Virus record (IMG/VR): IMGVR_UViG_3300046516_001816
Span: 1 to 64,000 of that record
Length of the DNA stretch: 64,000 nt
Strand: one strand, 5' to 3'
This document shows positions 1-64,000 of this stretch, piece by piece. The notes beneath the pieces were generated by a model. That model was given only the letters and a program-made list of their open reading frames with translations. It made no database searches and was not told where the DNA came from. The stretch's first letter is position 1, and every line of letters begins with the position of its first letter. The position numbers were made by a program, and so were the translations under genes.

Positions 1-4
1 CGGC

Positions 5-916
5 TTGCAGTTCTCTTTTTGCGTATTGAAATACATCCGCTACTGGAAGTATGATAGCGAGCGCCACCCGTTCGTGTCCCAGCAGCGGATGTATTTCAAT
101 ACGCTCAAAGAGTACTGCAAGCCGGGTGAGTACTACCTGGGCAACCACGGTACCGAAGACGACATGCTCGGCAAGCGCATGTCCGATGGCTGCTACTCGG
201 TGGTGCGCTTAAAGACACCGGACCCCGCCATTGAAACGGTACGGGATTATACGCTGGAACTCGCGGAAGGCATGGACACCATTGTCATGATCCGCATCGA
301 CCAGTTGTTCTCGACCAACACGCACAAAGAAGTCTCGTCGTATGGCAAGATTGCGATGCCGCGAGCCAAACGCAGTCGTTTGGATTTGAACTGTCTCGAA
401 GAAGAACCGGGGGCGGGCAAAGACGAAGGTGGGGATCGTAAACGCAAGCCGTTGACCCGGGAGTTCCGTCCGCCGAAGCTCGCGATGCGGGCGGTGGAGT
501 CGGTTTCGGACTTGATTGAGAAGCTCGAACTGTACCTTGCAAAGGATCCGCGGATTGTTACCACGGATTTGACGGGTATTTTGTATGAGACGAAAGAAAA
601 ACCGGTCGGTAAGAAGGGTGAAGTCGTCTCGTCTACGGAGTTGCAGGAGCGCTTCGTAGTCGGTTTTGCTGCTCTTGAAGTTCAAGCCAACTACCAAGTC
701 GGGGAGGGCACTGGCCAAGCTGGCATCTCGCTCATGATGGGGATGGATATCCTGAACCGGAACTCGTTGAAGCGGTTGGAGAAATCCAATCCGAAAGTCA
801 CTTTGATTACCTGGCTCGAATCGTCACAAGCGTTTCGGTATGCTACGGTCATTGAAGCGGACGGCGACATCGGAATTTGGGCGGGAGTGTACGGCAACCA
901 GCGTCTGATCAAGTAA
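5..916 (+). CDS. Conserved phiKZ-like protein, probably the C-terminal part of the RNase H (gp155-like); probably 5'-truncated by the window edge
   Basis: Open frame from the window edge with phage codon usage. Its position near UvsX matches recalled phiKZ-like synteny. No RNase H catalytic motif is visible in the window. Confidence 0.45.
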   Translation: MQFSFCVLKYIRYWKYDSERHPFVSQQRMYFNTLKEYCKPGEYYLGNHGTEDDMLGKRMSDGCYSVVRLKTPDPAIETVRDYTLELAEGMDTIVMIRIDQLFSTNTHKEVSSYGKIAMPRAKRSRLDLNCLEEEPGAGKDEGGDRKRKPLTREFRPPKLAMRAVESVSDLIEKLELYLAKDPRIVTTDLTGILYETKEKPVGKKGEVVSSTELQERFVVGFAALEVQANYQVGEGTGQAGISLMMGMDILNRNSLKRLEKSNPKVTLITWLESSQAFRYATVIEADGDIGIWAGVYGNQRLIK

Positions 917-993
917 CACGACTTTGTTAAACCTAACGAGCCTGAAGCGGTAGCGTAGACCAATACCGTTTGGGGCTTACATGGAGTGTATCA

Positions 994-1404
994 ATGAACC
1001 GTGTCACAGACGTCATCCGGGGTCGGTTTGCCAACATGCTCGATCGGCACCTGTCAGCGCGTACGAAACGTCTGCTGTTCCTCGCCTCCTTCAGCGCCCA
1101 ACTGAAGGATCCCAAGGAGATCAACAGCGAGATGCTGCGCAAACTCAATCAGATGCTCGAGTTGTCTTCGGACGACGCGGCCCTGAAGCTGCCGATGCAG
1201 TTGAGTCATGCGATCTGGCGAAATCGTCCGTTGGAACCGGGCCTTCGCTTGTCGTTGCGCACCCAAACGCTTCCGGGTGCAGCTTCGTCTATCGGCCTCA
1301 AGGTCATCAAGGCCATGCCGAAGTGGATGCGCTACGGCGACGACAAACGCATGCAAACGGATGTCGAGCAATTGTTGCGCAACTGGCAACGGGTTGGTGC
1401 ATAA
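994..1404 (+). CDS. Hypothetical protein
   Basis: GGAG at 983 precedes ATG 994; the ORF ends at a bidirectional hairpin. Confidence 0.65.
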   Translation: MNRVTDVIRGRFANMLDRHLSARTKRLLFLASFSAQLKDPKEINSEMLRKLNQMLELSSDDAALKLPMQLSHAIWRNRPLEPGLRLSLRTQTLPGAASSIGLKVIKAMPKWMRYGDDKRMQTDVEQLLRNWQRVGA

Positions 1405-1413
1405 GGCAACGAT

Positions 1414-1466
1414 GCGTCATAAAGCCACTGGGAGCCCCGTAGGAGCTCTCAGTGGCCCTTATGCCC
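1414..1466. terminator. Bidirectional hairpin flanked by TATG(A/C)C motifs
   Basis: Stem GCCACTGGGAGC/GCTCTCAGTGGC between convergent genes, flanked by GCGTCATAA and TTATGCCC. Confidence 0.75.
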
Positions 1467-2297
1467 TTAGGCTTCTGCGTAGACACTCAGCAAGCTTGTC
1501 GTCGTCTTGTTGAGGCTCTCCGTGAGTGCAGTGGCTTTGTACCAAATGGCCACATACTGCTCGACTTCCCGTCCCATCTCGTACGATCCTTCCGCAAGCT
1601 CGTGCAGGATTTGCGGGGTGAGCTGGGCGAGGTCGCCACGCGTGGCTTTGTCGGCGATGATATCGAGATAGTGTGCAGCTTCCTCGATCTTCTTATCCAG
1701 CGTGCGACGGTTGACGTGGTTGATCTGCTCGCTCACCAGATTGAGGGCTTCGAACACCGGCTTCCAGTCGGAGTTGCGTTGGACCACATCGCCATAGAGG
1801 GCGTCGGTTTTGCCGGAACCGGCGATGAAGCATTCGCCGAGCATGCGGTTGAACTCGTCGCGCTGGGCTTTGAGCTGGTGGTAGTAGGCCCGGTCCATTT
1901 TGGTGCTGAGCTGGAAGCTGTGCTCGTTAATGAGCTGTCCCAAAAAGACGGTGAACTTGTTGAGGCGTTCCACAACCTGGACGGCATGAGCAGTCGCCTC
2001 CCCCAGAATGTGCAGATACTGAAGGTACGGGACCCGGAGGCCCTCAGGTACTTTCACCGGCATCTGCGAAAGATTCACATAGTTGCGACCGGCAACCTTC
2101 GAGAGAAACTCGTGCTGCTGCGCGGTAAGCGGCGCAATCGCGGGCGCGTTACGTGACACCAACCCTTGCAGGTGATGCAGCATCGTCTTGGCGACCGGAA
2201 CGATATGTTGCAGGCGTTGTACGGGAGCGGGGATCGAAAGCATCTCCAGTGCGATTTGGTCGCGCTGAGCTTTCAGGTCTTCTACGGGCGTGGTCAT
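1467..2297 (-). CDS. Conserved phiKZ-like protein, probably a virion protein (gp153-like)
   Basis: 276-aa helical ORF with AGGA upstream; divergent from UvsX. Confidence 0.6.
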   Translation of the reverse strand: MTTPVEDLKAQRDQIALEMLSIPAPVQRLQHIVPVAKTMLHHLQGLVSRNAPAIAPLTAQQHEFLSKVAGRNYVNLSQMPVKVPEGLRVPYLQYLHILGEATAHAVQVVERLNKFTVFLGQLINEHSFQLSTKMDRAYYHQLKAQRDEFNRMLGECFIAGSGKTDALYGDVVQRNSDWKPVFEALNLVSEQINHVNRRTLDKKIEEAAHYLDIIADKATRGDLAQLTPQILHELAEGSYEMGREVEQYVAIWYKATALTESLNKTTTSLLSVYAEA

Positions 2298-2413
2298 AAG
2301 CGTGTCCTATGCACTGGGCGAAAAGAGGGGTTGCTATAAAATTGTACCTGCCCGAAGCATTCTTTGGTAGGGCATTACAGATTAATTGGACAACAAGCAC
2401 GGATACAAAAGCA

Positions 2414-3895
2414 ATGCAAATTGACCTTAGAACAAAACTGACGCCGGCTCCGCATGTCAAGTTGCTGATCAACATTGGCGCGTTGCTGGACGTTCCGACT
2501 GGCCACTATATCGAAGGCCGTCGCGGGGAATCGATCCTGCTGGGCGGGCTGGCGCCGATCACCGGGATCGTCGGCATCGGTAACAACTTCAAGTCCACGC
2601 TGATGCACTTCATGACGTTGACCGCCATGAGCCGCATGAAGTTCTCAGCTGGCAAAACGTACGACACCGAAGTGAACATCCACGAATGGCACTTGGCCAA
2701 TATCGTGGCGCGCACCGAATCGTTCTTGGGCGAAGACGTGCTGCAAACCCAGCGCTGGTCGATTACCGACAAGACGATGTACATCGGCGACGAATGGTAC
2801 CGCGAGCACAAGAAGGAGCTCGAGGACAAGGCCAAGCGCAAGGACATCGCGGTGAACACGCCGTTCTGGAATCGCGAACGCAGCGCACCGATGCAGATGA
2901 TGGTGCCGACGTACACCGAGATCGATTCGTTCTCCGAATTCGAAACCTCGGACGTGGTCGATATGCAAGACGTCGATCTGGGCGACTCGAAGGGCAACAC
3001 GATTCACATGCGCCAGGGTCTGCAAAAGACGCGTATCCTGATGGAAGCGCCGCGCATTCACGGCTCGGTCTATGACTACTTGTTGATGACGGCGCACCTG
3101 GGCAAAGAAACGACCATGCAGAACGCGGGTCCGGCGGGCTCGGTGCCGATCGTCAAGCTCAAGCACCTGAAGAACGGCGACAAGATCAAAGGCACGACCG
3201 ACAAGTTCACCTTCGTCACCCACAACTGCTGGCACGCGTTCAATGCGAGTCCGCTGATCAACCAGGGCACGAAGGCACCGGAATATCCGCGTCACCCGGG
3301 CGACGATTTGTTGCTCGACACGGACTTGAACACGGTGCAGATTCGGAACTTGCGCTCGAAGTCGGGCGCCTCGGGCATGGCTCTCACGCTGATCGTGTCG
3401 CAGTCTGAAGGCGTGCTGCCGTCGCTGACCGAATTCCATCACATCAAGGAAAACGAACGCTACGGCATGGAAGGCTCCAACGTCTCGTACTGGCTCACGC
3501 TGTACCCGGCGGCGAAGTTGGGTCGGACCACCGTGCGCTCGAAGATCGACAGCGATCCGCTGCTGCGGCGGGCACTGAACATCACCTCGGAGATGTGTCA
3601 GATGTCGTACCTCTGGCATACGCTGCGTCCCGAGTTCCAGATCACGCCCAAGGAACTGTACGAGAAGCTGAAGGCGGATGGCTACGACTGGAACGTGCTG
3701 CTCAATACGCGCGGCTGGTGGACGCACGAGCTCGGCGAAGCTGATCACTTGCCGTTCCTCTCGGTGATGGATCTGCTGCGTATGACGCTGCCGATCGACG
3801 ATCCGAAGTACTACTTCCCGTACTGGCTCAATGCGGACAAGACGGTGAAGGACGAATACCTTCATCATTTTCAACCTGAACTGAAAGCAGCGTAA
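2414..3895 (+). CDS. uvsX: UvsX/RecA-like recombinase (phiKZ gp152-like)
   Basis: Walker A variant GIGNNFKST, YDTE, and Walker B-like EIDSFS; the N-terminal INIGALLDVPTG is typical of this family. Confidence 0.85.
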   Translation: MQIDLRTKLTPAPHVKLLINIGALLDVPTGHYIEGRRGESILLGGLAPITGIVGIGNNFKSTLMHFMTLTAMSRMKFSAGKTYDTEVNIHEWHLANIVARTESFLGEDVLQTQRWSITDKTMYIGDEWYREHKKELEDKAKRKDIAVNTPFWNRERSAPMQMMVPTYTEIDSFSEFETSDVVDMQDVDLGDSKGNTIHMRQGLQKTRILMEAPRIHGSVYDYLLMTAHLGKETTMQNAGPAGSVPIVKLKHLKNGDKIKGTTDKFTFVTHNCWHAFNASPLINQGTKAPEYPRHPGDDLLLDTDLNTVQIRNLRSKSGASGMALTLIVSQSEGVLPSLTEFHHIKENERYGMEGSNVSYWLTLYPAAKLGRTTVRSKIDSDPLLRRALNITSEMCQMSYLWHTLRPEFQITPKELYEKLKADGYDWNVLLNTRGWWTHELGEADHLPFLSVMDLLRMTLPIDDPKYYFPYWLNADKTVKDEYLHHFQPELKAA

Positions 3896-3916
3896 GCTTT
3901 GAAAGGAAACCGGGCC

Positions 3917-4219
3917 ATGGACTGGATCGAACTCACTCCCGGGCACGAGAACGAAGCGCTCCATATGGGGCTGGAATACGGCGATGAAGTCCTCGTCTTA
4001 AAGACCCATAAGAAGCGCAGCCAGTTAAAGAGCCCGGCAACCTGGACAAGCAGTGGCTTGACGGATGTCTTTCGTGTCGTGGTGATCAATCGCGACAATC
4101 TGCTCGTGCGCCACGACAAGGCCTCCCATTTGCGCTATGTTATCTGGAGACAGGTGCTGGGCTTTCGTAAAGCCGCTAAGCCGTCTCCGGACCCTGAACA
4201 CACTGAACCAACACCATGA
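3917..4219 (+). CDS. Hypothetical protein
   Basis: AAAGGA before ATG 3917; the stop overlaps the next start (ATGA). Confidence 0.65.
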   Translation: MDWIELTPGHENEALHMGLEYGDEVLVLKTHKKRSQLKSPATWTSSGLTDVFRVVVINRDNLLVRHDKASHLRYVIWRQVLGFRKAAKPSPDPEHTEPTP

Positions 4220-4758
4220 ATAAAAACGCACTCGGTCAACTCTCTGAAGAAGACAAGATCGCACTGCGCCAGCAGCTGCATCCTTACATGCAAGCGTCGC
4301 TCGCGCATCAGCTCGACGCCGTGACGGGGACCTACAAGTTCCGGATCGGCTCCGAGGTCAAGCATCTGGAAACCGGCGGCATTTACATCATCACGGGCCT
4401 GCCCAACGAGAACGTCGTGAAAGCCGGGGACGGCTGGGCCGATGCCTACGCGTATCTGATGGTCGACGGTCGCACCGCGTATCGGGCGCAAGAAGCGATG
4501 GAAGACGGACGCTTTGAAGAAGTACCGGCGGGCTCGGCGCTCGAATACGCCAAACAGCTCGCGGAGAACAAACCGACGGTGGTTGAGAAAGCCGTCGCGG
4601 CTGATGCAAAGCCGACCACGATCAAGGTATCGCTCGAGCAACTCGAAGGCGCGCTGCCGTCGGAATGCAGCAAGATCTACACGGACTACGAGAAGGGCTA
4701 CAACAAGGCACTGCGTCATGCACGCGAGTCGCTCAAAGCCCTTTTCCCGGCAGTGTAA
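4216..4758 (+). CDS. Hypothetical protein with a DUF1653-like small beta-barrel domain
   Basis: Pattern GSEVKHLETGGIYII...YAYLMVDGRTAYRAQEAMEDGRF. Confidence 0.6.
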   Translation: MNKNALGQLSEEDKIALRQQLHPYMQASLAHQLDAVTGTYKFRIGSEVKHLETGGIYIITGLPNENVVKAGDGWADAYAYLMVDGRTAYRAQEAMEDGRFEEVPAGSALEYAKQLAENKPTVVEKAVAADAKPTTIKVSLEQLEGALPSECSKIYTDYEKGYNKALRHARESLKALFPAV

Positions 4759-4828
4759 GAGTTATTTAACCTGGCTTAAGCGTTTGAAATTCGGACGCTT
4801 AATAGTATTATTGTAAAAAATTACTACC

Positions 4829-5203
4829 ATGACCCATAGTGTAGCAGTATCTGCTGAGGCAGAAAATACCGTCGCAGCACCCGAAATCAACGTCGAAAAT
4901 CTGGTCGCCTGGATGACCCAGCTGCTGGCCGAGCGCGGCCATCCGCAACCGGCTGCCTGGACGCAATTCCTGATGGCCGGTATCGACGGGCTGCCCGACA
5001 ACGATTACCAGATGTTCGAGATCAATCGCGCGTGGCGCGTGGCTTTTGCTCGCATTGCGGGTAAGGGCTTGATGACCTCGGAAGAGTCGATGAACGTGCG
5101 CTATTCGTTGATCGACAAGTGCCCCGTGGAAAACTGGAAGGAGTCCTTCGTATCAGGAGTCTTGCCGTGCATTCTTCGTCTTCAGTTGCCGATCCAAAGT
5201 TGA
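4829..5203 (+). CDS. Hypothetical protein
   Basis: 124-aa ORF after an AT-rich, promoter-like gap. Confidence 0.7.
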   Translation: MTHSVAVSAEAENTVAAPEINVENLVAWMTQLLAERGHPQPAAWTQFLMAGIDGLPDNDYQMFEINRAWRVAFARIAGKGLMTSEESMNVRYSLIDKCPVENWKESFVSGVLPCILRLQLPIQS

Positions 5204-5712
5204 TCGCGCACCAGCCCCTGTCCCATGACGCGATTGCCAATTTCGACGTAGCGATGTTGATTGCGGGCTCGCGTGGTTTCACCGATTACGACCAGTTTGT
5301 GCAGACGCTCGAAGAAGAGATTCTGTACGAACATCCCAAGGATTCGATCATCTTTATCACGGGCGCGGCCAAAAGCGGCCCAGATGATATGATTATCCGC
5401 TGGTGCCGCGAAAACGGCTACGCCTGGACTGAGTTCCCGGCGGATTGGGATGACATTAGCGTACCGGGTTCCTTTGTGAAGAAGAACCGGTTCGGCAAGC
5501 TTTACAATGCCGCTGCCGGCCATCAGCGCAACCGCTTGATGGCTGAAGTGATGACGCATGCGTGTATTTGGTGGGACGGCAAATCGCCGGGCACTGAAAA
5601 CATGATCCGTGAAGCTGAGCGCGTGGGCATCACGCCTAGAGTCTTTATCGTAAACGGAGAAAGGAAACGGGACACGCGTTATGACGACGTTAGGCAAGCG
5701 CAAGGAAGCTGA
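5200..5712 (+). CDS. SLOG-superfamily (DUF2493/YspA-like) nucleotide-binding protein
   Basis: Motifs IAGSRGFTDY, ITGAAKSGPD, ADWD, AAGHQRNRLM, WDGKSPGTENMI. Probable TTG start overlapping the upstream stop. Confidence 0.8.
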   Translation: MIAHQPLSHDAIANFDVAMLIAGSRGFTDYDQFVQTLEEEILYEHPKDSIIFITGAAKSGPDDMIIRWCRENGYAWTEFPADWDDISVPGSFVKKNRFGKLYNAAAGHQRNRLMAEVMTHACIWWDGKSPGTENMIREAERVGITPRVFIVNGERKRDTRYDDVRQAQGS

Positions 5713-6364
5713 GGCGTTTATTCTGAAATGGATTGCGCGCCTCGTTCCGGGCAGTGACAACGCTGGGCTCTATGGCAACATGTTTGCCAAGATGGATGAC
5801 AAGACGTTTGACGCCTTTATCAAATCAGTCGGTAAGGTGGAAACACGTCTGTCGGTGGTCGTGCCCAACTTTGCGAAAGCGAAGGTCACGATCGAAAACA
5901 ATCTGGCCATTGCCAAAGAGCTCGGGCATGACTTCTACGAACGCCTGTGGATTAAACCCAGTGATGACCAGCCGGCGTATCTGACGCGAGAGAAGTACCT
6001 CGTGATGGATTTGCCGCTGCGTCGTCAAGCACAGCTGCTGGTGAAGAAGATCTCGATTCCGGAAGACAATCAAAGTGTGGACGATCTGACGGGGCAACCG
6101 TCGGGCAAGTCGGACAGCGCCAAGATCTCGTACCCGGAAACGATGGTGCTTACTTCCCTGAAGCTCGATCGCAACCTCACCGAGTTTTTGAAGTACCGAG
6201 GCGGCGACACGCAAGGGTTCAATGCAATGAACGACAGCTTTGCCAAGACGGGGGGTGCTTCGCAAGAAGCGATCAAACATCTGGCAGGCGGTGTTCGCAG
6301 CACACAGACGCTGCGCACCATTCTCACCGCGATGCATTTCTCGGTGGCGGGTCTGGGCGAATAA
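5681..6364 (+). CDS. Virion RNA polymerase beta subunit, C-terminal fragment (gp149-like)
   Basis: Motifs LPLRRQAQLLVKKIS, DDLTGQP, KISYPE, EFLKYRGGD, resembling the beta C-terminal TGQP...GE...D region. Confidence 0.8.
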   Translation: MTTLGKRKEAEAFILKWIARLVPGSDNAGLYGNMFAKMDDKTFDAFIKSVGKVETRLSVVVPNFAKAKVTIENNLAIAKELGHDFYERLWIKPSDDQPAYLTREKYLVMDLPLRRQAQLLVKKISIPEDNQSVDDLTGQPSGKSDSAKISYPETMVLTSLKLDRNLTEFLKYRGGDTQGFNAMNDSFAKTGGASQEAIKHLAGGVRSTQTLRTILTAMHFSVAGLGE

Positions 6365-6382
6365 AGGATAACGGGGTAAACG

Positions 6383-6895
6383 ATGGCATTGACTGCCGAA
6401 GAATGGATTACAGTCGGGGAGGTCTATCAGGACAGCCTCAAGTTCGTGCTGGATAACAACAGCCGGATGCTTGCGCCTGACGTGAACGAGCGCATCATGC
6501 GCTTTATGTACACGTACGTGCTGGTGCAGAAGCCCTTCACCATCACGACTCCGCAAGGCATGCAGCATGCAGTTGAGACTGTCTTCACGGACGAAGCCGT
6601 GCGCGACTTCGTCCTCACGCTGGTCTATGTGTTCTTCAGTCGTTGGGGAGGCACGTCGCAGCGTTTCTCGGAACTCGTCGAGTCCATTGCGTTCGCCGTT
6701 AGCGCAAATGGAAACGGCCCCCTTGGGAATGGTGTAGGTTCGCGCAATGCGATTCCCAAACAACTCCTTGAGGATCTGCCCAAGGAAGACGGGGTACGGT
6801 CACTGCTGGGGGACAACAAATGGATGGTCGTCCTGCTCCTCATGCAACTGGTCGTCGCGTTCCCTGCTCCGCAAGAGAGCAAAACCAAGAAGTAG
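6383..6895 (+). CDS. Conserved hypothetical protein
   Basis: 170-aa ORF in the same operon. Confidence 0.7.
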   Translation: MALTAEEWITVGEVYQDSLKFVLDNNSRMLAPDVNERIMRFMYTYVLVQKPFTITTPQGMQHAVETVFTDEAVRDFVLTLVYVFFSRWGGTSQRFSELVESIAFAVSANGNGPLGNGVGSRNAIPKQLLEDLPKEDGVRSLLGDNKWMVVLLLMQLVVAFPAPQESKTKK

Positions 6896-6980
6896 GTCCA
6901 AACGCAGTACAACTGACGTAAACTAGCCCGGGAGCGGGACCATCTCCCGGATCATCATCTCTAAACGCAGCTATGCAACA

Positions 6981-7697
6981 ATGACTGCAAATAAAAAGAT
7001 CGAGACGTTGATGTTCGAGTTGGATGCATTGCTCGACACGCGACTCGGCACCATTCGAAAGATGGGGGTTGAACACGCCGAACGAGTTCTCACTCAGCAG
7101 TACCTTACGAGGGAGATTGACGAATTCGACGGCATCAGTAGTTCTGCCTTCAAAGAGCTGTACAAGAAGCGTGATGTAGAAACACTGAAGTTTAGTACGA
7201 TAACGGCGTTGGTTCCTCAGCTCAAGGATTTGACGACGTTCTTGAGCGAGATGGCGATCACGCGACCCTATTTCGATGGGGTGCAGATCGCAGTCAATGT
7301 GTGGCCTTACAAACTCTCTGCTGAAGAGCGTAAGGACCTGGGTGATTCCGTGTCGGCTTGGACGGGGGGTCTTGTCCCTGTTACGCTGATTAATATCAAA
7401 CCCGAAGCCCTGACGCCACAACTGGTTAAAACGCAGTTCGCCATGATGTTCATGTACGATTATGGCAGCTGGATGGAAATGCACTCGGAAGCGTTCAACG
7501 AAACTCGGCACCGCTGTGCTGAGATTCACCTCGTCGCTCCTGCCATGTATTTCAATGAGAAGCCGGATGAGAAGACTCTTAAGGAGTTGATCCGCGAAGC
7601 CGCGCACCCCTTCCAGGCCGCCATGATGCTGGCCTCTCCGCTAGTCGGCTTAGAACTCATTGACGTGAAGTATTTTAGCGTCGTAGCACCGCAATAA
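6981..7697 (+). CDS. Conserved phiKZ-like protein with a degenerate HAD-like N-terminus (gp147-like)
   Basis: N-terminal FELDALLDTRLG motif. Confidence 0.65.
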   Translation: MTANKKIETLMFELDALLDTRLGTIRKMGVEHAERVLTQQYLTREIDEFDGISSSAFKELYKKRDVETLKFSTITALVPQLKDLTTFLSEMAITRPYFDGVQIAVNVWPYKLSAEERKDLGDSVSAWTGGLVPVTLINIKPEALTPQLVKTQFAMMFMYDYGSWMEMHSEAFNETRHRCAEIHLVAPAMYFNEKPDEKTLKELIREAAHPFQAAMMLASPLVGLELIDVKYFSVVAPQ

Positions 7698-7803
7698 ACG
7701 TACCCTGAGAACACCCGGCATACAACGCCTACCACTCCTAGCCATGCCCAAATCATCGGGGTAGGCTAGGAGCGGAGGGCTAAATCGTCCGGTTAACGTG
7801 CTC

Positions 7804-8310
7804 TCACTGGCCCGGGGTTAAGCTCTGGGCCATAAAGGTATCGAAGTCCATTTGTGCCGCATCGCTGTCCATTTCACCGGGGACCACTTCGGGTTCGGGC
7901 AGGCCAACGGGTAACTGCGGTACAGCGCGACGTTCTTGAATCTGACCGTCGATCACCATCCCAGCTTGCATGGCACCCGGGGTCTGGAGGACCTGGGCAA
8001 TCAACGCTGCGGCCTGTGCCTGAGACGCACCGATCTTCTCATCGGTCTTCAGGCGTTTGCGACCGAGGGCGGCGCGGTCCATCCCGTCAAGCGCGGCCAG
8101 CACCACCATCTTGTCGCCCTTTTCCAGACTGTTCAGCTTCTCGCCGTCTTCCCCCATCATGGCGGTGACAATCTGCTGACGTTTCTTCTGGGTATAGGTA
8201 AGGACATGGTCCTCGCCTTCGATCACTTGCACAACAATTGGTGCGGCTTGATTTACACCAATCGTTTGAGGCGTGTGATCGTGTTGCGCTTCATCGTCGT
8301 CATAGTCCAT
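7804..8310 (-). CDS. Hypothetical protein
   Basis: GAGGTG precedes ATG 8310. Confidence 0.7.
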   Translation of the reverse strand: MDYDDDEAQHDHTPQTIGVNQAAPIVVQVIEGEDHVLTYTQKKRQQIVTAMMGEDGEKLNSLEKGDKMVVLAALDGMDRAALGRKRLKTDEKIGASQAQAAALIAQVLQTPGAMQAGMVIDGQIQERRAVPQLPVGLPEPEVVPGEMDSDAAQMDFDTFMAQSLTPGQ

Positions 8311-8421
8311 GACACACCTCGGTAGGCTAGATAGTTTGAGTAACATATCATTCTAATGAGCTTCTTCGCTGAATCTCACTTAAATCAAGCCAAAACGAAC
8401 GGTAAACGAATAGGAGTTGTG

Positions 8422-8958
8422 ATGAGAAAATGGATTCTACACTGGAAGGCCTGGTGGATGCGACGCCAGTACCTGAAAGTGCGCTTGCTCAACCCGAAGC
8501 TCACGGACCATCAAGCCGCCCGGGAAACGCTGGAAGCCTTGCTCGGTCATCTGAGCGAAGTGCCGTTCCAGCATTTTCACAAGGATGCGGTGATTGGCGT
8601 GGAGCTGAAAGTCTTCTACAAGACGATCGACGAGTATCGTCAGGAGATGAAAGCGCTCTCGGGCCGCTTGCTCAATGAACAAATGATCCAGACCGCCTGG
8701 GCTGACCAGACGGAAAAAGAAGTCGCCATGGACCGGTTCCTCACCTCCAAGGACGGCTTCTACCTGGACGTCGTCGACGCGATTCATGGATTCAAACATG
8801 AAGCGCTGGTGCTCTGTGCCCTCATGCAGAAAAGCGATCAAGCCAAGTTTGGCGTGCATGAACACAACCGCCGCATGCTGCTCAAGTTTATGGCTAACTT
8901 GCGCACGGTGACGGTGCACCTGATCGACACCAGCCACAGCCTGTCCCCACAGGCCTGA
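8422..8958 (+). CDS. Hypothetical protein
   Basis: AGGAG at 8412 precedes ATG 8422. Confidence 0.7.
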   Translation: MRKWILHWKAWWMRRQYLKVRLLNPKLTDHQAARETLEALLGHLSEVPFQHFHKDAVIGVELKVFYKTIDEYRQEMKALSGRLLNEQMIQTAWADQTEKEVAMDRFLTSKDGFYLDVVDAIHGFKHEALVLCALMQKSDQAKFGVHEHNRRMLLKFMANLRTVTVHLIDTSHSLSPQA

Positions 8959-9006
8959 TGGCAATAAATAAACTAAACCAAGCAGGATTAAACCAAGGAA
9001 AGAATC

Positions 9007-9693
9007 ATGGCACGCAATCAGCTGATGCGTATCTTGAATCGCAAAGATAAAGGAGCGTCACGCGCGTATGGCGTCGGCGGCGTCCTCTCCCGTCTGTGGG
9101 CCCAGATGCTCACGGACTTGGATGTCAATGTAGCGCGCTGGAATGACTACATGCATTCATTTGTGACCGACCCCGGCAATGGGTATCCGCCTACCAAAAA
9201 CGGGCAGACCAGTGCACGCGGGAATCTCACTAAAGAATTCTCACGGCCTCAGATGACCTTTAAGGTCTTTATGAAGGCCCTGCGGTTCTTGAAAGTAATC
9301 CGTGTCGAGATTGCAATCAAATGTCATTACATGGATCGGCCGCCTAGCACGCACGGCACGGAAGTCAACTTTCGCGTCCCGTCCCAGCCTGCGACCACCT
9401 TCATGGAGGACATCAGTCGTCTGAACTCGCCGGAACCCGAGATTCCTCGATACAGTGAGGAAGAAGATGACGAATTCGTGCGAGACATGCTCTCGCTGCT
9501 GTCCAACCCTTTCATGTTCCCGTTCCCGGACGAGGACGTATCGGATCAGGACTTTGAAATCATCCGACCGCAATTTGGGACCACCTCCCAGCCGGCCGAG
9601 GACTTTGGAGGTAATCGTCTAGCACAGATTGCCTACAAGCAGTACCTGGCCGACAAACAACAAATGGAATTTGATCATGAAGAACGCTCCTGA
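9007..9693 (+). CDS. Conserved hypothetical protein with a basic N-terminal half and acidic tail
   Basis: AAGGA upstream; motif RGNLTKEFSRPQMTFKVFMKALRFL. Confidence 0.7.
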   Translation: MARNQLMRILNRKDKGASRAYGVGGVLSRLWAQMLTDLDVNVARWNDYMHSFVTDPGNGYPPTKNGQTSARGNLTKEFSRPQMTFKVFMKALRFLKVIRVEIAIKCHYMDRPPSTHGTEVNFRVPSQPATTFMEDISRLNSPEPEIPRYSEEEDDEFVRDMLSLLSNPFMFPFPDEDVSDQDFEIIRPQFGTTSQPAEDFGGNRLAQIAYKQYLADKQQMEFDHEERS

Positions 9694-10231
9694 GAAGCGC
9701 ACGGCCGCGCTGCTGATGCCGAAGGAAAAGCCGCTGCCCGAGTTCGATGGGAAGAAACACATCAACATCGCAGTGGACGCGGCGACGGAATTGGGGCGAA
9801 TGCTCACGCACTTTGCTTCGACACAGTTTATCCATCCCCTCTACGGTCCATTCAAAACCATGGAGGGCTTCTGGCACTTTATCAAGTGTGAAGAGCAGGA
9901 CGATCTGTTCCGCACGCTCTCCGCTTCGCGGGCCAAAAGCCATGCGAAGACGAAGAAAACTGTGTTCCGTGAAAACTTCATCGACATCATTCATGAAGCG
10001 AACTTCTACAAGATCGAGCAGACGCCCGGCTTGAAGGAGCTCATGGTCGAATCCAGCTTGCCGTTTACGTACTACTACATCTTCGGGCCCGAGAAGGTCC
10101 AGGTGTTTCCGAAGCAAGCCGAATGGCTGTGCGCGGGCTTCGAGGAGATCCGCCGCCTGATGAAGGCGGGTCAGGAATACCCGAAGCAACCGAAGGTGTC
10201 GTTTGCGGAACAACAACCGGCGACGGTCTAA
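9677..10231 (+). CDS. Conserved phiKZ-like protein, possibly NADAR-like fold
   Basis: HINI...TELGRMLTHFAST.F...GPFKTMEGFWHFIK...KIEQ.P.LKELM resembles the NADAR pattern LSNF...F.S.E. Confidence 0.55.
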   Translation: MKNAPEKRTAALLMPKEKPLPEFDGKKHINIAVDAATELGRMLTHFASTQFIHPLYGPFKTMEGFWHFIKCEEQDDLFRTLSASRAKSHAKTKKTVFRENFIDIIHEANFYKIEQTPGLKELMVESSLPFTYYYIFGPEKVQVFPKQAEWLCAGFEEIRRLMKAGQEYPKQPKVSFAEQQPATV

Positions 10232-10239
10232 ACCGACAC

Positions 10240-10277
10240 AGAGAAAAGGGAGGGCCTTCGGGCTCTCTCTTTTTTTT
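10240..10277 (+). terminator. Rho-independent terminator
   Basis: GGGGAGGGCC-TTCG-GGCTCTCTCT followed by a T run. Confidence 0.75.
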
Positions 10278-10295
10278 GTCTGCTAGGAGCGGGCA

Positions 10296-11852
10296 ATGCC
10301 ATCCAACATTATTGCAAGACCCACATTTCAGACGGGACCTCGGGATAACCTGATTACCGTCGACGTCTTCACCGGCACCTCCGGGGGGATTGTCAATTCG
10401 ATTAAAGCGCTTTCGCAAAAGTACGATGTCGATTTGATCGGCATGTTGCGCGCGGGGGCAGCTGTCGCCCAAGCGATTCCCGTGATTGAAGGGATTGCGC
10501 ACGGCAAACTGTTGATGAATCCGCAAGCGGCGATTGCACGGCTACTCACCGCCTCCAACACCTTGGTCGGGGCCCTGGGGGGTCCGATCAATGCCCTGAA
10601 CAGTACCTTCAGTGCGCTCTCGGCCGACGTACAAGCTGGCATTGCTGCGGCCGGTCAAGTGGTCGGGGAAGTGGAAGTGGCCATTGGCGGGGTGGTCTCC
10701 AGTGTGGTCAATGGTGCCATTGGTGACATCCAGGCGCTGGGCGGACTGATCAACCAGTTCGCGGGCGGCAATGGTTTTCTGATGGTGGACGTGCAGGCAC
10801 TCGGAGGCTTTGCCGCCGGCGTGATTAACGAATGTGCCCGCTACGGGATCTCGGGTGCGTTTGCCCAGATGACCAAGAACATCACCGACCCGCGCGTGCT
10901 CAATGCCATCATTGGGTCGACCCTGCCCAACCTGATTTCGGCCTCCGATATTGGAGGCTTGCAGGCGCTGGCCAACGTCGCCAACGTCGTGGGTATTGGC
11001 GCGATCAATCCGCGGATGTTGCCGCAGTTCACCCGGGCGTATGTTCGGATTGGCTCAGGCAGTGTTCAACAGGCCACCCCGTACCAGGACAGTCAGAACT
11101 GGAACGACATGATGGACTGTTACGACACGGCGCAACCGGACTGGAACGTAGCCAGTCGGGCAGGCGACGATCCGAGCGATCCGACCTTGGATATCACCGC
11201 GCTGCAAAACGGCACGGAAGATTTCAATGCGGCGCTCTCGGCAGGGGTGTACAACAACTCGGCCTCGGCGAGCCCGGACGACAATACGCATTTCTATGCG
11301 CTCGCGCCGCTCTATGAGGACACGGACGTCAATCAGCAAATGAAGGACGCCTATCCGAATAGCTATATCGATCCCGCGCTGCGCTCCACCGATCAAGTTA
11401 TCGATCCGCGGCAAGTGCAAAACGATACCACCCCCGCAGTGGATGCGTCCACCAGTGAGACAGCGTATCAGCCGTCGACCAGTGTGACGAATCAAATACC
11501 GGTCAAGCGGGCAGACGGCACCATCAACTCGGCCCAAAAAGCCAAGGAGATGGCCATGGGGTATAACAGCGGAGCGCTCGTGTTTGACGACAATGAAGCA
11601 CCGCAGAACTCCACTGCTACGAATGATTCGGTGGCTGATACGCCCTCGCCCGTCACGTTCTCGCGTAACGGCAAGACGTATATGACCATTACCGGGGGTC
11701 AGGATCGGGGCACGTATCAGATCGAGCCCAACACTACCGGTCAGCAGGCGCAGGCTAATTCGATTAACTGGGGTCAGGGGTATTGGCACAGCGACGAGAA
11801 GTATCTGTACAATCCCGTCGATGCGACCACCTTGCAACCGGTTAAGAACTAA
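10296..11852 (+). CDS. Putative virion structural protein (gp139-like)
   Basis: AGGAG upstream; N-terminal PTFQTGPRDNLITVDVF; Ala/Gly-rich. Confidence 0.6.
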   Translation: MPSNIIARPTFQTGPRDNLITVDVFTGTSGGIVNSIKALSQKYDVDLIGMLRAGAAVAQAIPVIEGIAHGKLLMNPQAAIARLLTASNTLVGALGGPINALNSTFSALSADVQAGIAAAGQVVGEVEVAIGGVVSSVVNGAIGDIQALGGLINQFAGGNGFLMVDVQALGGFAAGVINECARYGISGAFAQMTKNITDPRVLNAIIGSTLPNLISASDIGGLQALANVANVVGIGAINPRMLPQFTRAYVRIGSGSVQQATPYQDSQNWNDMMDCYDTAQPDWNVASRAGDDPSDPTLDITALQNGTEDFNAALSAGVYNNSASASPDDNTHFYALAPLYEDTDVNQQMKDAYPNSYIDPALRSTDQVIDPRQVQNDTTPAVDASTSETAYQPSTSVTNQIPVKRADGTINSAQKAKEMAMGYNSGALVFDDNEAPQNSTATNDSVADTPSPVTFSRNGKTYMTITGGQDRGTYQIEPNTTGQQAQANSINWGQGYWHSDEKYLYNPVDATTLQPVKN

Positions 11853-11868
11853 GCGCTGCATCACCTCA

Positions 11869-11918
11869 CGGCATAAAGGCCCGGGCGCTGGCCCGGGCTT
11901 CTATGCTGTCTTTCTTTT
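11869..11918. terminator. Bidirectional hairpin with CGGCATAA / CTATGCTG flanks
   Basis: GCCCGGG stem between convergent genes. Confidence 0.75.
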
Positions 11919-14072
11919 TTAGTTGTTCGGCACGCCTTGGAAATACATCTTGATAAAGCGTGACGGCAACGCATCGCCCATGAAGGAGGCAAAGTGGGAC
12001 GGCGTCAACCAGCTGCGCCACTGTTGCATCTGCATGGTGAGGTTGAGTTTGAAACGACGGAACGAGTAGATCTGATCCGCAAGCCCGAGCCCGCCCAGCA
12101 CCGCCATGTAATCGGCAAATGGCGTGTCGCCATCAAAGAGCCCGTTCAGTGAGGTGACGGCATTCACGGCGGCATCGCCGACCGCCCCCACCGCGGAGAG
12201 TGCTGCACCCCCCGTCTCCGACTGACTGACGACGTTGTCCTTGACGCCCCCATTCACGTCCGAGGTGCCCGCAGCGTCATTGACCAACCCACTCACGGCT
12301 CCCGTGACCGCTCCGCCTGCCATGCCCAACGCGCCCAAGAACGACGACGCAGCACTGGTCATGCCTTGGGTAATCGGCAGATACACCAGGTTCGAAAGAT
12401 CAAGCACCGTGAAGGTCACATCAATGGCCATGGCGTTGCCATCGTCATCGAAAGGCAGGTTGGCTGTGCCCCGTTGCACCGAGAGACTGTCAATCATGCC
12501 GAGGCGAATCTGGCAGCGACCCCGGTCATAGAGCTCACAGATAAACGGTGAGTTATACGACTGCGGACCCGTGGCCAAGGGCAGCGCGCCGGCGAGCAAC
12601 ATCGCGAGCGGCACGTACAGATTCGTGAGCTGCGAGATCGGGTTGCCGTACGGGCTCACCAGATTGATAGTGTACGACGAGCGCGAGAGTTGCGCGGTGG
12701 CTGACGCCCAGTGTTTGGGAATATCCACAAACGCCGAGCCACCGAGGGCAGCCAGCCCCGACATCCCAAAGCCATCCGCCACCCCCGAGATCAAGTCCTT
12801 CATGCCGTCGAGTGCGTGCCCCACGACCTTACCCATAAAGCCATCACTGATGTCGCCATCTTCGATGTCAAAACGGGTGGACCGTGATTGACTGGCCATG
12901 CTGTTGATCTTGCTGGCGAGGGCCGAGTCTTCCGCGCCGTTACCAAAGGTGTCGGTAACCGCACCCGTGGCATTGACCCGGAACGACACGAAGGCCCCGC
13001 CCTCATCCAACTCAGACTGATAAAACGCCCCCAAGCTATTGAGGTTCGGTCCATTGGTGTCAATCGCTTCGGTGCCTGCGGAGTTATTGCTGTCGTTGGA
13101 GATCAGCTCATTGGCACTCGCCACCTGAGAGGCCGGCACACTGAACCAGTTCTTCAGATAGACCAAGAAGTCGGTCTTGTTGGTATCCTGCAAGGTGGAG
13201 GCCGGACCAAACACACTTTGCAACCCCTTCTGAAGATTGGCTGACGCATTGTCGCTAAAGACCTGCGAGTACAGCTGCATCTGCTTGCGCTCGAGGCGCT
13301 TGGCACGGTTGGCCAATGCATACACGTCCACCCCACCGCCAGCAAAGAAGATATCCGGCAACAAGTCATGCATCTTCTGCAACCCGCTCTTATCGAACTG
13401 GTAGCTGTCCGCAATGCTGTTGGTATTGACCGAGGAGACGTCCGGGTCACCGCCCACCGGGTCATCGTAGTTGCTACCCGACAGCGCACGCGGCACAATG
13501 CCTCGGTTCACAGCGATCTGGTTGACGATGGTTTGCACCACCTGCCAATACACCGGCATCGTGGGCTTGAGGTAGTAGTACTTGGTCGAGGGCTTGCCCG
13601 CAAAGAACTTAAACGCCATGCCTGCCAAGTGAATGGCCAGCAGCTTCCAGCTCATTACCGAGACGACAAAGCCCACCGCGCGACCGATGTTGTACAGCAA
13701 GCCGGTGGCGTCGCGCCCCGTGCGCGCCAACACGCCGGCGCCCGTGTTATAGAAGTGCGTGAAGAACTGCGTCATCGAGTTAAACTGCGGCACCCCAAAA
13801 CGCAGATGGATGATCTGATTGTGATCGTCGATCGCTTCGGAGTAATACACGCCCATGCTCTTACCACCCTGAAAGCGCGTGCTGGCTTTGGGGTCGGCAT
13901 AGCGTGTGAACTGCGGGGGCGGGTTGATACAATGATTCCCACCCGGTGTGGTATCCGTGTACTTCAAAGACGCGCTGGTGAAAAAGCGATTCGCTTTGTC
14001 AATCGCCTCCAAGTCAGTCGAATTCAACAGAAAGGACTGCTTCATCCAGCTTGTGTTAGTTGCAGTAGCCAT
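11919..14072 (-). CDS. Virion baseplate/tail-associated protein (gp182-like)
   Basis: AAGGAGG upstream; motifs KYTDTTPGGN..INPPPQFTRYAD, MG.YYSEAIDD, SPYGNP; lies downstream of the giant tail protein. Confidence 0.75.
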   Translation of the reverse strand: MATATNTSWMKQSFLLNSTDLEAIDKANRFFTSASLKYTDTTPGGNHCINPPPQFTRYADPKASTRFQGGKSMGVYYSEAIDDHNQIIHLRFGVPQFNSMTQFFTHFYNTGAGVLARTGRDATGLLYNIGRAVGFVVSVMSWKLLAIHLAGMAFKFFAGKPSTKYYYLKPTMPVYWQVVQTIVNQIAVNRGIVPRALSGSNYDDPVGGDPDVSSVNTNSIADSYQFDKSGLQKMHDLLPDIFFAGGGVDVYALANRAKRLERKQMQLYSQVFSDNASANLQKGLQSVFGPASTLQDTNKTDFLVYLKNWFSVPASQVASANELISNDSNNSAGTEAIDTNGPNLNSLGAFYQSELDEGGAFVSFRVNATGAVTDTFGNGAEDSALASKINSMASQSRSTRFDIEDGDISDGFMGKVVGHALDGMKDLISGVADGFGMSGLAALGGSAFVDIPKHWASATAQLSRSSYTINLVSPYGNPISQLTNLYVPLAMLLAGALPLATGPQSYNSPFICELYDRGRCQIRLGMIDSLSVQRGTANLPFDDDGNAMAIDVTFTVLDLSNLVYLPITQGMTSAASSFLGALGMAGGAVTGAVSGLVNDAAGTSDVNGGVKDNVVSQSETGGAALSAVGAVGDAAVNAVTSLNGLFDGDTPFADYMAVLGGLGLADQIYSFRRFKLNLTMQMQQWRSWLTPSHFASFMGDALPSRFIKMYFQGVPNN

Positions 14073-14147
14073 GGGCTACCTCCTTGATTGTCACCGCAAA
14101 ATAAAAGGCAGGCAGGAGCCGAAGCCCCCACCTGCCTCACTACATCA

Positions 14148-17100
14148 TTAAACCATCTTGCTCATGGAGACAGGTGGCTTTACCATCTGCTGCATTTGCG
14201 GTTGCGGCTTGCTACTCACATTCGGATTCGGTGCTTGTGACGACTCGTCCGAGGCGGGTTGCCCTTTCTGAATGTCCGCCAGCATCGCGTAGATGTTCTT
14301 GAGGACATCACGGGATTCAGTCTGAATACCCAACTGCTTATTCAGTACATCCCCCACGTTGCCCATCACGGCCATCTTATCCTCATGCTGCGCTTGCTGC
14401 ACCGCGGCGATCTGCTGCGCGGGTGAACGACGCACCGCTTGCGCGGAGCCCAAACCAAAACCAAACGGATTGTTATCCGGTGCACTGCCGCTATTCTGGC
14501 CGTACATCTTGGTCTTGCCAGCTGCGCCCTCTGACGATCCGCTGTCAGCCGGTGCGGCATTGGTTTGCACCGCAGGCGTCGGTGTGCCCGTAGCAGCGGG
14601 ACTGGGTGCGGCCCCTGACGGTGCGTTGCCGGCAGCGGCAGAAGACTTCGCCACGGCGGCCTTTTGAGCATCCGTGAGCTCCGGGGTCGCCTTGTTCTTA
14701 CCCTGGAAGAACTTGTCATCGCTCTTGCTGTCCGCACCGGCCAGACCCGCATTGCCATGACCCGCATCGTTCTTGCTCGATACGGTGGTGACCCCCGTTG
14801 CCCCGGCGTCCGGCTTACCGTCCTTACCGTCAGCTGCCCCGTCCGCATTCAGCTTCCCAGCCTTCGCGTCCGCCAGATACTTCTGGAACTTCGACTGACG
14901 ATCATCCAAGCCGTTGAGTCCGCCGTTCACTGCATAGGTGACGTTCTTCACATCGCCCGCTTGTGCCGCGGAGCTCGACACCCGATCCTTCCAGTACGCC
15001 ACCGCCAACTGCGCGGCCACCTTCGGATCCGACGCCAGGTCCGGATTGTTGAGCAGATCCACCCCGATCATCTTGCCGTAACGGGCGTAGTTTGCCTTAC
15101 CCGTCAACTGCACGACGCCACGGCCTCGGTACTTAAAGCCATCACCCGGATCGGTGTTGCCCATCTTGCGGCCAAACTTCCCACCGTAGATCACGTTCGC
15201 AATGGCTTCTGCGCCTTGACCGGCCAGATCGTTCGAGCTTACGCCTGCTTCGCGCAGACGCGGACCGAAGAGCTTATCCAGCACCGACGGTTTGTAGTTC
15301 AGATTTTCCGAGAGCGACTTAAAACCACCGCTCTCATGGTCCATCTGCGCCATAAACATCGCCTGCTCGGTTGGGTTGGTAATGCCGGCTTTCGCCAACG
15401 CTGCCATCACCGCATCCTTCACCTGCTTGGCGCTGCCCGTGACGGCCTTGTAGGCTTTACCCAGCGTCGCCCCAAAACCCTTCATCGAGTCACCGACGCC
15501 GGAGACGACGGCCTTGCCCTTGTCGTAAGCATTGCCCAACGCGGTCTTCGCCTTGTTATAGACGTTGCTCACGGCGGTCTTTGCCCCATTCCAGGCATTG
15601 CCCAGCGTCTCTTTCATCGAGTCCAAGAAGCTCTTCCCGTTGGTCTGCTCCTTGCGCTGATCGGTCCAGCCCTTACCCCCGTCACCCGCTTCCACGGACT
15701 TCGGCTTCTTCTCGGTTTTCGTCTTGTCCGTCACGCCGTCATTAAGCGTCTTGGCCGAGACCTTGTCGTTCAGGAAGTCCATGATCTGTTCCACCGACTT
15801 TTGGTCCGTGTTCAGTTCATAGTTCTGCCACGGACTGTCCGTGATCTCCCAGACCGACTTGCCCTCAGGCGACTTCGACGCCACAATCAGCGGCGCCAAC
15901 TTCGCAGCGACCATCGGCTCCATCATGGTCTGATGGATATCCTTCTTGCCCGTGGCCTTCATGAGCGAACCCACGTAGGTCAGGTAAGTCGGCAAGAAGC
16001 GCCGCATGAACCACGCCACCCAGCGATAGGCGACCGTGTTATGCGTGCCGGAGACCCCGAAGCTCGCGCCCACTTGCTTGAGCACGTCATGCGGATCCCC
16101 AGTGAAGCGACACTGATAGTCGTTCAGCTTCTTATCCACGGCGATCAAGGGCAGGCAGACCTCTTCCAGCGTCTTCAAGGTGGTGACCTTATCCTGCTCG
16201 AGCGCCTTCAACCCGTAGGTCCGGAACCGCAGCGAGGACAGGGCGTCCACCTTGTTCTCGATCTTGGTAAGCGTCGGGCTGATCCCCACCGAAGCGGTCG
16301 TCTTCCCCGTCTTCTTCGGATCGTCCTTCTTCTTATCAAAGAGCCCACCCAGCCAATGCAAGCCCATGGCCGCCCAGCCCACGGGCGTGTACTTCAGGAA
16401 CTTGCCATACCCACGGGCGAGTTTCTCCATCGTGGTTTGTGGCTTGACCTTGCCGTCCTTATCCTTAGCCGGTTCACGACCGAGGATACCATCCATGATG
16501 CTCGAGCCCAGCTTCTTGATCGTCCCCTTAAGGTCCGATTCCTTCTCGATGGTTTTACGGGCTTCGGCCACCAACGCCGCAACTTCTTTGCGACCTGCCT
16601 TCAGGCCATCCTTGCCGTGGATAAAGAACACGTGCCAGGTATGCCAGGGTGATTCGTCAAAGCCGTAGGGACCGGCAGGATTCGCAATTGCTGACAGGAA
16701 CTTGAGTTTCAGTTCCTTATCCATCTTGTCAACGTTCTTCAGGCTCGCCTTGGGATCGACGCCATGCAGCGCCGTCATCGTGGTCAAGAACACCGGCTTA
16801 AAGCGCAGCGAGAACCATTGCAACCAGCTGCGCAGGTCCTGCTTATTGTTCTTGTCCACGCCAAACGGACCAAACGCTTCATCGGCACTGAATTTCTTCT
16901 TGTCGAGCTGCGCTTTGCCGTTCTCGTCGTAGATCACGTGCTTGAGCATGCTTTCTTCAAACTCACGCAAGTCGTTGACCTTTTCCCAGTCATCAGGCAT
17001 CACACCGTACTGCGCCATCCGTACGGCCTCCAGCGGGAGCACCTTCTTGCTCATCGCATGCTTGATGCCCTTGTAGCTGGCCCGAAGCCCCAAGCCCGCC

Positions 17101-20100
17101 ACGGTTACTGCCGCTGCCCCCAGGACCACCGGGGACGCAATAATCCCAGCGACTGCCGTGGCCGCCATGCCTAAGCCTGCGGCCAGGACGGACCCCAGAC
17201 CCAACTCCAGACCGAGGCCTGCAATCGTGCCTTCGGCGCCTGCGGCCAGCGCGCCGGTGCCGGCGGCAGCAGCCCCTGACCCCGCTGCGGTCGTGGCCGC
17301 CCCTGCGGCGGCTTCAATGCCCGTGGTCGCTGCGGCCCGCGTCGCGACCTGAGCTGCCGTGCGTCCTGCAAATTTCCCGAAGAGCTTCTTGCCTGCCAAC
17401 TTGGCCGCTTGCGTGCCGGCGTAGTCCGTGACGGCATCCTTCCCCGCCTTGATTGCAGCATGACCCTTGTCCTTGGCTTTCGCGAGTTCCTCCGCATCTT
17501 CCAACAAGGTGGCCAGCGCGCCGAGCTTACCCAGTCCCTTCTTCTTGGCAAGCTTCTCAAGTGCTTTCTTGCCGAGCGTCTTGGACTTCTTGGAAGCCAG
17601 GTCTTTACCCTTCTCCCACGCATAGCCCTGGAGCGCGTCTTCGCCCTTGTCGATGGCTTGGTCCTTGATCTTTTCAAACCAGGACTTGTTCTTCTCTTTG
17701 TTCTCCTTATCCTTGTCTGCTTGGTCCTTCGCGTCTTGCTTCTTGAAGTGACCGAAGAGTCCCTTGATCCCGGCGCCAATGGAGCTCATGGTGCCAAAGA
17801 GACCCGAGCCGCCCGGATTGACACCCGAGGCTGCTTGCGCGTCCTTCTTCTCGCCCTTGAGCTTATCTTCCAGGTCTTGCCACGAACCCTTACGCTTAGG
17901 CTTGGGCAGTCGGTCTTCCAACAGATCCCGAATCTCGGTGAGACGCGTGATCATCGTCTTCGAACCCGAGAAGACAATACCGTCCTTACCGAACCAGTTA
18001 AAGAAGAACTGACCGATCGCCTCGAACGGTTTCTTGATCAGGTTGGCGGCAAACGACAGACCATCATTGACCAGTCCCTTAATCTTCAGGAACGGCTTCT
18101 TGATGGTGTCCATCACCTTCTGACCCGCGGTGCGCACCGGCTTACCCTGCCAGTCGTAGAGCCCGCCTGCCAAGTCTTCGCGCGTCAATGCCAGACGCGG
18201 GTTCTTGGGCATCGACTGATCCATAATCGGACCATCAATCTGACCCGGCCGGAACACAGGCTTACCGGTGAGCGTCGAGATATAGCCACCGGCTTTCATC
18301 GTGCGTGCCAGCAAGACCGGTTCGGACTTGCCCTTCACGTAGATGTCAATCGGCTGGTCGAGGAAGTGGACCGCGAGGTCCACGGTCTTCTTGCCCCAGT
18401 CAATCGCCTTCGGGATATAGTCAAACACCGAGCCGGAGTTGTTCCACCACTCCAGCCCCATCTTCGCAAACTTACCCAGCTTCGCGCCAAGCGCCGTGAT
18501 CAGCTTCTTGCCGCCACCGATGGTATACGCGTACTTGATGTCCTTGAGCGAGAGCACCAGGTTGTTGTTGTCGTAGATGTCTTCAATATCACCCTTGATG
18601 TCCTTGTAGGAATGGATGATATCGCCCGTCACGCGATCACGGTAATGACCCGCGCGGAGTTTCCACGCCAGCAACGCCGGTTCCTTCAAGCCCGGGATAT
18701 AGATGTCGTCCCAGCGATCGGCGAGGTTCAGCGCCTTTTGCTTACCCGAAGCGAAGAGCTTACCGGCTTGGTCGCGAATGGCCTTCGACTTCTGCCAGCC
18801 TTCCTTACCCTTATCCCACGCCCGACCCGGCAAACCGGTGACCCAGTTCTTGGCGTTCTTCACACCCTGCCAGGCACCCGACAGCGCATCGCCCACGGTC
18901 ATCTGGTACAAGCCCTTGATCTTGCTGCCCGCTTGACCCGCGCCCCCCTTCAGGCGCGACATCAGATCTTCCCCGCTGATCTGATAGTTGTTGATGGTCA
19001 TGCCGTCGCCACCGTCAAACTTCTTGCGGATCGCCGTGAGCTGCTCCAGCATTTGCTCAGCGACACTCAGACTGCTGTTGGCTTCGATCGCATGGATGAT
19101 GGCGTCTTGACCCGCGAAGTGGACTTCGCTCGCCCCGTACCCCATGCTCTCCACCAGGTGGTGGTTCTTGACGGGGCTGACCTTGCGACGACGCTGGTAA
19201 CTCGCCAGGCGCTTCTTGGCGTGACGTTCGGCCTTGTTCTGTTGCGCTTGTTGCAGATGCGTTAACGACGGCGAGGCTTGCACGCCGGACGCCCCCTTTA
19301 CGCGACCGTAGCCCCGTGCCCCACCCATCGCGACACTGAGGCGCTTCTCGGCTTCATTGACGATATGGTTGACCACACTGTTGATGTGGTTGTGGATCTC
19401 GTGGTTATACTGATCGTGCGAGTCGTGTGCCGTGTTGTAGCTACGGTTGTCGTTGCGCGTGCTGTTCGACGTCCGGTTGTGGGTGGTCGAACGGTTATCC
19501 ACCTTGGCCGTGATATTGCCCTGGCGATCGACGTAGTACGTGTCGCCCCCGTAGGTCACCGTTTGACGATGATCGTGGTTCGTCTTCGAGACGCGCTTGC
19601 CGCCCTTGATATTGGTCACCACCGAGCCCAGGCCCGAGTGCACCGCGGACTTCACGCGCTGACCAATGCCGCGACCCCGACCGTGGGTGATATGGTGACC
19701 CCCTGGTGCATGGACATTGCCGGCAAAGCCATGCATGCCCAAACCGCCTGCTGCATGGAGGGCTTGCGGATCGTAGCTACCGTCATCGAACAGATTCTGG
19801 AAGCGCTTCAGGTTGATAAAGTTGCCCGTCTTATCGAGCAGCCCCATCTCGTTGACATAGTCCCCGTAACCCGAATTCATCAGCGTCTGAATATCCGAGC
19901 GTCCATCTGGCATGCTGTAGGACAGATCGGTCATCAACTTCTGAAAGCGCATCTTGCGCGAACCGTCTTGGTCGCCCTTGAAGTAATCGCGGAACAACTG
20001 CGACATCTCCGGGCCTTGCATGTAGTGCTCGCGGTTAAAATACGTCTGGGGGGCACCCAGGCGCTCCGGCGAACCAATGCGACGATTCAGGTTGTCTTCG

Positions 20101-21749
20101 CGCAACGTTTCCAGCAGCGCCTTACGCAACTCCGGGCTGATCTTCTTGCCCGTTTGCTTCTCGAGCTCCCCGACCAGGGTATCCGCACTGCGCTTGACCG
20201 TGCCGCGCGAGCCTTCGCTAAAGAGCGAGTTGTAAATCGCCTTGCCGGTTTCCGCCCGCGACTTGAACTTCCCCGAGGTCGGATCGAAGGTCGTCAGATC
20301 CACCTTGGTGTTGCCGGTGCGCATGATCTGGAGTTCCTGGTAAATGCGCGCCAGATACCCCGGGATCACTTCAGTCAACGACTTGCGTGCCAGCCCATTG
20401 AAGACGGCCGGCTCTTGCAGGTTACGCAAGTTGTCGCGCTCGATGCCCGTAGAGATGGCACCCGCTTCCTTCACGCGGTCTTTGCCCCACTTCGCGAGCC
20501 TCCCCAGCCCAAACGGCAGGTCGTTGCCCTTCTCGGACATCGCCAGTTCCATCAGGTGCTGCGGCACATTGCCCGTCACATACTCCAGGCCGTTGCTGCC
20601 CTTCTCGATCTGCTTGCCGTATTTGGACTTGCGCGCCCAGCCGCCGAGCTTCTTACCGAGCTTGCCCGCCAAGCCCCCGGCCAGTTGCCCGCCGACCATA
20701 CTGCCGGCCATCTCAGCCCCGCCCGGACCGCCCATGCCTTCCAAGGCACTGGCCGCGTCCATGCCCATCTCCATGCCGGAGATGCCCATGCGGGCGCCAT
20801 CGACAAAGCCCTTAACCTGACCTTGAATCGAATTGGTGATACTCGCCGTCAGCTTCTGCATGAACTGACTGTTGCTGCCCATGAGGCTTTGCCCCATGGT
20901 CGAGAAGAACTTGTTGCGCAACAACGTCGGGTAGTCTTGCGACACCTTGATCTTCAGCACGTCCGGCAAGCCCGTGTTCTTCTGGATATTCTCCAGCAGC
21001 TCCTTGGTCTTGACCGCACTCTCGCGTTGCAGCTGCAAGCTATCCATCGCGACGAAGTAATGGCGGTACTGCACTTCCAGCGCTTTGCGCTGATAGTTCA
21101 CCGTCACTTTGTCTTGGTAGTCCACCAGACGTTGCAAGGCCAGCCGCATGCCGTTGAGCATCCCCAACTGCATGTTGTCCTTGTTGTTCTGCATCTGGTG
21201 ACGGATGTCCGCTTCGGCCTTGTCCTCGGCACGAGCCTGGGCGTGTGACTCCGCTTGATACTTAAAGATGTCCCCGAGCTGCGCTTGCAGGGACTGATCA
21301 CGCATGCTGTCTGCATTGACTCCGGAGGCTCCGTCCTCGTAGGAGTCGGACCACTTCTTCAAGCGGTCACTCACGGCCTTGGGCAAGAACTTCTCACCGG
21401 CCGGCATGAGCTTCTTTGTTGCCCGCTTCATGTCGTTCAGAAGCGGCTTCACCTCGCGAGCCGAAGAATCGTATAGACTCTTCAAACTCTGACCGGTCTG
21501 GTCAGCCAGATCCAAGGCAGAACCATAGCCTTGGGGGAGTGCTGACTTCAAGGTCTTGCGGATAAACGAATCCGAGCGGGACGCATCCCAAATTCCCGAG
21601 CCGACGCCCTTGGCGAAATCCTTGCCGGCTTTGATCGCGGGATTGCGATCGTCCTTGACGCGCTTTTCGGAGTAGTCAAACGAGGGGATGTTCAGCGACG
21701 AGTCGAACCCCATATCGTCAGCTGATTTAAACTTCTTCTGTTTGGCCAT
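14148..21749 (-). CDS. Giant tail/tape-measure-like virion protein with a C-terminal GH19 peptidoglycan hydrolase domain (gp181-like)
   Basis: About 2530 aa; divergent from the vRNAP beta' gene. GH19 motifs FMAQMDHESGGF, ENLNY, GDGFKYRGRGVVQLTGKANY, NPDL, AVAYW, VNGGLNGLDDR at about 14880-15420. GGAG precedes ATG 21749. Confidence 0.88.
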   Translation of the reverse strand: MAKQKKFKSADDMGFDSSLNIPSFDYSEKRVKDDRNPAIKAGKDFAKGVGSGIWDASRSDSFIRKTLKSALPQGYGSALDLADQTGQSLKSLYDSSAREVKPLLNDMKRATKKLMPAGEKFLPKAVSDRLKKWSDSYEDGASGVNADSMRDQSLQAQLGDIFKYQAESHAQARAEDKAEADIRHQMQNNKDNMQLGMLNGMRLALQRLVDYQDKVTVNYQRKALEVQYRHYFVAMDSLQLQRESAVKTKELLENIQKNTGLPDVLKIKVSQDYPTLLRNKFFSTMGQSLMGSNSQFMQKLTASITNSIQGQVKGFVDGARMGISGMEMGMDAASALEGMGGPGGAEMAGSMVGGQLAGGLAGKLGKKLGGWARKSKYGKQIEKGSNGLEYVTGNVPQHLMELAMSEKGNDLPFGLGRLAKWGKDRVKEAGAISTGIERDNLRNLQEPAVFNGLARKSLTEVIPGYLARIYQELQIMRTGNTKVDLTTFDPTSGKFKSRAETGKAIYNSLFSEGSRGTVKRSADTLVGELEKQTGKKISPELRKALLETLREDNLNRRIGSPERLGAPQTYFNREHYMQGPEMSQLFRDYFKGDQDGSRKMRFQKLMTDLSYSMPDGRSDIQTLMNSGYGDYVNEMGLLDKTGNFINLKRFQNLFDDGSYDPQALHAAGGLGMHGFAGNVHAPGGHHITHGRGRGIGQRVKSAVHSGLGSVVTNIKGGKRVSKTNHDHRQTVTYGGDTYYVDRQGNITAKVDNRSTTHNRTSNSTRNDNRSYNTAHDSHDQYNHEIHNHINSVVNHIVNEAEKRLSVAMGGARGYGRVKGASGVQASPSLTHLQQAQQNKAERHAKKRLASYQRRRKVSPVKNHHLVESMGYGASEVHFAGQDAIIHAIEANSSLSVAEQMLEQLTAIRKKFDGGDGMTINNYQISGEDLMSRLKGGAGQAGSKIKGLYQMTVGDALSGAWQGVKNAKNWVTGLPGRAWDKGKEGWQKSKAIRDQAGKLFASGKQKALNLADRWDDIYIPGLKEPALLAWKLRAGHYRDRVTGDIIHSYKDIKGDIEDIYDNNNLVLSLKDIKYAYTIGGGKKLITALGAKLGKFAKMGLEWWNNSGSVFDYIPKAIDWGKKTVDLAVHFLDQPIDIYVKGKSEPVLLARTMKAGGYISTLTGKPVFRPGQIDGPIMDQSMPKNPRLALTREDLAGGLYDWQGKPVRTAGQKVMDTIKKPFLKIKGLVNDGLSFAANLIKKPFEAIGQFFFNWFGKDGIVFSGSKTMITRLTEIRDLLEDRLPKPKRKGSWQDLEDKLKGEKKDAQAASGVNPGGSGLFGTMSSIGAGIKGLFGHFKKQDAKDQADKDKENKEKNKSWFEKIKDQAIDKGEDALQGYAWEKGKDLASKKSKTLGKKALEKLAKKKGLGKLGALATLLEDAEELAKAKDKGHAAIKAGKDAVTDYAGTQAAKLAGKKLFGKFAGRTAAQVATRAAATTGIEAAAGAATTAAGSGAAAAGTGALAAGAEGTIAGLGLELGLGSVLAAGLGMAATAVAGIIASPVVLGAAAVTVAGLGLRASYKGIKHAMSKKVLPLEAVRMAQYGVMPDDWEKVNDLREFEESMLKHVIYDENGKAQLDKKKFSADEAFGPFGVDKNNKQDLRSWLQWFSLRFKPVFLTTMTALHGVDPKASLKNVDKMDKELKLKFLSAIANPAGPYGFDESPWHTWHVFFIHGKDGLKAGRKEVAALVAEARKTIEKESDLKGTIKKLGSSIMDGILGREPAKDKDGKVKPQTTMEKLARGYGKFLKYTPVGWAAMGLHWLGGLFDKKKDDPKKTGKTTASVGISPTLTKIENKVDALSSLRFRTYGLKALEQDKVTTLKTLEEVCLPLIAVDKKLNDYQCRFTGDPHDVLKQVGASFGVSGTHNTVAYRWVAWFMRRFLPTYLTYVGSLMKATGKKDIHQTMMEPMVAAKLAPLIVASKSPEGKSVWEITDSPWQNYELNTDQKSVEQIMDFLNDKVSAKTLNDGVTDKTKTEKKPKSVEAGDGGKGWTDQRKEQTNGKSFLDSMKETLGNAWNGAKTAVSNVYNKAKTALGNAYDKGKAVVSGVGDSMKGFGATLGKAYKAVTGSAKQVKDAVMAALAKAGITNPTEQAMFMAQMDHESGGFKSLSENLNYKPSVLDKLFGPRLREAGVSSNDLAGQGAEAIANVIYGGKFGRKMGNTDPGDGFKYRGRGVVQLTGKANYARYGKMIGVDLLNNPDLASDPKVAAQLAVAYWKDRVSSSAAQAGDVKNVTYAVNGGLNGLDDRQSKFQKYLADAKAGKLNADGAADGKDGKPDAGATGVTTVSSKNDAGHGNAGLAGADSKSDDKFFQGKNKATPELTDAQKAAVAKSSAAAGNAPSGAAPSPAATGTPTPAVQTNAAPADSGSSEGAAGKTKMYGQNSGSAPDNNPFGFGLGSAQAVRRSPAQQIAAVQQAQHEDKMAVMGNVGDVLNKQLGIQTESRDVLKNIYAMLADIQKGQPASDESSQAPNPNVSSKPQPQMQQMVKPPVSMSKMV

Positions 21750-21815
21750 TGTTGGCTCCACTTAACTGGGTCTACTCTGACCCCTCATAGATTTTCGCTA
21801 TTTAAGGAAACAAAC

Positions 21816-23441
21816 ATGGAAAGGCAAGCAATCCCTTTCAATATCAGCTTGCTGGAATTGACGGATGCGAAGATTGCACACATGCGTCCGGTGACCAGCT
21901 TGGACTTTCTGGAGGGTAATAGCACGGCCCCGCATCCCAATGGCTTGTTCTCCGCGGAGATCTTTGGGAAGGTCGGTGACGAAGCGCGCATGCGTCGATT
22001 CTCCTATATCAACGTGAAGACCACGGTGTTTCACCCGACGGTGTACCGTGCGCTGCTCGCGCTCAAGCGCCTCTATGGCGACATCATGGCGGGCACCGAG
22101 TACGCGGTGTGGAACTCGCTCGCGAAAGACTTCGAGCGCAGCGACGTGGTCCATGGGCAAACGGGCTTTAACTTCTTTGTCGAACACTGGAAGGATATCG
22201 AGTTCCAGGAAACGAAGAGCGATCAGCGCGAACAGAATATCCTGCTGATCCAGAAGTATAAGCAACGGGCCATGACGAGCCGGATCGTGGTGTTGCCTGC
22301 GGGCATGCGCGACCTGGAGTATGGACCGGACGGACGGATGCGGGAAGATGAAATCAACACCATCTACCGCTCGCTCATTGCCAAGTCCAATGCGATTACC
22401 GAGTCGGTACTGCGGGCCAATCCCGAGATGATCAACACAGTGCGCTACTCGATTCAGAATACGTTTAACCAGCTGTACGACCTGCTCGAGGCGATGGTCG
22501 AAGGTAAGCGCAAACTGATTCTGGGCAAGTGGGCAAGCCGCCGGATCTTTGACGGCACGCGAAACGTGATCACGGCCATGAATACGTCCAGCGAGATGCT
22601 GGGGGCCAAAGGCAACGTTGGCTACAATCACTCGGTGACGGGCCTTTACCAGGGTCTGAAAGCAGCGCGACCGGTCGCGGTGTTTGCGATCAAGAACGGC
22701 TTCTTGCAGAAAGTGTTTACGGGTCCGGGACAGCCGGCCAAGCTTGTAAACAAGCAAACGCTCAAGCTCGAGAACTGTGACCTGCGTCCCGAGTACTACG
22801 ACAAGTGGATGACCACCGAAGGCATCGAGAAGCTGCTCACGGCATTTAGTGAAGAAGACGTACGCCACAAGGCAATCGAAATCGACGGTCACTGGCTGGG
22901 CTTGATGTATAAGGGTCCGGACAAAACCTTCCGCTTCTGTCAGAGCATCGACGAGCTACCTGAAGGACGGGATCCGAAGGACTTGCATCCGCTCACGTTC
23001 TGCGAGCTGCTGTATCTGTCGACCTACCGCGAGCTTGACGATAAGCTCCCGGCGTTCGTGACCCGTTACCCGATTACCGGGATGGGTTCGATCGTGCCGT
23101 CGATCATGAAAATCAAGACCACGATTCGTCACGAGGTGCGCCGTGAACTCGGTCCGGACTGGCAACCGCTGCCGGAAGACTACACGGCGTATGAGTTTCC
23201 GGTGCCCGGTGGGGAGTTCGTCAATTCGATCTCGCCCCACACCTCGAAGCTCGCGCGCCTCGGGGCTGACTTTGACGGTGATACGTCATCGTTTAACGTC
23301 ACCTACACTGACGAATCGATTCAGGAGATGCGGGAGTTCCTGGCTTCCAAACGTGCGTACGTAGGCACGGATGGCCGACCCATCGCGTCCATCGCGATCT
23401 CGACGGTCAATCTGGTGCTTTACAACATGACAGGCGACTAA
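21816..23441 (+). CDS. Virion RNA polymerase beta' subunit, catalytic fragment (gp180-like)
   Basis: Motifs GLFSAEIFG, RNVIT, TRYP and the catalytic loop LGADFDGD. Confidence 0.93.
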   Translation: MERQAIPFNISLLELTDAKIAHMRPVTSLDFLEGNSTAPHPNGLFSAEIFGKVGDEARMRRFSYINVKTTVFHPTVYRALLALKRLYGDIMAGTEYAVWNSLAKDFERSDVVHGQTGFNFFVEHWKDIEFQETKSDQREQNILLIQKYKQRAMTSRIVVLPAGMRDLEYGPDGRMREDEINTIYRSLIAKSNAITESVLRANPEMINTVRYSIQNTFNQLYDLLEAMVEGKRKLILGKWASRRIFDGTRNVITAMNTSSEMLGAKGNVGYNHSVTGLYQGLKAARPVAVFAIKNGFLQKVFTGPGQPAKLVNKQTLKLENCDLRPEYYDKWMTTEGIEKLLTAFSEEDVRHKAIEIDGHWLGLMYKGPDKTFRFCQSIDELPEGRDPKDLHPLTFCELLYLSTYRELDDKLPAFVTRYPITGMGSIVPSIMKIKTTIRHEVRRELGPDWQPLPEDYTAYEFPVPGGEFVNSISPHTSKLARLGADFDGDTSSFNVTYTDESIQEMREFLASKRAYVGTDGRPIASIAISTVNLVLYNMTGD

Positions 23442-23443
23442 AC

Positions 23444-26400
23444 ATGCTTTTGTACGAATACTTCTACCGTCAGTTTGGGGTACGGCGTTCTTCCCAGCTG
23501 ATTAAACCACCGCTGCCCGGCGTGGATAAGCTGGTGCTACCTCGGCGCAGCCTGTTCCACTTCCTGGGCGACGGTCCGATGGCCAGTGGTCCGGACACGC
23601 ATCAGCTGGAATTCAACGGGATCACCAAACCGATCCTGGTGGAAACGATTCTGTCGCAGTCGGGCACCCTCGGTCAGCCGCGCCCGATTCCGATGGCCAC
23701 CACCACGCTGATGTCGCAGTGGTTCCAGAAGAACCGCCGCTATCGCAAGCTCATCAATTTCGAAACGGGCACCCGCGACGAAACGATGCTGGTGGTGATC
23801 AACTATGCGTTCCTGTGGCGCATGTACCGCTATCCGCGTTCGCTCTACACGAACCTGAACCAGTGGCATAACGTCGCCGAGACGCTGTGGTCGACCGTGG
23901 GCAGTTTGTCCGATAGCTCGGACCGTCATCAGTTTATTCCGGTGACGCTGCCGCGCGTGCTGCCGTCGCTGGTGGATCTGCAAACCGCGGAAACAGCGAT
24001 GCTCTCGGCGCGCACCGCCAAGCGCTTTGCCACGCACGAGTCCTTGCAGCTGCTGGAAATCTGGAAGTGGCTGGGGCCGAACCGTCAGACCTCGATGCTC
24101 TCGCATATTCCGGAGAAGCGCCTCGCACGGGTGAACCTGCTGATGGAAGAGGCGGGGCGCTGGTTTGTGGTGAATCTGAATGTGCTCAACTCCTGGCGCA
24201 TTGCCACCAAGGAAGAGCTCGACGCGAACCCCGATGCCAACCAGCACGGGCTCGATCCGCATATGCTTCAGAAGTACTTCCTGCGCATGTGCATGTCGCT
24301 CATGGAAGTGCGCACGGCCGCCGCCCCTGAAATCAGTGCAGCGAGCCAGGAAGGCGTGGACTCTGATGTCAAGGTCGACCTGGTCGCCAATGTGGTCGAT
24401 GAGCATGATCCGGAAACGGGGATTGCAGTGAAGTCGGTCACCGAGCCGTTCCTGGATCCGGTCGCCCATCTGAAAGCCACCCAGCAGGTGGACGCCGAAG
24501 TGCAGGACGTGGCAGACATGCACCTGGAGCTGCTCACCAATCAGCAGAAGGCCAAAGCCACGGCCAAGGTGATTGAGCTCAAAGAGAACGCACCGGATGA
24601 GCGCGGCGTGGACATCAAGCGGGACCTGGCGCTGGAAAAGCAGCTCGAAGCAGACTTGCAGCAGCTGGAGCACATTGCCAATCTGGCGATGCCGGAGGTC
24701 GATGAAGCCGCCCCGATTGAGCACCAAGCGCCGATCGATCCGCCGGTCGCTCTCACGCCCGAAGGTGCGGTCATGAAGATCTGTGACCGGCTGGCGGAGC
24801 AAGGGCTGCTGTCGGCTGGGGAGCACCGTCGCTACAAGTCGCTCTCGGAAGCATACAAGAAGATTGTGGCGCCGGACGGCAACTCGACGCTGGAACACTT
24901 CGTGCATATTCCGAAGGAAGACGTACAGATCGCCGAGTCCGCCACGATTCCGGATATCAAGACGGTCACCGACAAGACGATGCTCAAGTCGAGTCTGATT
25001 GATTTTGATGCGAAGTACATCCAGAAGGTCATGCAGAAAGACATCGCGGCGATGGTGTTGAATCTGCAACAGGCGGGCCTGTGTATTACCGATTACGAAG
25101 TCGAGGACATCGATGACGTGATGGGCCAATACAAGATGTACACCGCGCGGGTGACGCCGGTGGACGGGGCCACCTCGACCTTTCGCTTTCGCTTGCCGGT
25201 GGTGCGCGAAGACGGCACCTTTACCAGCAACGGCGTGAAGTATCGCGTCCGTAAGCAGCGGGGCGATTTGCCGATTCGCAAAATCGGGCCGGACAAGGTG
25301 GCGCTTACGTCCTACTACGGCAAGGTGTTTGTCAATCGCTCCACGAAGAAGGTCAATGACTATCCGTCGTGGTTGATCAACAACATCCAGGCGATGGGGT
25401 TGGACCGCGAGAACACGATTGTCACGGACCTGCATACGGCGGACGTGTTTGACAACCTCTTTGAAGCACCGCGCCTGTACTCGCTGCTCTCGATGGCGTT
25501 TCGCAGTTTCACGCTCTACGGCTACGTGTGGAACTTCGATCACACCAAGCGCAAAGAGTTGTTCGGGGAGAATGCGCTCAAGCTCTATGAGAAAGATCAG
25601 CGCACGCTCGTGGCGGTGAAAGCCGATGACCCCAACACCTACATGGTGATGGATCACCTGGACACGCTCTATAGTGTCACGACGGATCAGGGCAAAGAGC
25701 TGGTGGCGCTGCCCTCGATTGAAGAGATGCTCAAGCTGCCGGCTGAGAAAGCGCCGGTGGAGTTTGCCCAGGTGAAGATCCTGGGTCGGGACGTACCGTT
25801 GGGTGTCGTGCTCGGCTATGAGCTTGGGCTCGATAAGCTGATGCGCATGTTGAAGGTCACCCCGCGCCGGGTGCCGGCTGGTCAGCGTGTGGGTTTGCAG
25901 CCCGACGAGTACGATCTGGTGTTTGCCGATGAGACGCTGGTGTTCCCGCGGCATAACCGGTTTGCCTCGATGGTGATGGCGGGCTTTAACGAGTACCATC
26001 GTCAGCTGCGCAGCTACCCCGTGCATGAGTTTGATAAGCGCGGTGTGTATCTGAACTTGCTGGAGTCGGCCGGGGCGTCACAGCGCTACCTGCGTGAAAT
26101 CGATTTGCAGTACCAACTGTTTATCGATCCGATCACCAAGGAATTGCTGATCGACATGAAGGAGCCCACCGACTATCAGAGCCTGTTGCTCAAGGCCTGT
26201 TCGATGCTGCTCACCGACACGCACCCCGACGAGCTCGACTCCAAGTGGATGCGCATCAAGGGCTATGAGCGGATGGCCGGGGCCGTGTACTCGGAGATTG
26301 TGCGCTCGATTCGTATTCACAACGGCAAGGTCGGCAAGAGTCGCAGCCCGATTGATTTGAATCCGTTCCAGGTCTGGAAGAATGTCACGCAAGATCCAGC

Positions 26401-27832
26401 GAAGGTGCAGATCAATGAAATCAACCCGATCCAAAACCTGAAGGAAGGCGAAGCCGTTACGTACTCCGGCGTGGGTGGTCGAGGTGGTCGCTCGATGACG
26501 AAGTCCACCCGTGTCTACCACAAGAACGACATGGGTACGATTTCGGAATCCACGGTGGACTCCTCGGACGTGGCGATCAACACCTATCTGTCGGCGGACC
26601 CGCAGTTCAGTTCACTGCGCGGGCTCTCCAAGGGCTACAGTTTCGAGAAGCAAGGAGCCACCCCGCTGCTGTCGACCTCGGCGTTGATTTCGCCGGCGGC
26701 CGATCGAGACGATCCGAAGCGGGTGAACTTTATCGGCATTCAGCAATCGCACGGCATTGCTTGCAAGGGTTACACACAGGCACCGATTCGCACCGGCTAT
26801 GAGCAAGTGATTGCCCACCGCACGGGTGACCTGTTTGCGCTGACGGCGAAGAAACCGGGGAAGGTCCTCTCGGTCAATGAGCACGGCATGCAGGTGCAGT
26901 ATGAGGACGGTGAGCTGCAAGGCATTGAGCTAGGTCGGCGCTATGGATCAGCGGCGGGTCTCACGATTCCGCATGAAGTCAAGACCACGATGAAAGCAGG
27001 CCAGGTCTTTAAGCCCGGTCAGCTGCTGTGCTTTAACGACGGGTTCTTTGAACGCGATCTCTTGAATCCCGACGGCGTCATTCTGAAGAACTCCATCACC
27101 GTGAAGACGGCGTTGTTGGAGGCGATGAATACGCTGGAAGACTCCTCAGCGATTTCGAAAGAAGCCGCCGAACTCCTGACCACGAAGACCACGAAGGTGC
27201 GCACCATCGTCGTGAACTTCGAACAGGAAATCCATAAGCTGACCAAAACGGGCACGCCGGTGGGTTCTGAGGATATTTTATGCGTGATTGAAGATGCCGT
27301 GACCGCCGGCAATCGCCTCTTCGATGAGGCGTCGCTGGATACGCTGCGACTGCTGTCGGCGCAAACCCCGAAGGCGAAAGCCAAGGGTGTCGTAGAGCGG
27401 ATCGAAGTGTTCTACCATGGTGACTTGGAAGACATGAGCGAGAGTCTACGGGCTTTGGCTCAAGACTCCGATAAGCTGATGCTCAAGCGCACCCGGTCCA
27501 CCGGCGGCAAGGGCTACACCGGCAGTGTTGACGAGAGTTATCGCGTCGACGGTGAACCCCTCTTGCTGGACACGGCGGCAATCAAGATCTACATCACCGC
27601 GGAAGTCTCAGCGGGCGTGGGGGATAAGGGTGTCTTTGGCAATCAGCTGAAGACGGTGTTCGGTGAAATCATGGAGCATGATCTGTTGACCGAATCGGGT
27701 ACGAAGGTGGATGCGCTCTTTGGCGCGGTGTCCATTCAGGCTCGTATCGTGTCGTCTCCGGATATTATCGGCACCACCACCACCTTGCTGGAAGTGATTG
27801 CCAAAAAGGCGTTGGAGATCTACCGTTCTTAA
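23444..27832 (+). CDS. Virion RNA polymerase beta subunit, large fragment (gp178-like)
   Basis: 1462 aa; motifs DDPKRVNFIGIQQSH, EDSSAIS, GVGDKGVFGNQLKTV. Confidence 0.93.
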   Translation: MLLYEYFYRQFGVRRSSQLIKPPLPGVDKLVLPRRSLFHFLGDGPMASGPDTHQLEFNGITKPILVETILSQSGTLGQPRPIPMATTTLMSQWFQKNRRYRKLINFETGTRDETMLVVINYAFLWRMYRYPRSLYTNLNQWHNVAETLWSTVGSLSDSSDRHQFIPVTLPRVLPSLVDLQTAETAMLSARTAKRFATHESLQLLEIWKWLGPNRQTSMLSHIPEKRLARVNLLMEEAGRWFVVNLNVLNSWRIATKEELDANPDANQHGLDPHMLQKYFLRMCMSLMEVRTAAAPEISAASQEGVDSDVKVDLVANVVDEHDPETGIAVKSVTEPFLDPVAHLKATQQVDAEVQDVADMHLELLTNQQKAKATAKVIELKENAPDERGVDIKRDLALEKQLEADLQQLEHIANLAMPEVDEAAPIEHQAPIDPPVALTPEGAVMKICDRLAEQGLLSAGEHRRYKSLSEAYKKIVAPDGNSTLEHFVHIPKEDVQIAESATIPDIKTVTDKTMLKSSLIDFDAKYIQKVMQKDIAAMVLNLQQAGLCITDYEVEDIDDVMGQYKMYTARVTPVDGATSTFRFRLPVVREDGTFTSNGVKYRVRKQRGDLPIRKIGPDKVALTSYYGKVFVNRSTKKVNDYPSWLINNIQAMGLDRENTIVTDLHTADVFDNLFEAPRLYSLLSMAFRSFTLYGYVWNFDHTKRKELFGENALKLYEKDQRTLVAVKADDPNTYMVMDHLDTLYSVTTDQGKELVALPSIEEMLKLPAEKAPVEFAQVKILGRDVPLGVVLGYELGLDKLMRMLKVTPRRVPAGQRVGLQPDEYDLVFADETLVFPRHNRFASMVMAGFNEYHRQLRSYPVHEFDKRGVYLNLLESAGASQRYLREIDLQYQLFIDPITKELLIDMKEPTDYQSLLLKACSMLLTDTHPDELDSKWMRIKGYERMAGAVYSEIVRSIRIHNGKVGKSRSPIDLNPFQVWKNVTQDPAKVQINEINPIQNLKEGEAVTYSGVGGRGGRSMTKSTRVYHKNDMGTISESTVDSSDVAINTYLSADPQFSSLRGLSKGYSFEKQGATPLLSTSALISPAADRDDPKRVNFIGIQQSHGIACKGYTQAPIRTGYEQVIAHRTGDLFALTAKKPGKVLSVNEHGMQVQYEDGELQGIELGRRYGSAAGLTIPHEVKTTMKAGQVFKPGQLLCFNDGFFERDLLNPDGVILKNSITVKTALLEAMNTLEDSSAISKEAAELLTTKTTKVRTIVVNFEQEIHKLTKTGTPVGSEDILCVIEDAVTAGNRLFDEASLDTLRLLSAQTPKAKAKGVVERIEVFYHGDLEDMSESLRALAQDSDKLMLKRTRSTGGKGYTGSVDESYRVDGEPLLLDTAAIKIYITAEVSAGVGDKGVFGNQLKTVFGEIMEHDLLTESGTKVDALFGAVSIQARIVSSPDIIGTTTTLLEVIAKKALEIYRS

Positions 27833-27923
27833 TTGAGCCCCAGGGTGGCTGCTGGCACTGCGGTGTCGGCGGCTGCCTCTCTTTTTTTGTGTTTGTATGC
27901 GGTCCTCGCTGATAGGAATTTTC

Positions 27924-28112
27924 ATGAAGAACAGAGAATCTGAAAAGACGCTCGTGACGCTGGCGAACGCCACGGAACTCGTGCGTGTCGTGGTGCAGGG
28001 CGTTGTCGGCAACGACGTTGCAGACACGATCGCAGGCTCGCCGCTCACGGGCGATGTCATCAACCAGATCGCCCTGACGAAGTTTCAGGCTGCGCTCCAA
28101 ACGTACCTGTAA
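27924..28112 (+). CDS. Small hypothetical protein
   Basis: AGGA before ATG 27924; its stop runs into the AAGGAG of the next gene. Confidence 0.7.
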   Translation: MKNRESEKTLVTLANATELVRVVVQGVVGNDVADTIAGSPLTGDVINQIALTKFQAALQTYL

Positions 28113-28124
28113 GGAGCATCCACC

Positions 28125-29552
28125 ATGTTGAATCAAAATTCGTTGATGGCCGCGGTGCCGTTGACCGAACGTCTCGAATGCGCCCGCATGGCGCTCTACC
28201 CGATTTCGAGCACGCCGCTCGAAGCGATGGTGAACGCCACGCGCTCGGACGAAGGGCTCTTCGATGCTGCCCAAGGCAATGTCGAAGTCTTTATCGGTCA
28301 CGTCGCTACGATGGCCAACAAAGTGCAGCCCGCCTATGGCGTGTCGCACCATAACGCCACGCTCGACCCGATTGCCACGATGGCGATCCAAGCCGTGTCG
28401 CGTCACCTGCAAGTCGCCAAGAACGTGGTACGGCCGGTGATCAACGATCTCTACACCCGTGTGAAGAGCTCGCTCGCTGAACTGAACGCGTCCTCGCTGC
28501 TGGGCATGGAAGTCGACGTGCTGCGCGAACCCGCGCCGCTGGGCAACGCGCAACTCGCCAACGCGGTGCGCAAGCTCGACGGGCTCACGATCGAAGATCT
28601 GCCGATGCGCATGCGTCTGCCCGATCTCGGCCCGAAGGAACTCGCGGAACTCGTGATGTCGGGCTCCAGCCAGCTCGATACGGCGATTGCCGAGTGGATG
28701 TCGCAAGACGAAGGGCTGCTCCAGTATATCTGGCGCCATGTCTTCCAGCAAAACCCGCTCGACAACCCGAAGACGTTCCTGCAACTGATCACCGATCGCG
28801 TGCATGGCGTGAACAACGCGCTGGCGATCTATCTGTTCAGCCGCAAGCTGATGGAAGGCAAGCCGCTCGAGGGCACCGAGATGAGTCTCTCGGGCTACAA
28901 GCAACAACTCGTTGACCTGCGTAACCAGTCGGCCGCCGCCCTGTGCCGGGCGCTGGACCGTATTGACCGCTCGATCAAGAACGGCGTGCTGGTGCGTGAA
29001 ATCGTCGACAATAAGACGATCGTCTACGAACCGCTCTACCGCAAGTTCCTCGAAGAAGGCGGCAGCAACGAAGTGCTCTTCGCCAATGCGATCGGTGGCC
29101 AGAAGTTCTTCACCACGCTCAAGGACCTGCTCGCGAATAAGGCGCAACTCACGGAGCGCTGGAATTTCCATGCCGCCCTCGTGCGCACCGAAGAAGCGAA
29201 CCAGCGCTTTGTGAAGACCAAGGACTTCTTGCGTCTGCACTTTTTCGCGCAGCTCGCGGAAATCGCCCACACCGACGAAGGCACGGAAAGCAATATCGCC
29301 GAAGTCAAGAAGCTCTTTGACGTCGTGATGAAGGACGTGCGCGACGCGGACATCGACGATCTGCACAACCTCTGCATGAAGCTCGTGTGCCGGGCGCGTT
29401 TCTACAAGACCGACGCGGAAGTGATCCTCACGGGCATCTCCAATGCGATGAAGGACAATCCGCAAATCCACCCGCGTGAAGCGGCGACGATTTCCGCGAT
29501 CAACTACGTCGCGGTGTGGGTGGCGCGTCAGATGAAGCTCGTGTCGATGTAA
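28125..29552 (+). CDS. Conserved phiKZ-like core protein (gp177-like)
   Basis: 475-aa ORF with AAGGAG and strong codon bias; synteny between vRNAP and protease. Confidence 0.7.
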   Translation: MLNQNSLMAAVPLTERLECARMALYPISSTPLEAMVNATRSDEGLFDAAQGNVEVFIGHVATMANKVQPAYGVSHHNATLDPIATMAIQAVSRHLQVAKNVVRPVINDLYTRVKSSLAELNASSLLGMEVDVLREPAPLGNAQLANAVRKLDGLTIEDLPMRMRLPDLGPKELAELVMSGSSQLDTAIAEWMSQDEGLLQYIWRHVFQQNPLDNPKTFLQLITDRVHGVNNALAIYLFSRKLMEGKPLEGTEMSLSGYKQQLVDLRNQSAAALCRALDRIDRSIKNGVLVREIVDNKTIVYEPLYRKFLEEGGSNEVLFANAIGGQKFFTTLKDLLANKAQLTERWNFHAALVRTEEANQRFVKTKDFLRLHFFAQLAEIAHTDEGTESNIAEVKKLFDVVMKDVRDADIDDLHNLCMKLVCRARFYKTDAEVILTGISNAMKDNPQIHPREAATISAINYVAVWVARQMKLVSM

Positions 29553-29586
29553 GCGTCACCCCATCTTCTGTTAACCTGGAGTGGTA

Positions 29587-30312
29587 ATGAATCCGAAGCA
29601 TATGGTCCGCGATGCGGACAAAGTCAAAGCCGCGCTGCGTGAAACGGAAGATGGCAAGTTGGTGGCACTCAAACCGGTGAAGATTTACGTGCCGACCCGG
29701 TTTGAGGAGCGCGGGCTCGCCAGCATCGGGATCGAAACGATGATCTGTGGTGTCTACGCGATGACCATCGAAGACAGCTACTACGCGGTGAGTCTGATCA
29801 ATGCAATGATCCGCGTGGAACCGTCCTCGATGATGAAGGTGCTGATCGACGGCGATGAGTACTTTGAATTCGAATTCGACAAGGGTGCCACGGTATTCCC
29901 CTCGCTGGATCTGGTGAAGACCGACTCGCTCGTGTACAAGATCTATAACGAGATCGTCGCTGGGGGGCACACGCCCTGGTATTTGAGCTACACCGACTTG
30001 GCGCTCATCTTCGATACGGCGAAAGAACACGCCGGCGCGAACATCGGGCAGAACCACGAAGTCACGGAGTTGCTCGTGTCCATCGTCGCACGCGACCCCA
30101 AGAACCGTCACGAGTATTACCGTAAGACGATTCAAGCGATCAGCGATCTTCAAACCAACAAGCCTGTCTTCATTCCGCTACGCTCGGTGGAATTTGCGGC
30201 GAGCAATACACTAAACAAACTCGCAGGCAGTTACTTCAGTCGCGGCGTTGTGAGTGCGCTTGTCACACCGACCACCCGTCTTGAGCGCTTGGACGCGCTT
30301 CTCAGTCAGTAG
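29587..30312 (+). CDS. Conserved phiKZ-like core protein (gp176-like)
   Basis: GGAG upstream; motifs RDADKVKAAL, PWYLSY.DL..IFD, NKLAGSYF. Confidence 0.72.
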   Translation: MNPKHMVRDADKVKAALRETEDGKLVALKPVKIYVPTRFEERGLASIGIETMICGVYAMTIEDSYYAVSLINAMIRVEPSSMMKVLIDGDEYFEFEFDKGATVFPSLDLVKTDSLVYKIYNEIVAGGHTPWYLSYTDLALIFDTAKEHAGANIGQNHEVTELLVSIVARDPKNRHEYYRKTIQAISDLQTNKPVFIPLRSVEFAASNTLNKLAGSYFSRGVVSALVTPTTRLERLDALLSQ

Positions 30313-30325
30313 TGGAGTTTTGAAA

Positions 30326-31078
30326 ATGAATAACTATGTGCGCTTTGGGTTCACGGCCTTGAATGGCCTGAACAAGACTGGCAGCATCAAGCCAGACGAT
30401 GCGGGGTATTACCCGGTGGTGCTGGGTGGGCTGGACATCTACAACTCGGCCAACCAGTTCTATCCGTACGCGCCGGCCAAGGAACTCTTCACGGGCTCCA
30501 GCCAGCTGATGCGCCGGGTGAGCAATGGCGCGCTGCGCGGGGAGTATGGTCATCCGAAGTTCATGCCGGGCATGAGTCAGGATCAGTACGCGCAACGCAT
30601 CCTCGCGATCTGGGAAGAGAACGTCTCGCACCACATCAAAGAAGTCACGCTGGATTTCGATAACTACAAGGATCCGTCAGGTCGCAAGTGTATCGCGATC
30701 ATCGGCATGGTGAAGCCCTCTGGTCCGCGCGGCGAAGACCTGCGCTCGTCGCTCGAGAACAAGGACGAGAACGTGTGTTTCTCGATCCGGGCGTTTACGC
30801 GTGACGAGACGTACGGTCGCACCACCAACCGGATCCTGCGCAACATCGTGACGTGGGACTATGTGAACGAGCCGGGCATCTCGATTGCCAACAAGTTCGC
30901 CTCACCCGCGCTGGAAGAGATCGACAACGTGATGTTCACGCGCAAGAATTTCGAGCGTGTGGCCAATTTGCCGGGCATCGGCATGGAGTCGGTGCGCCTC
31001 ACCACCAGCGAGTTGTTCGAGAGCCTCGGCTGGGGCACTCAGAAGGGCGTACAAGCGCCCGGCTGGGCCAAGTGGTAA
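30326..31078 (+). CDS. Prohead (head maturation) serine protease (gp175-like)
   Basis: Motifs GEYGHP (His), FSIR (Ser), TWDYVNEPG; C-terminal ALE and GME are possible autocleavage sites. Confidence 0.88.
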   Translation: MNNYVRFGFTALNGLNKTGSIKPDDAGYYPVVLGGLDIYNSANQFYPYAPAKELFTGSSQLMRRVSNGALRGEYGHPKFMPGMSQDQYAQRILAIWEENVSHHIKEVTLDFDNYKDPSGRKCIAIIGMVKPSGPRGEDLRSSLENKDENVCFSIRAFTRDETYGRTTNRILRNIVTWDYVNEPGISIANKFASPALEEIDNVMFTRKNFERVANLPGIGMESVRLTTSELFESLGWGTQKGVQAPGWAKW

Positions 31079-31094
31079 GCAGATAGCCATGAAC

Positions 31095-31136
31095 GGCTAC
31101 AGAGGCTCCTAGGAGCCTCTGTAGCCTTTTATGCCG
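31095..31136 (+). terminator. Perfect palindrome followed by TTATGCCG
   Basis: GGCTACAGAGGCTCCT-AGGAGCCTCTGTAGCC then TTTTATGCCG. Confidence 0.8.
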
Positions 31137-31162
31137 CATGCCTGCATTCAATCTTTTTTTAC

Positions 31163-31173
31163 TGATATATCAC
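31163..31173 (+). promoter_or_regulatory. Putative phage-RNAP early promoter (ATATATCA)
   Basis: The same motif occurs in AT-rich gaps at 49724 and 54584 and resembles the phiKZ early TATATTAC consensus. Confidence 0.55.
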
Positions 31174-31273
31174 TATCCTGAGCCCAACCGCAAGAAGCCT
31201 TGCAAACGGGATAAAACTTACACGCATAGCGTATTGAATGATTGACTTTAAACAACGGAGATTTAGGAACTCT

Positions 31274-31822
31274 ATGGAAACGACTACCTCGGCACTCTTA
31301 CTCTTCAAAGACGCGAAGTATCGCGTGAGTGCTTTACTCGGCCTGCTCAAACAAGCACCGGTCATCGAGGTCAAACGAGACGACATCAACCCCATCACCG
31401 TGCTGCTGCCGGAGAACGCCAAGTTCAAGGTACAGCTCGAGCCGGACACCCCGGAATTGAAACTCGGTGAAGTCGTCTTTTTCAAGCAGGAAGGCAAGTA
31501 CACCGTACTCATGGGTCAGACCAAAGCCCAGCGCGCCCTGCAAGATGGACAAGCGATCCTCAAAGGTCGACTCGTCACATCGGTCGGTATGAAGAAAGCG
31601 TTGGTCGTGGACATCGTGCGCGAGACCCTGCGCGCAAGCGATCAACCCACGGCGATTCAACAAGCCTTTGCCAAACAAATCGAACGTAAGGCATCGGACG
31701 CACGCACGCATTCCCCGCGCTCAGACGATCGGCCAGCCCGGCCGCCGCACAAGCGCCCCGCCCCCTTTAACGCAACCGTTACGCGGAGAGGCTTCGCGAG
31801 CCGTAACGGAAGCGGGCAGTAA
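31274..31822 (+). CDS. Conserved hypothetical protein
   Basis: AGGA before ATG 31274; basic C-terminus. Confidence 0.7.
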   Translation: METTTSALLLFKDAKYRVSALLGLLKQAPVIEVKRDDINPITVLLPENAKFKVQLEPDTPELKLGEVVFFKQEGKYTVLMGQTKAQRALQDGQAILKGRLVTSVGMKKALVVDIVRETLRASDQPTAIQQAFAKQIERKASDARTHSPRSDDRPARPPHKRPAPFNATVTRRGFASRNGSGQ

Positions 31823-31892
31823 CTTCTCCACGAAACCTTAGCTAAGGGTTTGCAGCATCCTTCACCAATCGAGACCAGTAAAAGGAATCATC

Positions 31893-32435
31893 ATGAGCAA
31901 CATGGCAGACGTCGCAGCAGTCAAAGCAGTTACCCTCAAGCCCACCACGCAAGAACTCGCCGATCGCATGAAGAAGGAGATCAAGGTCGAGAAGAACGGC
32001 CAGGGCAAGATCAGCGAAAACTGGTACGTCGACAACCTCGGCGCCGAAGCAGTGCCCGAAGCCATCAAGGCGAAGTACCCGGGCATCGAAGCGGACATCG
32101 TGCCGATCGTCAAGGGCGTGATGGACTTCAACACGCGTGTGGCAGCCGCCGGCGGCTTCGCCTTCGGTCAACACGCCGAGAAGGTCATGCACAGCCACAA
32201 GGACGTCACCCGCTGCGAACTCGAAATCCCGACCATCGGCAAGGACGGCTTCGAGTTCACGTACGACCGCGAGCGTCAAGTGCCGTCGCGTAACGCCGAT
32301 GGCACCACGGGCACGAAGACGGCGTACGGCATGCTGCGCGTGGGCTATCGCACCTACGGCGCGGAATCGGTCGGCGAACTGAAGAAGGCCAAGGCTTTGC
32401 TGTCGCAATCGGCCACGTCCGTTTTCGGCGGTTAA
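31893..32435 (+). CDS. Hypothetical protein, probably highly expressed
   Basis: AAAGGA upstream; very strong codon bias. Confidence 0.8.
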   Translation: MSNMADVAAVKAVTLKPTTQELADRMKKEIKVEKNGQGKISENWYVDNLGAEAVPEAIKAKYPGIEADIVPIVKGVMDFNTRVAAAGGFAFGQHAEKVMHSHKDVTRCELEIPTIGKDGFEFTYDRERQVPSRNADGTTGTKTAYGMLRVGYRTYGAESVGELKKAKALLSQSATSVFGG

Positions 32436-32623
32436 GTCACCACAGTCGGCGCGCTGCGCGAAGAGTAAAAAGCTACTCACGGGAGGTATCTCATGAATAC
32501 GCTTTTACTTCTTCGCCAGCTGAGCAGCAGTCGTTAGTGCACTTCTTAGCGCACTAACGGATGACTTGTTCTCCTGGGCGAGAGGGGCAACCCTCTCGCT
32601 TTATGCCCTCTTTCTTTTTTGGT

Positions 32624-33061
32624 ATGACGATCATGGCTAAGACAATCCAGATCTACACAGTACAGATGGCAAAGTGGCGGCTGGCACGTGAACTTGGGAT
32701 TCATTTTCTGGACATCACCGCTAAGAGTGGTCAACCAGAATTCGCTCCAATGTACGAAGACGTGATGGCCTTTAAGCACCACAAGCTGAATTGGGATGAA
32801 TATGAGAAGATTTACCGACAGCGTATGTGGCAGTCTAAGCGAGACAATCCGGAGGCCTGGGCGAAACTGAAAGAGCTTCCCGAGAAAGTCGCGCTGGCGT
32901 GTTATTGCAAACCCGACGAGCGTCACTGTCATCGCCATATCTTCAAGGAGATTCTGGGTGACTATTTGAAGGATGCCCATTACGACGTGAGCTTCAAGGG
33001 TGAGCTGACCACTTACTTACCTACACCAAAACAAGATGCTCTGGAGAAAACATGTACCTAA
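32624..33061 (+). CDS. DUF488-like protein
   Basis: Pattern IYT...DIT...FAP...Y..Y...ALACYC......CHR. Confidence 0.7.
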   Translation: MTIMAKTIQIYTVQMAKWRLARELGIHFLDITAKSGQPEFAPMYEDVMAFKHHKLNWDEYEKIYRQRMWQSKRDNPEAWAKLKELPEKVALACYCKPDERHCHRHIFKEILGDYLKDAHYDVSFKGELTTYLPTPKQDALEKTCT

Positions 33062-33285
33062 CCCTTGACATTGGGCTGTTGGTGATCATCGTACTCTGGC
33101 TGACGATCGGCTGGAAGGTGTTCAAAAGCCTGCCCGGTAGCAACCTGGTGGCGTTCAGTCGCTACCATCCGAGACTGGCACCGTTTATCGTGCTCGCGCT
33201 CATTATCTTCTGGCCGGTGGCACGGATCATCTGGACCGTGACCTCGACCGTAACTGCCAACCTCGATAAATACAAAAAGAAATGA
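33052..33285 (+). CDS. Small membrane protein (2 TM)
   Basis: GGAG upstream, two hydrophobic stretches, basic tail. Confidence 0.7.
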   Translation: MYLTLDIGLLVIIVLWLTIGWKVFKSLPGSNLVAFSRYHPRLAPFIVLALIIFWPVARIIWTVTSTVTANLDKYKKK

Positions 33286-33509
33286 CTTACTACGTCGTCT
33301 GGGCCCTGATCTATTTTCTGCTGGGCCTCGCTTGGTTTGACCGTCATCCGGATGTGTGGAAGATCATCCTGAAACATTCGGGTAGCGGCGCTGGAGCCGT
33401 GATCACGGGCAACATCGTCATCCTCACCTGGATCGGCTGGTGCTTTGCCTATCAGCATCACCTGCGTCGCGAGCGCCTCGCTAAACGCAACAAGTTTCGT
33501 CGTAATTAA
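33282..33509 (+). CDS. Small membrane protein (2 TM)
   Basis: ATGA overlap with the previous gene; two hydrophobic stretches; Arg-rich tail. Confidence 0.7.
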   Translation: MTYYVVWALIYFLLGLAWFDRHPDVWKIILKHSGSGAGAVITGNIVILTWIGWCFAYQHHLRRERLAKRNKFRRN

Positions 33510-33534
33510 AAACAAAAACCCAAGGAAAAAAGCC

Positions 33535-34008
33535 ATGACCCTCACCAGCTTCATCAATGAGCCTCACCTGTACTCCCGGGTGCTGCTGGGCATCATCGTG
33601 TTTTTGCTGTCCTGTCTGTGGTTGATCGCCGGCGTGGCGCTCACCCGCTCCAAGTGGTTCGGAGACAATGGCACCATCGCCATGATCCACTACAACTTCC
33701 GCGGGCTGGGCTGGGCGATGTTCTTCTTCTATGTAGTCTGCTGGCCGGCGGCTTTGTTAGCGCGACTGATTATCGAGTTTATCTGGGCCCCGGTCTATTA
33801 TTGGTACGCGGGCTTGAGCGAGCAGATTACCTTGCGCATGACGGCTGATACACGTGCGAGCTTGAAGGAGCTGGAAACCGGCGACCTCACGGAGCTCTTT
33901 CGGCGCATGTGTGGTACGTATCACTTTATCACCGATGCGAAAAAGAAGGGCGGGACGTTTTACCTGATCGATGCTCAAGGTGAGCACCACCATGTGGATT
34001 TCCCCTAA
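33535..34008 (+). CDS. Membrane protein
   Basis: AAGGA upstream; N-terminal transmembrane helices. Confidence 0.7.
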   Translation: MTLTSFINEPHLYSRVLLGIIVFLLSCLWLIAGVALTRSKWFGDNGTIAMIHYNFRGLGWAMFFFYVVCWPAALLARLIIEFIWAPVYYWYAGLSEQITLRMTADTRASLKELETGDLTELFRRMCGTYHFITDAKKKGGTFYLIDAQGEHHHVDFP

Positions 34009-34012
34009 TTGA

Positions 34013-34054
34013 CGGCATAAGAGCCCTCCCCGGTTGGGGAGGGCTTCTATGACG
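34013..34054. terminator. Bidirectional hairpin with CGGCATAA / CTATGACG flanks
   Basis: Stem AGCCCTCCCC/GGGGAGGGCT between convergent genes. Confidence 0.8.
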
Positions 34055-34091
34055 TGTGCTTATTTTTTTGGTCTGAACGAGCCCCAAAACC

Positions 34092-35078
34092 TTAAGCGAT
34101 GACTTGCTCGCCCGGATTGGCGATGACCGACTCACCCGCGTCGAGCGTCATCTGTGCCGTGATCGGCTCACCCGTAGCGTACGTCGACGCGACCGGATCG
34201 ATCTGGCTAGCCGCGATCTGATCCACCTCGTTCTGGTAGCCCGTGTTCGTGTAGAGCACGTTCTGGTCGATCGAGTTCACGAAGGCGTTTTCCGTGTACG
34301 GGTTGGCACCAGCGATGCTGATCGAGGTGAGCAGCTGCTGCGCAAACGCGTCCACGCCCAGGCCGTACTGTGCGATACCTGCGTAGGTGATTTCCACTTG
34401 CAGGTTTTCGTTTTGCACGGTCAGGTCGCGCGAGCCGACGATGTCGCCCGTGGAGAGCGGGAACATGTTCGTCACGAGCCAGGACTTCACCACACGCGTG
34501 TGGGTCGGATCCGGTTCGATGAAGATCATCGTCGCGGTGTACATGTCCGCGAGCATGTCGGTCGGCGGACCGCCAGCCGAGTTCACGTCGGCCGTCGACA
34601 GCGTGGCGATGTTCGCGAACTTGGTGTCCGGGTCCATCATCAGGTTGGTGATCCAGCCCTGGTGGAACATCGTGACGGGCATGCCGTACTTTTCGTTCCA
34701 CGAGAACTGAGGCACCGAACGCTCACGCTTGACGTCGGTCACGTCCTGCTGCATGTTACCGCCGCCGCCGACCGGCGTTTCCGCCACTTCGACGTTCAGA
34801 CGCGCGTTCAGGCCGCTGATGCGCAGCGCGTGGAGTTCCACGAGTGCGCGCAACGTACCCACCCAGACGTCCGGGTTCGGCAGATACTGGAAACCCAGCG
34901 GGGCTTCGATGAGCAAGCAGATCAGGTTCTTTCGAATGTACTGCTGGTTGCTCACCCACTGATTGTAGTTGGGTGTGAAACCCATCTGACCACCATACTG
35001 GAGGTCCAGCATGGGGTTGTTGTGACCTTGTGCGAACGCCGAAGTGTTCTGCAAGATCGCATTAGCGAGACGACCCAT
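34092..35078 (-). CDS. Tail tube protein (gp30-like)
   Basis: Directly downstream of the sheath; motifs DLQYGGQMG, EKYG.P, IFIEPDP, NMFP. Confidence 0.82.
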   Translation of the reverse strand: MGRLANAILQNTSAFAQGHNNPMLDLQYGGQMGFTPNYNQWVSNQQYIRKNLICLLIEAPLGFQYLPNPDVWVGTLRALVELHALRISGLNARLNVEVAETPVGGGGNMQQDVTDVKRERSVPQFSWNEKYGMPVTMFHQGWITNLMMDPDTKFANIATLSTADVNSAGGPPTDMLADMYTATMIFIEPDPTHTRVVKSWLVTNMFPLSTGDIVGSRDLTVQNENLQVEITYAGIAQYGLGVDAFAQQLLTSISIAGANPYTENAFVNSIDQNVLYTNTGYQNEVDQIAASQIDPVASTYATGEPITAQMTLDAGESVIANPGEQVIA

Positions 35079-35151
35079 GATTCAGATTCTCCTGTTGACA
35101 AAAGCGTGACGCGCCGCGCGCGGAGGTGCGCACGCTTTCGTCTGGGTGTGG

Positions 35152-37266
35152 TTAGTTGCCCGACGTGAGGCTGTCGAGGCGGTACGATTCGATCGCGAGC
35201 GTGCCCACCGTCTTCATGTTCGGTGCGTAGATCTGGATCTTCAACGTCCAGCTGTAACCACGCTGAGCGTCCTGACCCGTGATCGTCGTGACCGGCACGA
35301 TCTTGAAACGGTTGTCGAAAATACCGTTGACGGCATTCGTCACGAACTTGTTGATCGCGCTGATCAACTGGCCGTTGCTCATGCTCGTCACGCCCGAGTA
35401 CGTACGACGGGCCTTGTCGCCGATCTTCTCCAGGTAGCAGATTGCCACCGCGTTGAAGAACGAGTTCAACACCGAGGTGTCGTCGTCATAGATCGTCTTC
35501 AGGGCCGGGAAGTACGCCTTGCGACGCTCGAACAGTTCCACACCCACCATACCGTTGGTCCAGTCCTTGTTGCGCACTTGCGCCGGCCAGAACGTCACGT
35601 TGATGTCGCTGAACAGATCGATTTCCGAACCCGGGGTCATGTCGAAGGACTTGCCCGACTTCCACTTGCCGTTGCCCGCACCCATGTACGCAGCCGCCTT
35701 GTAAGCGACTTCGAGCGTGAGGGGGAGCGGCTTCGTGTACTGCGAACCCGTGAGCGTGCCCGAACCGGGCACCACCATGCCGCGCATCGTCGGCGTACCG
35801 AAGTAGTCCGACTCCGGGAACTGCTGGAGGTAGGCCTTCAGTGCCACTGCCATCGACGATTCTTCCGATGCCGTCAGCGTGGGCGACAGGGTCGAGAACG
35901 TCGAGAGGACCACGAACAGATCCTTACGCTGCGAGATGAACTGCGCGAGCGCTTGCTTCGTGGTGAGCGGATAGCCCGAGTCGTAGAAGATCGATTCCGG
36001 GGAACCGACCATATCCATCACCGGGTTGGTCGTGTCGGCATACGCCGCGATGAAGTCCGACACCAGGCCTGCGAACAGCGTGTCGTTCATCGTACCGTCA
36101 GTGCCGCCGGCGGCGTACAGATTGCTGGCCGGCGACAGGTAGACTGCATCCACGTCACCCGTGTTGAGCGCGTACGTCGAGTACGGCACGCCTTGCGACG
36201 TTTGCGCGCCCACGAAGTTGAACAGCCACTCTTCGCCTGCGGCGCCCGTGAAGTCGCTGTAGGTCGTGAGTGCCGCGTTGTGCGCGTATTCCGCTGCGTA
36301 GAACTGGGCAACCAGCGCCTGGATGTTCGCATCGTACACGTGGATCTGACCGAACGGACCGAACTGGTCGGCCGTGCCGTCTGCCTTGTTCAGCGCCTGC
36401 CAGGCCGGGATAAAGATATCCTGGATCGACACTTGCGCATCGAGGGCGAGGTTGATCGTGTTCGGCTTGAACGTGAAGTCCAGGAACTGCGCGCCGTCGA
36501 TCGTCGAGATCGCCTTGGCCGTGCCCGTCGTGGTCGACTTCTGCACGCAGGCGATCCGGAACGGATACACGCCGTCGTTTTCGAGGATCGACTGGTTCAG
36601 CGGCGTGCTCGACTTCAACGTCGGGGCCCAGAGGCGGATCCCGTTGTTGTTGCCGTACGCGCCGAAGCTCGGCACTTGCAGGTCGAGGATCGGGGTGCGC
36701 TGGGACGTGCCCGTGCCGCCCGTGAACGTCAAGTCACCTGCCTTTTCTACCGCCGCGCCAAAATCGCTCACGCCTTCGACGACTTGGACTTGTTCCAGCA
36801 CCCATTTGGCGATGAAGCCCGGGGCCGTCGCGCCACCACCGGTGACCGGCACGGGGTTACCCGAGGTGTCGGTCTTGAACGAACCGTCGGCATTGCGCTG
36901 GTATTGCGGCATCTGGACGGGCAGCACGTCCAAGAACAGGCGCAGCGTGGCCGGGGGTGCTGCATCGGCCGGTTGCATGCGCTTGACTTGAATCGCGTTG
37001 CCCTGACCGTTCACGAGTTTCGCGAGTACGGTCGCGTGGTTAGCCCACGGCTTGCGCAGATCGAAAGAATCCGCGCCGTAAATCGTCGTCAGGTCCGCAC
37101 CGCTGACAAGCTCAGTCGTCAGTGGGCCTTGCTGGGTGTAGAGCGGAATCAGCGGCAAGTGCTGCGGAATCTGCTCCGGCGCCGGTGTCACCTGTTGGGT
37201 GCTGAGGTCATCAGCGCCCTGGAAGATGGTCATCGGAGCGCCATTGACAATCTGTGCAGTTGTCAT
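35152..37266 (-). CDS. Contractile tail sheath protein (gp29-like)
   Basis: 704 aa; motifs NGAP...G..D.S, PQHLP, YDSGY, FPES.YFGTP, D..RGYSW, NMKTV. Confidence 0.88.
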   Translation of the reverse strand: MTTAQIVNGAPMTIFQGADDLSTQQVTPAPEQIPQHLPLIPLYTQQGPLTTELVSGADLTTIYGADSFDLRKPWANHATVLAKLVNGQGNAIQVKRMQPADAAPPATLRLFLDVLPVQMPQYQRNADGSFKTDTSGNPVPVTGGGATAPGFIAKWVLEQVQVVEGVSDFGAAVEKAGDLTFTGGTGTSQRTPILDLQVPSFGAYGNNNGIRLWAPTLKSSTPLNQSILENDGVYPFRIACVQKSTTTGTAKAISTIDGAQFLDFTFKPNTINLALDAQVSIQDIFIPAWQALNKADGTADQFGPFGQIHVYDANIQALVAQFYAAEYAHNAALTTYSDFTGAAGEEWLFNFVGAQTSQGVPYSTYALNTGDVDAVYLSPASNLYAAGGTDGTMNDTLFAGLVSDFIAAYADTTNPVMDMVGSPESIFYDSGYPLTTKQALAQFISQRKDLFVVLSTFSTLSPTLTASEESSMAVALKAYLQQFPESDYFGTPTMRGMVVPGSGTLTGSQYTKPLPLTLEVAYKAAAYMGAGNGKWKSGKSFDMTPGSEIDLFSDINVTFWPAQVRNKDWTNGMVGVELFERRKAYFPALKTIYDDDTSVLNSFFNAVAICYLEKIGDKARRTYSGVTSMSNGQLISAINKFVTNAVNGIFDNRFKIVPVTTITGQDAQRGYSWTLKIQIYAPNMKTVGTLAIESYRLDSLTSGN

Positions 37267-37462
37267 GGTTGAGTTCCTGTCAATAATGGTATGGTTTCGA
37301 AGACGATGCGCCGCATCATAGTAATTCGGGCGTTTTTTACGTGGGTCACGGTGAGCTTTGCGTGCATAACACGCCTCACTCGGCCCGTCCGAATTTCGTT
37401 TTTATAAGACATAGGATGCTAGATAAAATTTGTCTAGTATTAGATTCCATGAGGCTTGGGCT

Positions 37463-38383
37463 ATGAATCATTTTGCTACCGCATACGACACGACGGTGTG
37501 CGCGGGCTACGTACTGGACAAATTGCAAGAAGGCATCCAGCTCGCCCTGATCAAAGGTGATCTGGCATTTAGCCGGATTCCCAACACCCGCATCTTTCAA
37601 GTAAAGGCGATGGGGGCCACGATGGCCTCGATCCCGGAGTTCGCGCATCCGTTCCCGTTTGAGTATAACGGCGAGAAATGTCTGGCGATCGACGTGCGTC
37701 CGTTCGGCCATTACGATCGCCTCAAGGGTGACTTCGTGGTGCGCAACCCGATCGAGTATCAGTTGCTGGTCACGCGGGCCAAACTCAACGACATCTGGTT
37801 GAGCGACGAGTACGCGACGCTGCGTGATATCTCACCGATGGCACTTGCCTACTTTGCGTCCTGGATTGCGGAGAACGTGGCGCGCCGCTTTGGTCTCGAT
37901 CCGCGTGAGCAGTTGAACCTGGCGATTCTCGCAGCCTTCCACTACCAGTGCCTGTTCCTGCACGACGACCAGCTCCCGGAAGCGGGCAAGCTCAAGATGG
38001 TGGCGGCGATTTCGCGGGCGCTGCGCTGCTCGGCGCAAGATGTGCTGGCCGTGCTCGATGAACAACACCAGCCGTGCTTCTCGATTGCGCAGTTCTGCGC
38101 GGAAGCGAAGACGGCCACCAAGAGCGTGCGGCTGCAAGACTTCAATCCGGGCGTGCTGATCTCGATCATCAAGGGCACCTGGTTTGGCGTGCACTCGCAA
38201 GAACTCCTGGGCGTGGCGACGGAACATCCGCCCACCTGGCTGGCGGTGCTACTGGCCGCGCACGTCGAGCGCACCTACAAGAATACGATGCTCGGACGCC
38301 TGGTCGAGAAGCAAGCGCAACGCGAAGGCGGACAGCAGTTCGTGCGAGCCGTGGGTAAGCTCACCGAGTTGGCGACGATTTAA
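37463..38383 (+). CDS. Virion structural protein (gp28-like)
   Basis: N-terminal TAYDTT; motifs FAHP, IDVRPF, EHPPTW; synteny. Confidence 0.7.
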   Translation: MNHFATAYDTTVCAGYVLDKLQEGIQLALIKGDLAFSRIPNTRIFQVKAMGATMASIPEFAHPFPFEYNGEKCLAIDVRPFGHYDRLKGDFVVRNPIEYQLLVTRAKLNDIWLSDEYATLRDISPMALAYFASWIAENVARRFGLDPREQLNLAILAAFHYQCLFLHDDQLPEAGKLKMVAAISRALRCSAQDVLAVLDEQHQPCFSIAQFCAEAKTATKSVRLQDFNPGVLISIIKGTWFGVHSQELLGVATEHPPTWLAVLLAAHVERTYKNTMLGRLVEKQAQREGGQQFVRAVGKLTELATI

Positions 38384-38452
38384 ATCCCCTGACGCCTGGA
38401 GCGAGCTCAGTCGGGCTCGTCTCCAGGTTTTATTCACCAATCGGGATGGCTT

Positions 38453-41086
38453 ATGGCTTACGATTACTTAGTCGACAATGCACTACGCAATGTGTGGTGC
38501 GCGCCGACCTCAGAAAAACAAGACATCTTTCAGCTCGCGCGCATGACTCCCGATGGTGGAGCCTTCAATAGCGTGCAGCTGATGTGGCATAACGTGGGCT
38601 TGCCCACGGCCGCTGAAGGCTACCATGTCTATCAGCTCGGGCAGATCAACCCACGCATGTTGGGTCTGCTGTTGCCGTCGCCGAATGTGTGGACCTCGTT
38701 CACCGCCGCGATGAACGCGAAGAACCTCGTCGCCGATCTGTATACGAATAAAGGCGTGCAGTTCCCGCGCTTTCAATCGTACTATTTGATCACCCCCGAG
38801 AAGCTGGTGGTGGTGGCGGTGAAGGTCAACCCGAAGATCAATGCGAATCTGGATACGGAAGCGGTGTTCCTGCGCTTGTACAGCAACGGCTTCTTTAACA
38901 GTCACCGGGCGCGCGCCGGCAATGCGGTGAACTATATCCAGACCGCGGGGATTGTGCCGTCGAAAAAGAGCGACATCCTCGCGCTACAAGATACGATCAC
39001 CGCGCTTTCGCAGCAACCGGGGTGTGTCTACGCCTTTGTCAATGGCTACAAGGTCGCCGCAGTCAATGTGCTGACAGTCGCCATGGGGGACTCGGTCGAG
39101 TATGTCTACGACAGCTCGATCTACAAGGTGGTGGATTTCCCGTACGAGAACCTGCCCACGTTTAACTCCTCGCTCGATAACAAGTACAAGTTTCTCTTGC
39201 ACTACGCGGGGAGCTCGGACAATGTGATTGACTTCCAGGGCGACGTGGATGTCTGGATCAATTACAACACGGGCAATGGGAACTCGCAGGGCGTGTTCTA
39301 CCACCACAACGCCAAGGACGCGATTCGCAACGTCACGCACCGGGACTATTCGCTGCCCACCGCGTACGTCGCCGGCTTCGTGCAGGATCAAGACGCCTGG
39401 GATGATGCCACCAATGTGACGATTCGGCTGCATGTGCGCCAAGCCGCGTTTGCACGCCCGCTCGTGTTTGAGAACAACCGCATTCTGGATCTCTACACGC
39501 TGCCTGACCAAGCGATTCTCTCGGCAATGGTGGGCGTGAATTCCACGCTGCCCAACTGGCAAGCGGGCACCCTCGAAGCCTCCGAGTACGTGCAGCTGAT
39601 GAATGTGAGCGATACGCGCACGGTCACGCGTCAGATGGTAGAAGACGCGTATGGTTACAACGCAGTAGCCAATCTGGTGGGCGCTTCGCCGCTCGTGCCG
39701 ACGCCCATGTCGGGCAAGCTGATCGTGATGTTGCCGTACAACCTGCAAAGCAATTCGACTGCCTGGGAGTACGACAACGAAGGAACCTTGCTGGGTTTCT
39801 ATGCACACACCAACGGCGGGGCCTACACCTGCACGAATGCTAACTGCGCGCTGGTGGAGATGGTGAGTGGCAATGCGAGCCAGCAGCTCGATGACACGTA
39901 CGGGCAGACCACGCAGCTGATTGACCCGACGCTCGATTACCGGATGTATATCTGCGCGATCGATCAGGGTAACGGCATGCCGACCTACGTGTGGCAAGAC
40001 GTGACGGGCTCGTCGATGTACACGATCCTGAACAACACGCTGTCCTGGTCACTCAATCCGACGCAGTGGTACACCTGTGTGCGCTCCAACAAAACGCATC
40101 TGGCGTATCAGCTCTTTATCCAGCCGAGCGAGGGGATCCTCTCGATTCAGTTGCAGCAGGAAGGCATTCGCAATTATATCTTGCAGATGTTTGCGATGCA
40201 GATTCCGATGGGTCAGTTCGATGTGTTCTTGAATGGTCGCACGATGGTGCCGGACATCGACTACAAGTTCATCTTCCCGAACTTGATGATCAACAACATC
40301 GAAGCACTCGACTATCCGCAAGATCGCCAGCAGGTGATCACGTTGCGCTGGCAAGGGTTCTGTAACACGGACCTGACAATGCCGCTCGCGGATGTGAGTA
40401 CAGGGTTCGTGCAGTACGGGCTCTTGGCCAACACGAACAAGTACACGATCATCGATGACGAGCCGCTGCGCATCTCGGTGGGCGGGGGCGTGTTTCCGCT
40501 GTCGAGTCTGTCGTTCCCGGAAACCAGCGCGGATATTCTCACGCCGGTGCCGGCCAATGGCAAGCCGTACATGCTGCAAAAGACCGTGGTGCCAATGCGG
40601 GGGGTGACCAACCAGGGCACGTATGCGTATCGCGCACAGTCCCAAGTCATTGATGCGGCGCTGACCGACTATATGACCAAGTACTTCCCGCTGCCCAGTG
40701 CGTCGGGCCCGGACACGATCACGGAGCTGTACCCGGTGTTCAGCCCCTTCCTGTGTCGCATCATCTATGACCTGGTCAATGGCACGATCGAGACGTCGCA
40801 GTTCCAGACGTTCTATAACGACAAGTTTGTGAAGCAAGTCTGTGCGCCCTACGAGTATCTGTTGGCGTTTGACCCGACGCAGACCAACAACCAACCGGAT
40901 GCGCGGTTTGTCACGATCCGGCCGCACAACCTGAATGTCACGATCGGTCTGAACCTGTACTGCTACAACTTCCTGCAAAGCGTGGTGCGGATTTATCTGC
41001 GGGGCTTGGTGCAGTTGAATAACTTCGTGTCCATTGCGAACCTCGGCGCGCAACAAGGCACGAATGGTCAGTCGGCCAGCCAGTAA
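38453..41086 (+). CDS. Virion structural/baseplate protein (gp27-like)
   Basis: 877 aa; N-terminal YLVDNALRNVWCAP; synteny with sheath and terminase. Confidence 0.75.
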   Translation: MAYDYLVDNALRNVWCAPTSEKQDIFQLARMTPDGGAFNSVQLMWHNVGLPTAAEGYHVYQLGQINPRMLGLLLPSPNVWTSFTAAMNAKNLVADLYTNKGVQFPRFQSYYLITPEKLVVVAVKVNPKINANLDTEAVFLRLYSNGFFNSHRARAGNAVNYIQTAGIVPSKKSDILALQDTITALSQQPGCVYAFVNGYKVAAVNVLTVAMGDSVEYVYDSSIYKVVDFPYENLPTFNSSLDNKYKFLLHYAGSSDNVIDFQGDVDVWINYNTGNGNSQGVFYHHNAKDAIRNVTHRDYSLPTAYVAGFVQDQDAWDDATNVTIRLHVRQAAFARPLVFENNRILDLYTLPDQAILSAMVGVNSTLPNWQAGTLEASEYVQLMNVSDTRTVTRQMVEDAYGYNAVANLVGASPLVPTPMSGKLIVMLPYNLQSNSTAWEYDNEGTLLGFYAHTNGGAYTCTNANCALVEMVSGNASQQLDDTYGQTTQLIDPTLDYRMYICAIDQGNGMPTYVWQDVTGSSMYTILNNTLSWSLNPTQWYTCVRSNKTHLAYQLFIQPSEGILSIQLQQEGIRNYILQMFAMQIPMGQFDVFLNGRTMVPDIDYKFIFPNLMINNIEALDYPQDRQQVITLRWQGFCNTDLTMPLADVSTGFVQYGLLANTNKYTIIDDEPLRISVGGGVFPLSSLSFPETSADILTPVPANGKPYMLQKTVVPMRGVTNQGTYAYRAQSQVIDAALTDYMTKYFPLPSASGPDTITELYPVFSPFLCRIIYDLVNGTIETSQFQTFYNDKFVKQVCAPYEYLLAFDPTQTNNQPDARFVTIRPHNLNVTIGLNLYCYNFLQSVVRIYLRGLVQLNNFVSIANLGAQQGTNGQSASQ

Positions 41087-41108
41087 CTTATCCTAGCGGA
41101 GTCTTTTA

Positions 41109-42803
41109 ATGTCGACAATCAATCTCCCGACCGGGTCCGACGGCGGGGTGCCGATCTACAATCCGAATGGGTTGTGGCAGATCTGGCCGCTGGCCAATCT
41201 GTTTCGCGGTCAGGCGGGCACCAATATGTACATTGGCAAGGTCAACGACTATGTCTGCGACTATACGACCAATGACTGGTATCGGATTTCCTACGTGGAT
41301 CCGACCACCTACGTGCCGACACTGGTGCCGCTTTCCACCGCGCCCAATGCCGTGCTCACCTCGGGCGATCTGCTTCAGGGCGTGGGTGCGGGCTCAGGTG
41401 CTGATACGTTCCGCGTCTACCTGGACGAGTCGGTGATCCCTTACTCGCTCGCCGTCGATGCGCGCCTGTGGTTCCCGGGCACCGAAGTCGTCGCCGTGAA
41501 GATCTTCACGGGATCGGATTTCTCGAACAACAACAACTGTATCAGCGCGTACTACAGCCAGTCGGGTACGCTGCAAAGCCAGGCGATCCAAACGGTCGAG
41601 TCGCAAGTCACGTTCCCGGACGGCTCGGTCGGTGCAGTGATGACGATTCCGGTGTGCTACACCAACGTCGATCTGCCTGATGGTACGCCGGTCACGGCGG
41701 TGGCCTACTACGCGTCCGGCATGGTGGCCTCCAAGCGTCAGCTGATGATTGAGAAGTCGTCGTTCATTCGTCTGGCGGACTCGGGGGCCAAGTACGTGCA
41801 GAGCATCCAGTTGCTCTCGCCGTATATGTCGCAGACGAACCCGAACCAGATTCAGTTCCCGGTCAACGTGTTGCTCGCGGGCCTGAACATCATGGGTCAG
41901 GTGAACTACAGCGACGGCTCCTCGGTGAAACTGCCGGTGGATGGCACGAAGTTCCAGATCATGGGCTTCGATGGTTTTGTCTCGAGCATCGTCGGCGAAG
42001 AGTTCGACATCGTGCTCAAGTACAACCTCTCGAGCGACGAAGCGGTGTACGGGGCGAATTCGGTGAACAACCAAAAGTTTATCACCGAAACCTACACGGC
42101 TAAGTCGATCAATGCCGATGGTGCTTACACGCTGAAACTGTACGCCTACCCGGTCTGGATCAACGCGGTATCGGGTTACCGCCTGCAATGGTTCCTGTAC
42201 GATCTGGATCGCAGCCAGTGGTGGGACGTGACGAGCCTGGTGACCTTCTCGGCCTCCAGCCCCGCTTTCCAGCCGCTCACCTACGGCACGCTTCAGAACA
42301 TCACCGCCCAGGTGCTGCTCTCGCGGGTTGACGGTAGCTTCACGAACTACAACTTCACCGACTCGGTGGCGATCACCTTGTTGCAACCGGGCACGAATGC
42401 GTCGCCCTGGCAGGTGCAGTTCAGTCCGGGTCAAGTGCCGGCCTACGGTCCGGGCTTGGTGGCGAATGTGCAGGAGCTCGCCGCCAACAGCTACACGATC
42501 GATCTGAGCTCGGGCTTTGCCGATCAAGCCTCGTGGCTGAATGCGCTCTACTACAACAGTGAGCCGCTCACCGATCCGGCGCAAGAAGCAGTGGTCCCGG
42601 CACCGAACTACTTCGCGATCCAGTTGCCTGATGGCACGGAAATCGAAGCACCGATCGCGGCCTGGAACGCTGTGCAGTCCACGACGGTGCCACTGACGAA
42701 CTACGGCACGCTCTTTGTAACGTTCTTCCTGAGGACGTCCACCAACGATCTGCAACTCTCGATCGCGGGTGTACCGATTCAGATCACGAACATGACGAAC
42801 TAA
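41109..42803 (+). CDS. Virion structural/baseplate protein (gp26-like)
   Basis: 564 aa, beta-rich; directly upstream of the terminase. Confidence 0.72.
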   Translation: MSTINLPTGSDGGVPIYNPNGLWQIWPLANLFRGQAGTNMYIGKVNDYVCDYTTNDWYRISYVDPTTYVPTLVPLSTAPNAVLTSGDLLQGVGAGSGADTFRVYLDESVIPYSLAVDARLWFPGTEVVAVKIFTGSDFSNNNNCISAYYSQSGTLQSQAIQTVESQVTFPDGSVGAVMTIPVCYTNVDLPDGTPVTAVAYYASGMVASKRQLMIEKSSFIRLADSGAKYVQSIQLLSPYMSQTNPNQIQFPVNVLLAGLNIMGQVNYSDGSSVKLPVDGTKFQIMGFDGFVSSIVGEEFDIVLKYNLSSDEAVYGANSVNNQKFITETYTAKSINADGAYTLKLYAYPVWINAVSGYRLQWFLYDLDRSQWWDVTSLVTFSASSPAFQPLTYGTLQNITAQVLLSRVDGSFTNYNFTDSVAITLLQPGTNASPWQVQFSPGQVPAYGPGLVANVQELAANSYTIDLSSGFADQASWLNALYYNSEPLTDPAQEAVVPAPNYFAIQLPDGTEIEAPIAAWNAVQSTTVPLTNYGTLFVTFFLRTSTNDLQLSIAGVPIQITNMTN

Positions 42804-42879
42804 TTCGTCAGCCTCCTGCCCCAGCTTCTCACGAGGCTCGGGTGGGAGGCGGATGAATTAAACCAAGCAGGTGAGATAA

Positions 42880-45126
42880 ATGATTCTCTTCGAAGACGAT
42901 TGGAAGAAATACCCCACAGCGATCATCGATACGATGACCAGCAATCAGAGTTATGTGCGCTTAGCCAAGCTCTACCAGAAAATGGGGATTCGCAATAACG
43001 CGTTCTGTCTGGCGCTGATTAACCCACAGTTGCAAGGGCTCAATCCGTTTGATCCGGACTTGACGCTCGAACAGATGGCGATGATTGCCATTGAATGCGC
43101 GACCAACCCCTGGTACTACATGCGTGAAGTCGCGCGGGTGCCGGCCATTGGTGCAGGCGAAGCCACCCCCTTCGAGGGCAACCGCGGCAACGTCGCGTTG
43201 TTCTGGTGTTTCTTTAACCACGTGATGACGTTCCTGATTCAGATCCGTCAGACCGGTAAGTCGCTCTCCACTGACTTGCTGATGACGCTGCTGATGAACT
43301 TCATGTGTCAGAATACGGAAATCAACTTGTTGACCAAGGATGAGATTCTCCGTAAGACCAATATCGACCGGTTGAAGAAATGTATCGATGAATTGCCGCC
43401 GTACCTGATTCAACGGAACGCCAAACTCGATACGAATAACACCGAAGCGATTACCATCAAGGCGCTTCAGAACATCTACAAAACGCACGTGCCGCAAGCA
43501 TCGGAAAAAGGCGCGTATAAGCTTGGCCGTGGTTTGACCTCCCCGATTATGCATATCGACGAGGCCCCCTTCCAGCCGAACGTGAAGATCGCGGTGGGCT
43601 CGGCGCTGGCGGCCACGGGTGCGGCAGTCGATAAGGTGAAGGCCAAGGGCGGGATGTACGGCACCATCTTCACGACGACGGCGGGCAAGATCGATGACAA
43701 GGATGGCGCGTTTGTCTACGGGCTGCTCCAAGAAGCGGCGGTGTGGACCGAGAAGTTCTACGACGCGAAGAATGCGCAAGAGCTCGAGAAGATGATCCGC
43801 GGGGCCAGTCGGGGCGGCGGTGGTGGGGTGTTCCGGGTGAACATTACGCTGAACCACCGGCAGTTGGGCAAGACCGATGCGTGGTTGCGTGAAAAGCTCG
43901 AAGCCTCCACGGCCTCGGGTGATGACGCGAACCGCGATTACTTTAACATGTGGACAGCCGGCTCGCTCACCAATCCGCTGCCGATCAGTGTGCTGAAGGC
44001 GATTAGCCAAAGCGTGAAAGAAGTCAAGCACACCGAGATCAGTCCGGAAGGCTATATCACCCGCTGGTATATCGAAGAGCACGAGATCGAGGAACGCATG
44101 CGCACCTCGCGCTTTGTGGTCGGTATGGATACGTCCGAAGCCTCGGGGGGCGATGATATCTCGCTGGTGATGATGGACGTCGAGACGCTGGAAGTGATTG
44201 CTGCGGGCACGTTCAACGAAACCAACCTGATTACCTTTGCGTCCTGGGTGTGCTCCTGGTTGACCCGCTGGGAAACGACCACCATGATCATTGAGCGGCG
44301 CAGCACGGGCGGCATGTTGATGGATTACCTGTTGCTGATGCTGCCGTCGATGGGCGTGGATCCGTTTAAACGCGTCTACAACCGTGTGGTGCAAGAGTAC
44401 GACGAAATGCCCGATCGTTGGAAAGAGATTCAAGTGCCGATGGGGCGGCGGCCGCAAGAGATCTATGTGCGGCAAAAGAAGGCCTTTGGCTTCTCGACCT
44501 CCGGGGGCCTGGGTCAAACGTCACGCTCGGAGCTCTACTCCACCACGCTGCAACTGGGGGCCAAGCGCGCCTGTCACATGGTGCATGACAAGTCGCTGAT
44601 TGATCAGATCACCTCCTTGATTTCCAAGAACGGTCGCATCGATCACCCGACGGGCGGGCATGATGACATGGTGATTGGCTGGTTGCTCTGTCACTGGTTG
44701 CTCACCAAAGGCAAGCAGCTTTCCTACTACGGCATTGATCAGCGTCGGATTGGGACGGCTTTGGGCGGCGAGCAAACCGAAGAGACCAAGCGCGACCATG
44801 CCTTCCGTCAGGAGCAGGAGCTGTTGCGTGAGCGCATGGAAAAGCTCGGCGACGAGCTGGGTCGGGAGTCAGATGAGTGGATCATCAAACGACTGGAGCA
44901 TCAGCTGCGCATTCTCAACAGCCAAGTGGTCCGGGAAGAAGGCGAAGTGTTCTCGCTTGATACCTTGATCAACAAGGCCAAGGAACAGCGCCGCGAACGC
45001 GTGCGCTCCAAGTCAGGTATGCAGAAGTCGGGCTATGCGTCGTCGCAGTATGGTAACGCGCATCTCACGGTGACCGACAAACCGCCCACGATGGGCAGTT
45101 ATTACAACCGTTTTATGATGCGCTAA
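42880..45126 (+). CDS. terL: Terminase large subunit
   Basis: Walker A RQTGKS, Walker B MHIDE, coupling motif TTTAG, nuclease motifs GMDTSEA and HDD. Confidence 0.92.
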   Translation: MILFEDDWKKYPTAIIDTMTSNQSYVRLAKLYQKMGIRNNAFCLALINPQLQGLNPFDPDLTLEQMAMIAIECATNPWYYMREVARVPAIGAGEATPFEGNRGNVALFWCFFNHVMTFLIQIRQTGKSLSTDLLMTLLMNFMCQNTEINLLTKDEILRKTNIDRLKKCIDELPPYLIQRNAKLDTNNTEAITIKALQNIYKTHVPQASEKGAYKLGRGLTSPIMHIDEAPFQPNVKIAVGSALAATGAAVDKVKAKGGMYGTIFTTTAGKIDDKDGAFVYGLLQEAAVWTEKFYDAKNAQELEKMIRGASRGGGGGVFRVNITLNHRQLGKTDAWLREKLEASTASGDDANRDYFNMWTAGSLTNPLPISVLKAISQSVKEVKHTEISPEGYITRWYIEEHEIEERMRTSRFVVGMDTSEASGGDDISLVMMDVETLEVIAAGTFNETNLITFASWVCSWLTRWETTTMIIERRSTGGMLMDYLLLMLPSMGVDPFKRVYNRVVQEYDEMPDRWKEIQVPMGRRPQEIYVRQKKAFGFSTSGGLGQTSRSELYSTTLQLGAKRACHMVHDKSLIDQITSLISKNGRIDHPTGGHDDMVIGWLLCHWLLTKGKQLSYYGIDQRRIGTALGGEQTEETKRDHAFRQEQELLRERMEKLGDELGRESDEWIIKRLEHQLRILNSQVVREEGEVFSLDTLINKAKEQRRERVRSKSGMQKSGYASSQYGNAHLTVTDKPPTMGSYYNRFMMR

Positions 45127-45131
45127 CTTGA

Positions 45132-45169
45132 CGGCATAAGGGGAGGGCGCACGCCCTCCCTCTATGACG
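45132..45169. terminator. Bidirectional hairpin with CGGCATAA / CTATGACG flanks
   Basis: Stem GGGAGGGCG/CGCCCTCCC between convergent genes. Confidence 0.8.
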
Positions 45170-45589
45170 TTAGAATAACCGAGCGTCTTGACGACGTTCT
45201 AGCTTGGCGACGAGCAAGTCCAAGTATGCCTCGATTGCCCGCTGTTTCTGGTACTGCTCTCCCAACCAGTGGCACTCACGGGGAAAGGTCGCCGCAAACT
45301 CACCGGCAACATCCCGGAGCAGTTGGGGTGCGTCCGCCGTTACGATAGCCGAAATCCGGTACACTGCCATGCGCCGCGTCGGTACCCACAAGCGTTGAAA
45401 GATCCGCTTGTAATACGTAGCTTGGCAATTCAGTGTCACCTGACAGCCGTGCACACTGTGCACCGTCAGACTCGCGACGTGATTGACCACATCCTGATCG
45501 AACATGACGCGGGAGGGGCCTGTCGCCCGCTTACATGTTTGAACAAGTGCATTGAAGAGAGAACCCCCGAAACCACCGAAAAAAGCCAT
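45170..45589 (-). CDS. Hypothetical protein
   Basis: 139-aa ORF ending at the hairpin. Confidence 0.65.
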   Translation of the reverse strand: MAFFGGFGGSLFNALVQTCKRATGPSRVMFDQDVVNHVASLTVHSVHGCQVTLNCQATYYKRIFQRLWVPTRRMAVYRISAIVTADAPQLLRDVAGEFAATFPRECHWLGEQYQKQRAIEAYLDLLVAKLERRQDARLF

Positions 45590-45630
45590 GATGGGAGTGC
45601 CTTAAAAAGGAAATGAATCGACGCATGTTC

Positions 45631-46857
45631 TTACTTCGTGTAATACGTCATGGTCATTGTCCGGGCAACCAAATACAACAGTACCGCAGTGCGCACCGAC
45701 GCAACGACGCTTTCGTTTTTATTTCCCGTAGCCTGCTTGACACACCATTCGGTCTTCTCGCGCAACGAGAACAACGCGGGATCGATCGAGCGAGAAGACG
45801 TGTACACCCCGCGCAATCGGGCCAGAAGCGTCGGGAGGTCGACGTGGTTGGCCACCATCATGCGTTCTTCCGCTAGGTAGTCGAAGCTATGGATCAGCAC
45901 TTCATTCAGGAGCTCTTCAATCTTCTTGGCCCCTGAACGACGATAGTTGTCTGAGAGCCACACGAGCGTTTCGCGAAACAGGCGCGGGGGCGTCGTGTAC
46001 ATCAGCTTCTCGATAATGCCGAGGAGCTCCTCTCGGATAAACGACCCGCGGTCCGTCACGATCGCATGCAAGTAGCGCGTGTAGGCAAGCAGGTTCTTGT
46101 TCTTGTCTTTCAGGATGACTTCGCCGTCATAGTCCACCAGGGCCGAGGTCGACTGAATGCGCACGCCCTGGTGGTGAATCGTCAAGAACACGTCATAGAT
46201 GTTCTTCAGCATATCGCGAATACGACCTTGCGTGTCGTTAAGCAGATACACCACGCCGAGATCGTTATCGAACTTGACAATGGTTTCCCAGTGAATGCTC
46301 TCAGGGCTGATCAAGTCTTCGCTGCGCTGATTCAGTACCGCGTTCCAGCTGCCGAGCTGCTTGATCGCATACTTGTTCGAGAGTGACGCATACGTCGCTT
46401 CCGCGGTTTCCCGGTTCGCCGGATAACGGAAGTGACGATACAGTCGCGAGGTGAGGAACTTGTACTGCAACACCAAGGCCACGTCCATCATGCCCTGGTG
46501 CTTTTGCTCGCGCGAGAGCTTGGGCGACGTGTAGATCGCATGCAGCAACCAGGCGCACGAGATATTGATCGTGTCTGAGGACACGTGGTGGTTCGCATTC
46601 ACTGTGGGCAGGGCGAGCAGTTCTTCGGTCAAAGCATGTTGGTCGACGTGTAAGATTTCATCGAACCAGGCACTCTGGTCCGCGTCGGTAAAACGCACGA
46701 CTTGCACGCCCGTCAGATTGCCACCGAAGAAGTTGATATGATCTTCGTTCTTGTGCATCCAGCGGGTGCGATACGTGGAGAGCTTCTTGATGAAAGCCGT
46801 ATCGATGATAAGACCTCGACAGGCCTCGTTAAAGACATCCTGAATATTCTTGGCCAT
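45631..46857 (-). CDS. Conserved phiKZ-like virion protein (gp32-like)
   Basis: GAGGA upstream; motifs KNEDHINFFGGNLTGV, NDTQGRIRD, YTSSRS.D. Confidence 0.75.
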   Translation of the reverse strand: MAKNIQDVFNEACRGLIIDTAFIKKLSTYRTRWMHKNEDHINFFGGNLTGVQVVRFTDADQSAWFDEILHVDQHALTEELLALPTVNANHHVSSDTINISCAWLLHAIYTSPKLSREQKHQGMMDVALVLQYKFLTSRLYRHFRYPANRETAEATYASLSNKYAIKQLGSWNAVLNQRSEDLISPESIHWETIVKFDNDLGVVYLLNDTQGRIRDMLKNIYDVFLTIHHQGVRIQSTSALVDYDGEVILKDKNKNLLAYTRYLHAIVTDRGSFIREELLGIIEKLMYTTPPRLFRETLVWLSDNYRRSGAKKIEELLNEVLIHSFDYLAEERMMVANHVDLPTLLARLRGVYTSSRSIDPALFSLREKTEWCVKQATGNKNESVVASVRTAVLLYLVARTMTMTYYTK

Positions 46858-46938
46858 GCCTAAGTCCTCGTGGGTTCCGGATCACACGATTTGGCGGCAT
46901 AAGTGCCGGACCGAAGCCCGGCACCTTGGCTCATGGAG

Positions 46939-47028
46939 TTACCACAACCACCACGGGGTCATCATCATTTCCAATCCGGCGCGCTGCATCGGAATGCACC
47001 ACAGAGTCCACATCGTCATCCCACACAT
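46939..47028 (-). CDS. Unannotated 29-aa Met/Trp-rich peptide MCGMTMWTLWCIPMQRAGLEMMMTPWWLW
   Basis: AGGAG 6 nt before ATG; lies between the previous stop and a hairpin+TTATGCCG. Confidence 0.55.
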   Translation of the reverse strand: MCGMTMWTLWCIPMQRAGLEMMMTPWWLW

Positions 47029-47065
47029 GTCCTGCTCCTGATAAACGGCTTGGTGACGCGTCTGC

Positions 47066-47500
47066 TCAATCCTTGGCGGCCTTGAGTTTCAGCTTGTACT
47101 CGGGCGCATGCCCCTTGAACTCAGGGTCGATCGACTTGAGATGGATCTCGTAGCCGTTGCCGGACGTGGTGATGTTCGCACGGATGTGCTGATTGGCGAG
47201 CGACTCCAGCTTGGACTTGAGACCCCCGGCTGCGCCCTGCAACTTCTTGAGCACGGCCTGGAAGCGCTTGTCTGTGCCTTCGTCCTTCTTCGCTTCGAGG
47301 GCAATCGTTTCCATTGGTGCGTCGATCTCTTCGGTCGCGATGAACTGAGACTCTACCGGCACCTGTTCCACCAGGCGTTCACCCAGTTGCACGAAGAACT
47401 CGCGCGTTTCGTCTTCGGACAGATGGCCGATCGATTCGAGGGCGAGTTCCACCGGTGTTTTGGACTGAGGTTCTGCCCAGGTAAAGATTCCTTTCTTCAT
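47066..47500 (-). CDS. Putative head protein with A-x-E protease sites
   Basis: AAGGAG upstream; acidic N-terminal half with ALE, ATE, ALE. Confidence 0.7.
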   Translation of the reverse strand: MKKGIFTWAEPQSKTPVELALESIGHLSEDETREFFVQLGERLVEQVPVESQFIATEEIDAPMETIALEAKKDEGTDKRFQAVLKKLQGAAGGLKSKLESLANQHIRANITTSGNGYEIHLKSIDPEFKGHAPEYKLKLKAAKD

Positions 47501-47510
47501 GGACTGCTCC

Positions 47511-48170
47511 TTAACGCTGCACCAGAGTCATCTCAAGCTCCTTTCCATCTGGCAAGAAGACACTCTCGCCAAAGGTCGGGAACTTCGCGCTCTCGTGCAG
47601 TTCAAAGTTCTTCGCATCTCGTACCAAGTACGCGATCACGATCTCGTTGGTGATATGGAACATCCGCGCATGTTCGCGCGCAAAGTCCACACTCACGATG
47701 ATATCGCCAAAGTCTTCGCTGGTGCCGCGATTAAACGTGAACGACAACATGCGCTCAGGCACATACGCTGCTTTCTGACCGACGTCCACCGTAGCGAACG
47801 CGGCCTCCGGTCCTTTGTTGCTCGAAGGAAAGCCCCGGAACAACTTGCCGCGCGACTTTGGCTGCTGAATCTTCTCGAACACCTTCTTCGCTTCGCGCAG
47901 CTTAGGCAGGATCGCATAGTCGGTATGAACAATCCAGCGCTCGACCGCCGCGAGGAGCTCAGCGTGCTTGATCATCTCCCGCACCGCGTGTTCGTCGATG
48001 TCTTCCTTCTGGAAGGTGACTTGCGGGAAGTACCGCGCCCGCCCGGCCAAGAGCATCAGCAATTTGCCAAAGAAACCTTTCGACTGATATTGCTCGTCGT
48101 AGGCTTCTTCTTTCTCCAGGCTGATGCCCAGGCTCTGCCAGTCGTCTTCGGCGCGCTGCTCAGTGGCTAT
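47511..48170 (-). CDS. ORF lacking a good start; probable -1 frameshift (or indel) continuation of the upstream gene
   Basis: The frame stays open 36 codons upstream of the TTG at 48062 (IATEQRAEDDWQSLGISLEKEEAY...) back to the A9 run. Confidence 0.6.
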   Translation of the reverse strand: MATEQRAEDDWQSLGISLEKEEAYDEQYQSKGFFGKLLMLLAGRARYFPQVTFQKEDIDEHAVREMIKHAELLAAVERWIVHTDYAILPKLREAKKVFEKIQQPKSRGKLFRGFPSSNKGPEAAFATVDVGQKAAYVPERMLSFTFNRGTSEDFGDIIVSVDFAREHARMFHITNEIVIAYLVRDAKNFELHESAKFPTFGESVFLPDGKELEMTLVQR

Positions 48171-49078
48171 TTTTTTTTGCCGGCAAACTTTAGCGCGGTA
48201 GCCTTGTCGTGGGACTGGCTGAAGTACGCGGCCAGTTGCTTGGGCGTCGTGATCTTGTCGCCCGCTTCCTTCGTGATCTTCTTGCCCTTAAAGTGCAGTT
48301 CGATCTCGCCGATGAATTCCTTCATCTTCTCAGCCTTGAGCTTGGTGATCTTCTCACCGGCCGGGAAGAACTCGCTGTCCGCACCGAGGTTCACGTCGAA
48401 CTTGTCCTGCGCCATCTTGACGACGACCCCGAGCACGTCCGGATCACAGAAGTCAAGCCCTTGGCCTTCATCACCCGCGGCATGGCCTTCGGTGAGCTTG
48501 GCCTGGCCCTTACCGAACTTCAGTGCCTTGACCTTGTCCTTGACTTCCTTGCGCTTTTCGGCGAAGGCTTCGAGCGACGGGAAGATCTGCACGCCGGCGC
48601 GATCACACATTGCTTCGAGGGCTTTGGCGTACTCGTTGACCGATTCGGTCGCCGGGTCGCCATTCATCACCAGCACAAAGTCGGGGTTTTCCGGATCGAA
48701 CTCGGTGATCTCTTGCGAGACTTCCACCACGTCTTCGGGTTTCACGTCCGCTTCGTCGACACCGTACACGGTGGTAGCGCCATCCTGAACGTCTTCTTCG
48801 CCCAGGATCTGAACGTCTTCAGCCAGGTCAGCCAGGGAGAGCGCGTCATTGGCTTGCGACTCGGTCGCCACGCCTTCGACAGCGGCTTCTTCCTGTTGCT
48901 CGACCGGCTTGTTCTTGTTGTACATCTGAGCGAGCGCTTGCGAGAACTGCTCAGCGAGCGGCCCTTTCAGGACCATCAATTCTTTCTGGCCCTCTTCATG
49001 AGCTTCGGGTTGGCCACTACCAGTGTCCAGGGTACCGAGTTCACCTTCGAGCGCCATTTGCAAAAACGAAGTCATCAT
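48167..49078 (-). CDS. Acidic putative head protein with A/S-x-E sites and a C-terminal ACP-like segment
   Basis: Multiple ALE/ATE/SLE; LGADS and EIELHF...DKITTPKQLAAYF; the start is one of the ATGs at 49075-49087. Confidence 0.75.
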   Translation of the reverse strand: MMTSFLQMALEGELGTLDTGSGQPEAHEEGQKELMVLKGPLAEQFSQALAQMYNKNKPVEQQEEAAVEGVATESQANDALSLADLAEDVQILGEEDVQDGATTVYGVDEADVKPEDVVEVSQEITEFDPENPDFVLVMNGDPATESVNEYAKALEAMCDRAGVQIFPSLEAFAEKRKEVKDKVKALKFGKGQAKLTEGHAAGDEGQGLDFCDPDVLGVVVKMAQDKFDVNLGADSEFFPAGEKITKLKAEKMKEFIGEIELHFKGKKITKEAGDKITTPKQLAAYFSQSHDKATALKFAGKKK

Positions 49079-49170
49079 CATCCTCATTGGAGAGTGCAGT
49101 GCACAGAATAAGGGGTAAATCTTATTCGGCATTAGAGCGCCTGCCACGAAAAGGTAGGGTTAGGTATGTC

Positions 49171-49680
49171 CTGGCCCCCGCCGAGCCCGCCTGCGCCCGC
49201 TGCGCGCCCCCCAGCCTGGTCCTCGCCCGCCCCGCGCCCCGGCCGCCGCCCGCCGCGCCCATTACGTTCTCATTTGGAGGTTTTCTTTACCATCCGGTAG
49301 ATCTTCTACCAACATTAAACCAGTCAGTGCTTTGCCGTTGTTTGCTTCGCCGTTAAGGCTTTGCTACCTAGAGGATGGGCCATCGAGCCCATCCGTCTAT
49401 ACATCTACTTCGATTTTTCCAAAAAGAAAACACTTCATGCAAGGGGTTGGTCGTTCTCCCCTGAGCTGGTCCTGTTGGGACCAGCGATCTTTTCATAGAC
49501 ACCAATATGTCATTCTAGTATTTTCTTACTGCATACTGGACATAGTTATGCATTGAGGTACTATAGAACAATAAGAAAAACAAGAGGTACCCTCAATACT
49601 TATATATGGGAAGTTATGGTTTTGGAAGAGGGGCCCATATTCTAGTAAAAGGGGGAGACCCCCTTTTACTCATATATAAG
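49171..49680. other. Non-coding divergence region: C-rich tract followed by AT-rich nested palindromes
   Basis: 49171-49260 is almost all C/G. Palindromes at 49552-49597, 49599-49608/49671-49680 and 49644-49670. Confidence 0.7.
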
Positions 49681-49763
49681 ACTGTCTACAGTTGGGGAGA
49701 AACCTTTACAAACTAACTTCAGACATATATCACCTACCTGATCCCCAATCACGGAGGTGCGAG

Positions 49764-50084
49764 ATGAAACGCAAACGAGGCAGCAGTCGTCTGATCAAAC
49801 GCCCCAGGCAGTTTTCGATTCAGGACACGCCCACGCCTGAGCTCCAGGACGAGCTTGAGCAGTGCCGCATTGTGACGCGCGCGCTTAACGATGCGTTCGA
49901 ACAAATCTGGGAAGCGCAACCGCCCCACGGCGATTACGGTATTCGTCCCAATATCAAGGAGTACGAGCTCACTCGGCTCTTGGGCCGTGCTGAACGCGGC
50001 ATCCTGGATGTGCTTAACTACTCGATGGCTCAGACGCATGACATCGAGCACGAGTTGCGTCGTCGAAAACAATACAAGCGATAA
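49764..50084 (+). CDS. Hypothetical (early-type) protein
   Basis: GGAGG before ATG 49764; ATATATCA motif at 49724. Confidence 0.7.
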   Translation: MKRKRGSSRLIKRPRQFSIQDTPTPELQDELEQCRIVTRALNDAFEQIWEAQPPHGDYGIRPNIKEYELTRLLGRAERGILDVLNYSMAQTHDIEHELRRRKQYKR

Positions 50085-50151
50085 AAACGGGGCAGGGCTT
50101 TGGCCTTGCCTTTATGCCGCTTGGCAAACTTTACTGCGCACCCAGTAGCGT

Positions 50152-50667
50152 ATGAGACGCTCTAAGGAGAGCTTAGTGAGACAGATTAAGTTGTGGCAGG
50201 TCGACACGCCTCGGATGCTCGAGCCCGTGTTGAACAAGTTGTGCATGCGTTTCGAGTTTCCGGAAGACAGTCGCGATCCCATCTGCCTGGTGGCAGTGAC
50301 TGGATTTATCGATGCGCAGTTTAACCACAAGGTCATCACGATGCTGGGTGTGATGAATCCGGATCGCATTATCCAAGCCACTATCGGTGACAGCGTCTCG
50401 ATTGGCATGGATGAGATTGCGCAGCTGGCGATGCACTACGTGGTGTTGTTCGAGTCAATTGACCAAGCCAATACCTTTGTGCTGCTCAGCGGCGGGGACA
50501 CGCCCGGCCAGGTCCTGGACGAAGGCATTGCGGTCGGTGAAGAGTTTGGTCGCGCTTTCCTTGTGGAGCAGCTGATCAAGCATCTGAACCTCGGTGCGTT
50601 TCAAACCAACAGCAATCTCGAGATGCTCAACAAGACTCGAGACTTTCTTAACAAACTTAAAGGGTAA
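50152..50667 (+). CDS. Hypothetical protein
   Basis: Open frame; AAGGAG at 50164 suggests a slightly later start. Confidence 0.65.
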   Translation: MRRSKESLVRQIKLWQVDTPRMLEPVLNKLCMRFEFPEDSRDPICLVAVTGFIDAQFNHKVITMLGVMNPDRIIQATIGDSVSIGMDEIAQLAMHYVVLFESIDQANTFVLLSGGDTPGQVLDEGIAVGEEFGRAFLVEQLIKHLNLGAFQTNSNLEMLNKTRDFLNKLKG

Positions 50668-50668
50668 C

Positions 50669-51205
50669 ATGTTTCCGTACGCCAAAGCACCCACGCCCCC
50701 GAAACACATCACCGAACAGATCAAGCCGTACAAGGAATACTTCGACGGCAAGTTCGACGAGATCGAAGTCCACACGGCGCTGCCCTTTGATATCACCGAA
50801 GACGGCTTGCGCTTCGATCAGCACGAAGACAACTTCACCATCGTGCCGGGCAAGTATCTGACTGCGACGCTCGCCAATGGCAAGCGCGTGGTGGCGCTCG
50901 GTACGGCGCTGGGCGTGGTGGCGATGTACGAAGTCGACTACGACATTCCGGTACCCAAAGAACACTGGGTGAAAGAAGGCACCGAGAAGTTTACGGTAAC
51001 CAACTACACCCTGCATGCGCCTGAAATCTTCTGGACCACCGGGCTGCTGAAACTCACGTTGCATGGCAAGACGGATCTGTCCACTTTTATCGATCTCTTC
51101 GGTTATCCGAAGCGTGAAGGCCGCGACGACCACAATGTCCACAACATCGCGAACCGTCTTAACACGATTCACGCCGCGATTGTCTCACGCGGTTGCAGCA
51201 AGTAA
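50669..51205 (+). CDS. Hypothetical protein, paralogous to the C-terminal domain of the next gene
   Basis: Shares G.Y......G.R..ALGT and F.TGLL motifs with the next ORF. Confidence 0.75.
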   Translation: MFPYAKAPTPPKHITEQIKPYKEYFDGKFDEIEVHTALPFDITEDGLRFDQHEDNFTIVPGKYLTATLANGKRVVALGTALGVVAMYEVDYDIPVPKEHWVKEGTEKFTVTNYTLHAPEIFWTTGLLKLTLHGKTDLSTFIDLFGYPKREGRDDHNVHNIANRLNTIHAAIVSRGCSK

Positions 51206-51238
51206 CCCTCCCCAACTAAAACCAAGGTAAAACGCATC

Positions 51239-52351
51239 ATGACGAAAAAGACCACGACGGCTTCGAACGCCGCAGCCGCCAAGCGCGCTTTGAAGAAACC
51301 CCTGACGAAGCCGACCGACGCCCAGGTGAAGGAAGCCGAAACGAATGCGGTCGCCGGTGTGATGAAGACGCGTCGTTCGGCGAAGAAGCCCACTGCCGCG
51401 AATCTGGAAGCGGCCCGCAAGAACATCACCGAGCATGTCAGCAAAGACGCCGCGGTTGTGAACGGCGTGCCCTGCGCGCTTATCGACAATACCGATGCCA
51501 GGCGTCGCGTTGCGGCGAAAAAGGCTCCGGCACAAAAGGCTACGACGCCCGCCGACGGTGGCAAGCCCGAAGCCATTCACGCGGCTGCGAAGAAAGCTGC
51601 GAAGCTGGTGGACGCGCCTGCTGACGCGGCCGTGAAGACGACGCGCAAGCGTACCCCGAAACTGATCGAGAACGCACCGGTGAAGACGATCGCCCGTGCG
51701 GAACTGGACCACGCATGGAATCCGGTGACGCTGCCGATGAAGCTTGCAAAGGCTGATTTTCTGGGCAACGAGTTCCTGGCCACGATTCCGGATGCGGCGA
51801 CGCGTGTCAAGACGTATCACGTGGTGTACTTCCTCGAACACTGGTTTGCCGTGATCGAGCGCGAGATCAAGGTCCCGGAGCTCAACAACGCCGACTTCCA
51901 GAACTGGGTGGACAGCGAGCTGCGTCTGCAACTGGAAGATGGCGAGTACGCGCGTCTGGTGTTTAGCGATGGTCGTCGCGGCATTGCGTTGGGCACGCTG
52001 TTCCATCCGGCGGTGTTGTTCCAGCGTACGGACGATTTCCTGGCGCTGCTCAAGAAGTCGGACGCCAAGCGCTATGAGGAAGCGAAGAAGCAGCCGGAGC
52101 TTCAGCCGCGCATTTCGATGCAGATGGCGATCCCGATGTTCTTCACGGGACTGTTGGGTGAGGCGACGAGCCGGCTCACGCTGGACGGCCTGCATACTGT
52201 CTTCGGTTCGCCGATGACATATATCACGCCGAAGGGCTTTAACATGAACATCGCGTTCTCGATGCGCGACGCGCGGGATTTCCTCAACAAGCAGGTCTTG
52301 CTTGACCATTTGGAAGGTGAAAAGCTGTCCGACGGCAAGGCGGCGGCGTAA
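51239..52351 (+). CDS. Protein with a Lys/Ala/Thr/Pro-rich (histone-H1-like) N-terminus and a globular C-terminal domain
   Basis: Repeated AAKKA- and KKP-type segments in the first ~140 aa. Confidence 0.78.
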   Translation: MTKKTTTASNAAAAKRALKKPLTKPTDAQVKEAETNAVAGVMKTRRSAKKPTAANLEAARKNITEHVSKDAAVVNGVPCALIDNTDARRRVAAKKAPAQKATTPADGGKPEAIHAAAKKAAKLVDAPADAAVKTTRKRTPKLIENAPVKTIARAELDHAWNPVTLPMKLAKADFLGNEFLATIPDAATRVKTYHVVYFLEHWFAVIEREIKVPELNNADFQNWVDSELRLQLEDGEYARLVFSDGRRGIALGTLFHPAVLFQRTDDFLALLKKSDAKRYEEAKKQPELQPRISMQMAIPMFFTGLLGEATSRLTLDGLHTVFGSPMTYITPKGFNMNIAFSMRDARDFLNKQVLLDHLEGEKLSDGKAAA

Positions 52352-52415
52352 CTGCCAAATCCTGTGCTGTTAAAAAACACCAGACCAGATAAACCATTCA
52401 AGGATTTCGACTAGC

Positions 52416-53141
52416 ATGAGCCAGAAGAATCAGGGCAACTCGCACAACCTGCTCTACCAGGACTACCAATTCCCGCTCGAAGACCGCAAGTTCCTCGACG
52501 ACGTCGCGTACCACATCTACTCCGTGCCGGCCAAGCGCCTGACGGACGCGATCCGTGAAACGCTGCGCATCCTCACGAACTTCAAGGTCAAGATCCAGTA
52601 CGCGCTGCACGTGACGGATTCGTCGCCGCAGACCGACGCTTGGCGCGTGGTCAACGAACACATCGCGCTGATCGGCCAGCACGACCTGCCGTTCGTCACG
52701 ATCGAAATCGCCAACGGTCCGCTCATGGTGCAAGACAAGGCGATTTACCTGTCGCCTCTCGAACTCGCGAAGTCGTTCGACGCGATGCTGCTCGAGATGT
52801 CGGGTTCATTCACCGAATGGTGGCTGGAAGGCACCCAGACCTTCGAGCAAGACAAGTCCAAGCAACTGTTCAACAAGTACACGGTGGCCAATACGTTCCA
52901 GGTGGCTACCCTCGGCTACGAACTGCGCCGCATCCTGCTCGACACGTCCACGGCCTGGGAAGGTCGCTGCTACAAGGACGCGCACGGCAAGCTGCAACTG
53001 ATGCTCACGCAGAAGGGTCCGATGCAGTTCGACGACGAGCGCGTCGTCGTAAAGGTCTCGATCATTCCGCCGGCCGTGTTCAATGCGGCTGTAGTGGAAG
53101 TGACCGAGCGCGAAAAGCAGAAGGCTCAGCAACCTGCGTAA
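52416..53141 (+). CDS. Hypothetical protein
   Basis: AAGGA upstream; strong codon bias; followed by a UUCG hairpin + TTATGCCG. Confidence 0.78.
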   Translation: MSQKNQGNSHNLLYQDYQFPLEDRKFLDDVAYHIYSVPAKRLTDAIRETLRILTNFKVKIQYALHVTDSSPQTDAWRVVNEHIALIGQHDLPFVTIEIANGPLMVQDKAIYLSPLELAKSFDAMLLEMSGSFTEWWLEGTQTFEQDKSKQLFNKYTVANTFQVATLGYELRRILLDTSTAWEGRCYKDAHGKLQLMLTQKGPMQFDDERVVVKVSIIPPAVFNAAVVEVTEREKQKAQQPA

Positions 53142-53230
53142 GTGTAATACCTTCATCGTTACAAAGTGTCATTGCGCCCCGGGTTCGCCCGGGGCCTTAT
53201 GCCGTCAACTAAACCAAAACGGAGCAGTCC

Positions 53231-53701
53231 ATGTCTGATATCAAACATTCCCCCGAAGTGCAACCCACCATCGACACCAAAGACATCGAGAACTTCATTG
53301 ACCGTCGCCAGTGGGAAATGCTTCCGGAGAAAACGTACCTGCAACGCTTCACGGTTACGCACGCGCTGCGCCGCCAACTGCCCTACGGCAAGTGGACCTG
53401 TGCGGATGGTCGTGAAGTCGTGTTCAACCGTGAGTACCAACCGATCCTGCAACGCCTCAACGGCGTCTGCGCCTACGCCAATCCGGGCGAGTGGGTCGAG
53501 AACATCATCGACACCGAAATGTACTACGACGACCTCACCAACCCGATCGGTGCTACGAAGTACGCCGGCCATCTGCCTGAAGCCCGCGTGCGTCGTATGT
53601 GCAAGCGCTCGATGTTGATTTGTTTGAAGGTTCTCAAGGAGTTCACCCCGGAAGAAAGGGGATCGGTGAGCCGTGAGTGGAGCATCAAGCAAAGCTATTA
53701 A
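53231..53701 (+). CDS. Hypothetical protein
   Basis: GGAG upstream; motif LPYGKWTCADGREVVFNREYQPI. Confidence 0.75.
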   Translation: MSDIKHSPEVQPTIDTKDIENFIDRRQWEMLPEKTYLQRFTVTHALRRQLPYGKWTCADGREVVFNREYQPILQRLNGVCAYANPGEWVENIIDTEMYYDDLTNPIGATKYAGHLPEARVRRMCKRSMLICLKVLKEFTPEERGSVSREWSIKQSY

Positions 53702-53755
53702 GTTAGCTGGCATAAACCCCTCCCTCACGGGAGGGGCGTAGACTGCCTTCTTTTT

Positions 53756-54559
53756 TTAGCGATTGCCGCCGAGCATCAACCGCAACGTGCGCGTGTAGCG
53801 TTCCCGGTCGTTCATATACGCGACCTTGGTCCACTTGTCCCGCAGATGATCCTGGTAGTTCTGTTCGGCATCCGCGTAACCGTCGATGATGTCCTTGATC
53901 CGGCCAATCGTCTGACCCCCACGCAGTTCCCCGACATCCAGGTCAATCACGTAGTTGTTGTAGATATAGGACTTGACCGCGTACTCCACCAGCTTGGCAA
54001 AGACGTGGTAGCTGCGCAGCTGGATGTTGTTCAGGTTCTCATCGTTGGCGACGATACAGCGCAGGTATGCGTTGGCCGGCATCGTCATCACGTCTTCGAT
54101 CAGCACGATGTTCTCGCCAATCAAACTGATCCGGGCAGTGGAGGTTTGTGGAATCATCCCCATCGCATCCATCACGGCTTGTCCGGCTTGGAGCATCATG
54201 TTGTTCTGACCGTTCGCCGCGACCCCCGCAGCACTGATACGCGACGGATCGGCAAAGGACACGTTGAGCACCGACATGATGGACGCGCCATTGGTGCGAT
54301 CTTTCGGGATGCGGTAGACCGACTGGTACATCTCGTCGCCCCCGGTGCGCAGCCCATCCAGACAGATCCAGATCTCACGGCCTCCCACGAGGTTACAGTC
54401 GACCAACACGCGCGGCCGCATAACCAAGGCCATAATCTGCTCATCGACGCTCTTGGGCGTATCGCGCCAGCGCTCGGTGCGGTTCACAAAAACCGTATGC
54501 AGGATTTCCTTGGGAATCCGGAACTGCACTTCGGTGAGGGCTTTCGAAATTGGGTTCAC
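53756..54559 (-). CDS. Conserved phiKZ-like virion protein
   Basis: AGGAG with GTG start; motifs NPISKAL..V.FRIP.EIL and AVKSYIYN. Confidence 0.75.
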   Translation of the reverse strand: MNPISKALTEVQFRIPKEILHTVFVNRTERWRDTPKSVDEQIMALVMRPRVLVDCNLVGGREIWICLDGLRTGGDEMYQSVYRIPKDRTNGASIMSVLNVSFADPSRISAAGVAANGQNNMMLQAGQAVMDAMGMIPQTSTARISLIGENIVLIEDVMTMPANAYLRCIVANDENLNNIQLRSYHVFAKLVEYAVKSYIYNNYVIDLDVGELRGGQTIGRIKDIIDGYADAEQNYQDHLRDKWTKVAYMNDRERYTRTLRLMLGGNR

Positions 54560-54640
54560 ACTGGACTCCTAAAAAATTCGGTGATATATCATATTCTTGA
54601 GTCGCCTATCAAATGATTTCGATTTACAAGGAGCTAAACC

Positions 54641-54838
54641 ATGGGTCAAGTTATTCCGTTTACGGCACGCCGGGCTGCCCAGCGCGTAGCTGAACAAAAA
54701 CAGAAGCGTGATGCGGAGCTTGCTCCTGTCATGCAAGCACTGCGCGATAAGGACGCCGGCGCATTTGAAATTGCACTGAAAGAATGCCTCGGACTGGATA
54801 TGTTTGATATGGCCCAAAGTGCGCTGCGGAACAGTTAA
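54641..54838 (+). CDS. Small hypothetical protein
   Basis: AAGGAG upstream; ATATATCA motif at 54584. Confidence 0.7.
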   Translation: MGQVIPFTARRAAQRVAEQKQKRDAELAPVMQALRDKDAGAFEIALKECLGLDMFDMAQSALRNS

Positions 54839-54917
54839 CCGAAGAGATACTTTTTTACAGCCCCTCATGTTGTTATGTGAGGGAATACCACTCCAGTGAT
54901 TTACAAGGAAACGAACC

Positions 54918-55913
54918 ATGACGACTCATGAACGTGAGCGCGGTCGCGTGCGGTTGTATGCATGCGGTGGCGCTGGCATCAACATGGGCAGCAAGCTCGC
55001 GCACTTCAAGAACGAACCCAGCGAAGCTTACGCCCAGCTCGACACGGTTTACGTCGACACCTCTAAGTCCAACCTCCATGCGAAGATCGATGCGGAATCG
55101 ATCTATCTGATCGACGGCCTCGACGGCTCCGGTCAAGTGCGCAAGGAAAACTACGGCGCGATTTCCGAACGCGTGCGGGATATCCTGCAAACGTTCAAGC
55201 CCGTGGACCTGAACCTGATGCTGCATTCGCTCTCCGGCGGCAGCGGCTCCGTGATCGCCCCATCGATTGTCTCGGAACTGCTCTCGAAGGATCTGCCGAC
55301 CATCGTCATCTGCGTGGGTGACGACTCGACGAAGAAATTCGCCGAGAACACGCTCAATACGCTGAAGTCGTACGAGCAGATCGCGAAGCTGCGCAAGGCG
55401 CCGGTGTTGATGTACTATCTGCAAAACGGCCCCGACATGCCGCGTGCGAAGATCGACGAGCGGGTGCAGGCGCTGGTCGCCTCGCTATGCATGCTGTTCT
55501 CGCGTCGCAACCGTGAGCTCGACAGCAAAGACCTGTACAACTGGGTGAACTACCCGAATGTCACGTCGCATGCACCGGGCCTCACGGCACTCACGCTGGT
55601 TACGTCGCTCAACCCAGCTACGCTCGGCACGCTGGGCAACCTGATCTCGATCGCCACCCTCACCAAGGGTGATGTCGACCCGACGCTCTCGATTCGCCCC
55701 GAAGTGCAGTACGTGGGCTACGTCGACGATACGCTCGGCGGCGACTTCAAGGCGCCGTATCATTACGTTACCTCCGATGGTGTCTTCGGCGACGTCGCGG
55801 CGCACCTCAATGGCGTGCTGCGCGAACTCGACGACCAATCGGCAGCTCGCCTGAAAAAGGGCGGCATCAGCACCGGTGCGGACCAGGTCACTGATTCCGG
55901 CATGGTGTTGTAA
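54918..55913 (+). CDS. phuZ: Phage tubulin PhuZ
   Basis: Motifs ACGGAGIN, VDTS.SN, DGSG..R, tubulin signature SGGSGS, ELD..D, and C-terminal DSGMVL. Confidence 0.95.
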   Translation: MTTHERERGRVRLYACGGAGINMGSKLAHFKNEPSEAYAQLDTVYVDTSKSNLHAKIDAESIYLIDGLDGSGQVRKENYGAISERVRDILQTFKPVDLNLMLHSLSGGSGSVIAPSIVSELLSKDLPTIVICVGDDSTKKFAENTLNTLKSYEQIAKLRKAPVLMYYLQNGPDMPRAKIDERVQALVASLCMLFSRRNRELDSKDLYNWVNYPNVTSHAPGLTALTLVTSLNPATLGTLGNLISIATLTKGDVDPTLSIRPEVQYVGYVDDTLGGDFKAPYHYVTSDGVFGDVAAHLNGVLRELDDQSAARLKKGGISTGADQVTDSGMVL

Positions 55914-55917
55914 CTGG

Positions 55918-56505
55918 CTTAAGGACATCTTCAGGCTATGGGAGACCGTAGCCTGGAAAGTGTTCTTAGGTAACAAGGTTCTCTCGGAAAGGGCCGCAGC
56001 GTCGCGTCGTTGCGTACCCGTCTCTAGACCTGTCACGCGCCTAACCGTTGGGGATACCGCCGTAAAGAGGATACGGTATGGACCCCCAACTGACAGGCTT
56101 ACCGAGACATCCGAGAGCTACCTGTCAGTTCTTCCACCTACAACGAACAAATACAAGCCTGCTTCTTAGTGGGTTGATCATAGCGGTCTGACCAATGTCG
56201 AGACTTGAGTTCCGTTTACCGGGTTGATCGCCTGGACCGGTTCCGAATGAGGACAGAGGGTTACTGATACATGTCGGGGAGAAGACCAGTATAAGTCCGG
56301 AGTAGCTTCTGGGGATAGGTCTCGGTGTATCCGCATCGCGCGCGATCGTAAGGTCAGGAAGACCAAATCTATTTGCCAGCGTCCAGGATCGGGAAACCGA
56401 GGAGACGTTTGTGGCCCAACCATGCAATTGCGGCTGGTTTGGAATACCTACAAAACGGGGTAGGCATTCGAAAGCAGCTGCGGGTAGTAATGCGAGTGAG
56501 ACCAA
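55918..56505 (+). ncRNA. Candidate structured ncRNA or long UTR (region A)
   Basis: Many nested inverted repeats and no credible ORF. Confidence 0.55.
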
Positions 56506-56510
56506 TCATC

Positions 56511-56990
56511 ATGCATAAAAGACCTACCAAAATCATCGTCCTGCGACACGCAGAGAAACCGATCGATCCGATCGACCAGCGCTTAGCGCATCGCGGATAT
56601 AAACGGGCTGAGTACTTGGCGGAGTTCATTCCGAAGAACTTCGGGCGACCGAGCATGATCTTCGCGACCGAACCCACCAAGAGCAGCTTCCGACCGTTTC
56701 TGACGATGCAACCATTATGGGATGCAGTAAAAGAATCCTGGATGGATGTATCGATTGACGATGAGGCCGCTTTACACCTCGGGCACAAGTTGCGCGCAGG
56801 AGACCTCTCAGTTGGCGAAAACGTCGTCGTCTGCTGGCACCATGGCAAGATCCCGGAATTGATGAAGGGGCTCGGGTGCAGCGTGCACGACTACCCGGCG
56901 AAGTGGCCGGATAACGATTACAGCACCATCTACGTCGTGACCTATGAAAAGGGCGAGGCGGTGGTGTCCCAGTATAAACAGCTCTTCTAG
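56511..56990 (+). CDS. Histidine phosphatase superfamily protein (SixA/PGM-like)
   Basis: Motifs [30 protein letters not shown]. Confidence 0.85.
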
Positions 56991-56998
56991 GATTCGCA

Positions 56999-57241
56999 GT
57001 GGAAAACATCGAACAACAAGTCAAGCGCATCGTCGCTGCGCAACTCGGTCTGGAAGTGGCTGACATCAAGAACGACAGCCATATCACGCACGACCTCGGC
57101 GCGGACTCGCTCGACAAGATCGAACTCGTGATGGCGCTCGAAGACGATTTCAAGCTGGACATTCGCGACGAGGATGAAGAAAAGCTCCTCACCGTGCAGA
57201 ACATCATCGACTACGTGTCGGCCGAAAAGGCCAACGCGTAG
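56999..57241 (+). CDS. acpP: Acyl carrier protein
   Basis: 80 aa, acidic; phosphopantetheine motif [20 protein letters not shown]; TVQ..IDY. Confidence 0.95.
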
Positions 57242-57250
57242 CAGTCTTTT

Positions 57251-58144
57251 TCGGCGCGCGCCGGACGACTGGTAAGTGCGGGATACAGACCGCGCTCACC
57301 GGGGGCTCTCGTGATTCAATCAAGATCTTCTCCCGTTATAGGGACGTCCATCTTGGCGGGCGACGCGGCTTGCATACCCGCGTCGTAACCCGCGCGTGCG
57401 CGCGCCGACGGGTGAGCGTCAATCGGTGCAGTATCTAGATGTTGGTTTGTTTAGGTATTTCGGTTGACTCTTTGGAAAAGCGGCTCTTTGAAAAAGCGGT
57501 TTGGCTGACTTCGATCTCGGGCGTGGGAACCTGGGGTGGACGGGCACTCATTGACCGACTGGCGCTCACCGCTACTCGCCCTGCCTTTCGCAGGGCGCAT
57601 CTGGGCCCAATGTACACCAGCTCTTGTCGCTCGCCGCGGGCTTACATTTTTGGCGATTTGGATTCACCGCGGCTGGCGGGGGCAACAATAACGTACATTG
57701 AGGAAGATTGGCCACGACCCATTGGCCCCATCAACGCTACGGGCGCGAGAACGCGAAAGAGTACAGGTGTCAAAATGAAATAGGTTTAGCCCAGCGCACT
57801 TTTTCATGATCCCAAACCGCAAGGACTAACGGCACGCTTGGCGCCTGCCGGAAGCACGCGGGAGAGGGACGGCGATACCATTCCTATGAGTAATGGCTCT
57901 TTTTAAAGAGTCCGACGTACGAGACCCGTCCACGGGCATTACGGAGCCAAGCGGAGCTGCCTGCGCGATCTACGCATCGCCAATAGGAGTGACCGCCTAC
58001 CTGCTGTAAGCGTGAGTCTCACTGAAGTCGAGATAGGACCGCAACTGCTCAGCGTGGGAAATATAGAGCACACCCGGAAGGGCTTCCAGGATCGTGAGCG
58101 CGAGCCACGAAGCGAAGCCCTTCCCCCTTCTTTCTTTTATGCCG
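57251..58144 (+). ncRNA. Candidate large multi-domain structured ncRNA (region B, about 900 nt)
   Basis: At least four long-range closing helices; ends in a terminator + TTATGCCG; no credible ORF. Confidence 0.6.
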
Positions 58145-58230
58145 TCAGGACGCGTTTACAGCCTCTGTAGCGGCTTGGTTACAATAAAGAAATACCGGAC
58201 ACCGGAATCATGTGTCCATAAGGAGCTAGC

Positions 58231-58605
58231 ATGCATAGACAAGCGGTTCTGGTCCAAGACATCGGGCAGTTGCGTTCCATGCTGGACCCGGTGATCTGTT
58301 CTGTTCTGGAACCCTTTATCTATGTCGGCTTGACATTGGAGGGGGTGATCGAATGGATCATCAAGGAAGAGCTGTGGAAGGCCTATCAGTTTCCGATTGA
58401 CAACCATTTCCCCAAACAAAACCCGCATCGTGAGTTCTACAATCTTGTTAAAAGCAAGATGGAACACCCGACGTTGGAACAAGTCGTTCAGCATTTCGTT
58501 CGTGTCCCCAAGTTATACGGCGACAATTTGGCCGTTGTCGCTGTGAAAGGACGGAATCTGTACATTCATTATTACTTAAACCAACAACTCCAATACCCAA
58601 CATGA
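58231..58605 (+). CDS. Hypothetical protein (paralog array member)
   Basis: AAGGAG upstream; C-terminal KGRNLYI. Confidence 0.72.
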   Translation: MHRQAVLVQDIGQLRSMLDPVICSVLEPFIYVGLTLEGVIEWIIKEELWKAYQFPIDNHFPKQNPHREFYNLVKSKMEHPTLEQVVQHFVRVPKLYGDNLAVVAVKGRNLYIHYYLNQQLQYPT

Positions 58606-59258
58606 ACGAGTACCCGACCGTAGATGCACTCAGTCTCGATCCCATGCCGACCGCTGCGATGGTGGAAATGGTCGTGGGCGACTATCTTCGGGCGCCGGAT
58701 GCAGGGATTTATTTCAAAGGCAAGATCGAACCAGTGATGGTGCCGGGGCGTCTGTATCGTCAGCAACCCATGATGAATGGCGTGAAGTCTGGCGAGGCCT
58801 ACATCGTGGCTACCTTGGCCGATCTGAACCCACGCTTTCCGGTGATCGATGAGTTCCACCAAGTCGTCGTCACCCCCAACCAGATCCCGTTTCTGGATTT
58901 CGCCCCGAGCTTGCCCGTCGCGGGCTTGCGCGTCGTGCGCCGTGCGGTGGAAGACATCATCGAAAGCTACGGCAGTACCCCGGCGGGCAGTCGTGTCAAT
59001 GTTGATCCGGTGCAGCTCTACACCGAGTTCCTCAGCGACGTTCTCTTGCAAGAGCAGCAGGAAGTGGCCGAGCACGTGATCGATCAGATCACGGGCATCG
59101 TGGGGGAGATCCGGGCCCAGGTTCGGAACTTCTGTGGCGACAACCGTTGGGTCATGCATTTTCTGCGTGAACTCTACGGCACGTTCCTGATCGAGAAGTC
59201 GATCGATTGGCGCGTGATCGAGTACCATCGACTGACGAAGACCAAATATGGACGTTGA
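58602..59258 (+). CDS. Conserved hypothetical protein
   Basis: ATGA overlap; C-terminal F.GDNRW.MH...DWRV.EY. Confidence 0.75.
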   Translation: MNEYPTVDALSLDPMPTAAMVEMVVGDYLRAPDAGIYFKGKIEPVMVPGRLYRQQPMMNGVKSGEAYIVATLADLNPRFPVIDEFHQVVVTPNQIPFLDFAPSLPVAGLRVVRRAVEDIIESYGSTPAGSRVNVDPVQLYTEFLSDVLLQEQQEVAEHVIDQITGIVGEIRAQVRNFCGDNRWVMHFLRELYGTFLIEKSIDWRVIEYHRLTKTKYGR

Positions 59259-59694
59259 TCCGTTTGTCATGAATGCCGAATGCTACGTGATTAACCTCGC
59301 GGTTCTGAAGCGTCAGCTCGAGGCAGAGCTCCATCAGTACTGGGGCAGCAACGGCGGCTTTCGAAGCATTCTGGAACATCATGGGTCGCAGCAGTGGGTA
59401 ACGATGGCGGGCACGGCGCCCAAGATCGTGGATGACATTCTCGCCGCCTTGATCAGCGAACTGTTCACCGAGACGCAAACCGATCTGCGTAATGCCGGTC
59501 AGCTCGTCATGACCGAGCAAGCGCTGATGCAGCGGGCACGACTCGATGAACGCATGGCGCATCAGTTTGCTGAGGACCTCTTTAGTCATTTCGTGAATTA
59601 CGTCGGCGGTCACATTCCCCATTTGACTTTCGGCGGGCATGATGGGTTTAAGTTCCAGATCAAGGGGCTGGACCTGATCATCTATCGTCAATAA
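59248..59694 (+). CDS. Hypothetical protein (paralog array member)
   Basis: Overlapping operon gene; C-terminal KGLDLII. Confidence 0.72.
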   Translation: MDVDPFVMNAECYVINLAVLKRQLEAELHQYWGSNGGFRSILEHHGSQQWVTMAGTAPKIVDDILAALISELFTETQTDLRNAGQLVMTEQALMQRARLDERMAHQFAEDLFSHFVNYVGGHIPHLTFGGHDGFKFQIKGLDLIIYRQ

Positions 59695-59717
59695 ACCTAT
59701 AACCAAGGAAGGAGCGC

Positions 59718-60218
59718 ATGACACCGATCATTTTGGACACGCGCGCGCTCTTGCAAGAGTACGCCGACTTTGCCCCATTCTTTCAGTTCTACGAGATGGG
59801 GTTGCGAGACCTGATTCGCGAAGCTGTGATTACCCGGAGTTTCAATAGCCCGTACACCACGCAGTATCATCCTGGCCACCGCTACTCGCAGGGACTGGCC
59901 GCTAAAGTGAAGATGGATTTCGAGTTTGCCCTCGATCATCATCACGACAGCTTTGGTGCGGATACGCCGGTGGCACTGTATAACCTCAAGAGTGCGCTGA
60001 ACAATATCGAGGTGATTGGTCAGATCGCGGAGGCAATGGAGCGTAGCGTGGATGATTTGTTGTTCATGCATTTGCGCACCAAGCTCTTTGAAATCGCGCA
60101 GGAAGGAAGCGGTGAAGCTGTACGGCCGAGATGGATAGGTCCGGACCTCGCTGTTTTTATTCGGATGCTAAGTCACAAGGAGCTCCGTATATGGGTTCCG
60201 CCCCATCACTTGTCGTGA
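59718..60218 (+). CDS. Hypothetical protein (paralog array member)
   Basis: AAGGAG upstream; IILDTR and GPDLAV. Confidence 0.72.
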   Translation: MTPIILDTRALLQEYADFAPFFQFYEMGLRDLIREAVITRSFNSPYTTQYHPGHRYSQGLAAKVKMDFEFALDHHHDSFGADTPVALYNLKSALNNIEVIGQIAEAMERSVDDLLFMHLRTKLFEIAQEGSGEAVRPRWIGPDLAVFIRMLSHKELRIWVPPHHLS

Positions 60219-60586
60219 TAGATTCTCCAGCTGAGCTCCGGTTGTTGCGGAGTTGGCTGGGGGATCCGAATATGCCGTCGATTGATTTCACGATGCTCTT
60301 CCAGACGCTGTACGACGCGATAGCGACACGAGACAAATATTATCAGCTCGCGCTTTATCATCTGGCGACCCGGATGGCGCATCACGACTATTTAATCGAA
60401 ACCAACACCCTGAGTCAAATGGACCGGGATGACTTGGAGCGCATGATCATTAACGCCGGGCACGCGATCGCCCAGCAACTCGATGCCATGCGACTTTATC
60501 ATCCGACAGGTCAATTACTCTATCGATTTCGCGAGTATCGACATGACAACATTCTCATCTTTGAACTCGCGCCGCTCACCCGATAA
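60191..60586 (+). CDS. Hypothetical protein (paralog array member)
   Basis: AAGGAG before ATG 60191. Confidence 0.72.
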   Translation: MGSAPSLVVIDSPAELRLLRSWLGDPNMPSIDFTMLFQTLYDAIATRDKYYQLALYHLATRMAHHDYLIETNTLSQMDRDDLERMIINAGHAIAQQLDAMRLYHPTGQLLYRFREYRHDNILIFELAPLTR

Positions 60587-61037
60587 CCTGGTGATCTCGA
60601 CGCGTGAAGTAATCAAACCCCTGCTGAAATATGTGCAAGCGTACGGTATGCAGGAAGGCAATATCTTGCATCAGTTGGTGCAGTCCTTAGCGGTGGAGCA
60701 GGATGCGGAAGCCGAGCTGTCGTTTCTCTGTATCGCGCCGCTGGAAGAACGCCTGCATGATCCGAATGACGTGACTGACGGCGAGCTCTTTTTGCCCACC
60801 GAGGCCATGGCGGAATACAGCAATGTCTTGCATCGACTCGGCCAGCACTTGTATCGGGAGCTGCGCCGCCATCGGATGTATCAGTTAGGCTATCTGCCGT
60901 ACCACTACCACAGCCGACACTGTGGGGACCTGGTCCTCACCCGGTTGATGGTGCCGGAAATCGATCCGCCCAAATACAAGACCCCCGATCGGTTTGATCT
61001 GGAGGACTTCTATCATCGCCTGGAGATCTTCCGGTGA
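60543..61037 (+). CDS. Hypothetical protein (paralog array member)
   Basis: Overlapping operon gene; LVISTRE and CGDLVL. Confidence 0.7.
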   Translation: MTTFSSLNSRRSPDNLVISTREVIKPLLKYVQAYGMQEGNILHQLVQSLAVEQDAEAELSFLCIAPLEERLHDPNDVTDGELFLPTEAMAEYSNVLHRLGQHLYRELRRHRMYQLGYLPYHYHSRHCGDLVLTRLMVPEIDPPKYKTPDRFDLEDFYHRLEIFR

Positions 61038-61423
61038 ATATGGGCGAACGCGTGATCCTGCCGGCCAAGGACCTGATCAACGAGCTCCGAGAAAAGCTCG
61101 CGCCTTATCAGGTGCCGGGTGCCAGTTTTGAGGAAATCGTGCGTCAGTGCCTGGACGTCTATATGGAATGGAATGGGGAAGAAGAGCAGATTGCCATGCT
61201 TCCTTATTTCAATCGTATAGAAGTCCCCGCACTTTTTGGCGATCAGTACCAGAATGTGTACGAGAGCGTCTCACATGCCGTTCAGAACTTTGCGCAGCAA
61301 GTCTACCTTCGGTTGATGCGTTACGGGTTTTTCCCGAAGACGAATATTCGACCGAACATGGACTTTACGTTCGAACGCTTTGTGCTAGGCGGGGATATTG
61401 TGTTAAGTTATTTCCCCTTCTAG
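61034..61423 (+). CDS. Hypothetical protein (paralog array member)
   Basis: GGAG upstream; VILPAKD and GGDIVL. Confidence 0.7.
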   Translation: MNMGERVILPAKDLINELREKLAPYQVPGASFEEIVRQCLDVYMEWNGEEEQIAMLPYFNRIEVPALFGDQYQNVYESVSHAVQNFAQQVYLRLMRYGFFPKTNIRPNMDFTFERFVLGGDIVLSYFPF

Positions 61424-61461
61424 TTAAAAGAGGGTCCGCCCTCTTTTTTTTGTGAGCGATC

Positions 61462-61890
61462 ATGACGTATAACTATCAACTCGGCCAGATTCTGAGCTTT
61501 GACACGAATGCCGCTTCGGTGCTCGGCCAGAGCTTTGAGAACGTGACGGTCCTCTCCTTGATGGATCCGCAATCGGCGAACAACGTGATTGACATCGTAG
61601 GCATGCACGCCGCAGTGTATCCGTTGCTGGTGCAAGCGGGCTTGTCGGTGCCCAACGATCCGAGTCAGTACAACTATCTCAAGATCCGGACCCAGGCGGG
61701 TAAGGTCACGTGTCTGGGGATGCCCTGGATTAACGAGTCGACCATTACGGCCACCACCAACCAAGTCATCACGGCGGTGATTGCCGGGGTGACGGCCGCC
61801 GACGTGCAAGGCGTGCAGAACGCACTGATTGCCAACGGCTACAACCAGTTTAAAGTGACGATCACGCCGCTCTCCACCACGGGTGGTTGA
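61462..61890 (+). CDS. Conserved phiKZ-like protein upstream of the DNA polymerase (gp49-like, SH3-like fold possible)
   Basis: SFDT...VLG..F.NV.V...H..VYP...NDP.QYNY...G.PWI pattern; synteny. Confidence 0.72.
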   Translation: MTYNYQLGQILSFDTNAASVLGQSFENVTVLSLMDPQSANNVIDIVGMHAAVYPLLVQAGLSVPNDPSQYNYLKIRTQAGKVTCLGMPWINESTITATTNQVITAVIAGVTAADVQGVQNALIANGYNQFKVTITPLSTTGG

Positions 61891-62003
61891 TAGTATGTAG
61901 GGCATAAAGCAGGGAAGATAGTAGTTCGGGGGTAGTACGAGCAGGACCGCAGGTTGACCATGTTGTACCGTTGTAGAAGTGTTTCAGTTTCCTTGGTAAT
62001 TGT

Positions 62004-62037
62004 GCCTAGTCATCCCCCCGGGTGACTAGGTCTTTTT
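62004..62037 (+). terminator. Rho-independent terminator
   Basis: Stem CCTAGTCATCC/GGGTGACTAGG followed by TCTTTTT. Confidence 0.75.
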
Positions 62038-62079
62038 GCCGGCATGTGGTTGATTAGTATAAAACTTATCGCGTTTGTA

Positions 62080-62435
62080 TATGTTACGACGGAGTGCCAT
62101 GCTCCGTGTAGGAAGGGTGTTGATGCGTGCTCCTCGGGCTTTTGGTGGCGGGCGCGGGCAGCAACACTAATGGGATCGGCTAAACCCATTTGCTAAGTGT
62201 CGAAAGATGACGACAGCGAGAATCTCGTTGGGGAACGAGAAGACGCCAACCAGGAAGGGTTGAAGCTGGTTTCTTTAAAGGTGGTGTGCCAAGGCTTTTC
62301 CTTGGGGCATGCGGTGCATCACTGAACACGGGGCTGATCGCGCCCTCGTGAAGGAGAAGCTAAGCTCCCGTTCCTGTTTTTCACGTTGGGGAGGGTCTTT
62401 CGGGAACCCTCCCCTTCTTTTTTCCTTTTATGCCG
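62080..62435 (+). ncRNA. Candidate stand-alone sRNA made of tandem hairpins (region C)
   Basis: Seven or more consecutive hairpins bounded by two terminators. Confidence 0.5.
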
Positions 62436-62493
62436 TCTCGCTTATTTTTACCGTCCGGGTGTACCTTATGAGAATAAGACAAGGAGTTCCCCC

Positions 62494-64000
62494 GTGGCAT
62501 TTGACAACCCCTTTGCTTTACAGGCTAATGAATACGTCCGCGATCTGGACGTGTTCAAGCATTACGTGAATCAGACCGTGACGTACCTCGTGAAGATGAC
62601 CGGGTGTACGGAAGACGAAGCGAAAGAGTACGTGAAAAAGAACCTCGGTCCCGACGGCAAGTTCCCGTTCAAGGATCCGAAGGTGTGGTATCTCGAGCGC
62701 AATGAGCACGGCGATCGGGAAAAGAAAGAAGGCACGCTGGCGCAGTATATCGGTGAGGCGATTCAGAAGGAGCAGTTGATTGCCCCGACCTTCACCACGT
62801 ATTTGCCGGTCAAGCAAAAGCAGTCGCTGCTCGCCATGTTCATTGACGCGAACGTGAAGCGACGCAAGGTGGCTAAGCACGCCATGTTCGAAGCCAAGAT
62901 GGCGGGTAACGAAGTGCTGCGAATTTTGAAGGATAACGAGCAGACCAATATGAAGCTCTCGAACAATGCTTGTTCGGGCGCGCACGTGTCGGCCTCCACG
63001 CCGCTGTATAACAAGACCGCTCACTCGACGCTGACCTCTAACTGCCGGGTGACCGCAGGCTATGGCTCGGCCAATAACGAGAAGTTCCTGAACGGCAATC
63101 GGCACTATTGGTCGCCGGACATCGTGAAGTACAATATCACCTCGATCATCAACAACACGGACTATGTGGCGATTCGCCATGCGATGGATAAGTTTGACAT
63201 TCGCAATCCGTCGGTCGAAGAAGTGATGGACTGCATCGAGTATTCCACCAAGCTCTACTGGTGGGATAAGCGCCATATGCAGTTGATTCGTCAGTATGTG
63301 GAAACATTGACGCCGATCGAGCGCGCGGCGTTTGTCTACACAGGTGACCTGTACCACCTGATGAAATACAACGACGGCGTGGCCCGTACCTTTATCGAAC
63401 GCTTGTCGTTGCCGGTGAAGGTGGCGCATCCAGAACCGGGTCCGGTGATCAAGAACGCCCACGAGGATCATCTGGCGCTGGCTAAACAGTTGCTGCCTGA
63501 TCTGATGCGCGGCAAGAAGTTGGAAGACATCAAGGGCACGGAAACGGAAGGCATTCTGGCGTCGACCGTGCAGCATGTGGCCGATACCGTGACTGCATAT
63601 GCAGATCTGATCAAAGCGTTTTGGGTCACGAAGAATGTCCCGGCGTCGCTTGCGCGCTTTCCGGAATCCATTCGTCGTTCCGCACTGATGGGTGACACCG
63701 ACTCGACCATCTTTACCGTGCAGGATTGGGTGAGCTGGTACAACAACGGTCGTATTGGGTATGATGATCGTTCGTCGGGGGTGGCAGCTACGATGATCTT
63801 TCTGTCAGCCCAGGCCATCGTGCACTTGCTCGCCCGAATGTCGGCGAACTTTGGCGTGGAAGAAAAGCGGACGTTCCAGACCGCGATGAAGAACGAGTAC
63901 AAGTTTGACGTGTTCGTTCCGACGCAGGTGGCCAAACACTACTATGCGCTGATCGGCTGTCAGGAGGGCAACCTCTACAAGGAGTTTGACACCGAAATCA
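62494..64000 (+). CDS. Family-B DNA polymerase, polymerase-domain subunit (phiKZ gp50-like), 3'-truncated by the window
   Basis: Absent from the ORF track. AAGGAG at 62481 and GTG at 62494 give MAFDNPFALQANEYVRDLD...; motif B-like QTNMKLSNNACSG; motif C GDTDS in frame at 63691. Confidence 0.9.
   Translation, partial: MAFDNPFALQANEYVRDLDVFKHYVNQTVTYLVKMTGCTEDEAKEYVKKNLGPDGKFPFKDPKVWYLERNEHGDREKKEGTLAQYIGEAIQKEQLIAPTFTTYLPVKQKQSLLAMFIDANVKRRKVAKHAMFEAKMAGNEVLRILKDNEQTNMKLSNNACSGAHVSASTPLYNKTAHSTLTSNCRVTAGYGSANNEKFLNGNRHYWSPDIVKYNITSIINNTDYVAIRHAMDKFDIRNPSVEEVMDCIEYSTKLYWWDKRHMQLIRQYVETLTPIERAAFVYTGDLYHLMKYNDGVARTFIERLSLPVKVAHPEPGPVIKNAHEDHLALAKQLLPDLMRGKKLEDIKGTETEGILASTVQHVADTVTAYADLIKAFWVTKNVPASLARFPESIRRSALMGDTDSTIFTVQDWVSWYNNGRIGYDDRSSGVAATMIFLSAQAIVHLLARMSANFGVEEKRTFQTAMKNEYKFDVFVPTQVAKHYYALIGCQEGNLYKEFDTEI

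What the first reader, a model, noticed from the sequence alone, without database searches (positions are those of the whole stretch)
1414..62435. Recurrent hairpin + (T/C)TATG(C/A)CG signal at gene ends
GC-rich hairpins are followed, in the direction of the upstream gene, by TTATGCCG or a close variant, often with little or no U-tract. Plus strand: 1459, 11901, 31129, 32602, 34047, 45162, 50112, 53197, 58137, 62428. Minus strand: 1414, 11869, 34013, 45132, 46895, 53708, variant 7716. At convergent junctions the motif usually sits on both sides of one hairpin with no gene to drive. That favours a sequence-specific termination or processing signal for the phage RNAPs over the known phiKZ TATG late promoter, although antisense initiation is possible.
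Basis: partly seen in the sequence, partly recalled or inferred. Interest (0 to 1): 0.65.

Follow-up and report, generated by a model that had tools for sequence, protein, structure and literature searches.

The report
phiKZ-type hairpin-TATG transcription terminators
The recurring "GC hairpin + TTATGCCG" signal is real and is this uncultivated giant phage's version of a transcription stop signal already mapped by RNA 3' ends in phages phiKZ and 201phi2-1; it is a new member of a known kind.

Summary
YTATGMCG occurs 19 times in the window against 5.4 expected. The whole excess is intergenic copies that abut a GC hairpin just after a same-strand gene.

The window is the first 64 kb of a 285-kb phiKZ-like jumbo phage. 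Its nearest named relative is Burkholderia phage FLC9.

The element matches the conserved phiKZ terminator motif (hairpin + YTTATKYYGT) published in 2024. All eight validated 201phi2-1 termination sites have the same architecture, with the RNA 3' end two bases past TATG.

Four lines of evidence favour a terminator over a promoter:
- The element sits at 75% of convergent junctions and 4% of divergent junctions across six genomes.
- UUCG loops lie on the sense strand.
- Its position is conserved after orthologous genes.
- Stems co-vary while TATG stays invariant.

Two points remain unproven: whether it is specific to phage polymerases, and whether its TATG core is read by the pocket that recognises the TATG late promoter.

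The parts
1414..1458 (-). Terminator element after gene 1467-2297(-): hairpin 1422-1458 plus TTATGACG at 1415-1422. It is the minus side of a bidirectional element.
   Evidence: dG -26.4
1424..1467 (+). Terminator element after gene 970-1404(+): same hairpin plus TTATGCCC at 1459-1466.
   Evidence: dG -24.9
11868..11898 (-). Terminator element after virion-protein gene 11919-14072(-): hairpin 11879-11898 plus TTATGCCG at 11869-11876.
11877..11909 (+). Terminator element after gene 10296-11852(+): same hairpin plus CTATGCTG at 11901-11908, followed by a T-run.
31095..31137 (+). One-directional terminator after gene 30254-31078(+): 14-bp hairpin plus TTTTATGCCG. An AT-rich promoter-like motif follows at 31165.
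   Evidence: dG -30.6, z -6.6
32577..32609 (+). Hairpin plus TTATGCCC at 32601-32608, then a T-run. The upstream gene call is uncertain.
34012..34048 (-). Terminator after virion structural gene 34092-35078(-): hairpin plus TTATGCCGTC.
   Evidence: dG -26.1, z -5.7
34021..34055 (+). Terminator after gene 33445-34008(+): same hairpin plus CTATGACG, then a T-run.
45131..45160 (-). Terminator after ORF 45170-45589(-): hairpin plus TTATGCCGTC.
45140..45170 (+). Terminator after the large terminase gene 42880-45126(+): same hairpin plus CTATGACG. It is conserved at the orthologous junction in 15 uncultivated relatives, with co-varying stems and invariant TATG.
46894..46925 (-). One-directional terminator between genes 47066-47500(-) and 45631-46857(-): UUCG-loop hairpin plus TTATGCCG.
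50089..50120 (+). Hairpin plus TTATGCCG just after ORF 49692-50084(+), 32 nt before gene 50152.
53176..53205 (+). One-directional terminator after gene 52416-53141(+), 26 nt before the ATG at 53231. A hairpin + TATG follows the orthologue in 3 of 4 relatives examined.
53707..53737 (-). Terminator after gene 53756-54559(-): hairpin plus TTATGCCA. The plus side has no TATG but has a T-run.
60221..60280 (+).
62385..62436 (+). Variant: hairpin 62385-62417, an 11-13-nt T-rich tract, then TTATGCCGTC, 73 nt before the DNA polymerase gene (ATG 62509). The same layout lies upstream of the polymerase gene in FLC9 and LucasX.
58137..58146 (+). TTATGCCGTC after a C/T-rich tract with no adjacent stable hairpin. 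It does not fit the terminator-only model.
   Evidence: z 0.55
7715..7766 (-). Weak variant GTATGCCG after a loose hairpin, downstream of gene 7804-8346(-). Doubtful member.

Best explanation
These are factor-independent transcription terminators of the phiKZ type.

How it works: the RNA of the upstream gene folds into a GC-rich hairpin. In place of a run of U, the hairpin is followed by the conserved segment Y-UAUG-CC. By homology with mapped sites in 201phi2-1, the transcript ends two bases past TATG, about 7-8 nt after the stem, and the next base is the conserved G. At convergent gene pairs one hairpin carries the motif on both strands and stops transcription from both sides.

Shown here: architecture, placement, conservation and RNA-level strand bias.

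Shown elsewhere for homologous elements: RNA 3' ends and terminator activity.

Inferred:
- The weak U/A-rich upstream half of the hybrid (UUAU) lets the hairpin release the RNA.
- The pyrimidine-end / next-base-G arrangement acts as a pause signal that replaces the pausing role of a U-tract.
- The non-U positions stay conserved across phages of 37-57% G+C because a polymerase reads them.
For: Motif identity: the logo here is hairpin-Y-TATG-C-C-G-T-c. The published phiKZ consensus, from 61 terminators defined by ONT-cappable-seq 3' ends, is stem-loop + YTTATKYYGT (PMC10914365). Motif A of 201phi2-1 (n = 59) resembles it.

Register: all 8 validated 201phi2-1 termination sites fall at hairpin-TTTATGNN^ or a one-base variant, and the next base is G in 7 of 8.

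Unbiased tetramer test: TATG is the most enriched of the tetramers just 3' of strong hairpins (among those seen at least 8 times).
- This genome: 34 observed, 2.6 expected.
- phiKZ, FLC9, RP12, RSL2 and LucasX show the same, as does 201phi2-1.
- It is not enriched in RSL1, SPN3US or AR9.

Placement:
- 42 of 46 intergenic copies lie just after a same-strand gene.
- Convergent junctions carry it at 10/17, 18/20, 12/18, 16/18, 9/17 and 19/22. Divergent junctions carry it at 0/17, 1/19, 0/19, 1/19, 1/17 and 2/22.
- 61 of 298 genes are followed by the element.

RNA-level signature: UUCG against CGAA on the sense strand at tandem junctions is 15:1 here and 76:15 over seven genomes.

Evolution:
- Orthologues of genes followed by the element are also followed by one in FLC9, 19/28 against 8/92, p = 1e-9. 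RP12, LucasX, 201phi2-1 and phiKZ are also significant.
- At the terminase junction in 16 phages the stems are replaced, with 8 of 11 pairs showing double compensatory changes, while ATAA and TATG are invariant.

Host phage: phiKZ-type split RNA polymerase genes are present.
Against: - There is no RNA evidence for this genome.
- Two copies, 58137 and 62428, are not hairpin-adjacent. A hairpin-driven terminator does not explain why the full 10-mer is kept there.
- ONT 3' ends cannot tell termination from processing.
- Terminator-trap readouts by fluorescence also respond to RNA cleavage or stability.
- 7 of 34 tandem sites also carry CATA on the 5' side, against a 1% background. A one-directional terminator does not need this.
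- The pause-signal step is inference from general knowledge of multisubunit RNA polymerases and was not tested.
Confidence: 0.8

Rival explanations
1. Dual-function element. It terminates the upstream transcript, and at tandem junctions the embedded TATG (G = +1) is also a late start site for the non-virion polymerase, so that stop and restart overlap by about 3 nt. This does not exclude the best explanation.
For: - The phiKZ late promoter core is TATG with G = +1. It is necessary, and downstream sequence matters.
- The gp123 homologue of this phage keeps the pocket residues S144, F151, H331, S334 and Q466, with H185Y and Y406F.
- At about 10 tandem junctions the next start codon is only 25-34 nt after the motif, which leaves no room for another promoter.
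- The hairpin-distant copies at 58137 and 62428 both face a downstream gene. The 62428 layout is conserved before the DNA polymerase gene in FLC9 and LucasX.
- Promoter-terminator coupling is reported as common in bacteria (bioRxiv 10.64898/2026.08.19.745784).
Against: - The best-studied late promoter, P119L, has no hairpin and no YYG after TATG.
- Divergent regions that must hold promoters for late genes such as tail sheath and the tail fibre-like protein have lone TATG but never TATGCCG.
- Half of the copies face a convergent gene.
- Three tandem sites are followed by a separate promoter-like motif.
- Short spacing can be simple genome compaction.
Confidence: 0.2
2. Late promoters only. The hairpin is incidental or helps DNA melting, and copies at convergent junctions drive antisense RNAs.
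For: The TATG core is identical to the phiKZ late promoter. Some terminators in published phage maps lie antisense to genes.
Against: - The element is at 0/17 divergent junctions here and 5/113 over six genomes.
- 42 of 46 intergenic copies follow a same-strand gene.
- Published 3' ends map at the motif.
- UUCG loops show sense-strand bias.
- The CCG extension is present only on the side of a terminating gene at tandem junctions, 22/34 against 0/34.
Confidence: 0.04
3. RNA processing or stability element. Transcripts read through, a nuclease cuts at or beyond UAUGCCGU, and the hairpin protects the new 3' end.
For: - Sequence is conserved beyond the hairpin.
- ONT 3' ends and fluorescence traps do not separate cleavage from termination.
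- The 201phi2-1 elements work in uninfected cells, which contain host RNases.
Against: - The 3' ends lie at a fixed 8 nt from the stem in 8 of 8 sites, the classic distance for intrinsic termination.
- The motif is absent from RSL1, which infects the same host genus as RP12 and RSL2. It therefore tracks the phage lineage and not the host's RNases.
- No known nuclease site matches the motif; this rests on my own knowledge.
Confidence: 0.1
4. Dispersed palindromic repeats (REP- or MITE-like) or a DNA-level signal unrelated to transcription.
For: There are many intergenic palindromes with a shared flank, and some stems recur (GGGAGGGC, GCCCGGGC).
Against: - Stems differ between copies and co-vary between orthologous sites.
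- Orientation is strictly tied to gene ends.
- The tetraloop bias is specific to RNA.
Confidence: 0.03

Closest known systems
Conserved phiKZ intrinsic terminator motif (61 sites; Putzeys et al. 2024, PMC10914365) and 201phi2-1 terminator motif A (59 sites; PMC11512511)
   Same: - A GC stem-loop is directly followed by Y-TTATG-YY-G-T.
- It lies a few tens of nt after a gene, and many copies are bidirectional.
- It occurs in a phage with split multisubunit RNA polymerases.
- It follows orthologous genes.
   Different: - Here the tail is G+C-rich and sharper (TATGCCGTC), in a 57% G+C genome of an uncultivated Burkholderiales-type phage.
- The first T of TTAT is often C, so the invariant core is TATG and not TTAT.
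- No RNA data exist for this phage.
Canonical bacterial intrinsic (Rho-independent) terminator
   Same: GC hairpin, with RNA release about 7-9 nt after the stem. An upstream complement (CATAA here, an A-tract there) makes it bidirectional.
   Different: There is no U-tract, only 2-3 U in the first 8 nt. Conserved G, C, C, G positions have no role in the canonical model. A standard scan misses 7 of 8 sides.
phiKZ non-virion RNA polymerase late promoter (TATG, G = +1; PMC4666361, PMC12809450)
   Same: The four-base core is identical, and it is read on the non-template strand, which has the same sequence as the RNA.
   Different: Promoters need no hairpin (P119L) and show no conserved YYG. The element studied here is tied to gene ends and absent from divergent promoter regions.
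Promoter-coupled terminators in bacteria (Fletcher et al., bioRxiv 2026)
   Same: One DNA segment may serve both the end of one transcription unit and the start of the next.
   Different: That work concerns sigma-70 polymerase, where termination sequences contribute to promoter function. Coupling here is only a hypothesis.

Membership tests
phiKZ-type conserved terminator | GC-rich stem-loop directly followed by YTTATKYYGT | tested here: met
   Logo from 34 sites: Y-TATG-C(0.79)-C(0.88)-G(0.74)-T(0.65). Hairpins of dG -16.6 to -28.5 end 0-3 nt before TATG at 14 window sides.
phiKZ-type conserved terminator | Lies shortly downstream of a co-oriented gene | tested here: met
   42 of 46 intergenic copies follow a same-strand gene. 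The median distance from stop codon to TATG is 42 nt.
phiKZ-type conserved terminator | RNA 3' ends map at the motif | not testable with these tools
In 201phi2-1, 8 of 8 published termination sites fall at or 1 nt before TATGNN^.
phiKZ-type conserved terminator | Host genome is a phiKZ-like phage with virion and non-virion split RNA polymerases | tested here: met
   PHROG RNA polymerase beta families hit at 21816-27832. The gp123 homologue is at 249401-251110 of the record. Relatives are FLC9, RP12 and RSL2.
phiKZ-type conserved terminator | Same positions as in phages with mapped terminators (orthologous gene ends) | tested here: met
   Fisher p = 0.004 against 201phi2-1, 0.03 against phiKZ and 1e-9 against FLC9.
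Canonical intrinsic terminator | U-tract (at least 5 T in 8) right after the stem | tested here: not met
   Only 31095-31136 passes the scan in 30-50 kb. T-rich flanks occur at 8 of 254 strong-hairpin sides genome-wide, against 34 with TATG.
phiKZ late promoter | TATG with transcription starting at G, upstream of late genes, with no hairpin needed | tested here: inconclusive
   The core is present. However, the element is absent from all 17 divergent regions, and 53 of 65 intergenic copies are hairpin-bound. Start sites cannot be tested here.
REP/MITE-like dispersed palindromes | Copies share one sequence family including the stem | tested here: not met
   Stems differ between sites and co-vary at orthologous sites.

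The most novel reading that the evidence does not exclude

On this reading, a promoter-like contact made during elongation holds the enzyme just as the hairpin forms and takes over the role of the U-tract. The same segment could then serve as a restart site at tandem junctions. One four-base word would mark both the ends and the starts of transcription units in this clade.

In favour: TATG, and not TTAT, is the top-enriched word after hairpins in seven phages. It is absent in SPN3US, whose gp123 pocket residues differ.

Against: the mapped 3' end is 2 nt past the register used in initiation. The pocket is described as incomplete in the transcribing complex. The 201phi2-1 elements also work with host polymerase.
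Probability: 0.15. Interest if true: 0.7.

Novelty: new member of a known kind. Interest (0 to 1): 0.35.

Why it matters
- Annotation: the signal marks operon ends in jumbo phages that standard terminator predictors miss. It follows 61 of 298 genes here, so it can be used to annotate transcription units in uncultivated phiKZ-like genomes.
- Evolution: it is conserved in phages of Pseudomonas, Burkholderia, Ralstonia and Xanthomonas across 37-57% G+C. It is absent from SPN3US, AR9 and the unrelated Ralstonia phage RSL1. This points to a lineage-specific readout, most likely by the phage's own unusual RNA polymerases, whose termination mechanism has not been studied.
- Mechanism: the shared TATG core with the late promoter gives a concrete biochemical hypothesis that can be tested.
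- Applications: these short terminators without a U-tract are candidate parts for G+C-rich hosts.

Tried and rejected
- Near relatives: megablast against named phages found none.
- Supplementary tables: the TSS/TTS tables of the phiKZ and 201phi2-1 papers are not held. The 2014 phiKZ RNA-seq paper was not held under the id I tried.
- Lone-TATG test: I looked for lone TATG upstream of genes as a promoter signal. It is uninformative, because even phiKZ, with 66 known late promoters, shows 88 observed against 88.5 expected. A promoter/terminator co-variation test therefore could not be made this way.
- Loose hairpin criterion: a minimum-energy fold of 44 nt does not discriminate in this G+C-rich genome. 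I replaced it with compact-hairpin tests.
- Covariance model: the ungapped alignment of window sites was out of register. I dropped the model in favour of direct tests.
- Loop bias on the strict hairpin set: TTCG and CGAA were not asymmetric there. The asymmetry appears once sites are oriented by the upstream gene.
- Further loci: the search for related loci with protein 52416-53141 found nothing. The orthologues were reached through record handles instead.
- Literature: searching for the literal motif returned only primer sequences.
- Rfam and tRNA scans of the window gave no hits.


Full report
**1. What the window is**

The window is bases 1-64000 of a 284,983-bp IMG/VR virus record with 56.7% G+C. 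It encodes:
- phiKZ-type virion RNA polymerase beta-like subunits (21816-27832);
- a 2537-aa tail-fibre/lysozyme-like virion protein;
- tail sheath, large terminase, a UvsX-like recombinase and a DNA polymerase.

By the polymerase subunit, the nearest named phages are Burkholderia phage FLC9 (52.6% aa) and Ralstonia phages RP12/RP31 (about 45%). Xanthomonas, Pseudomonas and other phiKZ-like phages are further off. No named phage is close at the DNA level.

**2. The observation**

Counts:
- YTATGMCG occurs 19 times against 5.4 expected. TTATGCCG occurs 10 times against 1.5.
- In the whole record TATGCCG is the most abundant intergenic 7-mer. 47 of its 65 copies lie in the 9% of the genome that is intergenic.

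- All 17 coordinates were verified.
- Fourteen sides have a compact GC hairpin ending 0-3 nt before TATG.
- 58137 has no hairpin. 62428 has a hairpin, a T-rich spacer and then the motif. 7716 is a weak variant.
- One more site, at 60221-60280, was missed.
- The seven strict matches inside genes are about what chance gives.

**3. An unbiased test**

I took every strong compact hairpin (at least 8 bp) and counted tetramers in the 9 nt after the stem on both strands. Among tetramers seen at least 8 times, TATG is the most enriched:
- this genome: 34 observed, 2.6 expected;
- phiKZ 68/6.3, FLC9 52/2.1, RP12 85/4.5, RSL2 32/2.9, LucasX 103/4.8;
- 201phi2-1 51/3.8.

It is not enriched in three controls:
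- RSL1, an unrelated 58% G+C jumbo phage of Ralstonia (2 of 179 sides);
- SPN3US, which uses T-runs;
- AR9.

Aligned on TATG, the logos read TATG-C-C-G-T-c here and TATG-Y-Y-K-T in phiKZ. The invariant core is therefore TATG, preceded by T or C.

**4. What is already known**

- Putzeys et al. 2024 mapped phiKZ RNA 3' ends by ONT-cappable-seq. They reported that 61 terminators share a stem-loop followed by YTTATKYYGT.
- The 201phi2-1 study found the same motif at 59 terminators and validated eight in a terminator trap in uninfected Pseudomonas chlororaphis.
- I placed the eight published termination coordinates on the 201phi2-1 sequence. All eight lie on hairpin-TTTATGNN^ or a one-base variant. 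The RNA ends 2 nt past the G of TATG, 8 nt after the stem, and the next base is G in seven of eight.
- The window's elements have the same architecture. By homology their predicted 3' ends are listed.

**5. Terminator or promoter?**

The phiKZ late promoter is TATG with G as +1. [quoted passage not shown] The rival reading is therefore serious. Seven results argue that the hairpin-linked element is primarily a terminator.

(a) Placement relative to genes. 42 of 46 intergenic copies follow a same-strand gene. The downstream gene is convergent in 20 cases.

(b) Junction type. With my own gene calls for six genomes, the element is at 84 of 112 convergent junctions and at 5 of 113 divergent ones (0/17 here). 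Divergent regions before late genes do contain lone TATG, but never TATGCCG.

(c) Hairpin attachment. 53 of 65 intergenic TATG[CA][CT]G copies are hairpin-bound, and most of the rest are chance overlaps with start codons.

(d) RNA-level strand bias. At tandem junctions the hairpin carries a UUCG loop on the upstream gene's sense strand far more often than the complement. The ratio is 15:1 here and 76:15 over seven genomes. This is a property of RNA, not DNA.

(e) Direction of the CCG extension. It is found only on the side of a terminating gene at tandem junctions, 22/34 against 0/34 for the mirror side.

(f) Separate promoters. At 31129, 71357 and 219451 a separate bipartite AT-rich promoter-like motif follows the element by 36-38 nt.

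(g) The best-studied late promoter, P119L, has neither hairpin nor YYG.

**6. Evolution**

- Genes followed by the element here have orthologues that are also followed by one. In FLC9 the count is 19/28 against 8/92 (p = 1e-9). RP12, LucasX, 201phi2-1 and phiKZ are also significant. SPN3US has none.
- Downstream of the terminase gene, 15 of 18 readable uncultivated relatives (53-77% aa identity) have CATAA or a one-base variant (AATAA, TATAA), a hairpin, and then Y-TATG-N-Y-G. The stems are entirely different.
- In the alignment, ATAA and TATG are invariant. 8 of 11 predicted pairs show compensatory double changes.
- The tandem site at 53197 is likewise conserved in 3 of 4 relatives.

**7. Mechanism**

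Supported by homology: hairpin-driven release about 8 nt after the stem.

Inferred:
- The UUAU part gives a weak upstream hybrid.
- The 3'-pyrimidine / next-G arrangement resembles the general elemental pause signature of multisubunit polymerases. This rests on my knowledge and was not tested.
- Conservation of G, CC and G at 37-57% G+C implies a sequence readout by protein.

Whether that protein is the phage polymerase is open, because the 201phi2-1 elements also work in uninfected cells.

**8. Loose ends**

- Copies at 58137 and 62428 sit 7-13 nt beyond any hairpin, behind a T-rich tract. The 62428 layout is conserved before the DNA polymerase gene in FLC9 and LucasX.
- About ten tandem sites lie only 25-34 nt before the next start codon.
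- 7 of 34 tandem sites also have CATA on the 5' side.
- These points keep a dual stop/restart function alive (about 0.2).
- The gp123 homologue here keeps the core TATG-pocket residues, while SPN3US, which lacks the element, differs at several. That is a single contrast and the alignment is weak.
- The pocket is described as incomplete in the transcribing complex.

**9. Verdict**

The feature is real and strong. The element belongs to a terminator family published in 2024, so this is a new member of a known kind. The modest additions are its clade-wide conservation, TATG as the true core, and the fixed 3'-end register.

No RNA data could be obtained for this genome.

Noticed in passing
window 31140-31185 (+), 49700-49745 (+), 54560-54600 (both strands); record 69247, 71395, 78749, 84025 (both strands), 127658, 194034, 219488: A bipartite AT-rich motif, roughly ATTCAAAG - 13 nt - ATATATCA - 5 nt - CTGA. 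It is always intergenic and lies 30-120 nt upstream of a gene on the same strand. It looks like the counterpart of the conserved phiKZ early (virion polymerase) promoter. Three copies lie 36-38 nt after a hairpin-TTATGCCG element.
   Followed up: partly
window 11909-11921, 32610-32622, 34055-34072, 53738-53756; record 73960, 95485, 238650, 254838: On one side of many bidirectional elements the motif is followed, after 4-8 nt, by a run such as CTTCTTTTTTTGG. On the other strand this is an A-rich tract just after the convergent gene's stop codon. Its role is unknown. It is too far from the stem to be a normal U-tract.
   Followed up: no
window 53205-53231 and many intergenic regions of the record (for example 92740, 192117, 238270, 251165): A shared leader just before start codons, CTAAACCAAGGA(A/G) then 6-8 nt then ATG. 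AAACCAA has 38 intergenic copies. It is probably a conserved ribosome-binding context.
   Followed up: no
window 49148-50151, 55914-56998 and 57242-58230: Stretches of about 1 kb with no confidently coding ORF in my codon-usage gene calls. The first holds three strong hairpins (49373, 49465, 49644) and a promoter-like ATATATCA at 49725. They may hold small genes or non-coding RNAs.
   Followed up: no
record 144334, 154367, 169586, 212175, 222425, 227661, 228397, 230263 (outside the window); window 61426-61455: A second class of gene-end hairpins followed by ordinary T-runs, concentrated at 144-230 kb of the record. The two terminator classes may belong to different temporal gene classes or different polymerases.
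   Followed up: no
window 14148-21761 (-): A 2537-aa ORF matching the phiKZ-type giant tail-fibre family, with an internal lysozyme/endolysin-like domain at residues 2038-2336. A lone TATG lies 24 nt upstream of its start in the 54-nt divergent region shared with the virion polymerase genes, and is a candidate late promoter.
   Followed up: partly

Follow-up and report, generated by a model that had tools for sequence, protein, structure and literature searches.

The window analysed here is a stretch of 64,000 nucleotides (positions 1 to 64,000 of IMG/VR record IMGVR_UViG_3300046516_001816) from a phiKZ-like giant phage with a genome of 284,983 bp and a GC content of 56.7%. On its minus strand lie a gene for a putative head protein, an open reading frame (ORF) for a putative enzyme and a further small gene (Table 1). 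The first two meet at ...GCC GGC AAA AAA AAA TAG CCA CTG AGC..., where a run of nine A residues (A9) abuts the stop codon of the upstream gene. The earlier note on this DNA had read GGC AAA AAA AAA TAG here, with A9 at 48178–48170, and had proposed that a -1 slip leads into the ORF listed from TTG 48062. We found the same letters on the minus strand, and the -1 frame read from 48170 gives IATEQRAEDDWQSLGISLEKEEAYDEQYQSKGFFGK and then runs on into that ORF; a -1 shift and one added A would both yield this fused frame. The X_XXY_YYZ slippery pattern that had been claimed is likewise present, as A_AAA_AAA in the zero frame at codons 302–304. The run also has the length (about nine or more A or T residues) expected for productive transcriptional slippage, for which nine-A/T runs are a classic substrate, a length documented for bacterial RNA polymerase (PMC5009743).

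Table 1 Features at and around the A9 junction, in window coordinates.
Feature	Position	Strand	Details
Next gene	47066..47500	-	144 aa, MKKGIFTWAEP...; own GGAG Shine-Dalgarno (SD) site and ATG; A-x-E motifs
Insert absent from closest relative (L037)	47511..48163	-	Between TAG-CCA and the GGAG SD site of the next gene; holds the enzyme ORF only, no start codon
-1 frame ORF (enzyme)	47511..48170	-	219 codons plus TAA; PHROG 29772 member; residues 1–29 predicted disordered
Glu202 in GESVFLPDG	47565..47567	-	Invariant; candidate catalytic E
Ser143 in SFTF (SF[ST])	47742..47744	-	Invariant; candidate S of the triad
Arg112 in LFRGF (LxRGF)	47835..47837	-	Family-invariant; candidate R of an R-S-E triad
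First canonical in-frame starts	48054..48062	-	TTG 48062–48060, ATG 48056–48054; neither with an SD site
36 codons without a start codon	48063..48170	-	Coding-type codon usage; homologous to N termini of standalone relatives (LGxxLEKEExYDE)
S-L-E, residues 17–19 of -1 frame	48114..48122	-	Candidate maturation cleavage site; would free the enzyme domain
A-T-E, residues 2–4 of -1 frame	48159..48167	-	Protease-type motif at the junction
TAG stop of upstream gene	48167..48169	-	Same codon position as TAA of the 90%-identical relative
A9 run	48170..48178	-	AAA AAA AAA = Lys302–304 in upstream frame; heptamer A_AAA_AAA
Upstream gene	48167..49081	-	304 aa from ATG 49081 (likely true start); ORF extends to GTG 49147
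V-A-T-E/S, residues 71–75	48857..48871	-	Putative cut between E and S; invariant QANDA follows; fits giant-phage A-x-E prohead-protease motif

Only two homopolymer runs of at least nine bases were found in the whole genome, A9 at 48178–48170 and another at G000 279671–279679. Each is found on the coding strand where an ORF reaches its 3' end, and a long ORF there remains open in the -1 frame. Because there are only two such runs in 284,983 bp, we do not regard the one at the junction as a chance feature. Genome-wide, AAA accounts for 24.7% of lysine codons and TAG for 6% of stops, and given three consecutive lysines the chance that all three use the minor AAA codon is about 1.5%. In-frame A_AAA_AAR heptamers were restricted to the last five codons of genes and were absent from gene interiors, with about six expected overall; with 4 heptamers where 6 were expected, there was no significant depletion genome-wide (P = 0.29), and only the absence from interiors stands. 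We also rejected a plus-strand terminator at the corresponding T9, as its 5-bp stem is weak and no better than chance, and no plus-strand gene stands there to be terminated.

The downstream ORF probably encodes, across residues ~46–219, a fold resembling that of ADP-ribosyltransferases (ARTs). When an AF2 model (pLDDT 77) was compared with known structures, nearly all of the best 50 VIA-align matches were ARTs, but with Z scores of only 5.1–7.2, and Foldseek matches had E = 0.003 or weaker and TM scores below 0.4. A language-model search returned PF03496, PF26816 and PF07357 at 0.89–0.91. Arg112, Ser143 and Glu202 are invariant in the 11 sequences of the enzyme-family alignment and are candidate catalytic positions, as in R-S-E mono-ADP-ribosyltransferases of the C3, VIP2, ExoS and Alt kind, by their order and spacing rather than by residue-level superposition. 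The family has no [Q/E]-x-E ARTT motif (F or Y stands two residues before Glu202), and the enzyme matched no Pfam ART family and no PDB sequence profile; we therefore call it ART-like and do not place it in a named ART family. A Pfam YbeY match fell below the cut-off and was disregarded. A homologue that is 55% identical, ORF124 of phage RP31, was detected in purified virions with two peptides and an observed size of 25 kDa (predicted, 24.5 kDa).

We next considered how this ORF is opened. The -1 frame contains no ATG, GTG or TTG from the upstream stop near 48290 down to 48062, which bears out and extends the claim that none occurs between the A-run and 48062. The 36 codons ahead of TTG 48062 are genuine coding sequence: they score +8.0 (in-frame coding windows, 10.9 +/- 4.5; intergenic sequence, -16), which places them above 95% of intergenic windows and inside the coding range. 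The PHROG 29772 profile spans residues 15–218 of the 219-residue form, and homologues align with it from residue ~14, with E19 and E21 near-invariant. No comparable start-less coding extension was found at any other gene of the genome. These observations bear on the alternative that the enzyme is initiated independently and that the A-run is incidental or an unstructured A-rich leader. Translation would then begin at TTG 48062 or ATG 48056 (181–183 residues), or would reinitiate after the UAG at ATA 48170 or at a CTG. A gene caller did choose ATG 48056 (181-residue product P0001, a truncated call), and the ART-like fold (residues 46–219) is intact from that codon, but a start at either canonical codon would lie 105–111 nt past the stop and lose the family-wide LGxxLEKEExYDE segment with its [S/A/G]-x-E motif. 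The overlap of ATA with the stop codon has the 4-nt geometry of common ATGA overlaps, and ATA aligns with Met1 of the homologues, which stand elsewhere as separate genes; ATA is, however, a very poor initiator and accounts for only 1.6% of isoleucine codons here. No SD site of the GGAG, GAGG or AGGA type precedes ATA 48170, TTG 48062 or ATG 48056, compared with about 73% of the genes of this genome that have one, and it would be left unexplained why an A9 run, of which the genome has just two, lies exactly here. We consider independent initiation unlikely.

The upstream protein belongs to a family of jumbo-phage proteins in which a conserved N-terminal core carries variable C-terminal modules. 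In this member, the C-terminal part consists of a helical 'module X' followed by a Lys-rich tail that is predicted to be disordered, as are the first residues of the enzyme. Its V-A-T-E/S motif has V at P4 and S at P1' and matches the A-x-E prohead-protease logo of giant phages (PMC10052503). The motif, [A/S]-x-E followed by SQANDA, is found in 17/17 aligned family sequences, with E, S, Q, A, N, D and A invariant, whereas an enzyme-type C-terminal extension is found in 0/17. An initial single-sequence query against viral contigs turned up no relatives of the upstream protein, and neither did a metagenome scan with a two-sequence alignment. Protease-type motifs had been claimed for the 36 extra codons (ATE and SLE) and for both neighbouring genes, and we found them in each of these places. 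The position of SLE holds [S/A/G]-x-E in 10/10 full-length aligned enzyme sequences, and P0001 does not reach it. A search of the genome for a T4 gp21-type protease (PF03420) gave no match, but neither did its control genomes.

The closest relative, L037, encodes an upstream protein that is 90% identical and ends at the homologous codon, GGC GCC AAG AAG TAA. It has neither an A-run nor an enzyme gene, and its 144-residue gene follows the upstream gene directly. Because the enzyme gene is missing there while the stop stands at the same position, the comparison demonstrably points to the enzyme ORF as a start-less and recently inserted cargo gene, placed in the 12-nt spacer behind the upstream gene. 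The A-run occurs only where the start-less ORF is present, but we rejected the idea that the insert had brought it in, given that similarity to L037 runs through the stop codon and the next three bases (TAG-CCA against TAA-CCA). We also rejected a single ancestral gene split by a frameshift, against which stand the shared end codon in L037, the 17/17 family members without an enzyme domain and the enzyme homologues found standalone or in other contexts. The description of the pair as two head-type ORFs is reasonable: the downstream ORF has a homologue in virions and the upstream protein carries the protease motif. The downstream ORF is inserted cargo, and the two are not halves of one gene. 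Over its final 13 residues the upstream protein generally varies among relatives, and for this reason local changes relative to L037 are not exceptional; a local substitution burst as proof of selection was dropped, as the C-terminal tail is variable throughout and 11/298 four-codon windows are equally divergent.

Conservation of the arrangement was examined in other genomes. Because L037 lacks both the A-run and a downstream enzyme gene, the A9 site appears to be unique to this genome, and searches of metagenome and viral contigs for the exact junction pattern, with A7–A11 allowed, gave no match in another assembly. The earlier note had named orthologues that start independently, with no conserved A-run, as a point against its reading; homologues of the enzyme elsewhere do stand alone, each opening with an ATG and lacking an A-run, or lie in other contexts. 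L004 is the only other genome in which both genes are adjacent, and there an ordinary TAA and then an ATG lie between them; the slippery site and two-frame arrangement are therefore not conserved (GCC AAG AAG TAA in L037, TAA then ATG in L004). In L004, the enzyme domain is also fused in frame to a paralogue of the C-terminal module of the upstream protein (E = 2e-12). This natural fusion of enzyme and module, together with the variable C-terminal modules on a constant core in the upstream family, speaks for slippage at the junction.

The second A9 run lies at the end of an ORF in the same -1 geometry, with a heptamer that is exactly A_AAA_AAG. It is exactly A9 in 6/6 independent assemblies, one of them from the sample that yielded L037. 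The register is xTA AAA AAA AAG, then 0–1 codon and then a stop, and the ninth A is supplied by rare codons that have been kept, GTA (5.9% of valine codons) and CTA (1.6% of leucine codons). A -1-frame peptide, RALGE[T/S]IDA[V/I]NYAGRP, is conserved upstream of any conserved start, and a downstream RNA hairpin is present in most of the assemblies. This pattern of conservation indicates that selection acts here on a run length of nine, beyond what the heptamer needs. It marks the second run as a conserved recoding site and shows that the A9 was assembled without error and serves recoding in phages of this clade.

The second site also informs the question of whether the run at the junction has the wrong or a variable length, such that a true A10 makes one in-frame fusion gene or that A9 and A10 coexist in the population as DNA-level phase variation. 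Homopolymers of 9–10 bases are the hardest to call, and one more A gives exactly the fused frame. Against this, the second run was called identically in all six assemblies, none of the genome's other homopolymers of 7 or more interrupts an ORF, and the 17 aligned family members all end without such an extension. The TAG also stands at the exact stop codon position of the 90% relative, and for that reason we regard the 304-residue short product as the ancestral, conserved form. A miscalled or mixed run length is, on balance, decidedly unlikely.

Stimulatory signals were sought around the A9 at the junction; a programmed -1 ribosomal frameshift site would typically have an RNA structure 5–9 nt past the heptamer or an SD-like element ahead of it. 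The 90 nt that follow it fold no better than shuffled sequences (z = +0.58), and neither an SD-like stimulator upstream nor a hairpin was found at the site; a search of Rfam with the 917-bp non-coding stretch of RP12 found nothing. The stop codon in the A site may replace the missing stimulatory structure. The lack of such a structure is one point in favour of dead cargo, that is, an inserted enzyme fragment that has lost its start and has no useful expression, next to an A-run produced by drift within the variable, Lys-rich tail. The insertion without promoter, SD site or start, the variability of the tail region between relatives and the presence of the site in this genome only also fit this alternative. 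However, the 219-codon frame is intact and keeps all family-invariant residues, including R112, S143 and E202, and its codon usage is genome-typical right up to the A-run; three consecutive minor AAA codons are improbable, and coincidence with the other recoding signal of the clade is hard to credit. We give dead cargo only a slim chance.

Recoding at A9, transcriptional or ribosomal in the -1 direction, is in our view the best explanation, with a probability a little better than even. In the model that we propose, the occurrence of slippage here, how and how often it takes place, delivery to the capsid, processing and catalysis are all inferred from the features described above. A cargo gene for a virion-borne ART-like enzyme would have been inserted into the spacer behind a head-protein gene, arriving without a promoter, SD site or start codon of its own. 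The enzyme would be made as a C-terminal extension of the head protein each time that decoding shifts into the -1 frame on A9, either because the phage RNA polymerase adds an extra A on the nine-A template or because the ribosome shifts -1 on A_AAA_AAA with a slowly decoded UAG in the A site. The products would be mostly the 304-residue head protein and, as a minority, a 523-residue long form. The junction would form a flexible linker of about 45 residues, and because this linker holds two prohead-protease-type motifs (ATE and SLE) the carrier may take the enzyme domain into the prohead, where it would then be cut free.

Several known systems resemble parts of this model. In phage T7 gene 10A/10B, and where phage structural proteins gain Ig-like domains by programmed frameshifts close to the stop codon, the frame changes a few codons ahead of the end of a virion-protein gene and a minor, C-terminally extended form results. 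There the extension is a decoration module, whereas here it would be an enzyme of ~200 residues with protease-type release sites, and the appended module is demonstrably a recent insertion. Thermus thermophilus dnaX has, like the junction, a run of exactly nine, on which realignment of RNA polymerase adds A residues and one gene gives two products (PMC5009743). In Thermus, the unslipped transcript gives the long product and slippage the short one, whereas here slippage would make the long form, and the polymerase would be a phiKZ-type phage enzyme or that of the host. With the -1 frameshifting of Escherichia coli dnaX and insertion sequences on A_AAA_AAG, the junction has in common a slippery heptamer of lysine codons and the -1 direction of the proposed shift. 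The second A9 site comes closer: its heptamer is exactly A_AAA_AAG, a zero-frame stop lies nearby and a hairpin mostly follows. The junction has A_AAA_AAA followed by UAG, with no such stimulator, and in E. coli this heptamer shifts far less readily than A_AAA_AAG (PMC5009743).

Delivery of an enzyme with the DNA also has precedent. T4 Alt is an ART that travels inside the head and enters the host together with the DNA (PMC7824862), and the enzyme homologue RP31 ORF124 is likewise a virion protein; the enzyme studied here differs in having no sequence-level membership of the Alt/Mod families (no Pfam match). Internal proteins with capsid-targeting sequences and the ejection proteins of SPN3US and phiKZ carry N-terminal propeptides that the prohead protease cuts at x-E; in SPN3US, short (20–24 residues) and long (111–254 residues) propeptides are cut at A-x-E (PMC10052503). 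We found no description in the literature of targeting by a trans-frame carrier for systems of the T4 Alt, SPN3US or phiKZ type.

A broader reading is that A9 is a general recoding device in this clade, read by the phage RNA polymerase, and that start-less cargo genes such as this one are captured behind head-protein genes, loaded into the capsid as trans-frame fusions to a carrier and released there by the prohead protease. The junction would then be a recently born example, because in the 90% relative the codons are still AAG AAG TAA and the cargo is missing. We put this reading forward tentatively and think it unlikely; if true, it would amount to a plug-in system that arms the virion with ejected enzymes.

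The results allow PHROG 29772, a family of unknown function with a virion-associated member in RP31, to be described as ART-like. At the second site, A9 and A_AAA_AAG are firmly conserved in the clade, at a place that gene callers split into two genes. If recoding at the junction is real, this locus would present a recoding site at its birth, with neighbouring lysine codons turned into a slippery A9, and L037 would preserve the state before that birth. It would also show how giant phages can equip the virion with a further ejected enzyme without having to evolve a targeting signal for it.

The source record of this phage (284,983 bp, GC 56.7%), of which the window forms the first 64 kb, is rated 100% complete. 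It encodes split virion RNA-polymerase beta subunits, a 2,537-aa cell-puncturing-type protein, a tail sheath, virion structural proteins and a large terminase, and we therefore assigned it to the phiKZ-like jumbo phages; among named phages, Ralstonia phages RP12 and RP31 are closest to it. The locus lies within a five-gene minus-strand block bounded at its start by a divergent intergenic region (about 49150-49690) and at its end by the terminase gene, towards which it converges. Two members of the family of the head-type protein described below (P0028 and P0033) are filed with assemblies of Caballeronia arationis and Paraburkholderia adhaesiva, and the related records G001 and G005 carry the IMG/VR label 'provirus'. 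These deposits and labels hint at Burkholderiaceae hosts, and may also reflect jumbo-phage contigs binned with bacterial genomes.

The gene for the head-type protein probably starts at ATG 49081, giving 304 aa, and the minus strand across its stop reads ...GCC GGC AAA AAA AAA TAG CCA CTG AGC.... One base back from 48170, the -1 reading gives IATEQRAEDDWQSLGISLEKEEAYDEQYQSKGFFGK and leads directly into the ORF called from TTG 48062; no ATG, GTG or TTG occurs in this frame from the previous stop (about 48290) to 48062. The earlier note had proposed a -1 frameshift here, and its sequence details (A9, TAG, -1 frame and start-less stretch to 48062) all proved right on re-reading. On the plus strand, at 48155-48178, a weak 5-bp stem (GCTGC-TCA-GTGGC) precedes T9; we rejected this terminator-like match because such matches are within chance (4 found, 3.1 expected) and no plus-strand gene ends there.

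The 36 codons that extend the downstream ORF ahead of TTG 48062 had a codon-usage score of +8.0, compared with 10.9 +/- 4.5 for in-frame 36-codon windows of the genome; off-frame windows scored -24 and -19, and intergenic sequence -16 (95th percentile, +3.1). The rest of the genome holds no other coding-quality extension without a start codon. With the extension included, the ORF hits PHROG 29772, a family of unknown function, across residues 15-218 of 219 (E = 4e-71), and since the match begins at residue 15 the extension is part of the protein family. In about 73% of the genome's genes, a GGAG, GAGG or AGGA core stands ahead of a start within the first 50 codons; none precedes ATA 48170, TTG 48062 or ATG 48056. 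A translated extension would call for something other than ordinary initiation. Independent or non-canonical initiation of this ORF, whose homologues outside L004 (see below) are standalone genes with their own ATG in unlike neighbourhoods, is an unlikely explanation. The earlier note had counted orthologues that start independently, with no A-run, against a frameshift. Formally this is what we found for the downstream gene, yet those orthologues lie in other contexts and retain an ATG that the window copy has lost.

The upstream family spans 17 IMG/VR jumbo-phage contigs and 23 protein clusters. Its N-terminal part is constant (MSLLKAALEGE, LKGPL, an invariant ESQANDA, TTVYGVxAxDVKPExxVEVS and SLEAFA), and its C-terminus is variable, carrying nothing more, an unrelated module or, as in the window, a helical 'module X'. 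Most members have V-A-x before ESQANDA; the V-A-T-E|S of the window copy (residues 71-75) fits the prohead-protease logo measured in SPN3US, a giant phage (A-x-E, preferably with V at P4 and S at P1'; PMC10052503). The two ORFs were searched and modelled separately throughout. For the upstream protein, AlphaFold gave a model of poor quality (pLDDT 58), which points to disorder in the N-terminal 100 residues, then a small core, the helical module X (211-290) and a Lys-rich disordered tail (291-304).

Of all results, the comparison with relatives at the junction told us most. P0012 at locus L037, the upstream protein's closest relative, is 90% identical, and 86% at the DNA level, and stops at the identical codon; its protein ends in HDASKAIKFKGAKK, compared with HDKATALKFAGKKK in the window, and its gene in GGC GCC AAG AAG TAA. 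At this junction the enzyme gene is absent, and 12 bases after TAA, with a GGAG-type Shine-Dalgarno sequence, lies a homologue of the window's 144-aa gene (MKKGIFTWAEP). Similarity to the window holds through TAG-CCA and picks up again at the GGAG-n6-ATG of the 144-aa gene; 48163-47511 is therefore an insertion, the sole content of which is the start-less enzyme ORF. The enzyme gene is likewise absent from L038, L039 and L040 (57-66% identical). In L004 (upstream protein 59% identical, enzyme 75%), the upstream gene stops at TAA, and an ATG 2 bases past it opens a 306-aa protein that fuses a module X paralogue in frame to the enzyme domain (E = 2e-12). These junctions rule out that the two ORFs arose from a single old gene split in two; the downstream ORF is mobile cargo that landed more than once behind this head-protein gene, in the window without translation signals. 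We consider it improbable that the ORF is a recently inserted, unexpressed fragment.

The site just after the upstream gene (window 47066-48166; L004 and L037-L040) is a hot spot, at which we found the enzyme gene, the 144-aa gene, a 29-aa hydrophobic ORF or, directly, a 408-aa gene. Several hot-spot genes have an N-terminal peptide in common (MKKGIFTWAEP, MRRSLFNWALEE and MKTSFFDWANDK), which in L004 heads the module X'-enzyme fusion.

Homopolymer runs of at least nine occur twice in the whole genome, at this junction and outside the window at a second A9 (site 2), in ...GGC GTA AAA AAA AAG AAC TGA. There, the -1 frame is open for 156 more codons, into a paralogue of the upstream protein's C-terminal domain. 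Site 2 is kept in six independent assemblies (this genome, the 323,678-bp record G001 and four Logan contigs, all of separate samples), the proteins of which are merely 30-80% identical. All six have exactly A9 in the register xTA AAA AAA AAG, with a stop either directly behind it or one codon on. The ninth A is supplied by GTA or CTA, which make up 5.9% of Val and 1.6% of Leu codons, and after it stands the minor codon AAA, unneeded for the heptamer alone. Right after the run, the -1-frame peptide ...RALGE(T/S)IDA(V/I)NYAGRP is conserved and no start codon is, and a stable structure lies downstream in five of the six (z -1.9 to -4.6). Site 2 is thus well supported as a recoding site; it seems undescribed in the literature, and gene callers split it into two genes. 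Its conservation also indicates that A9 was assembled correctly and is used by this phage clade. At the window's junction, a wrong or variable run length has little likelihood. In-frame A_AAA_AAR heptamers occur at three loci of the genome, each no more than five codons from a stop, and none in gene interiors (about six expected overall). The third lies four codons before its stop, and its -1 frame closes after six codons, with no ORF beyond.

Coordinates of the A-runs and of the recurring hairpin unit (G000, whole genome of this phage; L numbers, loci compared)
Feature	Location	Strand	Context
A9 run at the junction	window 48178-48170	-	GGC AAA AAA AAA TAG
TAG stop of upstream ORF	window 48169-48167	-	closes ORF 48167..49147
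Site 2	G000 279671-279679 = L011 4672-4680		end of 392-aa ORF, just downstream of SbcC-like gene
Site-2 homologue	L029 1510-1502	-	
Site-2 homologue	L042 1586-1594		
Site-2 homologue	L043 415-423		
Site-2 homologue	L044 2393-2401		
Site-2 homologue	L045 2471-2479		
Third, last in-frame A_AAA_AAG	G000 95492-95498	- (A7)	gene 95488..95949; CAA AAA AAG AAG TAA
Hairpin-(T)TTATGCCG	G000 about 95,440-95,480	-	
Hairpin-(T)TTATGCCG	L030, L031, L032		after site-2 homologues
Hairpin-(T)TTATGCCG	L001 3880-3925		
Hairpin-(T)TTATGCCG	L010 about 1150-1200		

Several features of the window's junction argue for recoding: run length and -1 relation are as at site 2, the stop directly follows A9, three minor AAA codons stand where L037 has GCC AAG AAG (P(AAA x3 given KKK) about 1.5%), and this run is seen only together with the start-less cargo. 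Against it, we found neither RNA structure downstream (z +0.58) nor upstream stimulators, and no second genome with this junction among metagenome and viral contigs, with A7-A11 allowed; the upstream tail region is variable in any case, and A_AAA_AAA, the register used here, shifts far less readily than A_AAA_AAG in Escherichia coli (PMC5009743). In Thermus dnaX, polymerase slippage occurs on runs of nine (PMC5009743). If a length of nine was selected for polymerase slippage at site 2, the window's run would slip likewise, with no RNA structure required. On balance, we lean slightly towards recoding, by polymerase slippage or by a ribosomal -1 shift, as the best explanation. The frameshift of the earlier note is supported in part. 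The fusion would link two predicted disordered segments, and its linker would carry the motifs ATE and SLE. All aligned enzyme sequences that reach residues 17-21 have an [S/A/G]-x-E-(K/Q/E)-E motif there; its conserved [S/A/G]-x-E closes a 17-19-aa N-terminal peptide in standalone homologues and could set the enzyme free from the fusion.

The enzyme family is small (10 proteins among 5.8 billion sequences), with invariant R112 (LxRGF), S143 (SF[S/T]) and E202 (ESVFLPDG). Its AlphaFold model (pLDDT 77; residues 1-29 disordered) matched almost exclusively ADP-ribosyltransferases (ARTs), including Tre1, Vis, ExoS/T, C3, VIP2 and iota/CDTa, at only moderate scores (VIA-align Z up to 7.2; Foldseek E 0.003 or weaker). 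Independently, a language-model search returned mostly the viral ART families PF03496, PF26816 (Mod_ADP_RT) and PF07357. No Pfam or PDB sequence profile was significant and the classic [Q/E]-x-E ART motif is absent; we therefore regard the protein as quite likely ART-like and do not place it in a named ART family. In RP31, LC-MS/MS of purified virions picked up the homologue ORF124 (211 aa, 55% identical; PMC5468394 Table S3). One metagenomic contig carries tandem enzyme paralogues of 245 aa and 219 aa (L008 305-1717; 37% and 68% identical to the window protein).

Directly upstream of the enzyme homologue in RP12 (ORF127) lies a 917-bp stretch (L001 3048-3964 = record 129649-130565), with an equivalent 917-bp gap upstream of ORF124 in RP31 (L041 548-1464). 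Neither contains an annotated gene or a long ORF, the RP12 stretch has no Rfam match at E <= 0.01, and it may represent an RNA not yet described or decayed sequence. We also observed a recurring pair, a terminator hairpin rich in G+C with (T)TTATGCCG immediately behind it; in RP12 and L010, TATTTTATAGC comes next, about 35 nt ahead of ATG. The pair resembles a combined terminator and promoter of these phages, and its TATG may be akin to that of phiKZ late promoters.

Slippery A-runs and frameshift extensions of virion proteins are established. New in this specific case would be an enzyme cargo joined to a head-protein carrier, with the earlier state preserved in a close relative.

What the first reader, a model, noticed from the sequence alone, without database searches (positions are those of the whole stretch)
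48210..48450. Degenerate ACP-like domain inside a putative virion head protein
The segment DVLGVVVKMAQDKFDVNLGADSEFF...KEFIGEIELHFKGKKITKEAGDKITTPKQLAAYFSQ contains LGADS and an end resembling the AcpP ALEEEF...I..EEAEKITTVQ..IDY pattern. The Ser-to-Phe spacing is about 14 aa longer than in AcpP. It follows A/S-x-E sites, so the prohead protease could release it. Since the genome also has a canonical ACP, this could be a packaged or ejected ACP mimic.
Basis: partly seen in the sequence, partly recalled or inferred. Interest (0 to 1): 0.65.

Follow-up and report, generated by a model that had tools for sequence, protein, structure and literature searches.

The report
Serine-less ACP-fold domain, jumbo phage
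The flagged segment really does fold like an acyl carrier protein, but it has lost the serine that carries the cofactor, so it is best read as a carrier-protein fold reused as a passive, probably docking, module at the end of an uncharacterised jumbo-phage protein encoded beside head-assembly genes.

Summary
Confirmed: window 48210-48450 (minus strand) encodes the C-terminal about 80 residues of a 302-304 aa protein in a 285-kb phiKZ-like, nucleus-forming jumbo phage. AlphaFold2 gives a confident four-helix domain. All 50 listed matches in each of two VIA lists and one Foldseek list are ACP or PCP carrier domains (VIA Z 7.6-10.2). Sequence profiles agree: 15 of 16 PDB hits are ACPs, one family member passes Pfam PF00550's cut-off, and hhalign gives 89.6%.

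Not confirmed: 'LGADS' is not a phosphopantetheine site. It lies in loop 1, about 14 residues before the true position, which explains the odd spacing. It reads LGEDT in a 90%-identical homologue and H, D or E in distant ones. The true serine position holds Lys/Ala. The domain is neutral to basic (pI 7-9.7; the phage's real ACP is 4.2).

The conserved part of the family is the acidic N-terminal about 190 aa. It carries an invariant A-x-E|S site matching the phiKZ/SPN3US head-protease logo, and the protease gene is in the window. The gene lies upstream of a phiKZ gp32-like head protein gene, next to the large terminase. Stand-alone 87-90 aa copies of the domain sit in structural modules of unrelated phages.

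Virion location, processing and ejection remain inferences. An 'ACP mimic' role is unlikely.

The parts
48167..49081 (-). Gene of the conserved acidic jumbo-phage protein. It is called as 304 aa (P0002). The likeliest start is the ATG at 49075, giving 302 aa; the longest frame starts at a GTG at 49147. The stop is at 48167-48169.
48206..48454 (-). C-terminal carrier-protein-fold (pseudo-ACP) domain, P0002 residues 210-292. Helices span 214-227, 247-263, 271-276 and 280-289. A disordered Lys-rich tail follows (48170-48205).
   Evidence: AF2 pLDDT is 83-92. Carrier proteins dominate the full-length Foldseek list and fill all 50 rows of the domain-only Foldseek list and both VIA lists; all three atlas rows are PF00550 clusters. 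Profile evidence.
48374..48388 (-). The 'LGADS' pentapeptide (P0002 232-236). It lies in the loop between helix I and helix II and is not the carrier serine site.
   Evidence: Column of the Ser: STTSTTTHDEEH. Helix II starts 11 residues later. Alignment registers.
48332..48337 (-). Lys249-Ala250 of P0002, the position that aligns with the phosphopantetheinylated Ser of ACPs. No Ser occurs here in any family member.
   Evidence: HMM alignments to PDB ACPs and to the phage's own ACP. MAFFT places it one residue earlier. Column: AAAEEEATTRRT.
48857..48871 (-). Invariant head-protease-type site V-A-T-E|S (P0002 71-75), followed by the invariant SQANDA(L/I).
   Evidence: [ASG]-x-E is present in 30 of 30 homologues, with E, S, Q, A, N, D, A invariant. 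It matches the SPN3US gp245 logo of A-x-E with P4 Val/Ala and P1' Ser (PMC10052503).
49043..49054 (-). Second conserved A-L-E|G site near the N-terminus (P0002 10-13).
   Evidence: Present in 29 of 30 homologues.
48515..48772 (-). Small alpha/beta domain of the conserved N-terminal region (P0002 104-189), containing the TTVYGV...VKPEDVVEVSQ...ALE..C..GV motifs. Its fold is not assigned.
   Evidence: pLDDT is 65-84. Conservation. Only weak XPF/Hef-like and DUF2726-like similarity was found.
45631..46857 (-). Downstream co-directional gene. It is the orthologue of phiKZ gp32, which is annotated 'structural head protein' (phrog_2921).
   Evidence: phmmer E 4e-89 to phiKZ gp32
42880..45126 (+). 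Large terminase subunit, convergent with the gene array.
30254..31078 (+). Head maturation protease of the phiKZ gp175 type. This is the enzyme that would cut at A-x-E sites.
   Evidence: phmmer E 3.2e-36 to phiKZ gp175
56999..57241 (+). Canonical AcpP-like ACP of the phage, carrying DLGADSLD. It is not part of the target protein and was used as the internal comparison.
   Evidence: PF00550 at 43 bits. About 65% identity to betaproteobacterial AcpP. pI 4.2.

Best explanation
The segment is a genuine but degenerate carrier-protein (ACP/PCP) fold. It has the four helices in the canonical order and a helix I-II loop of normal length. It is remotely homologous to PP-binding domains but lacks the phosphopantetheine-accepting serine and the acidic surface, so it cannot act as an acyl carrier. 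'LGADS' is a lineage-specific look-alike inside loop 1.

The domain is one of several interchangeable C-terminal modules on a conserved, very acidic protein family. That family includes FLC9 gp22, RP12 ORF22 and RSF1 ORF20, all from phiKZ-like phages of beta-proteobacteria and their relatives.

Inferred mechanism. The protein is made from the late morphogenetic gene array upstream of the gp32-like head protein gene, beside TerL. Its N-terminal about 74 residues act as a propeptide, which the gp175-type head protease cuts at the invariant V/A-A-x-E|S site. The mature protein (alpha/beta domain, linker and basic pseudo-ACP domain) stays with the head or assembly machinery. There the pseudo-ACP module serves as a passive protein (or nucleic-acid) docking domain, through its invariant D-x-x-F-F-P loop and T-P-x-x-x-A-x-Y-F helix IV.

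Shown: the fold, the remote homology, the loss of the Ser, the charge, the conservation pattern, the synteny and the presence of the protease. Inferred: processing, virion or assembly location, and the docking role.

The confidence of 0.6 is for the statement as a whole. By part it is about 0.9 for the carrier fold, about 0.85 for no phosphopantetheinylation, and about 0.5 for the morphogenetic or virion role.
For: Fold:
- AF2 without templates gives pLDDT 83-92 for residues 210-290 and four helices; the domain-only model agrees.
- Foldseek against PDB: ACPs dominate the list for the full-length model and fill all 50 rows for the domain-only model, with TM by target 0.58-0.76.
- VIA-align against 48,161 chains: all 50 rows are carrier proteins, Z 7.6-10.2, rmsd 1.7-3.2 A for most rows, over 67-81 residues.
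- ESM Atlas: all rows are PF00550 clusters, TM 0.67-0.75.

Sequence:
- The family profile against PDB gives 15 ACPs among 16 hits, best E 0.006, full length and in register.
- PF00550 hits 4 of 12 members; P0011 scores 25.6 bits against the 20.8 cut-off.
- hhalign against an AcpP alignment gives 89.6% probability.
- Among all 1372 ORFs of the genome, the profile's only non-self hit is the phage's own ACP (E 6e-4; the next is E>4).

Loss of function: the Ser-equivalent column is AAAEEEATTRRT and the LGADS-Ser column is STTSTTTHDEEH. The pI is 7-9.7 against 4.2. No PPTase is encoded.

Context:
- The A-x-E|S site is invariant in 30 of 30 homologues and matches the published protease logo.
- The protease gene lies in the window.
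- Synteny of family gene, gp32-like head gene and TerL holds in the window, FLC9, RSF1, RP12, L007 and L009.
- Stand-alone copies of the domain lie about 2.2 kb downstream of a major head protein gene in unrelated phages of 44-46% GC.
- The C-termini of the family are modular.
Against: - The window's own domain gives no Pfam hit even at E 10, and Foldseek E-values are weak (0.02-0.3), as expected for an 80-residue helical domain.
- VIA Z of about 10 is, by the tool's own note, within the range helical bundles can reach by chance. The argument rests on the uniformity of the hit lists and on the independent sequence profiles.
- No direct evidence places the protein in virions. The RP31 virion proteome (32 proteins, low coverage) lists neither the family member ORF21 nor the gp32-like ORF22.
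- A-x-E triplets are common in an acidic protein; P0002 has 11 of them.
- No partner of the domain is known.
Confidence: 0.6

Rival explanations
1. Functional carrier domain: the LGADS serine (or another residue) is phosphopantetheinylated and the domain carries an acyl or aminoacyl group, as the reader suggested testing.
For: There is an exact LGADS match to the canonical motif, the carrier fold is real, and a true ACP exists in the same genome.
Against: - The Ser changes to Thr in the 90%-identical homologue and to H, D or E in distant ones.
- It sits mid-loop, 11 residues before helix II, not at the helix N-terminus where PPTases act.
- All profile alignments place the true site at Lys249/Ala250.
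- No column of the domain has a conserved Ser.
- The phage encodes no PPTase.
Confidence: 0.03
2. Packaged or ejected ACP mimic: the domain imitates host ACP to bind and block ACP-dependent host enzymes or regulators after injection.
For: It has an ACP fold. The conserved protease-type site and head-gene synteny make packaging conceivable. The variable C-terminal modules recall effector cargo on a conserved anchor.
Against: - ACP partners recognise the acidic helix II and usually the prosthetic group. Here the domain is neutral to basic (pI 7-9.7 against 4.2) and lacks the Ser.
- Many family members lack the domain altogether.
- Stand-alone copies sit among structural genes rather than early genes.
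- The conserved cleavage site would not free the domain.
Confidence: 0.07
3. Assembly factor that does not stay in the virion: a scaffold-like or chaperone protein of head assembly or packaging. It would be degraded at its A-x-E sites or left behind, with the pseudo-ACP domain docking it to a head or terminase component.
For: - The N-terminal region is very acidic and partly disordered, with several A-x-E sites.
- The gene lies between head genes and TerL.
- The family member is absent from the RP31 virion proteome.
Against: The RP31 proteome is shallow and also misses the gp32-like protein that other annotations call a head protein. Nothing distinguishes a transient from a permanent association.
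Confidence: 0.3
4. Convergent helical bundle: the domain is not homologous to carrier proteins and only shares a common four-helix arrangement.
For: The window's own sequence has no Pfam hit. Only 39 columns align in hhalign. The VIA note warns that helical models can reach such Z values by chance.
Against: - Three independent sequence tests all point to ACPs and nothing else, in the same register: 15 of 16 PDB hits, PF00550 above the cut-off for P0011, and the genome-internal search.
- Both 50-row VIA lists and the domain-only Foldseek list are exclusively carrier proteins.
Confidence: 0.08

Closest known systems
Type II acyl carrier proteins (AcpP; Pfam PF00550 PP-binding), including the phage's own ACP at window 56999-57241
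   Same: Both have about 80 residues with helix I, a roughly 20-residue loop, helix II, a short helix III and helix IV. The pattern hydrophobic-E-x-x-F ... I ... A/E ... (I/L)-T-T-(V/P) ... Y is shared across helix II-IV. Structural superposition gives Z up to 10.2 at rmsd 1.7-2.6 A.
   Different: There is no Ser at the helix II N-terminus (Lys/Ala instead). The pI is 7-9.7 rather than about 4. An invariant D-x-x-F-F-P loop motif is absent from ACPs. The domain is fused to a 210-residue unrelated N-terminal region, and identity to ACPs is only 14-25%.
Carrier-fold proteins that serve as structural subunits of large complexes (complex I NDUFAB1/SDAP, Ycf2-FtsHi motor ACP, MmpL5-AcpM, mitoribosomal ACP-like subunits)
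   Same: These are among the best structural matches (7ard_U, 6zk9_j, 8xqx_J, 9rfu_G, 8ux4_8). They show that the fold is repeatedly recruited as a docking subunit.
   Different: From established knowledge, NDUFAB1-type subunits keep the acyl-phosphopantetheine, which inserts into LYR partners. The phage domain has no attachment site, so any docking must be purely protein-surface based. No partner is known here.
Head proteins of phiKZ-like phages processed by the gp175 (phiKZ) / gp245 (SPN3US) prohead protease
   Same: There is an N-terminal acidic region ending in A-x-E with P4 Val/Ala and P1' Ser (PMC10052503). The protease orthologue is in the window. The gene is in an array with a gp32-like head protein gene.
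   Different: No proteomic evidence exists for this family. No homologue was found in the phiKZ region around gp32. The seven residues after the cut (SQANDA + L/I) are invariant, which is more than a cleavage site needs.
T4 internal proteins (IPI-III, Alt) with an N-terminal capsid-targeting sequence and variable bodies
   Same: The concept is the same: a conserved N-terminal part ending at a protease site, variable C-terminal modules among relatives, and basic mature domains. This rests on my own knowledge.
   Different: There is no sequence relationship. The conserved part here is about 190 residues and includes a folded domain, not a 10-residue peptide. Packaging and ejection are untested.

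Membership tests
PP-binding / acyl carrier protein (PF00550) | Four-helix carrier fold with a long helix I-II loop | tested here: met
   AF2 pLDDT 83-92. Carrier proteins dominate the full-length Foldseek list and fill all 50 rows of the domain-only Foldseek list and both VIA lists; all three atlas rows are PF00550 clusters.
PP-binding / acyl carrier protein (PF00550) | Profile match at or above Pfam's gathering score | tested here: inconclusive
   The window's domain has no hit at E<=10. Homologue P0011 scores 25.6 bits against the 20.8 cut-off, and three others score 15-20 bits, over profile positions 32-66 only. hhalign gives 89.6%. 15 of 16 PDB hits are ACPs.
PP-binding / acyl carrier protein (PF00550) | Conserved Ser (D-S-L) at the N-terminus of helix II that accepts phosphopantetheine | tested here: not met
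   The equivalent column is AAAEEEATTRRT, neighbouring columns hold K, T, D, S or P, and no conserved Ser occurs anywhere in the domain.
PP-binding / acyl carrier protein (PF00550) | Acidic protein with an acidic recognition helix II | tested here: not met
   The pI is 7.0-9.7 in all 12 members, against 4.2 for the phage's ACP.
PP-binding / acyl carrier protein (PF00550) | Actual phosphopantetheinylation | not testable with these tools
   This needs mass spectrometry. No phage PPTase was found (PF01648).
Substrates of the phiKZ gp175 / SPN3US gp245 head maturation protease | A-x-E cleavage motif (P4 Val/Ala, P1' Ser preferred) after an N-terminal propeptide | tested here: met
   V-A-T-E|S at residues 71-75. 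[ASG]-x-E is present in 30 of 30 homologues and Ser at P1' is invariant. Logo from PMC10052503.
Substrates of the phiKZ gp175 / SPN3US gp245 head maturation protease | Cognate protease encoded by the phage | tested here: met
   Window 30254..31078 (+), phmmer E 3.2e-36 to phiKZ gp175.
Substrates of the phiKZ gp175 / SPN3US gp245 head maturation protease | Presence in proheads or virions and an observed processed N-terminus | not testable with these tools
   The only related proteome (RP31, 32 proteins) lists neither ORF21 nor the gp32-like ORF22, so it is uninformative.

The most novel reading that the evidence does not exclude
A phage has turned a carrier-protein fold into a packaged, protease-matured head protein. 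The protein is ejected with the DNA and uses the serine-less ACP-like module to engage a host or phage-nucleus factor that normally reads ACP-shaped proteins. That would make it a virion-delivered pseudo-ACP effector, with related modules swapped in and out among relatives.
Probability: 0.07. Interest if true: 0.8.

Novelty: new variant of a known kind. Interest (0 to 1): 0.45.

Why it matters
Carrier proteins are defined by their prosthetic group. A conserved, serine-less carrier fold in phage morphogenetic gene arrays would add phages to the short list of systems that reuse this fold purely as a docking module. It occurs fused in phiKZ-like jumbo phages and free-standing in smaller phages.

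It also labels an otherwise unannotated, conserved gene family next to the terminase and a gp32-like head gene of nucleus-forming jumbo phages. The family shows a testable protease site and interchangeable C-terminal modules, which is a handle on how these phages load accessory proteins into their very complex heads.

For annotation practice, it shows that a perfect 'LGADS' can be a false phosphopantetheine site even inside a true ACP fold.

Tried and rejected
- Pfam and PHROGs on the whole protein and on the two halves gave nothing usable.
- Megablast of the region against phage records gave no match, and tblastn found only FLC9 gp22.
- An exhaustive profile search of 1.84 billion representatives with the domain found only 5 proteins at E<=0.001, and no ACPs at that library size.
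- BFVD fold search of the full model was weak, apart from phage ACPs and RSF1 ORF20.
- The N-terminal region has no assignable fold. The XPF/Hef and DUF2726 similarities are weak and no nuclease-type catalytic motif is conserved.
- Pfam Peptidase_S77 did not find the head protease; phmmer with phiKZ gp175 did.
- No paralogue of either half was found in the genome.
- Literature searches found no description of a serine-less ACP-like phage structural domain.
- The RP31 virion proteome was uninformative.
- The G-rich tract upstream has no Rfam family and no unusual folding energy.
- Complex prediction was not run, because no specific partner is claimed.
- The read-mapping tools were not used, because expression data would not decide the question for this metagenomic phage.
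- No alternative genetic code was needed.

Full report
**What is at the coordinates**

The window is the first 64 kb of a 284,983-bp virus record. It is a phiKZ-like, nucleus-forming jumbo phage.
- Its large terminase (42880..45126 +) is 57% identical to that of Burkholderia phage FLC9 and 55% to Ralstonia phages RP12/RP31.
- The window also holds a PhuZ tubulin (54918..55913 +) and a divergent family B DNA polymerase.
- A phiKZ gp175-type head maturation protease lies at 30254..31078 (+) (phmmer E 3.2e-36).

The finding lies on the minus strand in ORF 48167..49147.
- The called product is 304 aa (P0002).
- Homologues begin M-[AT]-S-[LF]-L, and a GAGGA box sits 5 nt before the ATG at 49075, so the true product is probably 302 aa.

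**Is it ACP-like? Structure**

AlphaFold2 was run without templates on an alignment of 30 homologues.
- Residues 210-290 of P0002 come out as a confident domain (block pLDDT 83-92).
- The helices span 214-227, 247-263, 271-276 and 280-289. This is the order and spacing of a carrier protein: helix I, an approximately 19-residue loop, helix II, a short helix III and helix IV.
- A domain-only model gives the same topology at lower confidence.

| Search | Result |
|---|---|
| Foldseek vs PDB | ACPs dominate the full-length list; all 50 rows of the domain-only list are carrier proteins; TM by target 0.58-0.76, rmsd about 2.5-3.5 A |
| VIA-align vs 48,161 representative chains | 50 of 50 rows are ACP/PCP domains for both models; Z 7.6-10.2 over 67-81 residues |
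| ESM Atlas shape search | only PF00550 clusters; TM 0.67-0.75 |

By the tool's own note, Z of about 10 can arise for helical bundles. The weight therefore lies in the complete uniformity of the lists and in the independent sequence evidence.

**Is it ACP-like? Sequence**

- The whole protein and the window's own domain have no Pfam hit.
- A profile of the 11-12 homologous domains, searched against all PDB sequences, returns 16 hits. Fifteen of them are ACPs. The best has E 0.006 and is aligned over the full length in register.
- Four of twelve family members hit PF00550. P0011 scores 25.6 bits, above the 20.8 cut-off.
- hhalign against an alignment of AcpP-type ACPs gives 89.6% probability over helices II-IV.
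- Among all 1372 ORFs of the phage genome, the profile's only hit besides itself is the phage's own canonical ACP (E 6e-4; the next hit is E>4).

I conclude that the domain is a remote homologue of carrier proteins.

**Is LGADS a phosphopantetheine site? No**

- All sequence alignments place ACP's modified Ser at Lys249/Ala250 of P0002, within 'KLKAEK'.
- The model starts helix II at residue 247. The LGADS Ser is residue 236, mid-loop, 11 residues earlier.
- The helix I-II loop has the normal length.
- The Ser is not conserved. The column reads S T T S T T T H D E E H, and the 90%-identical homologue P0003 has LGEDT.
- The column of the true site reads A A A E E E A T T R R T. No column of the domain has a conserved Ser.
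- The domain is neutral to basic (pI 7.0-9.7 in all members), against 4.2 for the phage's ACP.
- The phage encodes no PPTase.

What is invariant instead is D-x-x-F-F-P in the loop and T-P...A..(Y)F in helix IV. The domain is a pseudo-carrier.

**The rest of the protein and its family**

Homologues share the N-terminal approximately 190 residues (30, plus FLC9 gp22, RP12 ORF22 and RSF1 ORF20 by profile). Reading from the N-terminus, this region contains:
- a conserved M-A-S-L-L-K-x-A-L-E-G start;
- an amphipathic helix (LKGPLAEQF...);
- acidic linkers;
- an invariant A-x-E-S-Q-A-N-D-A-(L/I);
- a small alpha/beta domain (TTVYGV...VKPEDVVEVSQ...ALE..C..GV).

The region has pI about 4.1.

The C-terminus is modular. 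It is absent in proteins of 181-229 aa, is the pseudo-ACP domain in 11, is a different alpha+beta module in P0015 and P0019-22, and is yet another tail in FLC9 gp22. An exhaustive search of 1.84 billion representative proteins found only five with the domain, so it is rare.

**Context**

In the window, the gene is followed on the same strand by:
- a 183-aa gene (phrog_29772);
- a 144-aa gene;
- a 408-aa gene, the orthologue of phiKZ gp32 ('structural head protein'; E 4e-89; called a virion or head protein in several other records).

The array converges on TerL. The order of family gene, variable small inserts, gp32-like gene and TerL recurs in FLC9, RSF1, RP12 and two metagenomic relatives.

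Independently, stand-alone 87-90 aa versions of the domain occur in unrelated phages of 44-46% GC (P0032, P0062-64). They lie inside co-directional structural arrays, about 2.2 kb downstream of a major head protein gene (phrog_2522, E 3.5e-13). Two unrelated lineages thus place the domain among morphogenetic genes.

**Protease site**

The published logo for the SPN3US prohead protease is A-x-E, with Val/Ala preferred at P4 and Ser at P1', and all substrate cleavages remove N-terminal propeptides (PMC10052503).
- The family has [ASG]-x-E|S at P0002 residues 72-75 in 30 of 30 members. P4 is mostly Val/Ala/Thr and Ser at P1' is invariant.
- A-L-E|G at residues 10-13 is present in 29 of 30 members.
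- The site nearest the pseudo-ACP domain (G-D-E 203-205) is not conserved. If the protease acts, it removes about 74 N-terminal residues and leaves the domain attached.
- The invariance of SQANDA(L/I) after the cut exceeds what a cleavage site needs and is unexplained.

Direct evidence is lacking. The RP31 virion proteome (32 proteins from gel bands) contains neither the family member (ORF21) nor the gp32-like ORF22.

**Most likely mechanism**

The protein is a late, morphogenesis-linked protein. Its N-terminal propeptide is removed by the head protease, and its C-terminal pseudo-ACP module acts as a cofactor-free docking domain.
- Shown: the fold, the remote homology, the loss of the serine, the charge, the conservation, the synteny and the presence of the protease.
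- Inferred: processing, location and the docking role.

Rivals:
- a transient assembly factor that does not remain in the virion, which I cannot separate from the main reading;
- an ejected ACP mimic, disfavoured by the charge, the missing Ser and the structural-module context of the free-standing copies;
- a functional carrier, essentially excluded by conservation and position;
- mere convergence, unlikely given three concordant sequence tests.

**Novelty**

I found no description of such a domain in phage structural contexts. It is a new variant of a known kind: a serine-less carrier fold recruited by phages. Interest is moderate. The structural assignment is solid, the biology is open, and the more exciting 'ejected ACP mimic' reading is improbable on present evidence.

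**Limits**

- The N-terminal alpha/beta domain could not be folded alone, so its fold stays unassigned.
- No binding partner was tested.
- No read-mapping or alternative genetic code was used.

Noticed in passing
window 49163-49269 (and upstream of the orthologous gene in L007/L016, L009/L018, L013, L015, L021): A tract of about 107 bp with 83% G+C lies 90-190 nt upstream of the target gene's start, G-rich on the gene's sense strand. It is one of only two such windows in the 285-kb genome. An A-rich box followed by a GGGGCGCGGCGGG-type tract recurs upstream of the gene in relatives with only 35-47% protein identity. It has no Rfam family, and its folding energy is not below that of shuffles (z +1.46). 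It may be a leader, a promoter or a G-quadruplex-type element.
   Followed up: partly
window 56999-57241 (+); G001:C1:97396-97596, G002:C1:263348-263551, G005:C1:35676-35876 and 36440-36643: The phage's canonical ACP has DLGADSLD and is about 65% identical to betaproteobacterial AcpP. In related metagenomic jumbo phages an ACP gene is conserved 6-10 kb from the family gene, and one relative has two. FLC9, RP12, RSF1 and phiKZ have none. No phage PPTase was found. Why this clade keeps an ACP is unexplained.
   Followed up: partly
L036/L037 8001-8264, L038/L039 8001-8273, L003 807-1070: Free-standing 87-90 aa versions of the pseudo-ACP domain occur in phages of 44-46% GC. They lie between small connector-sized genes and 295-, 201- and 878-aa genes, downstream of a major head protein gene. 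The neighbouring 295-aa protein carries a CxxC...CxxC motif (phrog_2806, unknown function).
   Followed up: partly
window 30254-31078 (+): A head maturation protease of the phiKZ gp175 type lies in the window (E 3.2e-36). Pfam Peptidase_S77 does not detect it.
   Followed up: yes
window 54918-55913 (+) and 62386-63999 (+): A PhuZ-type tubulin (PF00091 and TubZ_C_2) and a divergent family B DNA polymerase (PF20286, E 6e-174) mark the phage as a nucleus-forming, phiKZ-like type.
   Followed up: no
window 47511-48062 (-): The 183-aa gene directly downstream of the target (phrog_29772) is shared only with RP12/RP31 and Xanthomonas phage RTH11. In RP12 it lies more than 100 kb from the terminase region, so it is a mobile insert in the array. 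It shows a weak YbeY-like match (E 0.0036, below the cut-off).
   Followed up: no
L009 7013-7762 (-) and L036 12558-13316 (+): GIY-YIG homing-endonuclease-like genes are inserted in the syntenic arrays of relatives. This fits the variable small inserts seen between the family gene and the gp32-like gene.
   Followed up: no
P0024, P0027: N-terminal-only family members are recorded under Paraburkholderia genome assemblies on contigs of 284-286 kb. These are most likely whole jumbo-phage genomes co-assembled with bacterial isolates, which hints at the host range of the clade.
   Followed up: no
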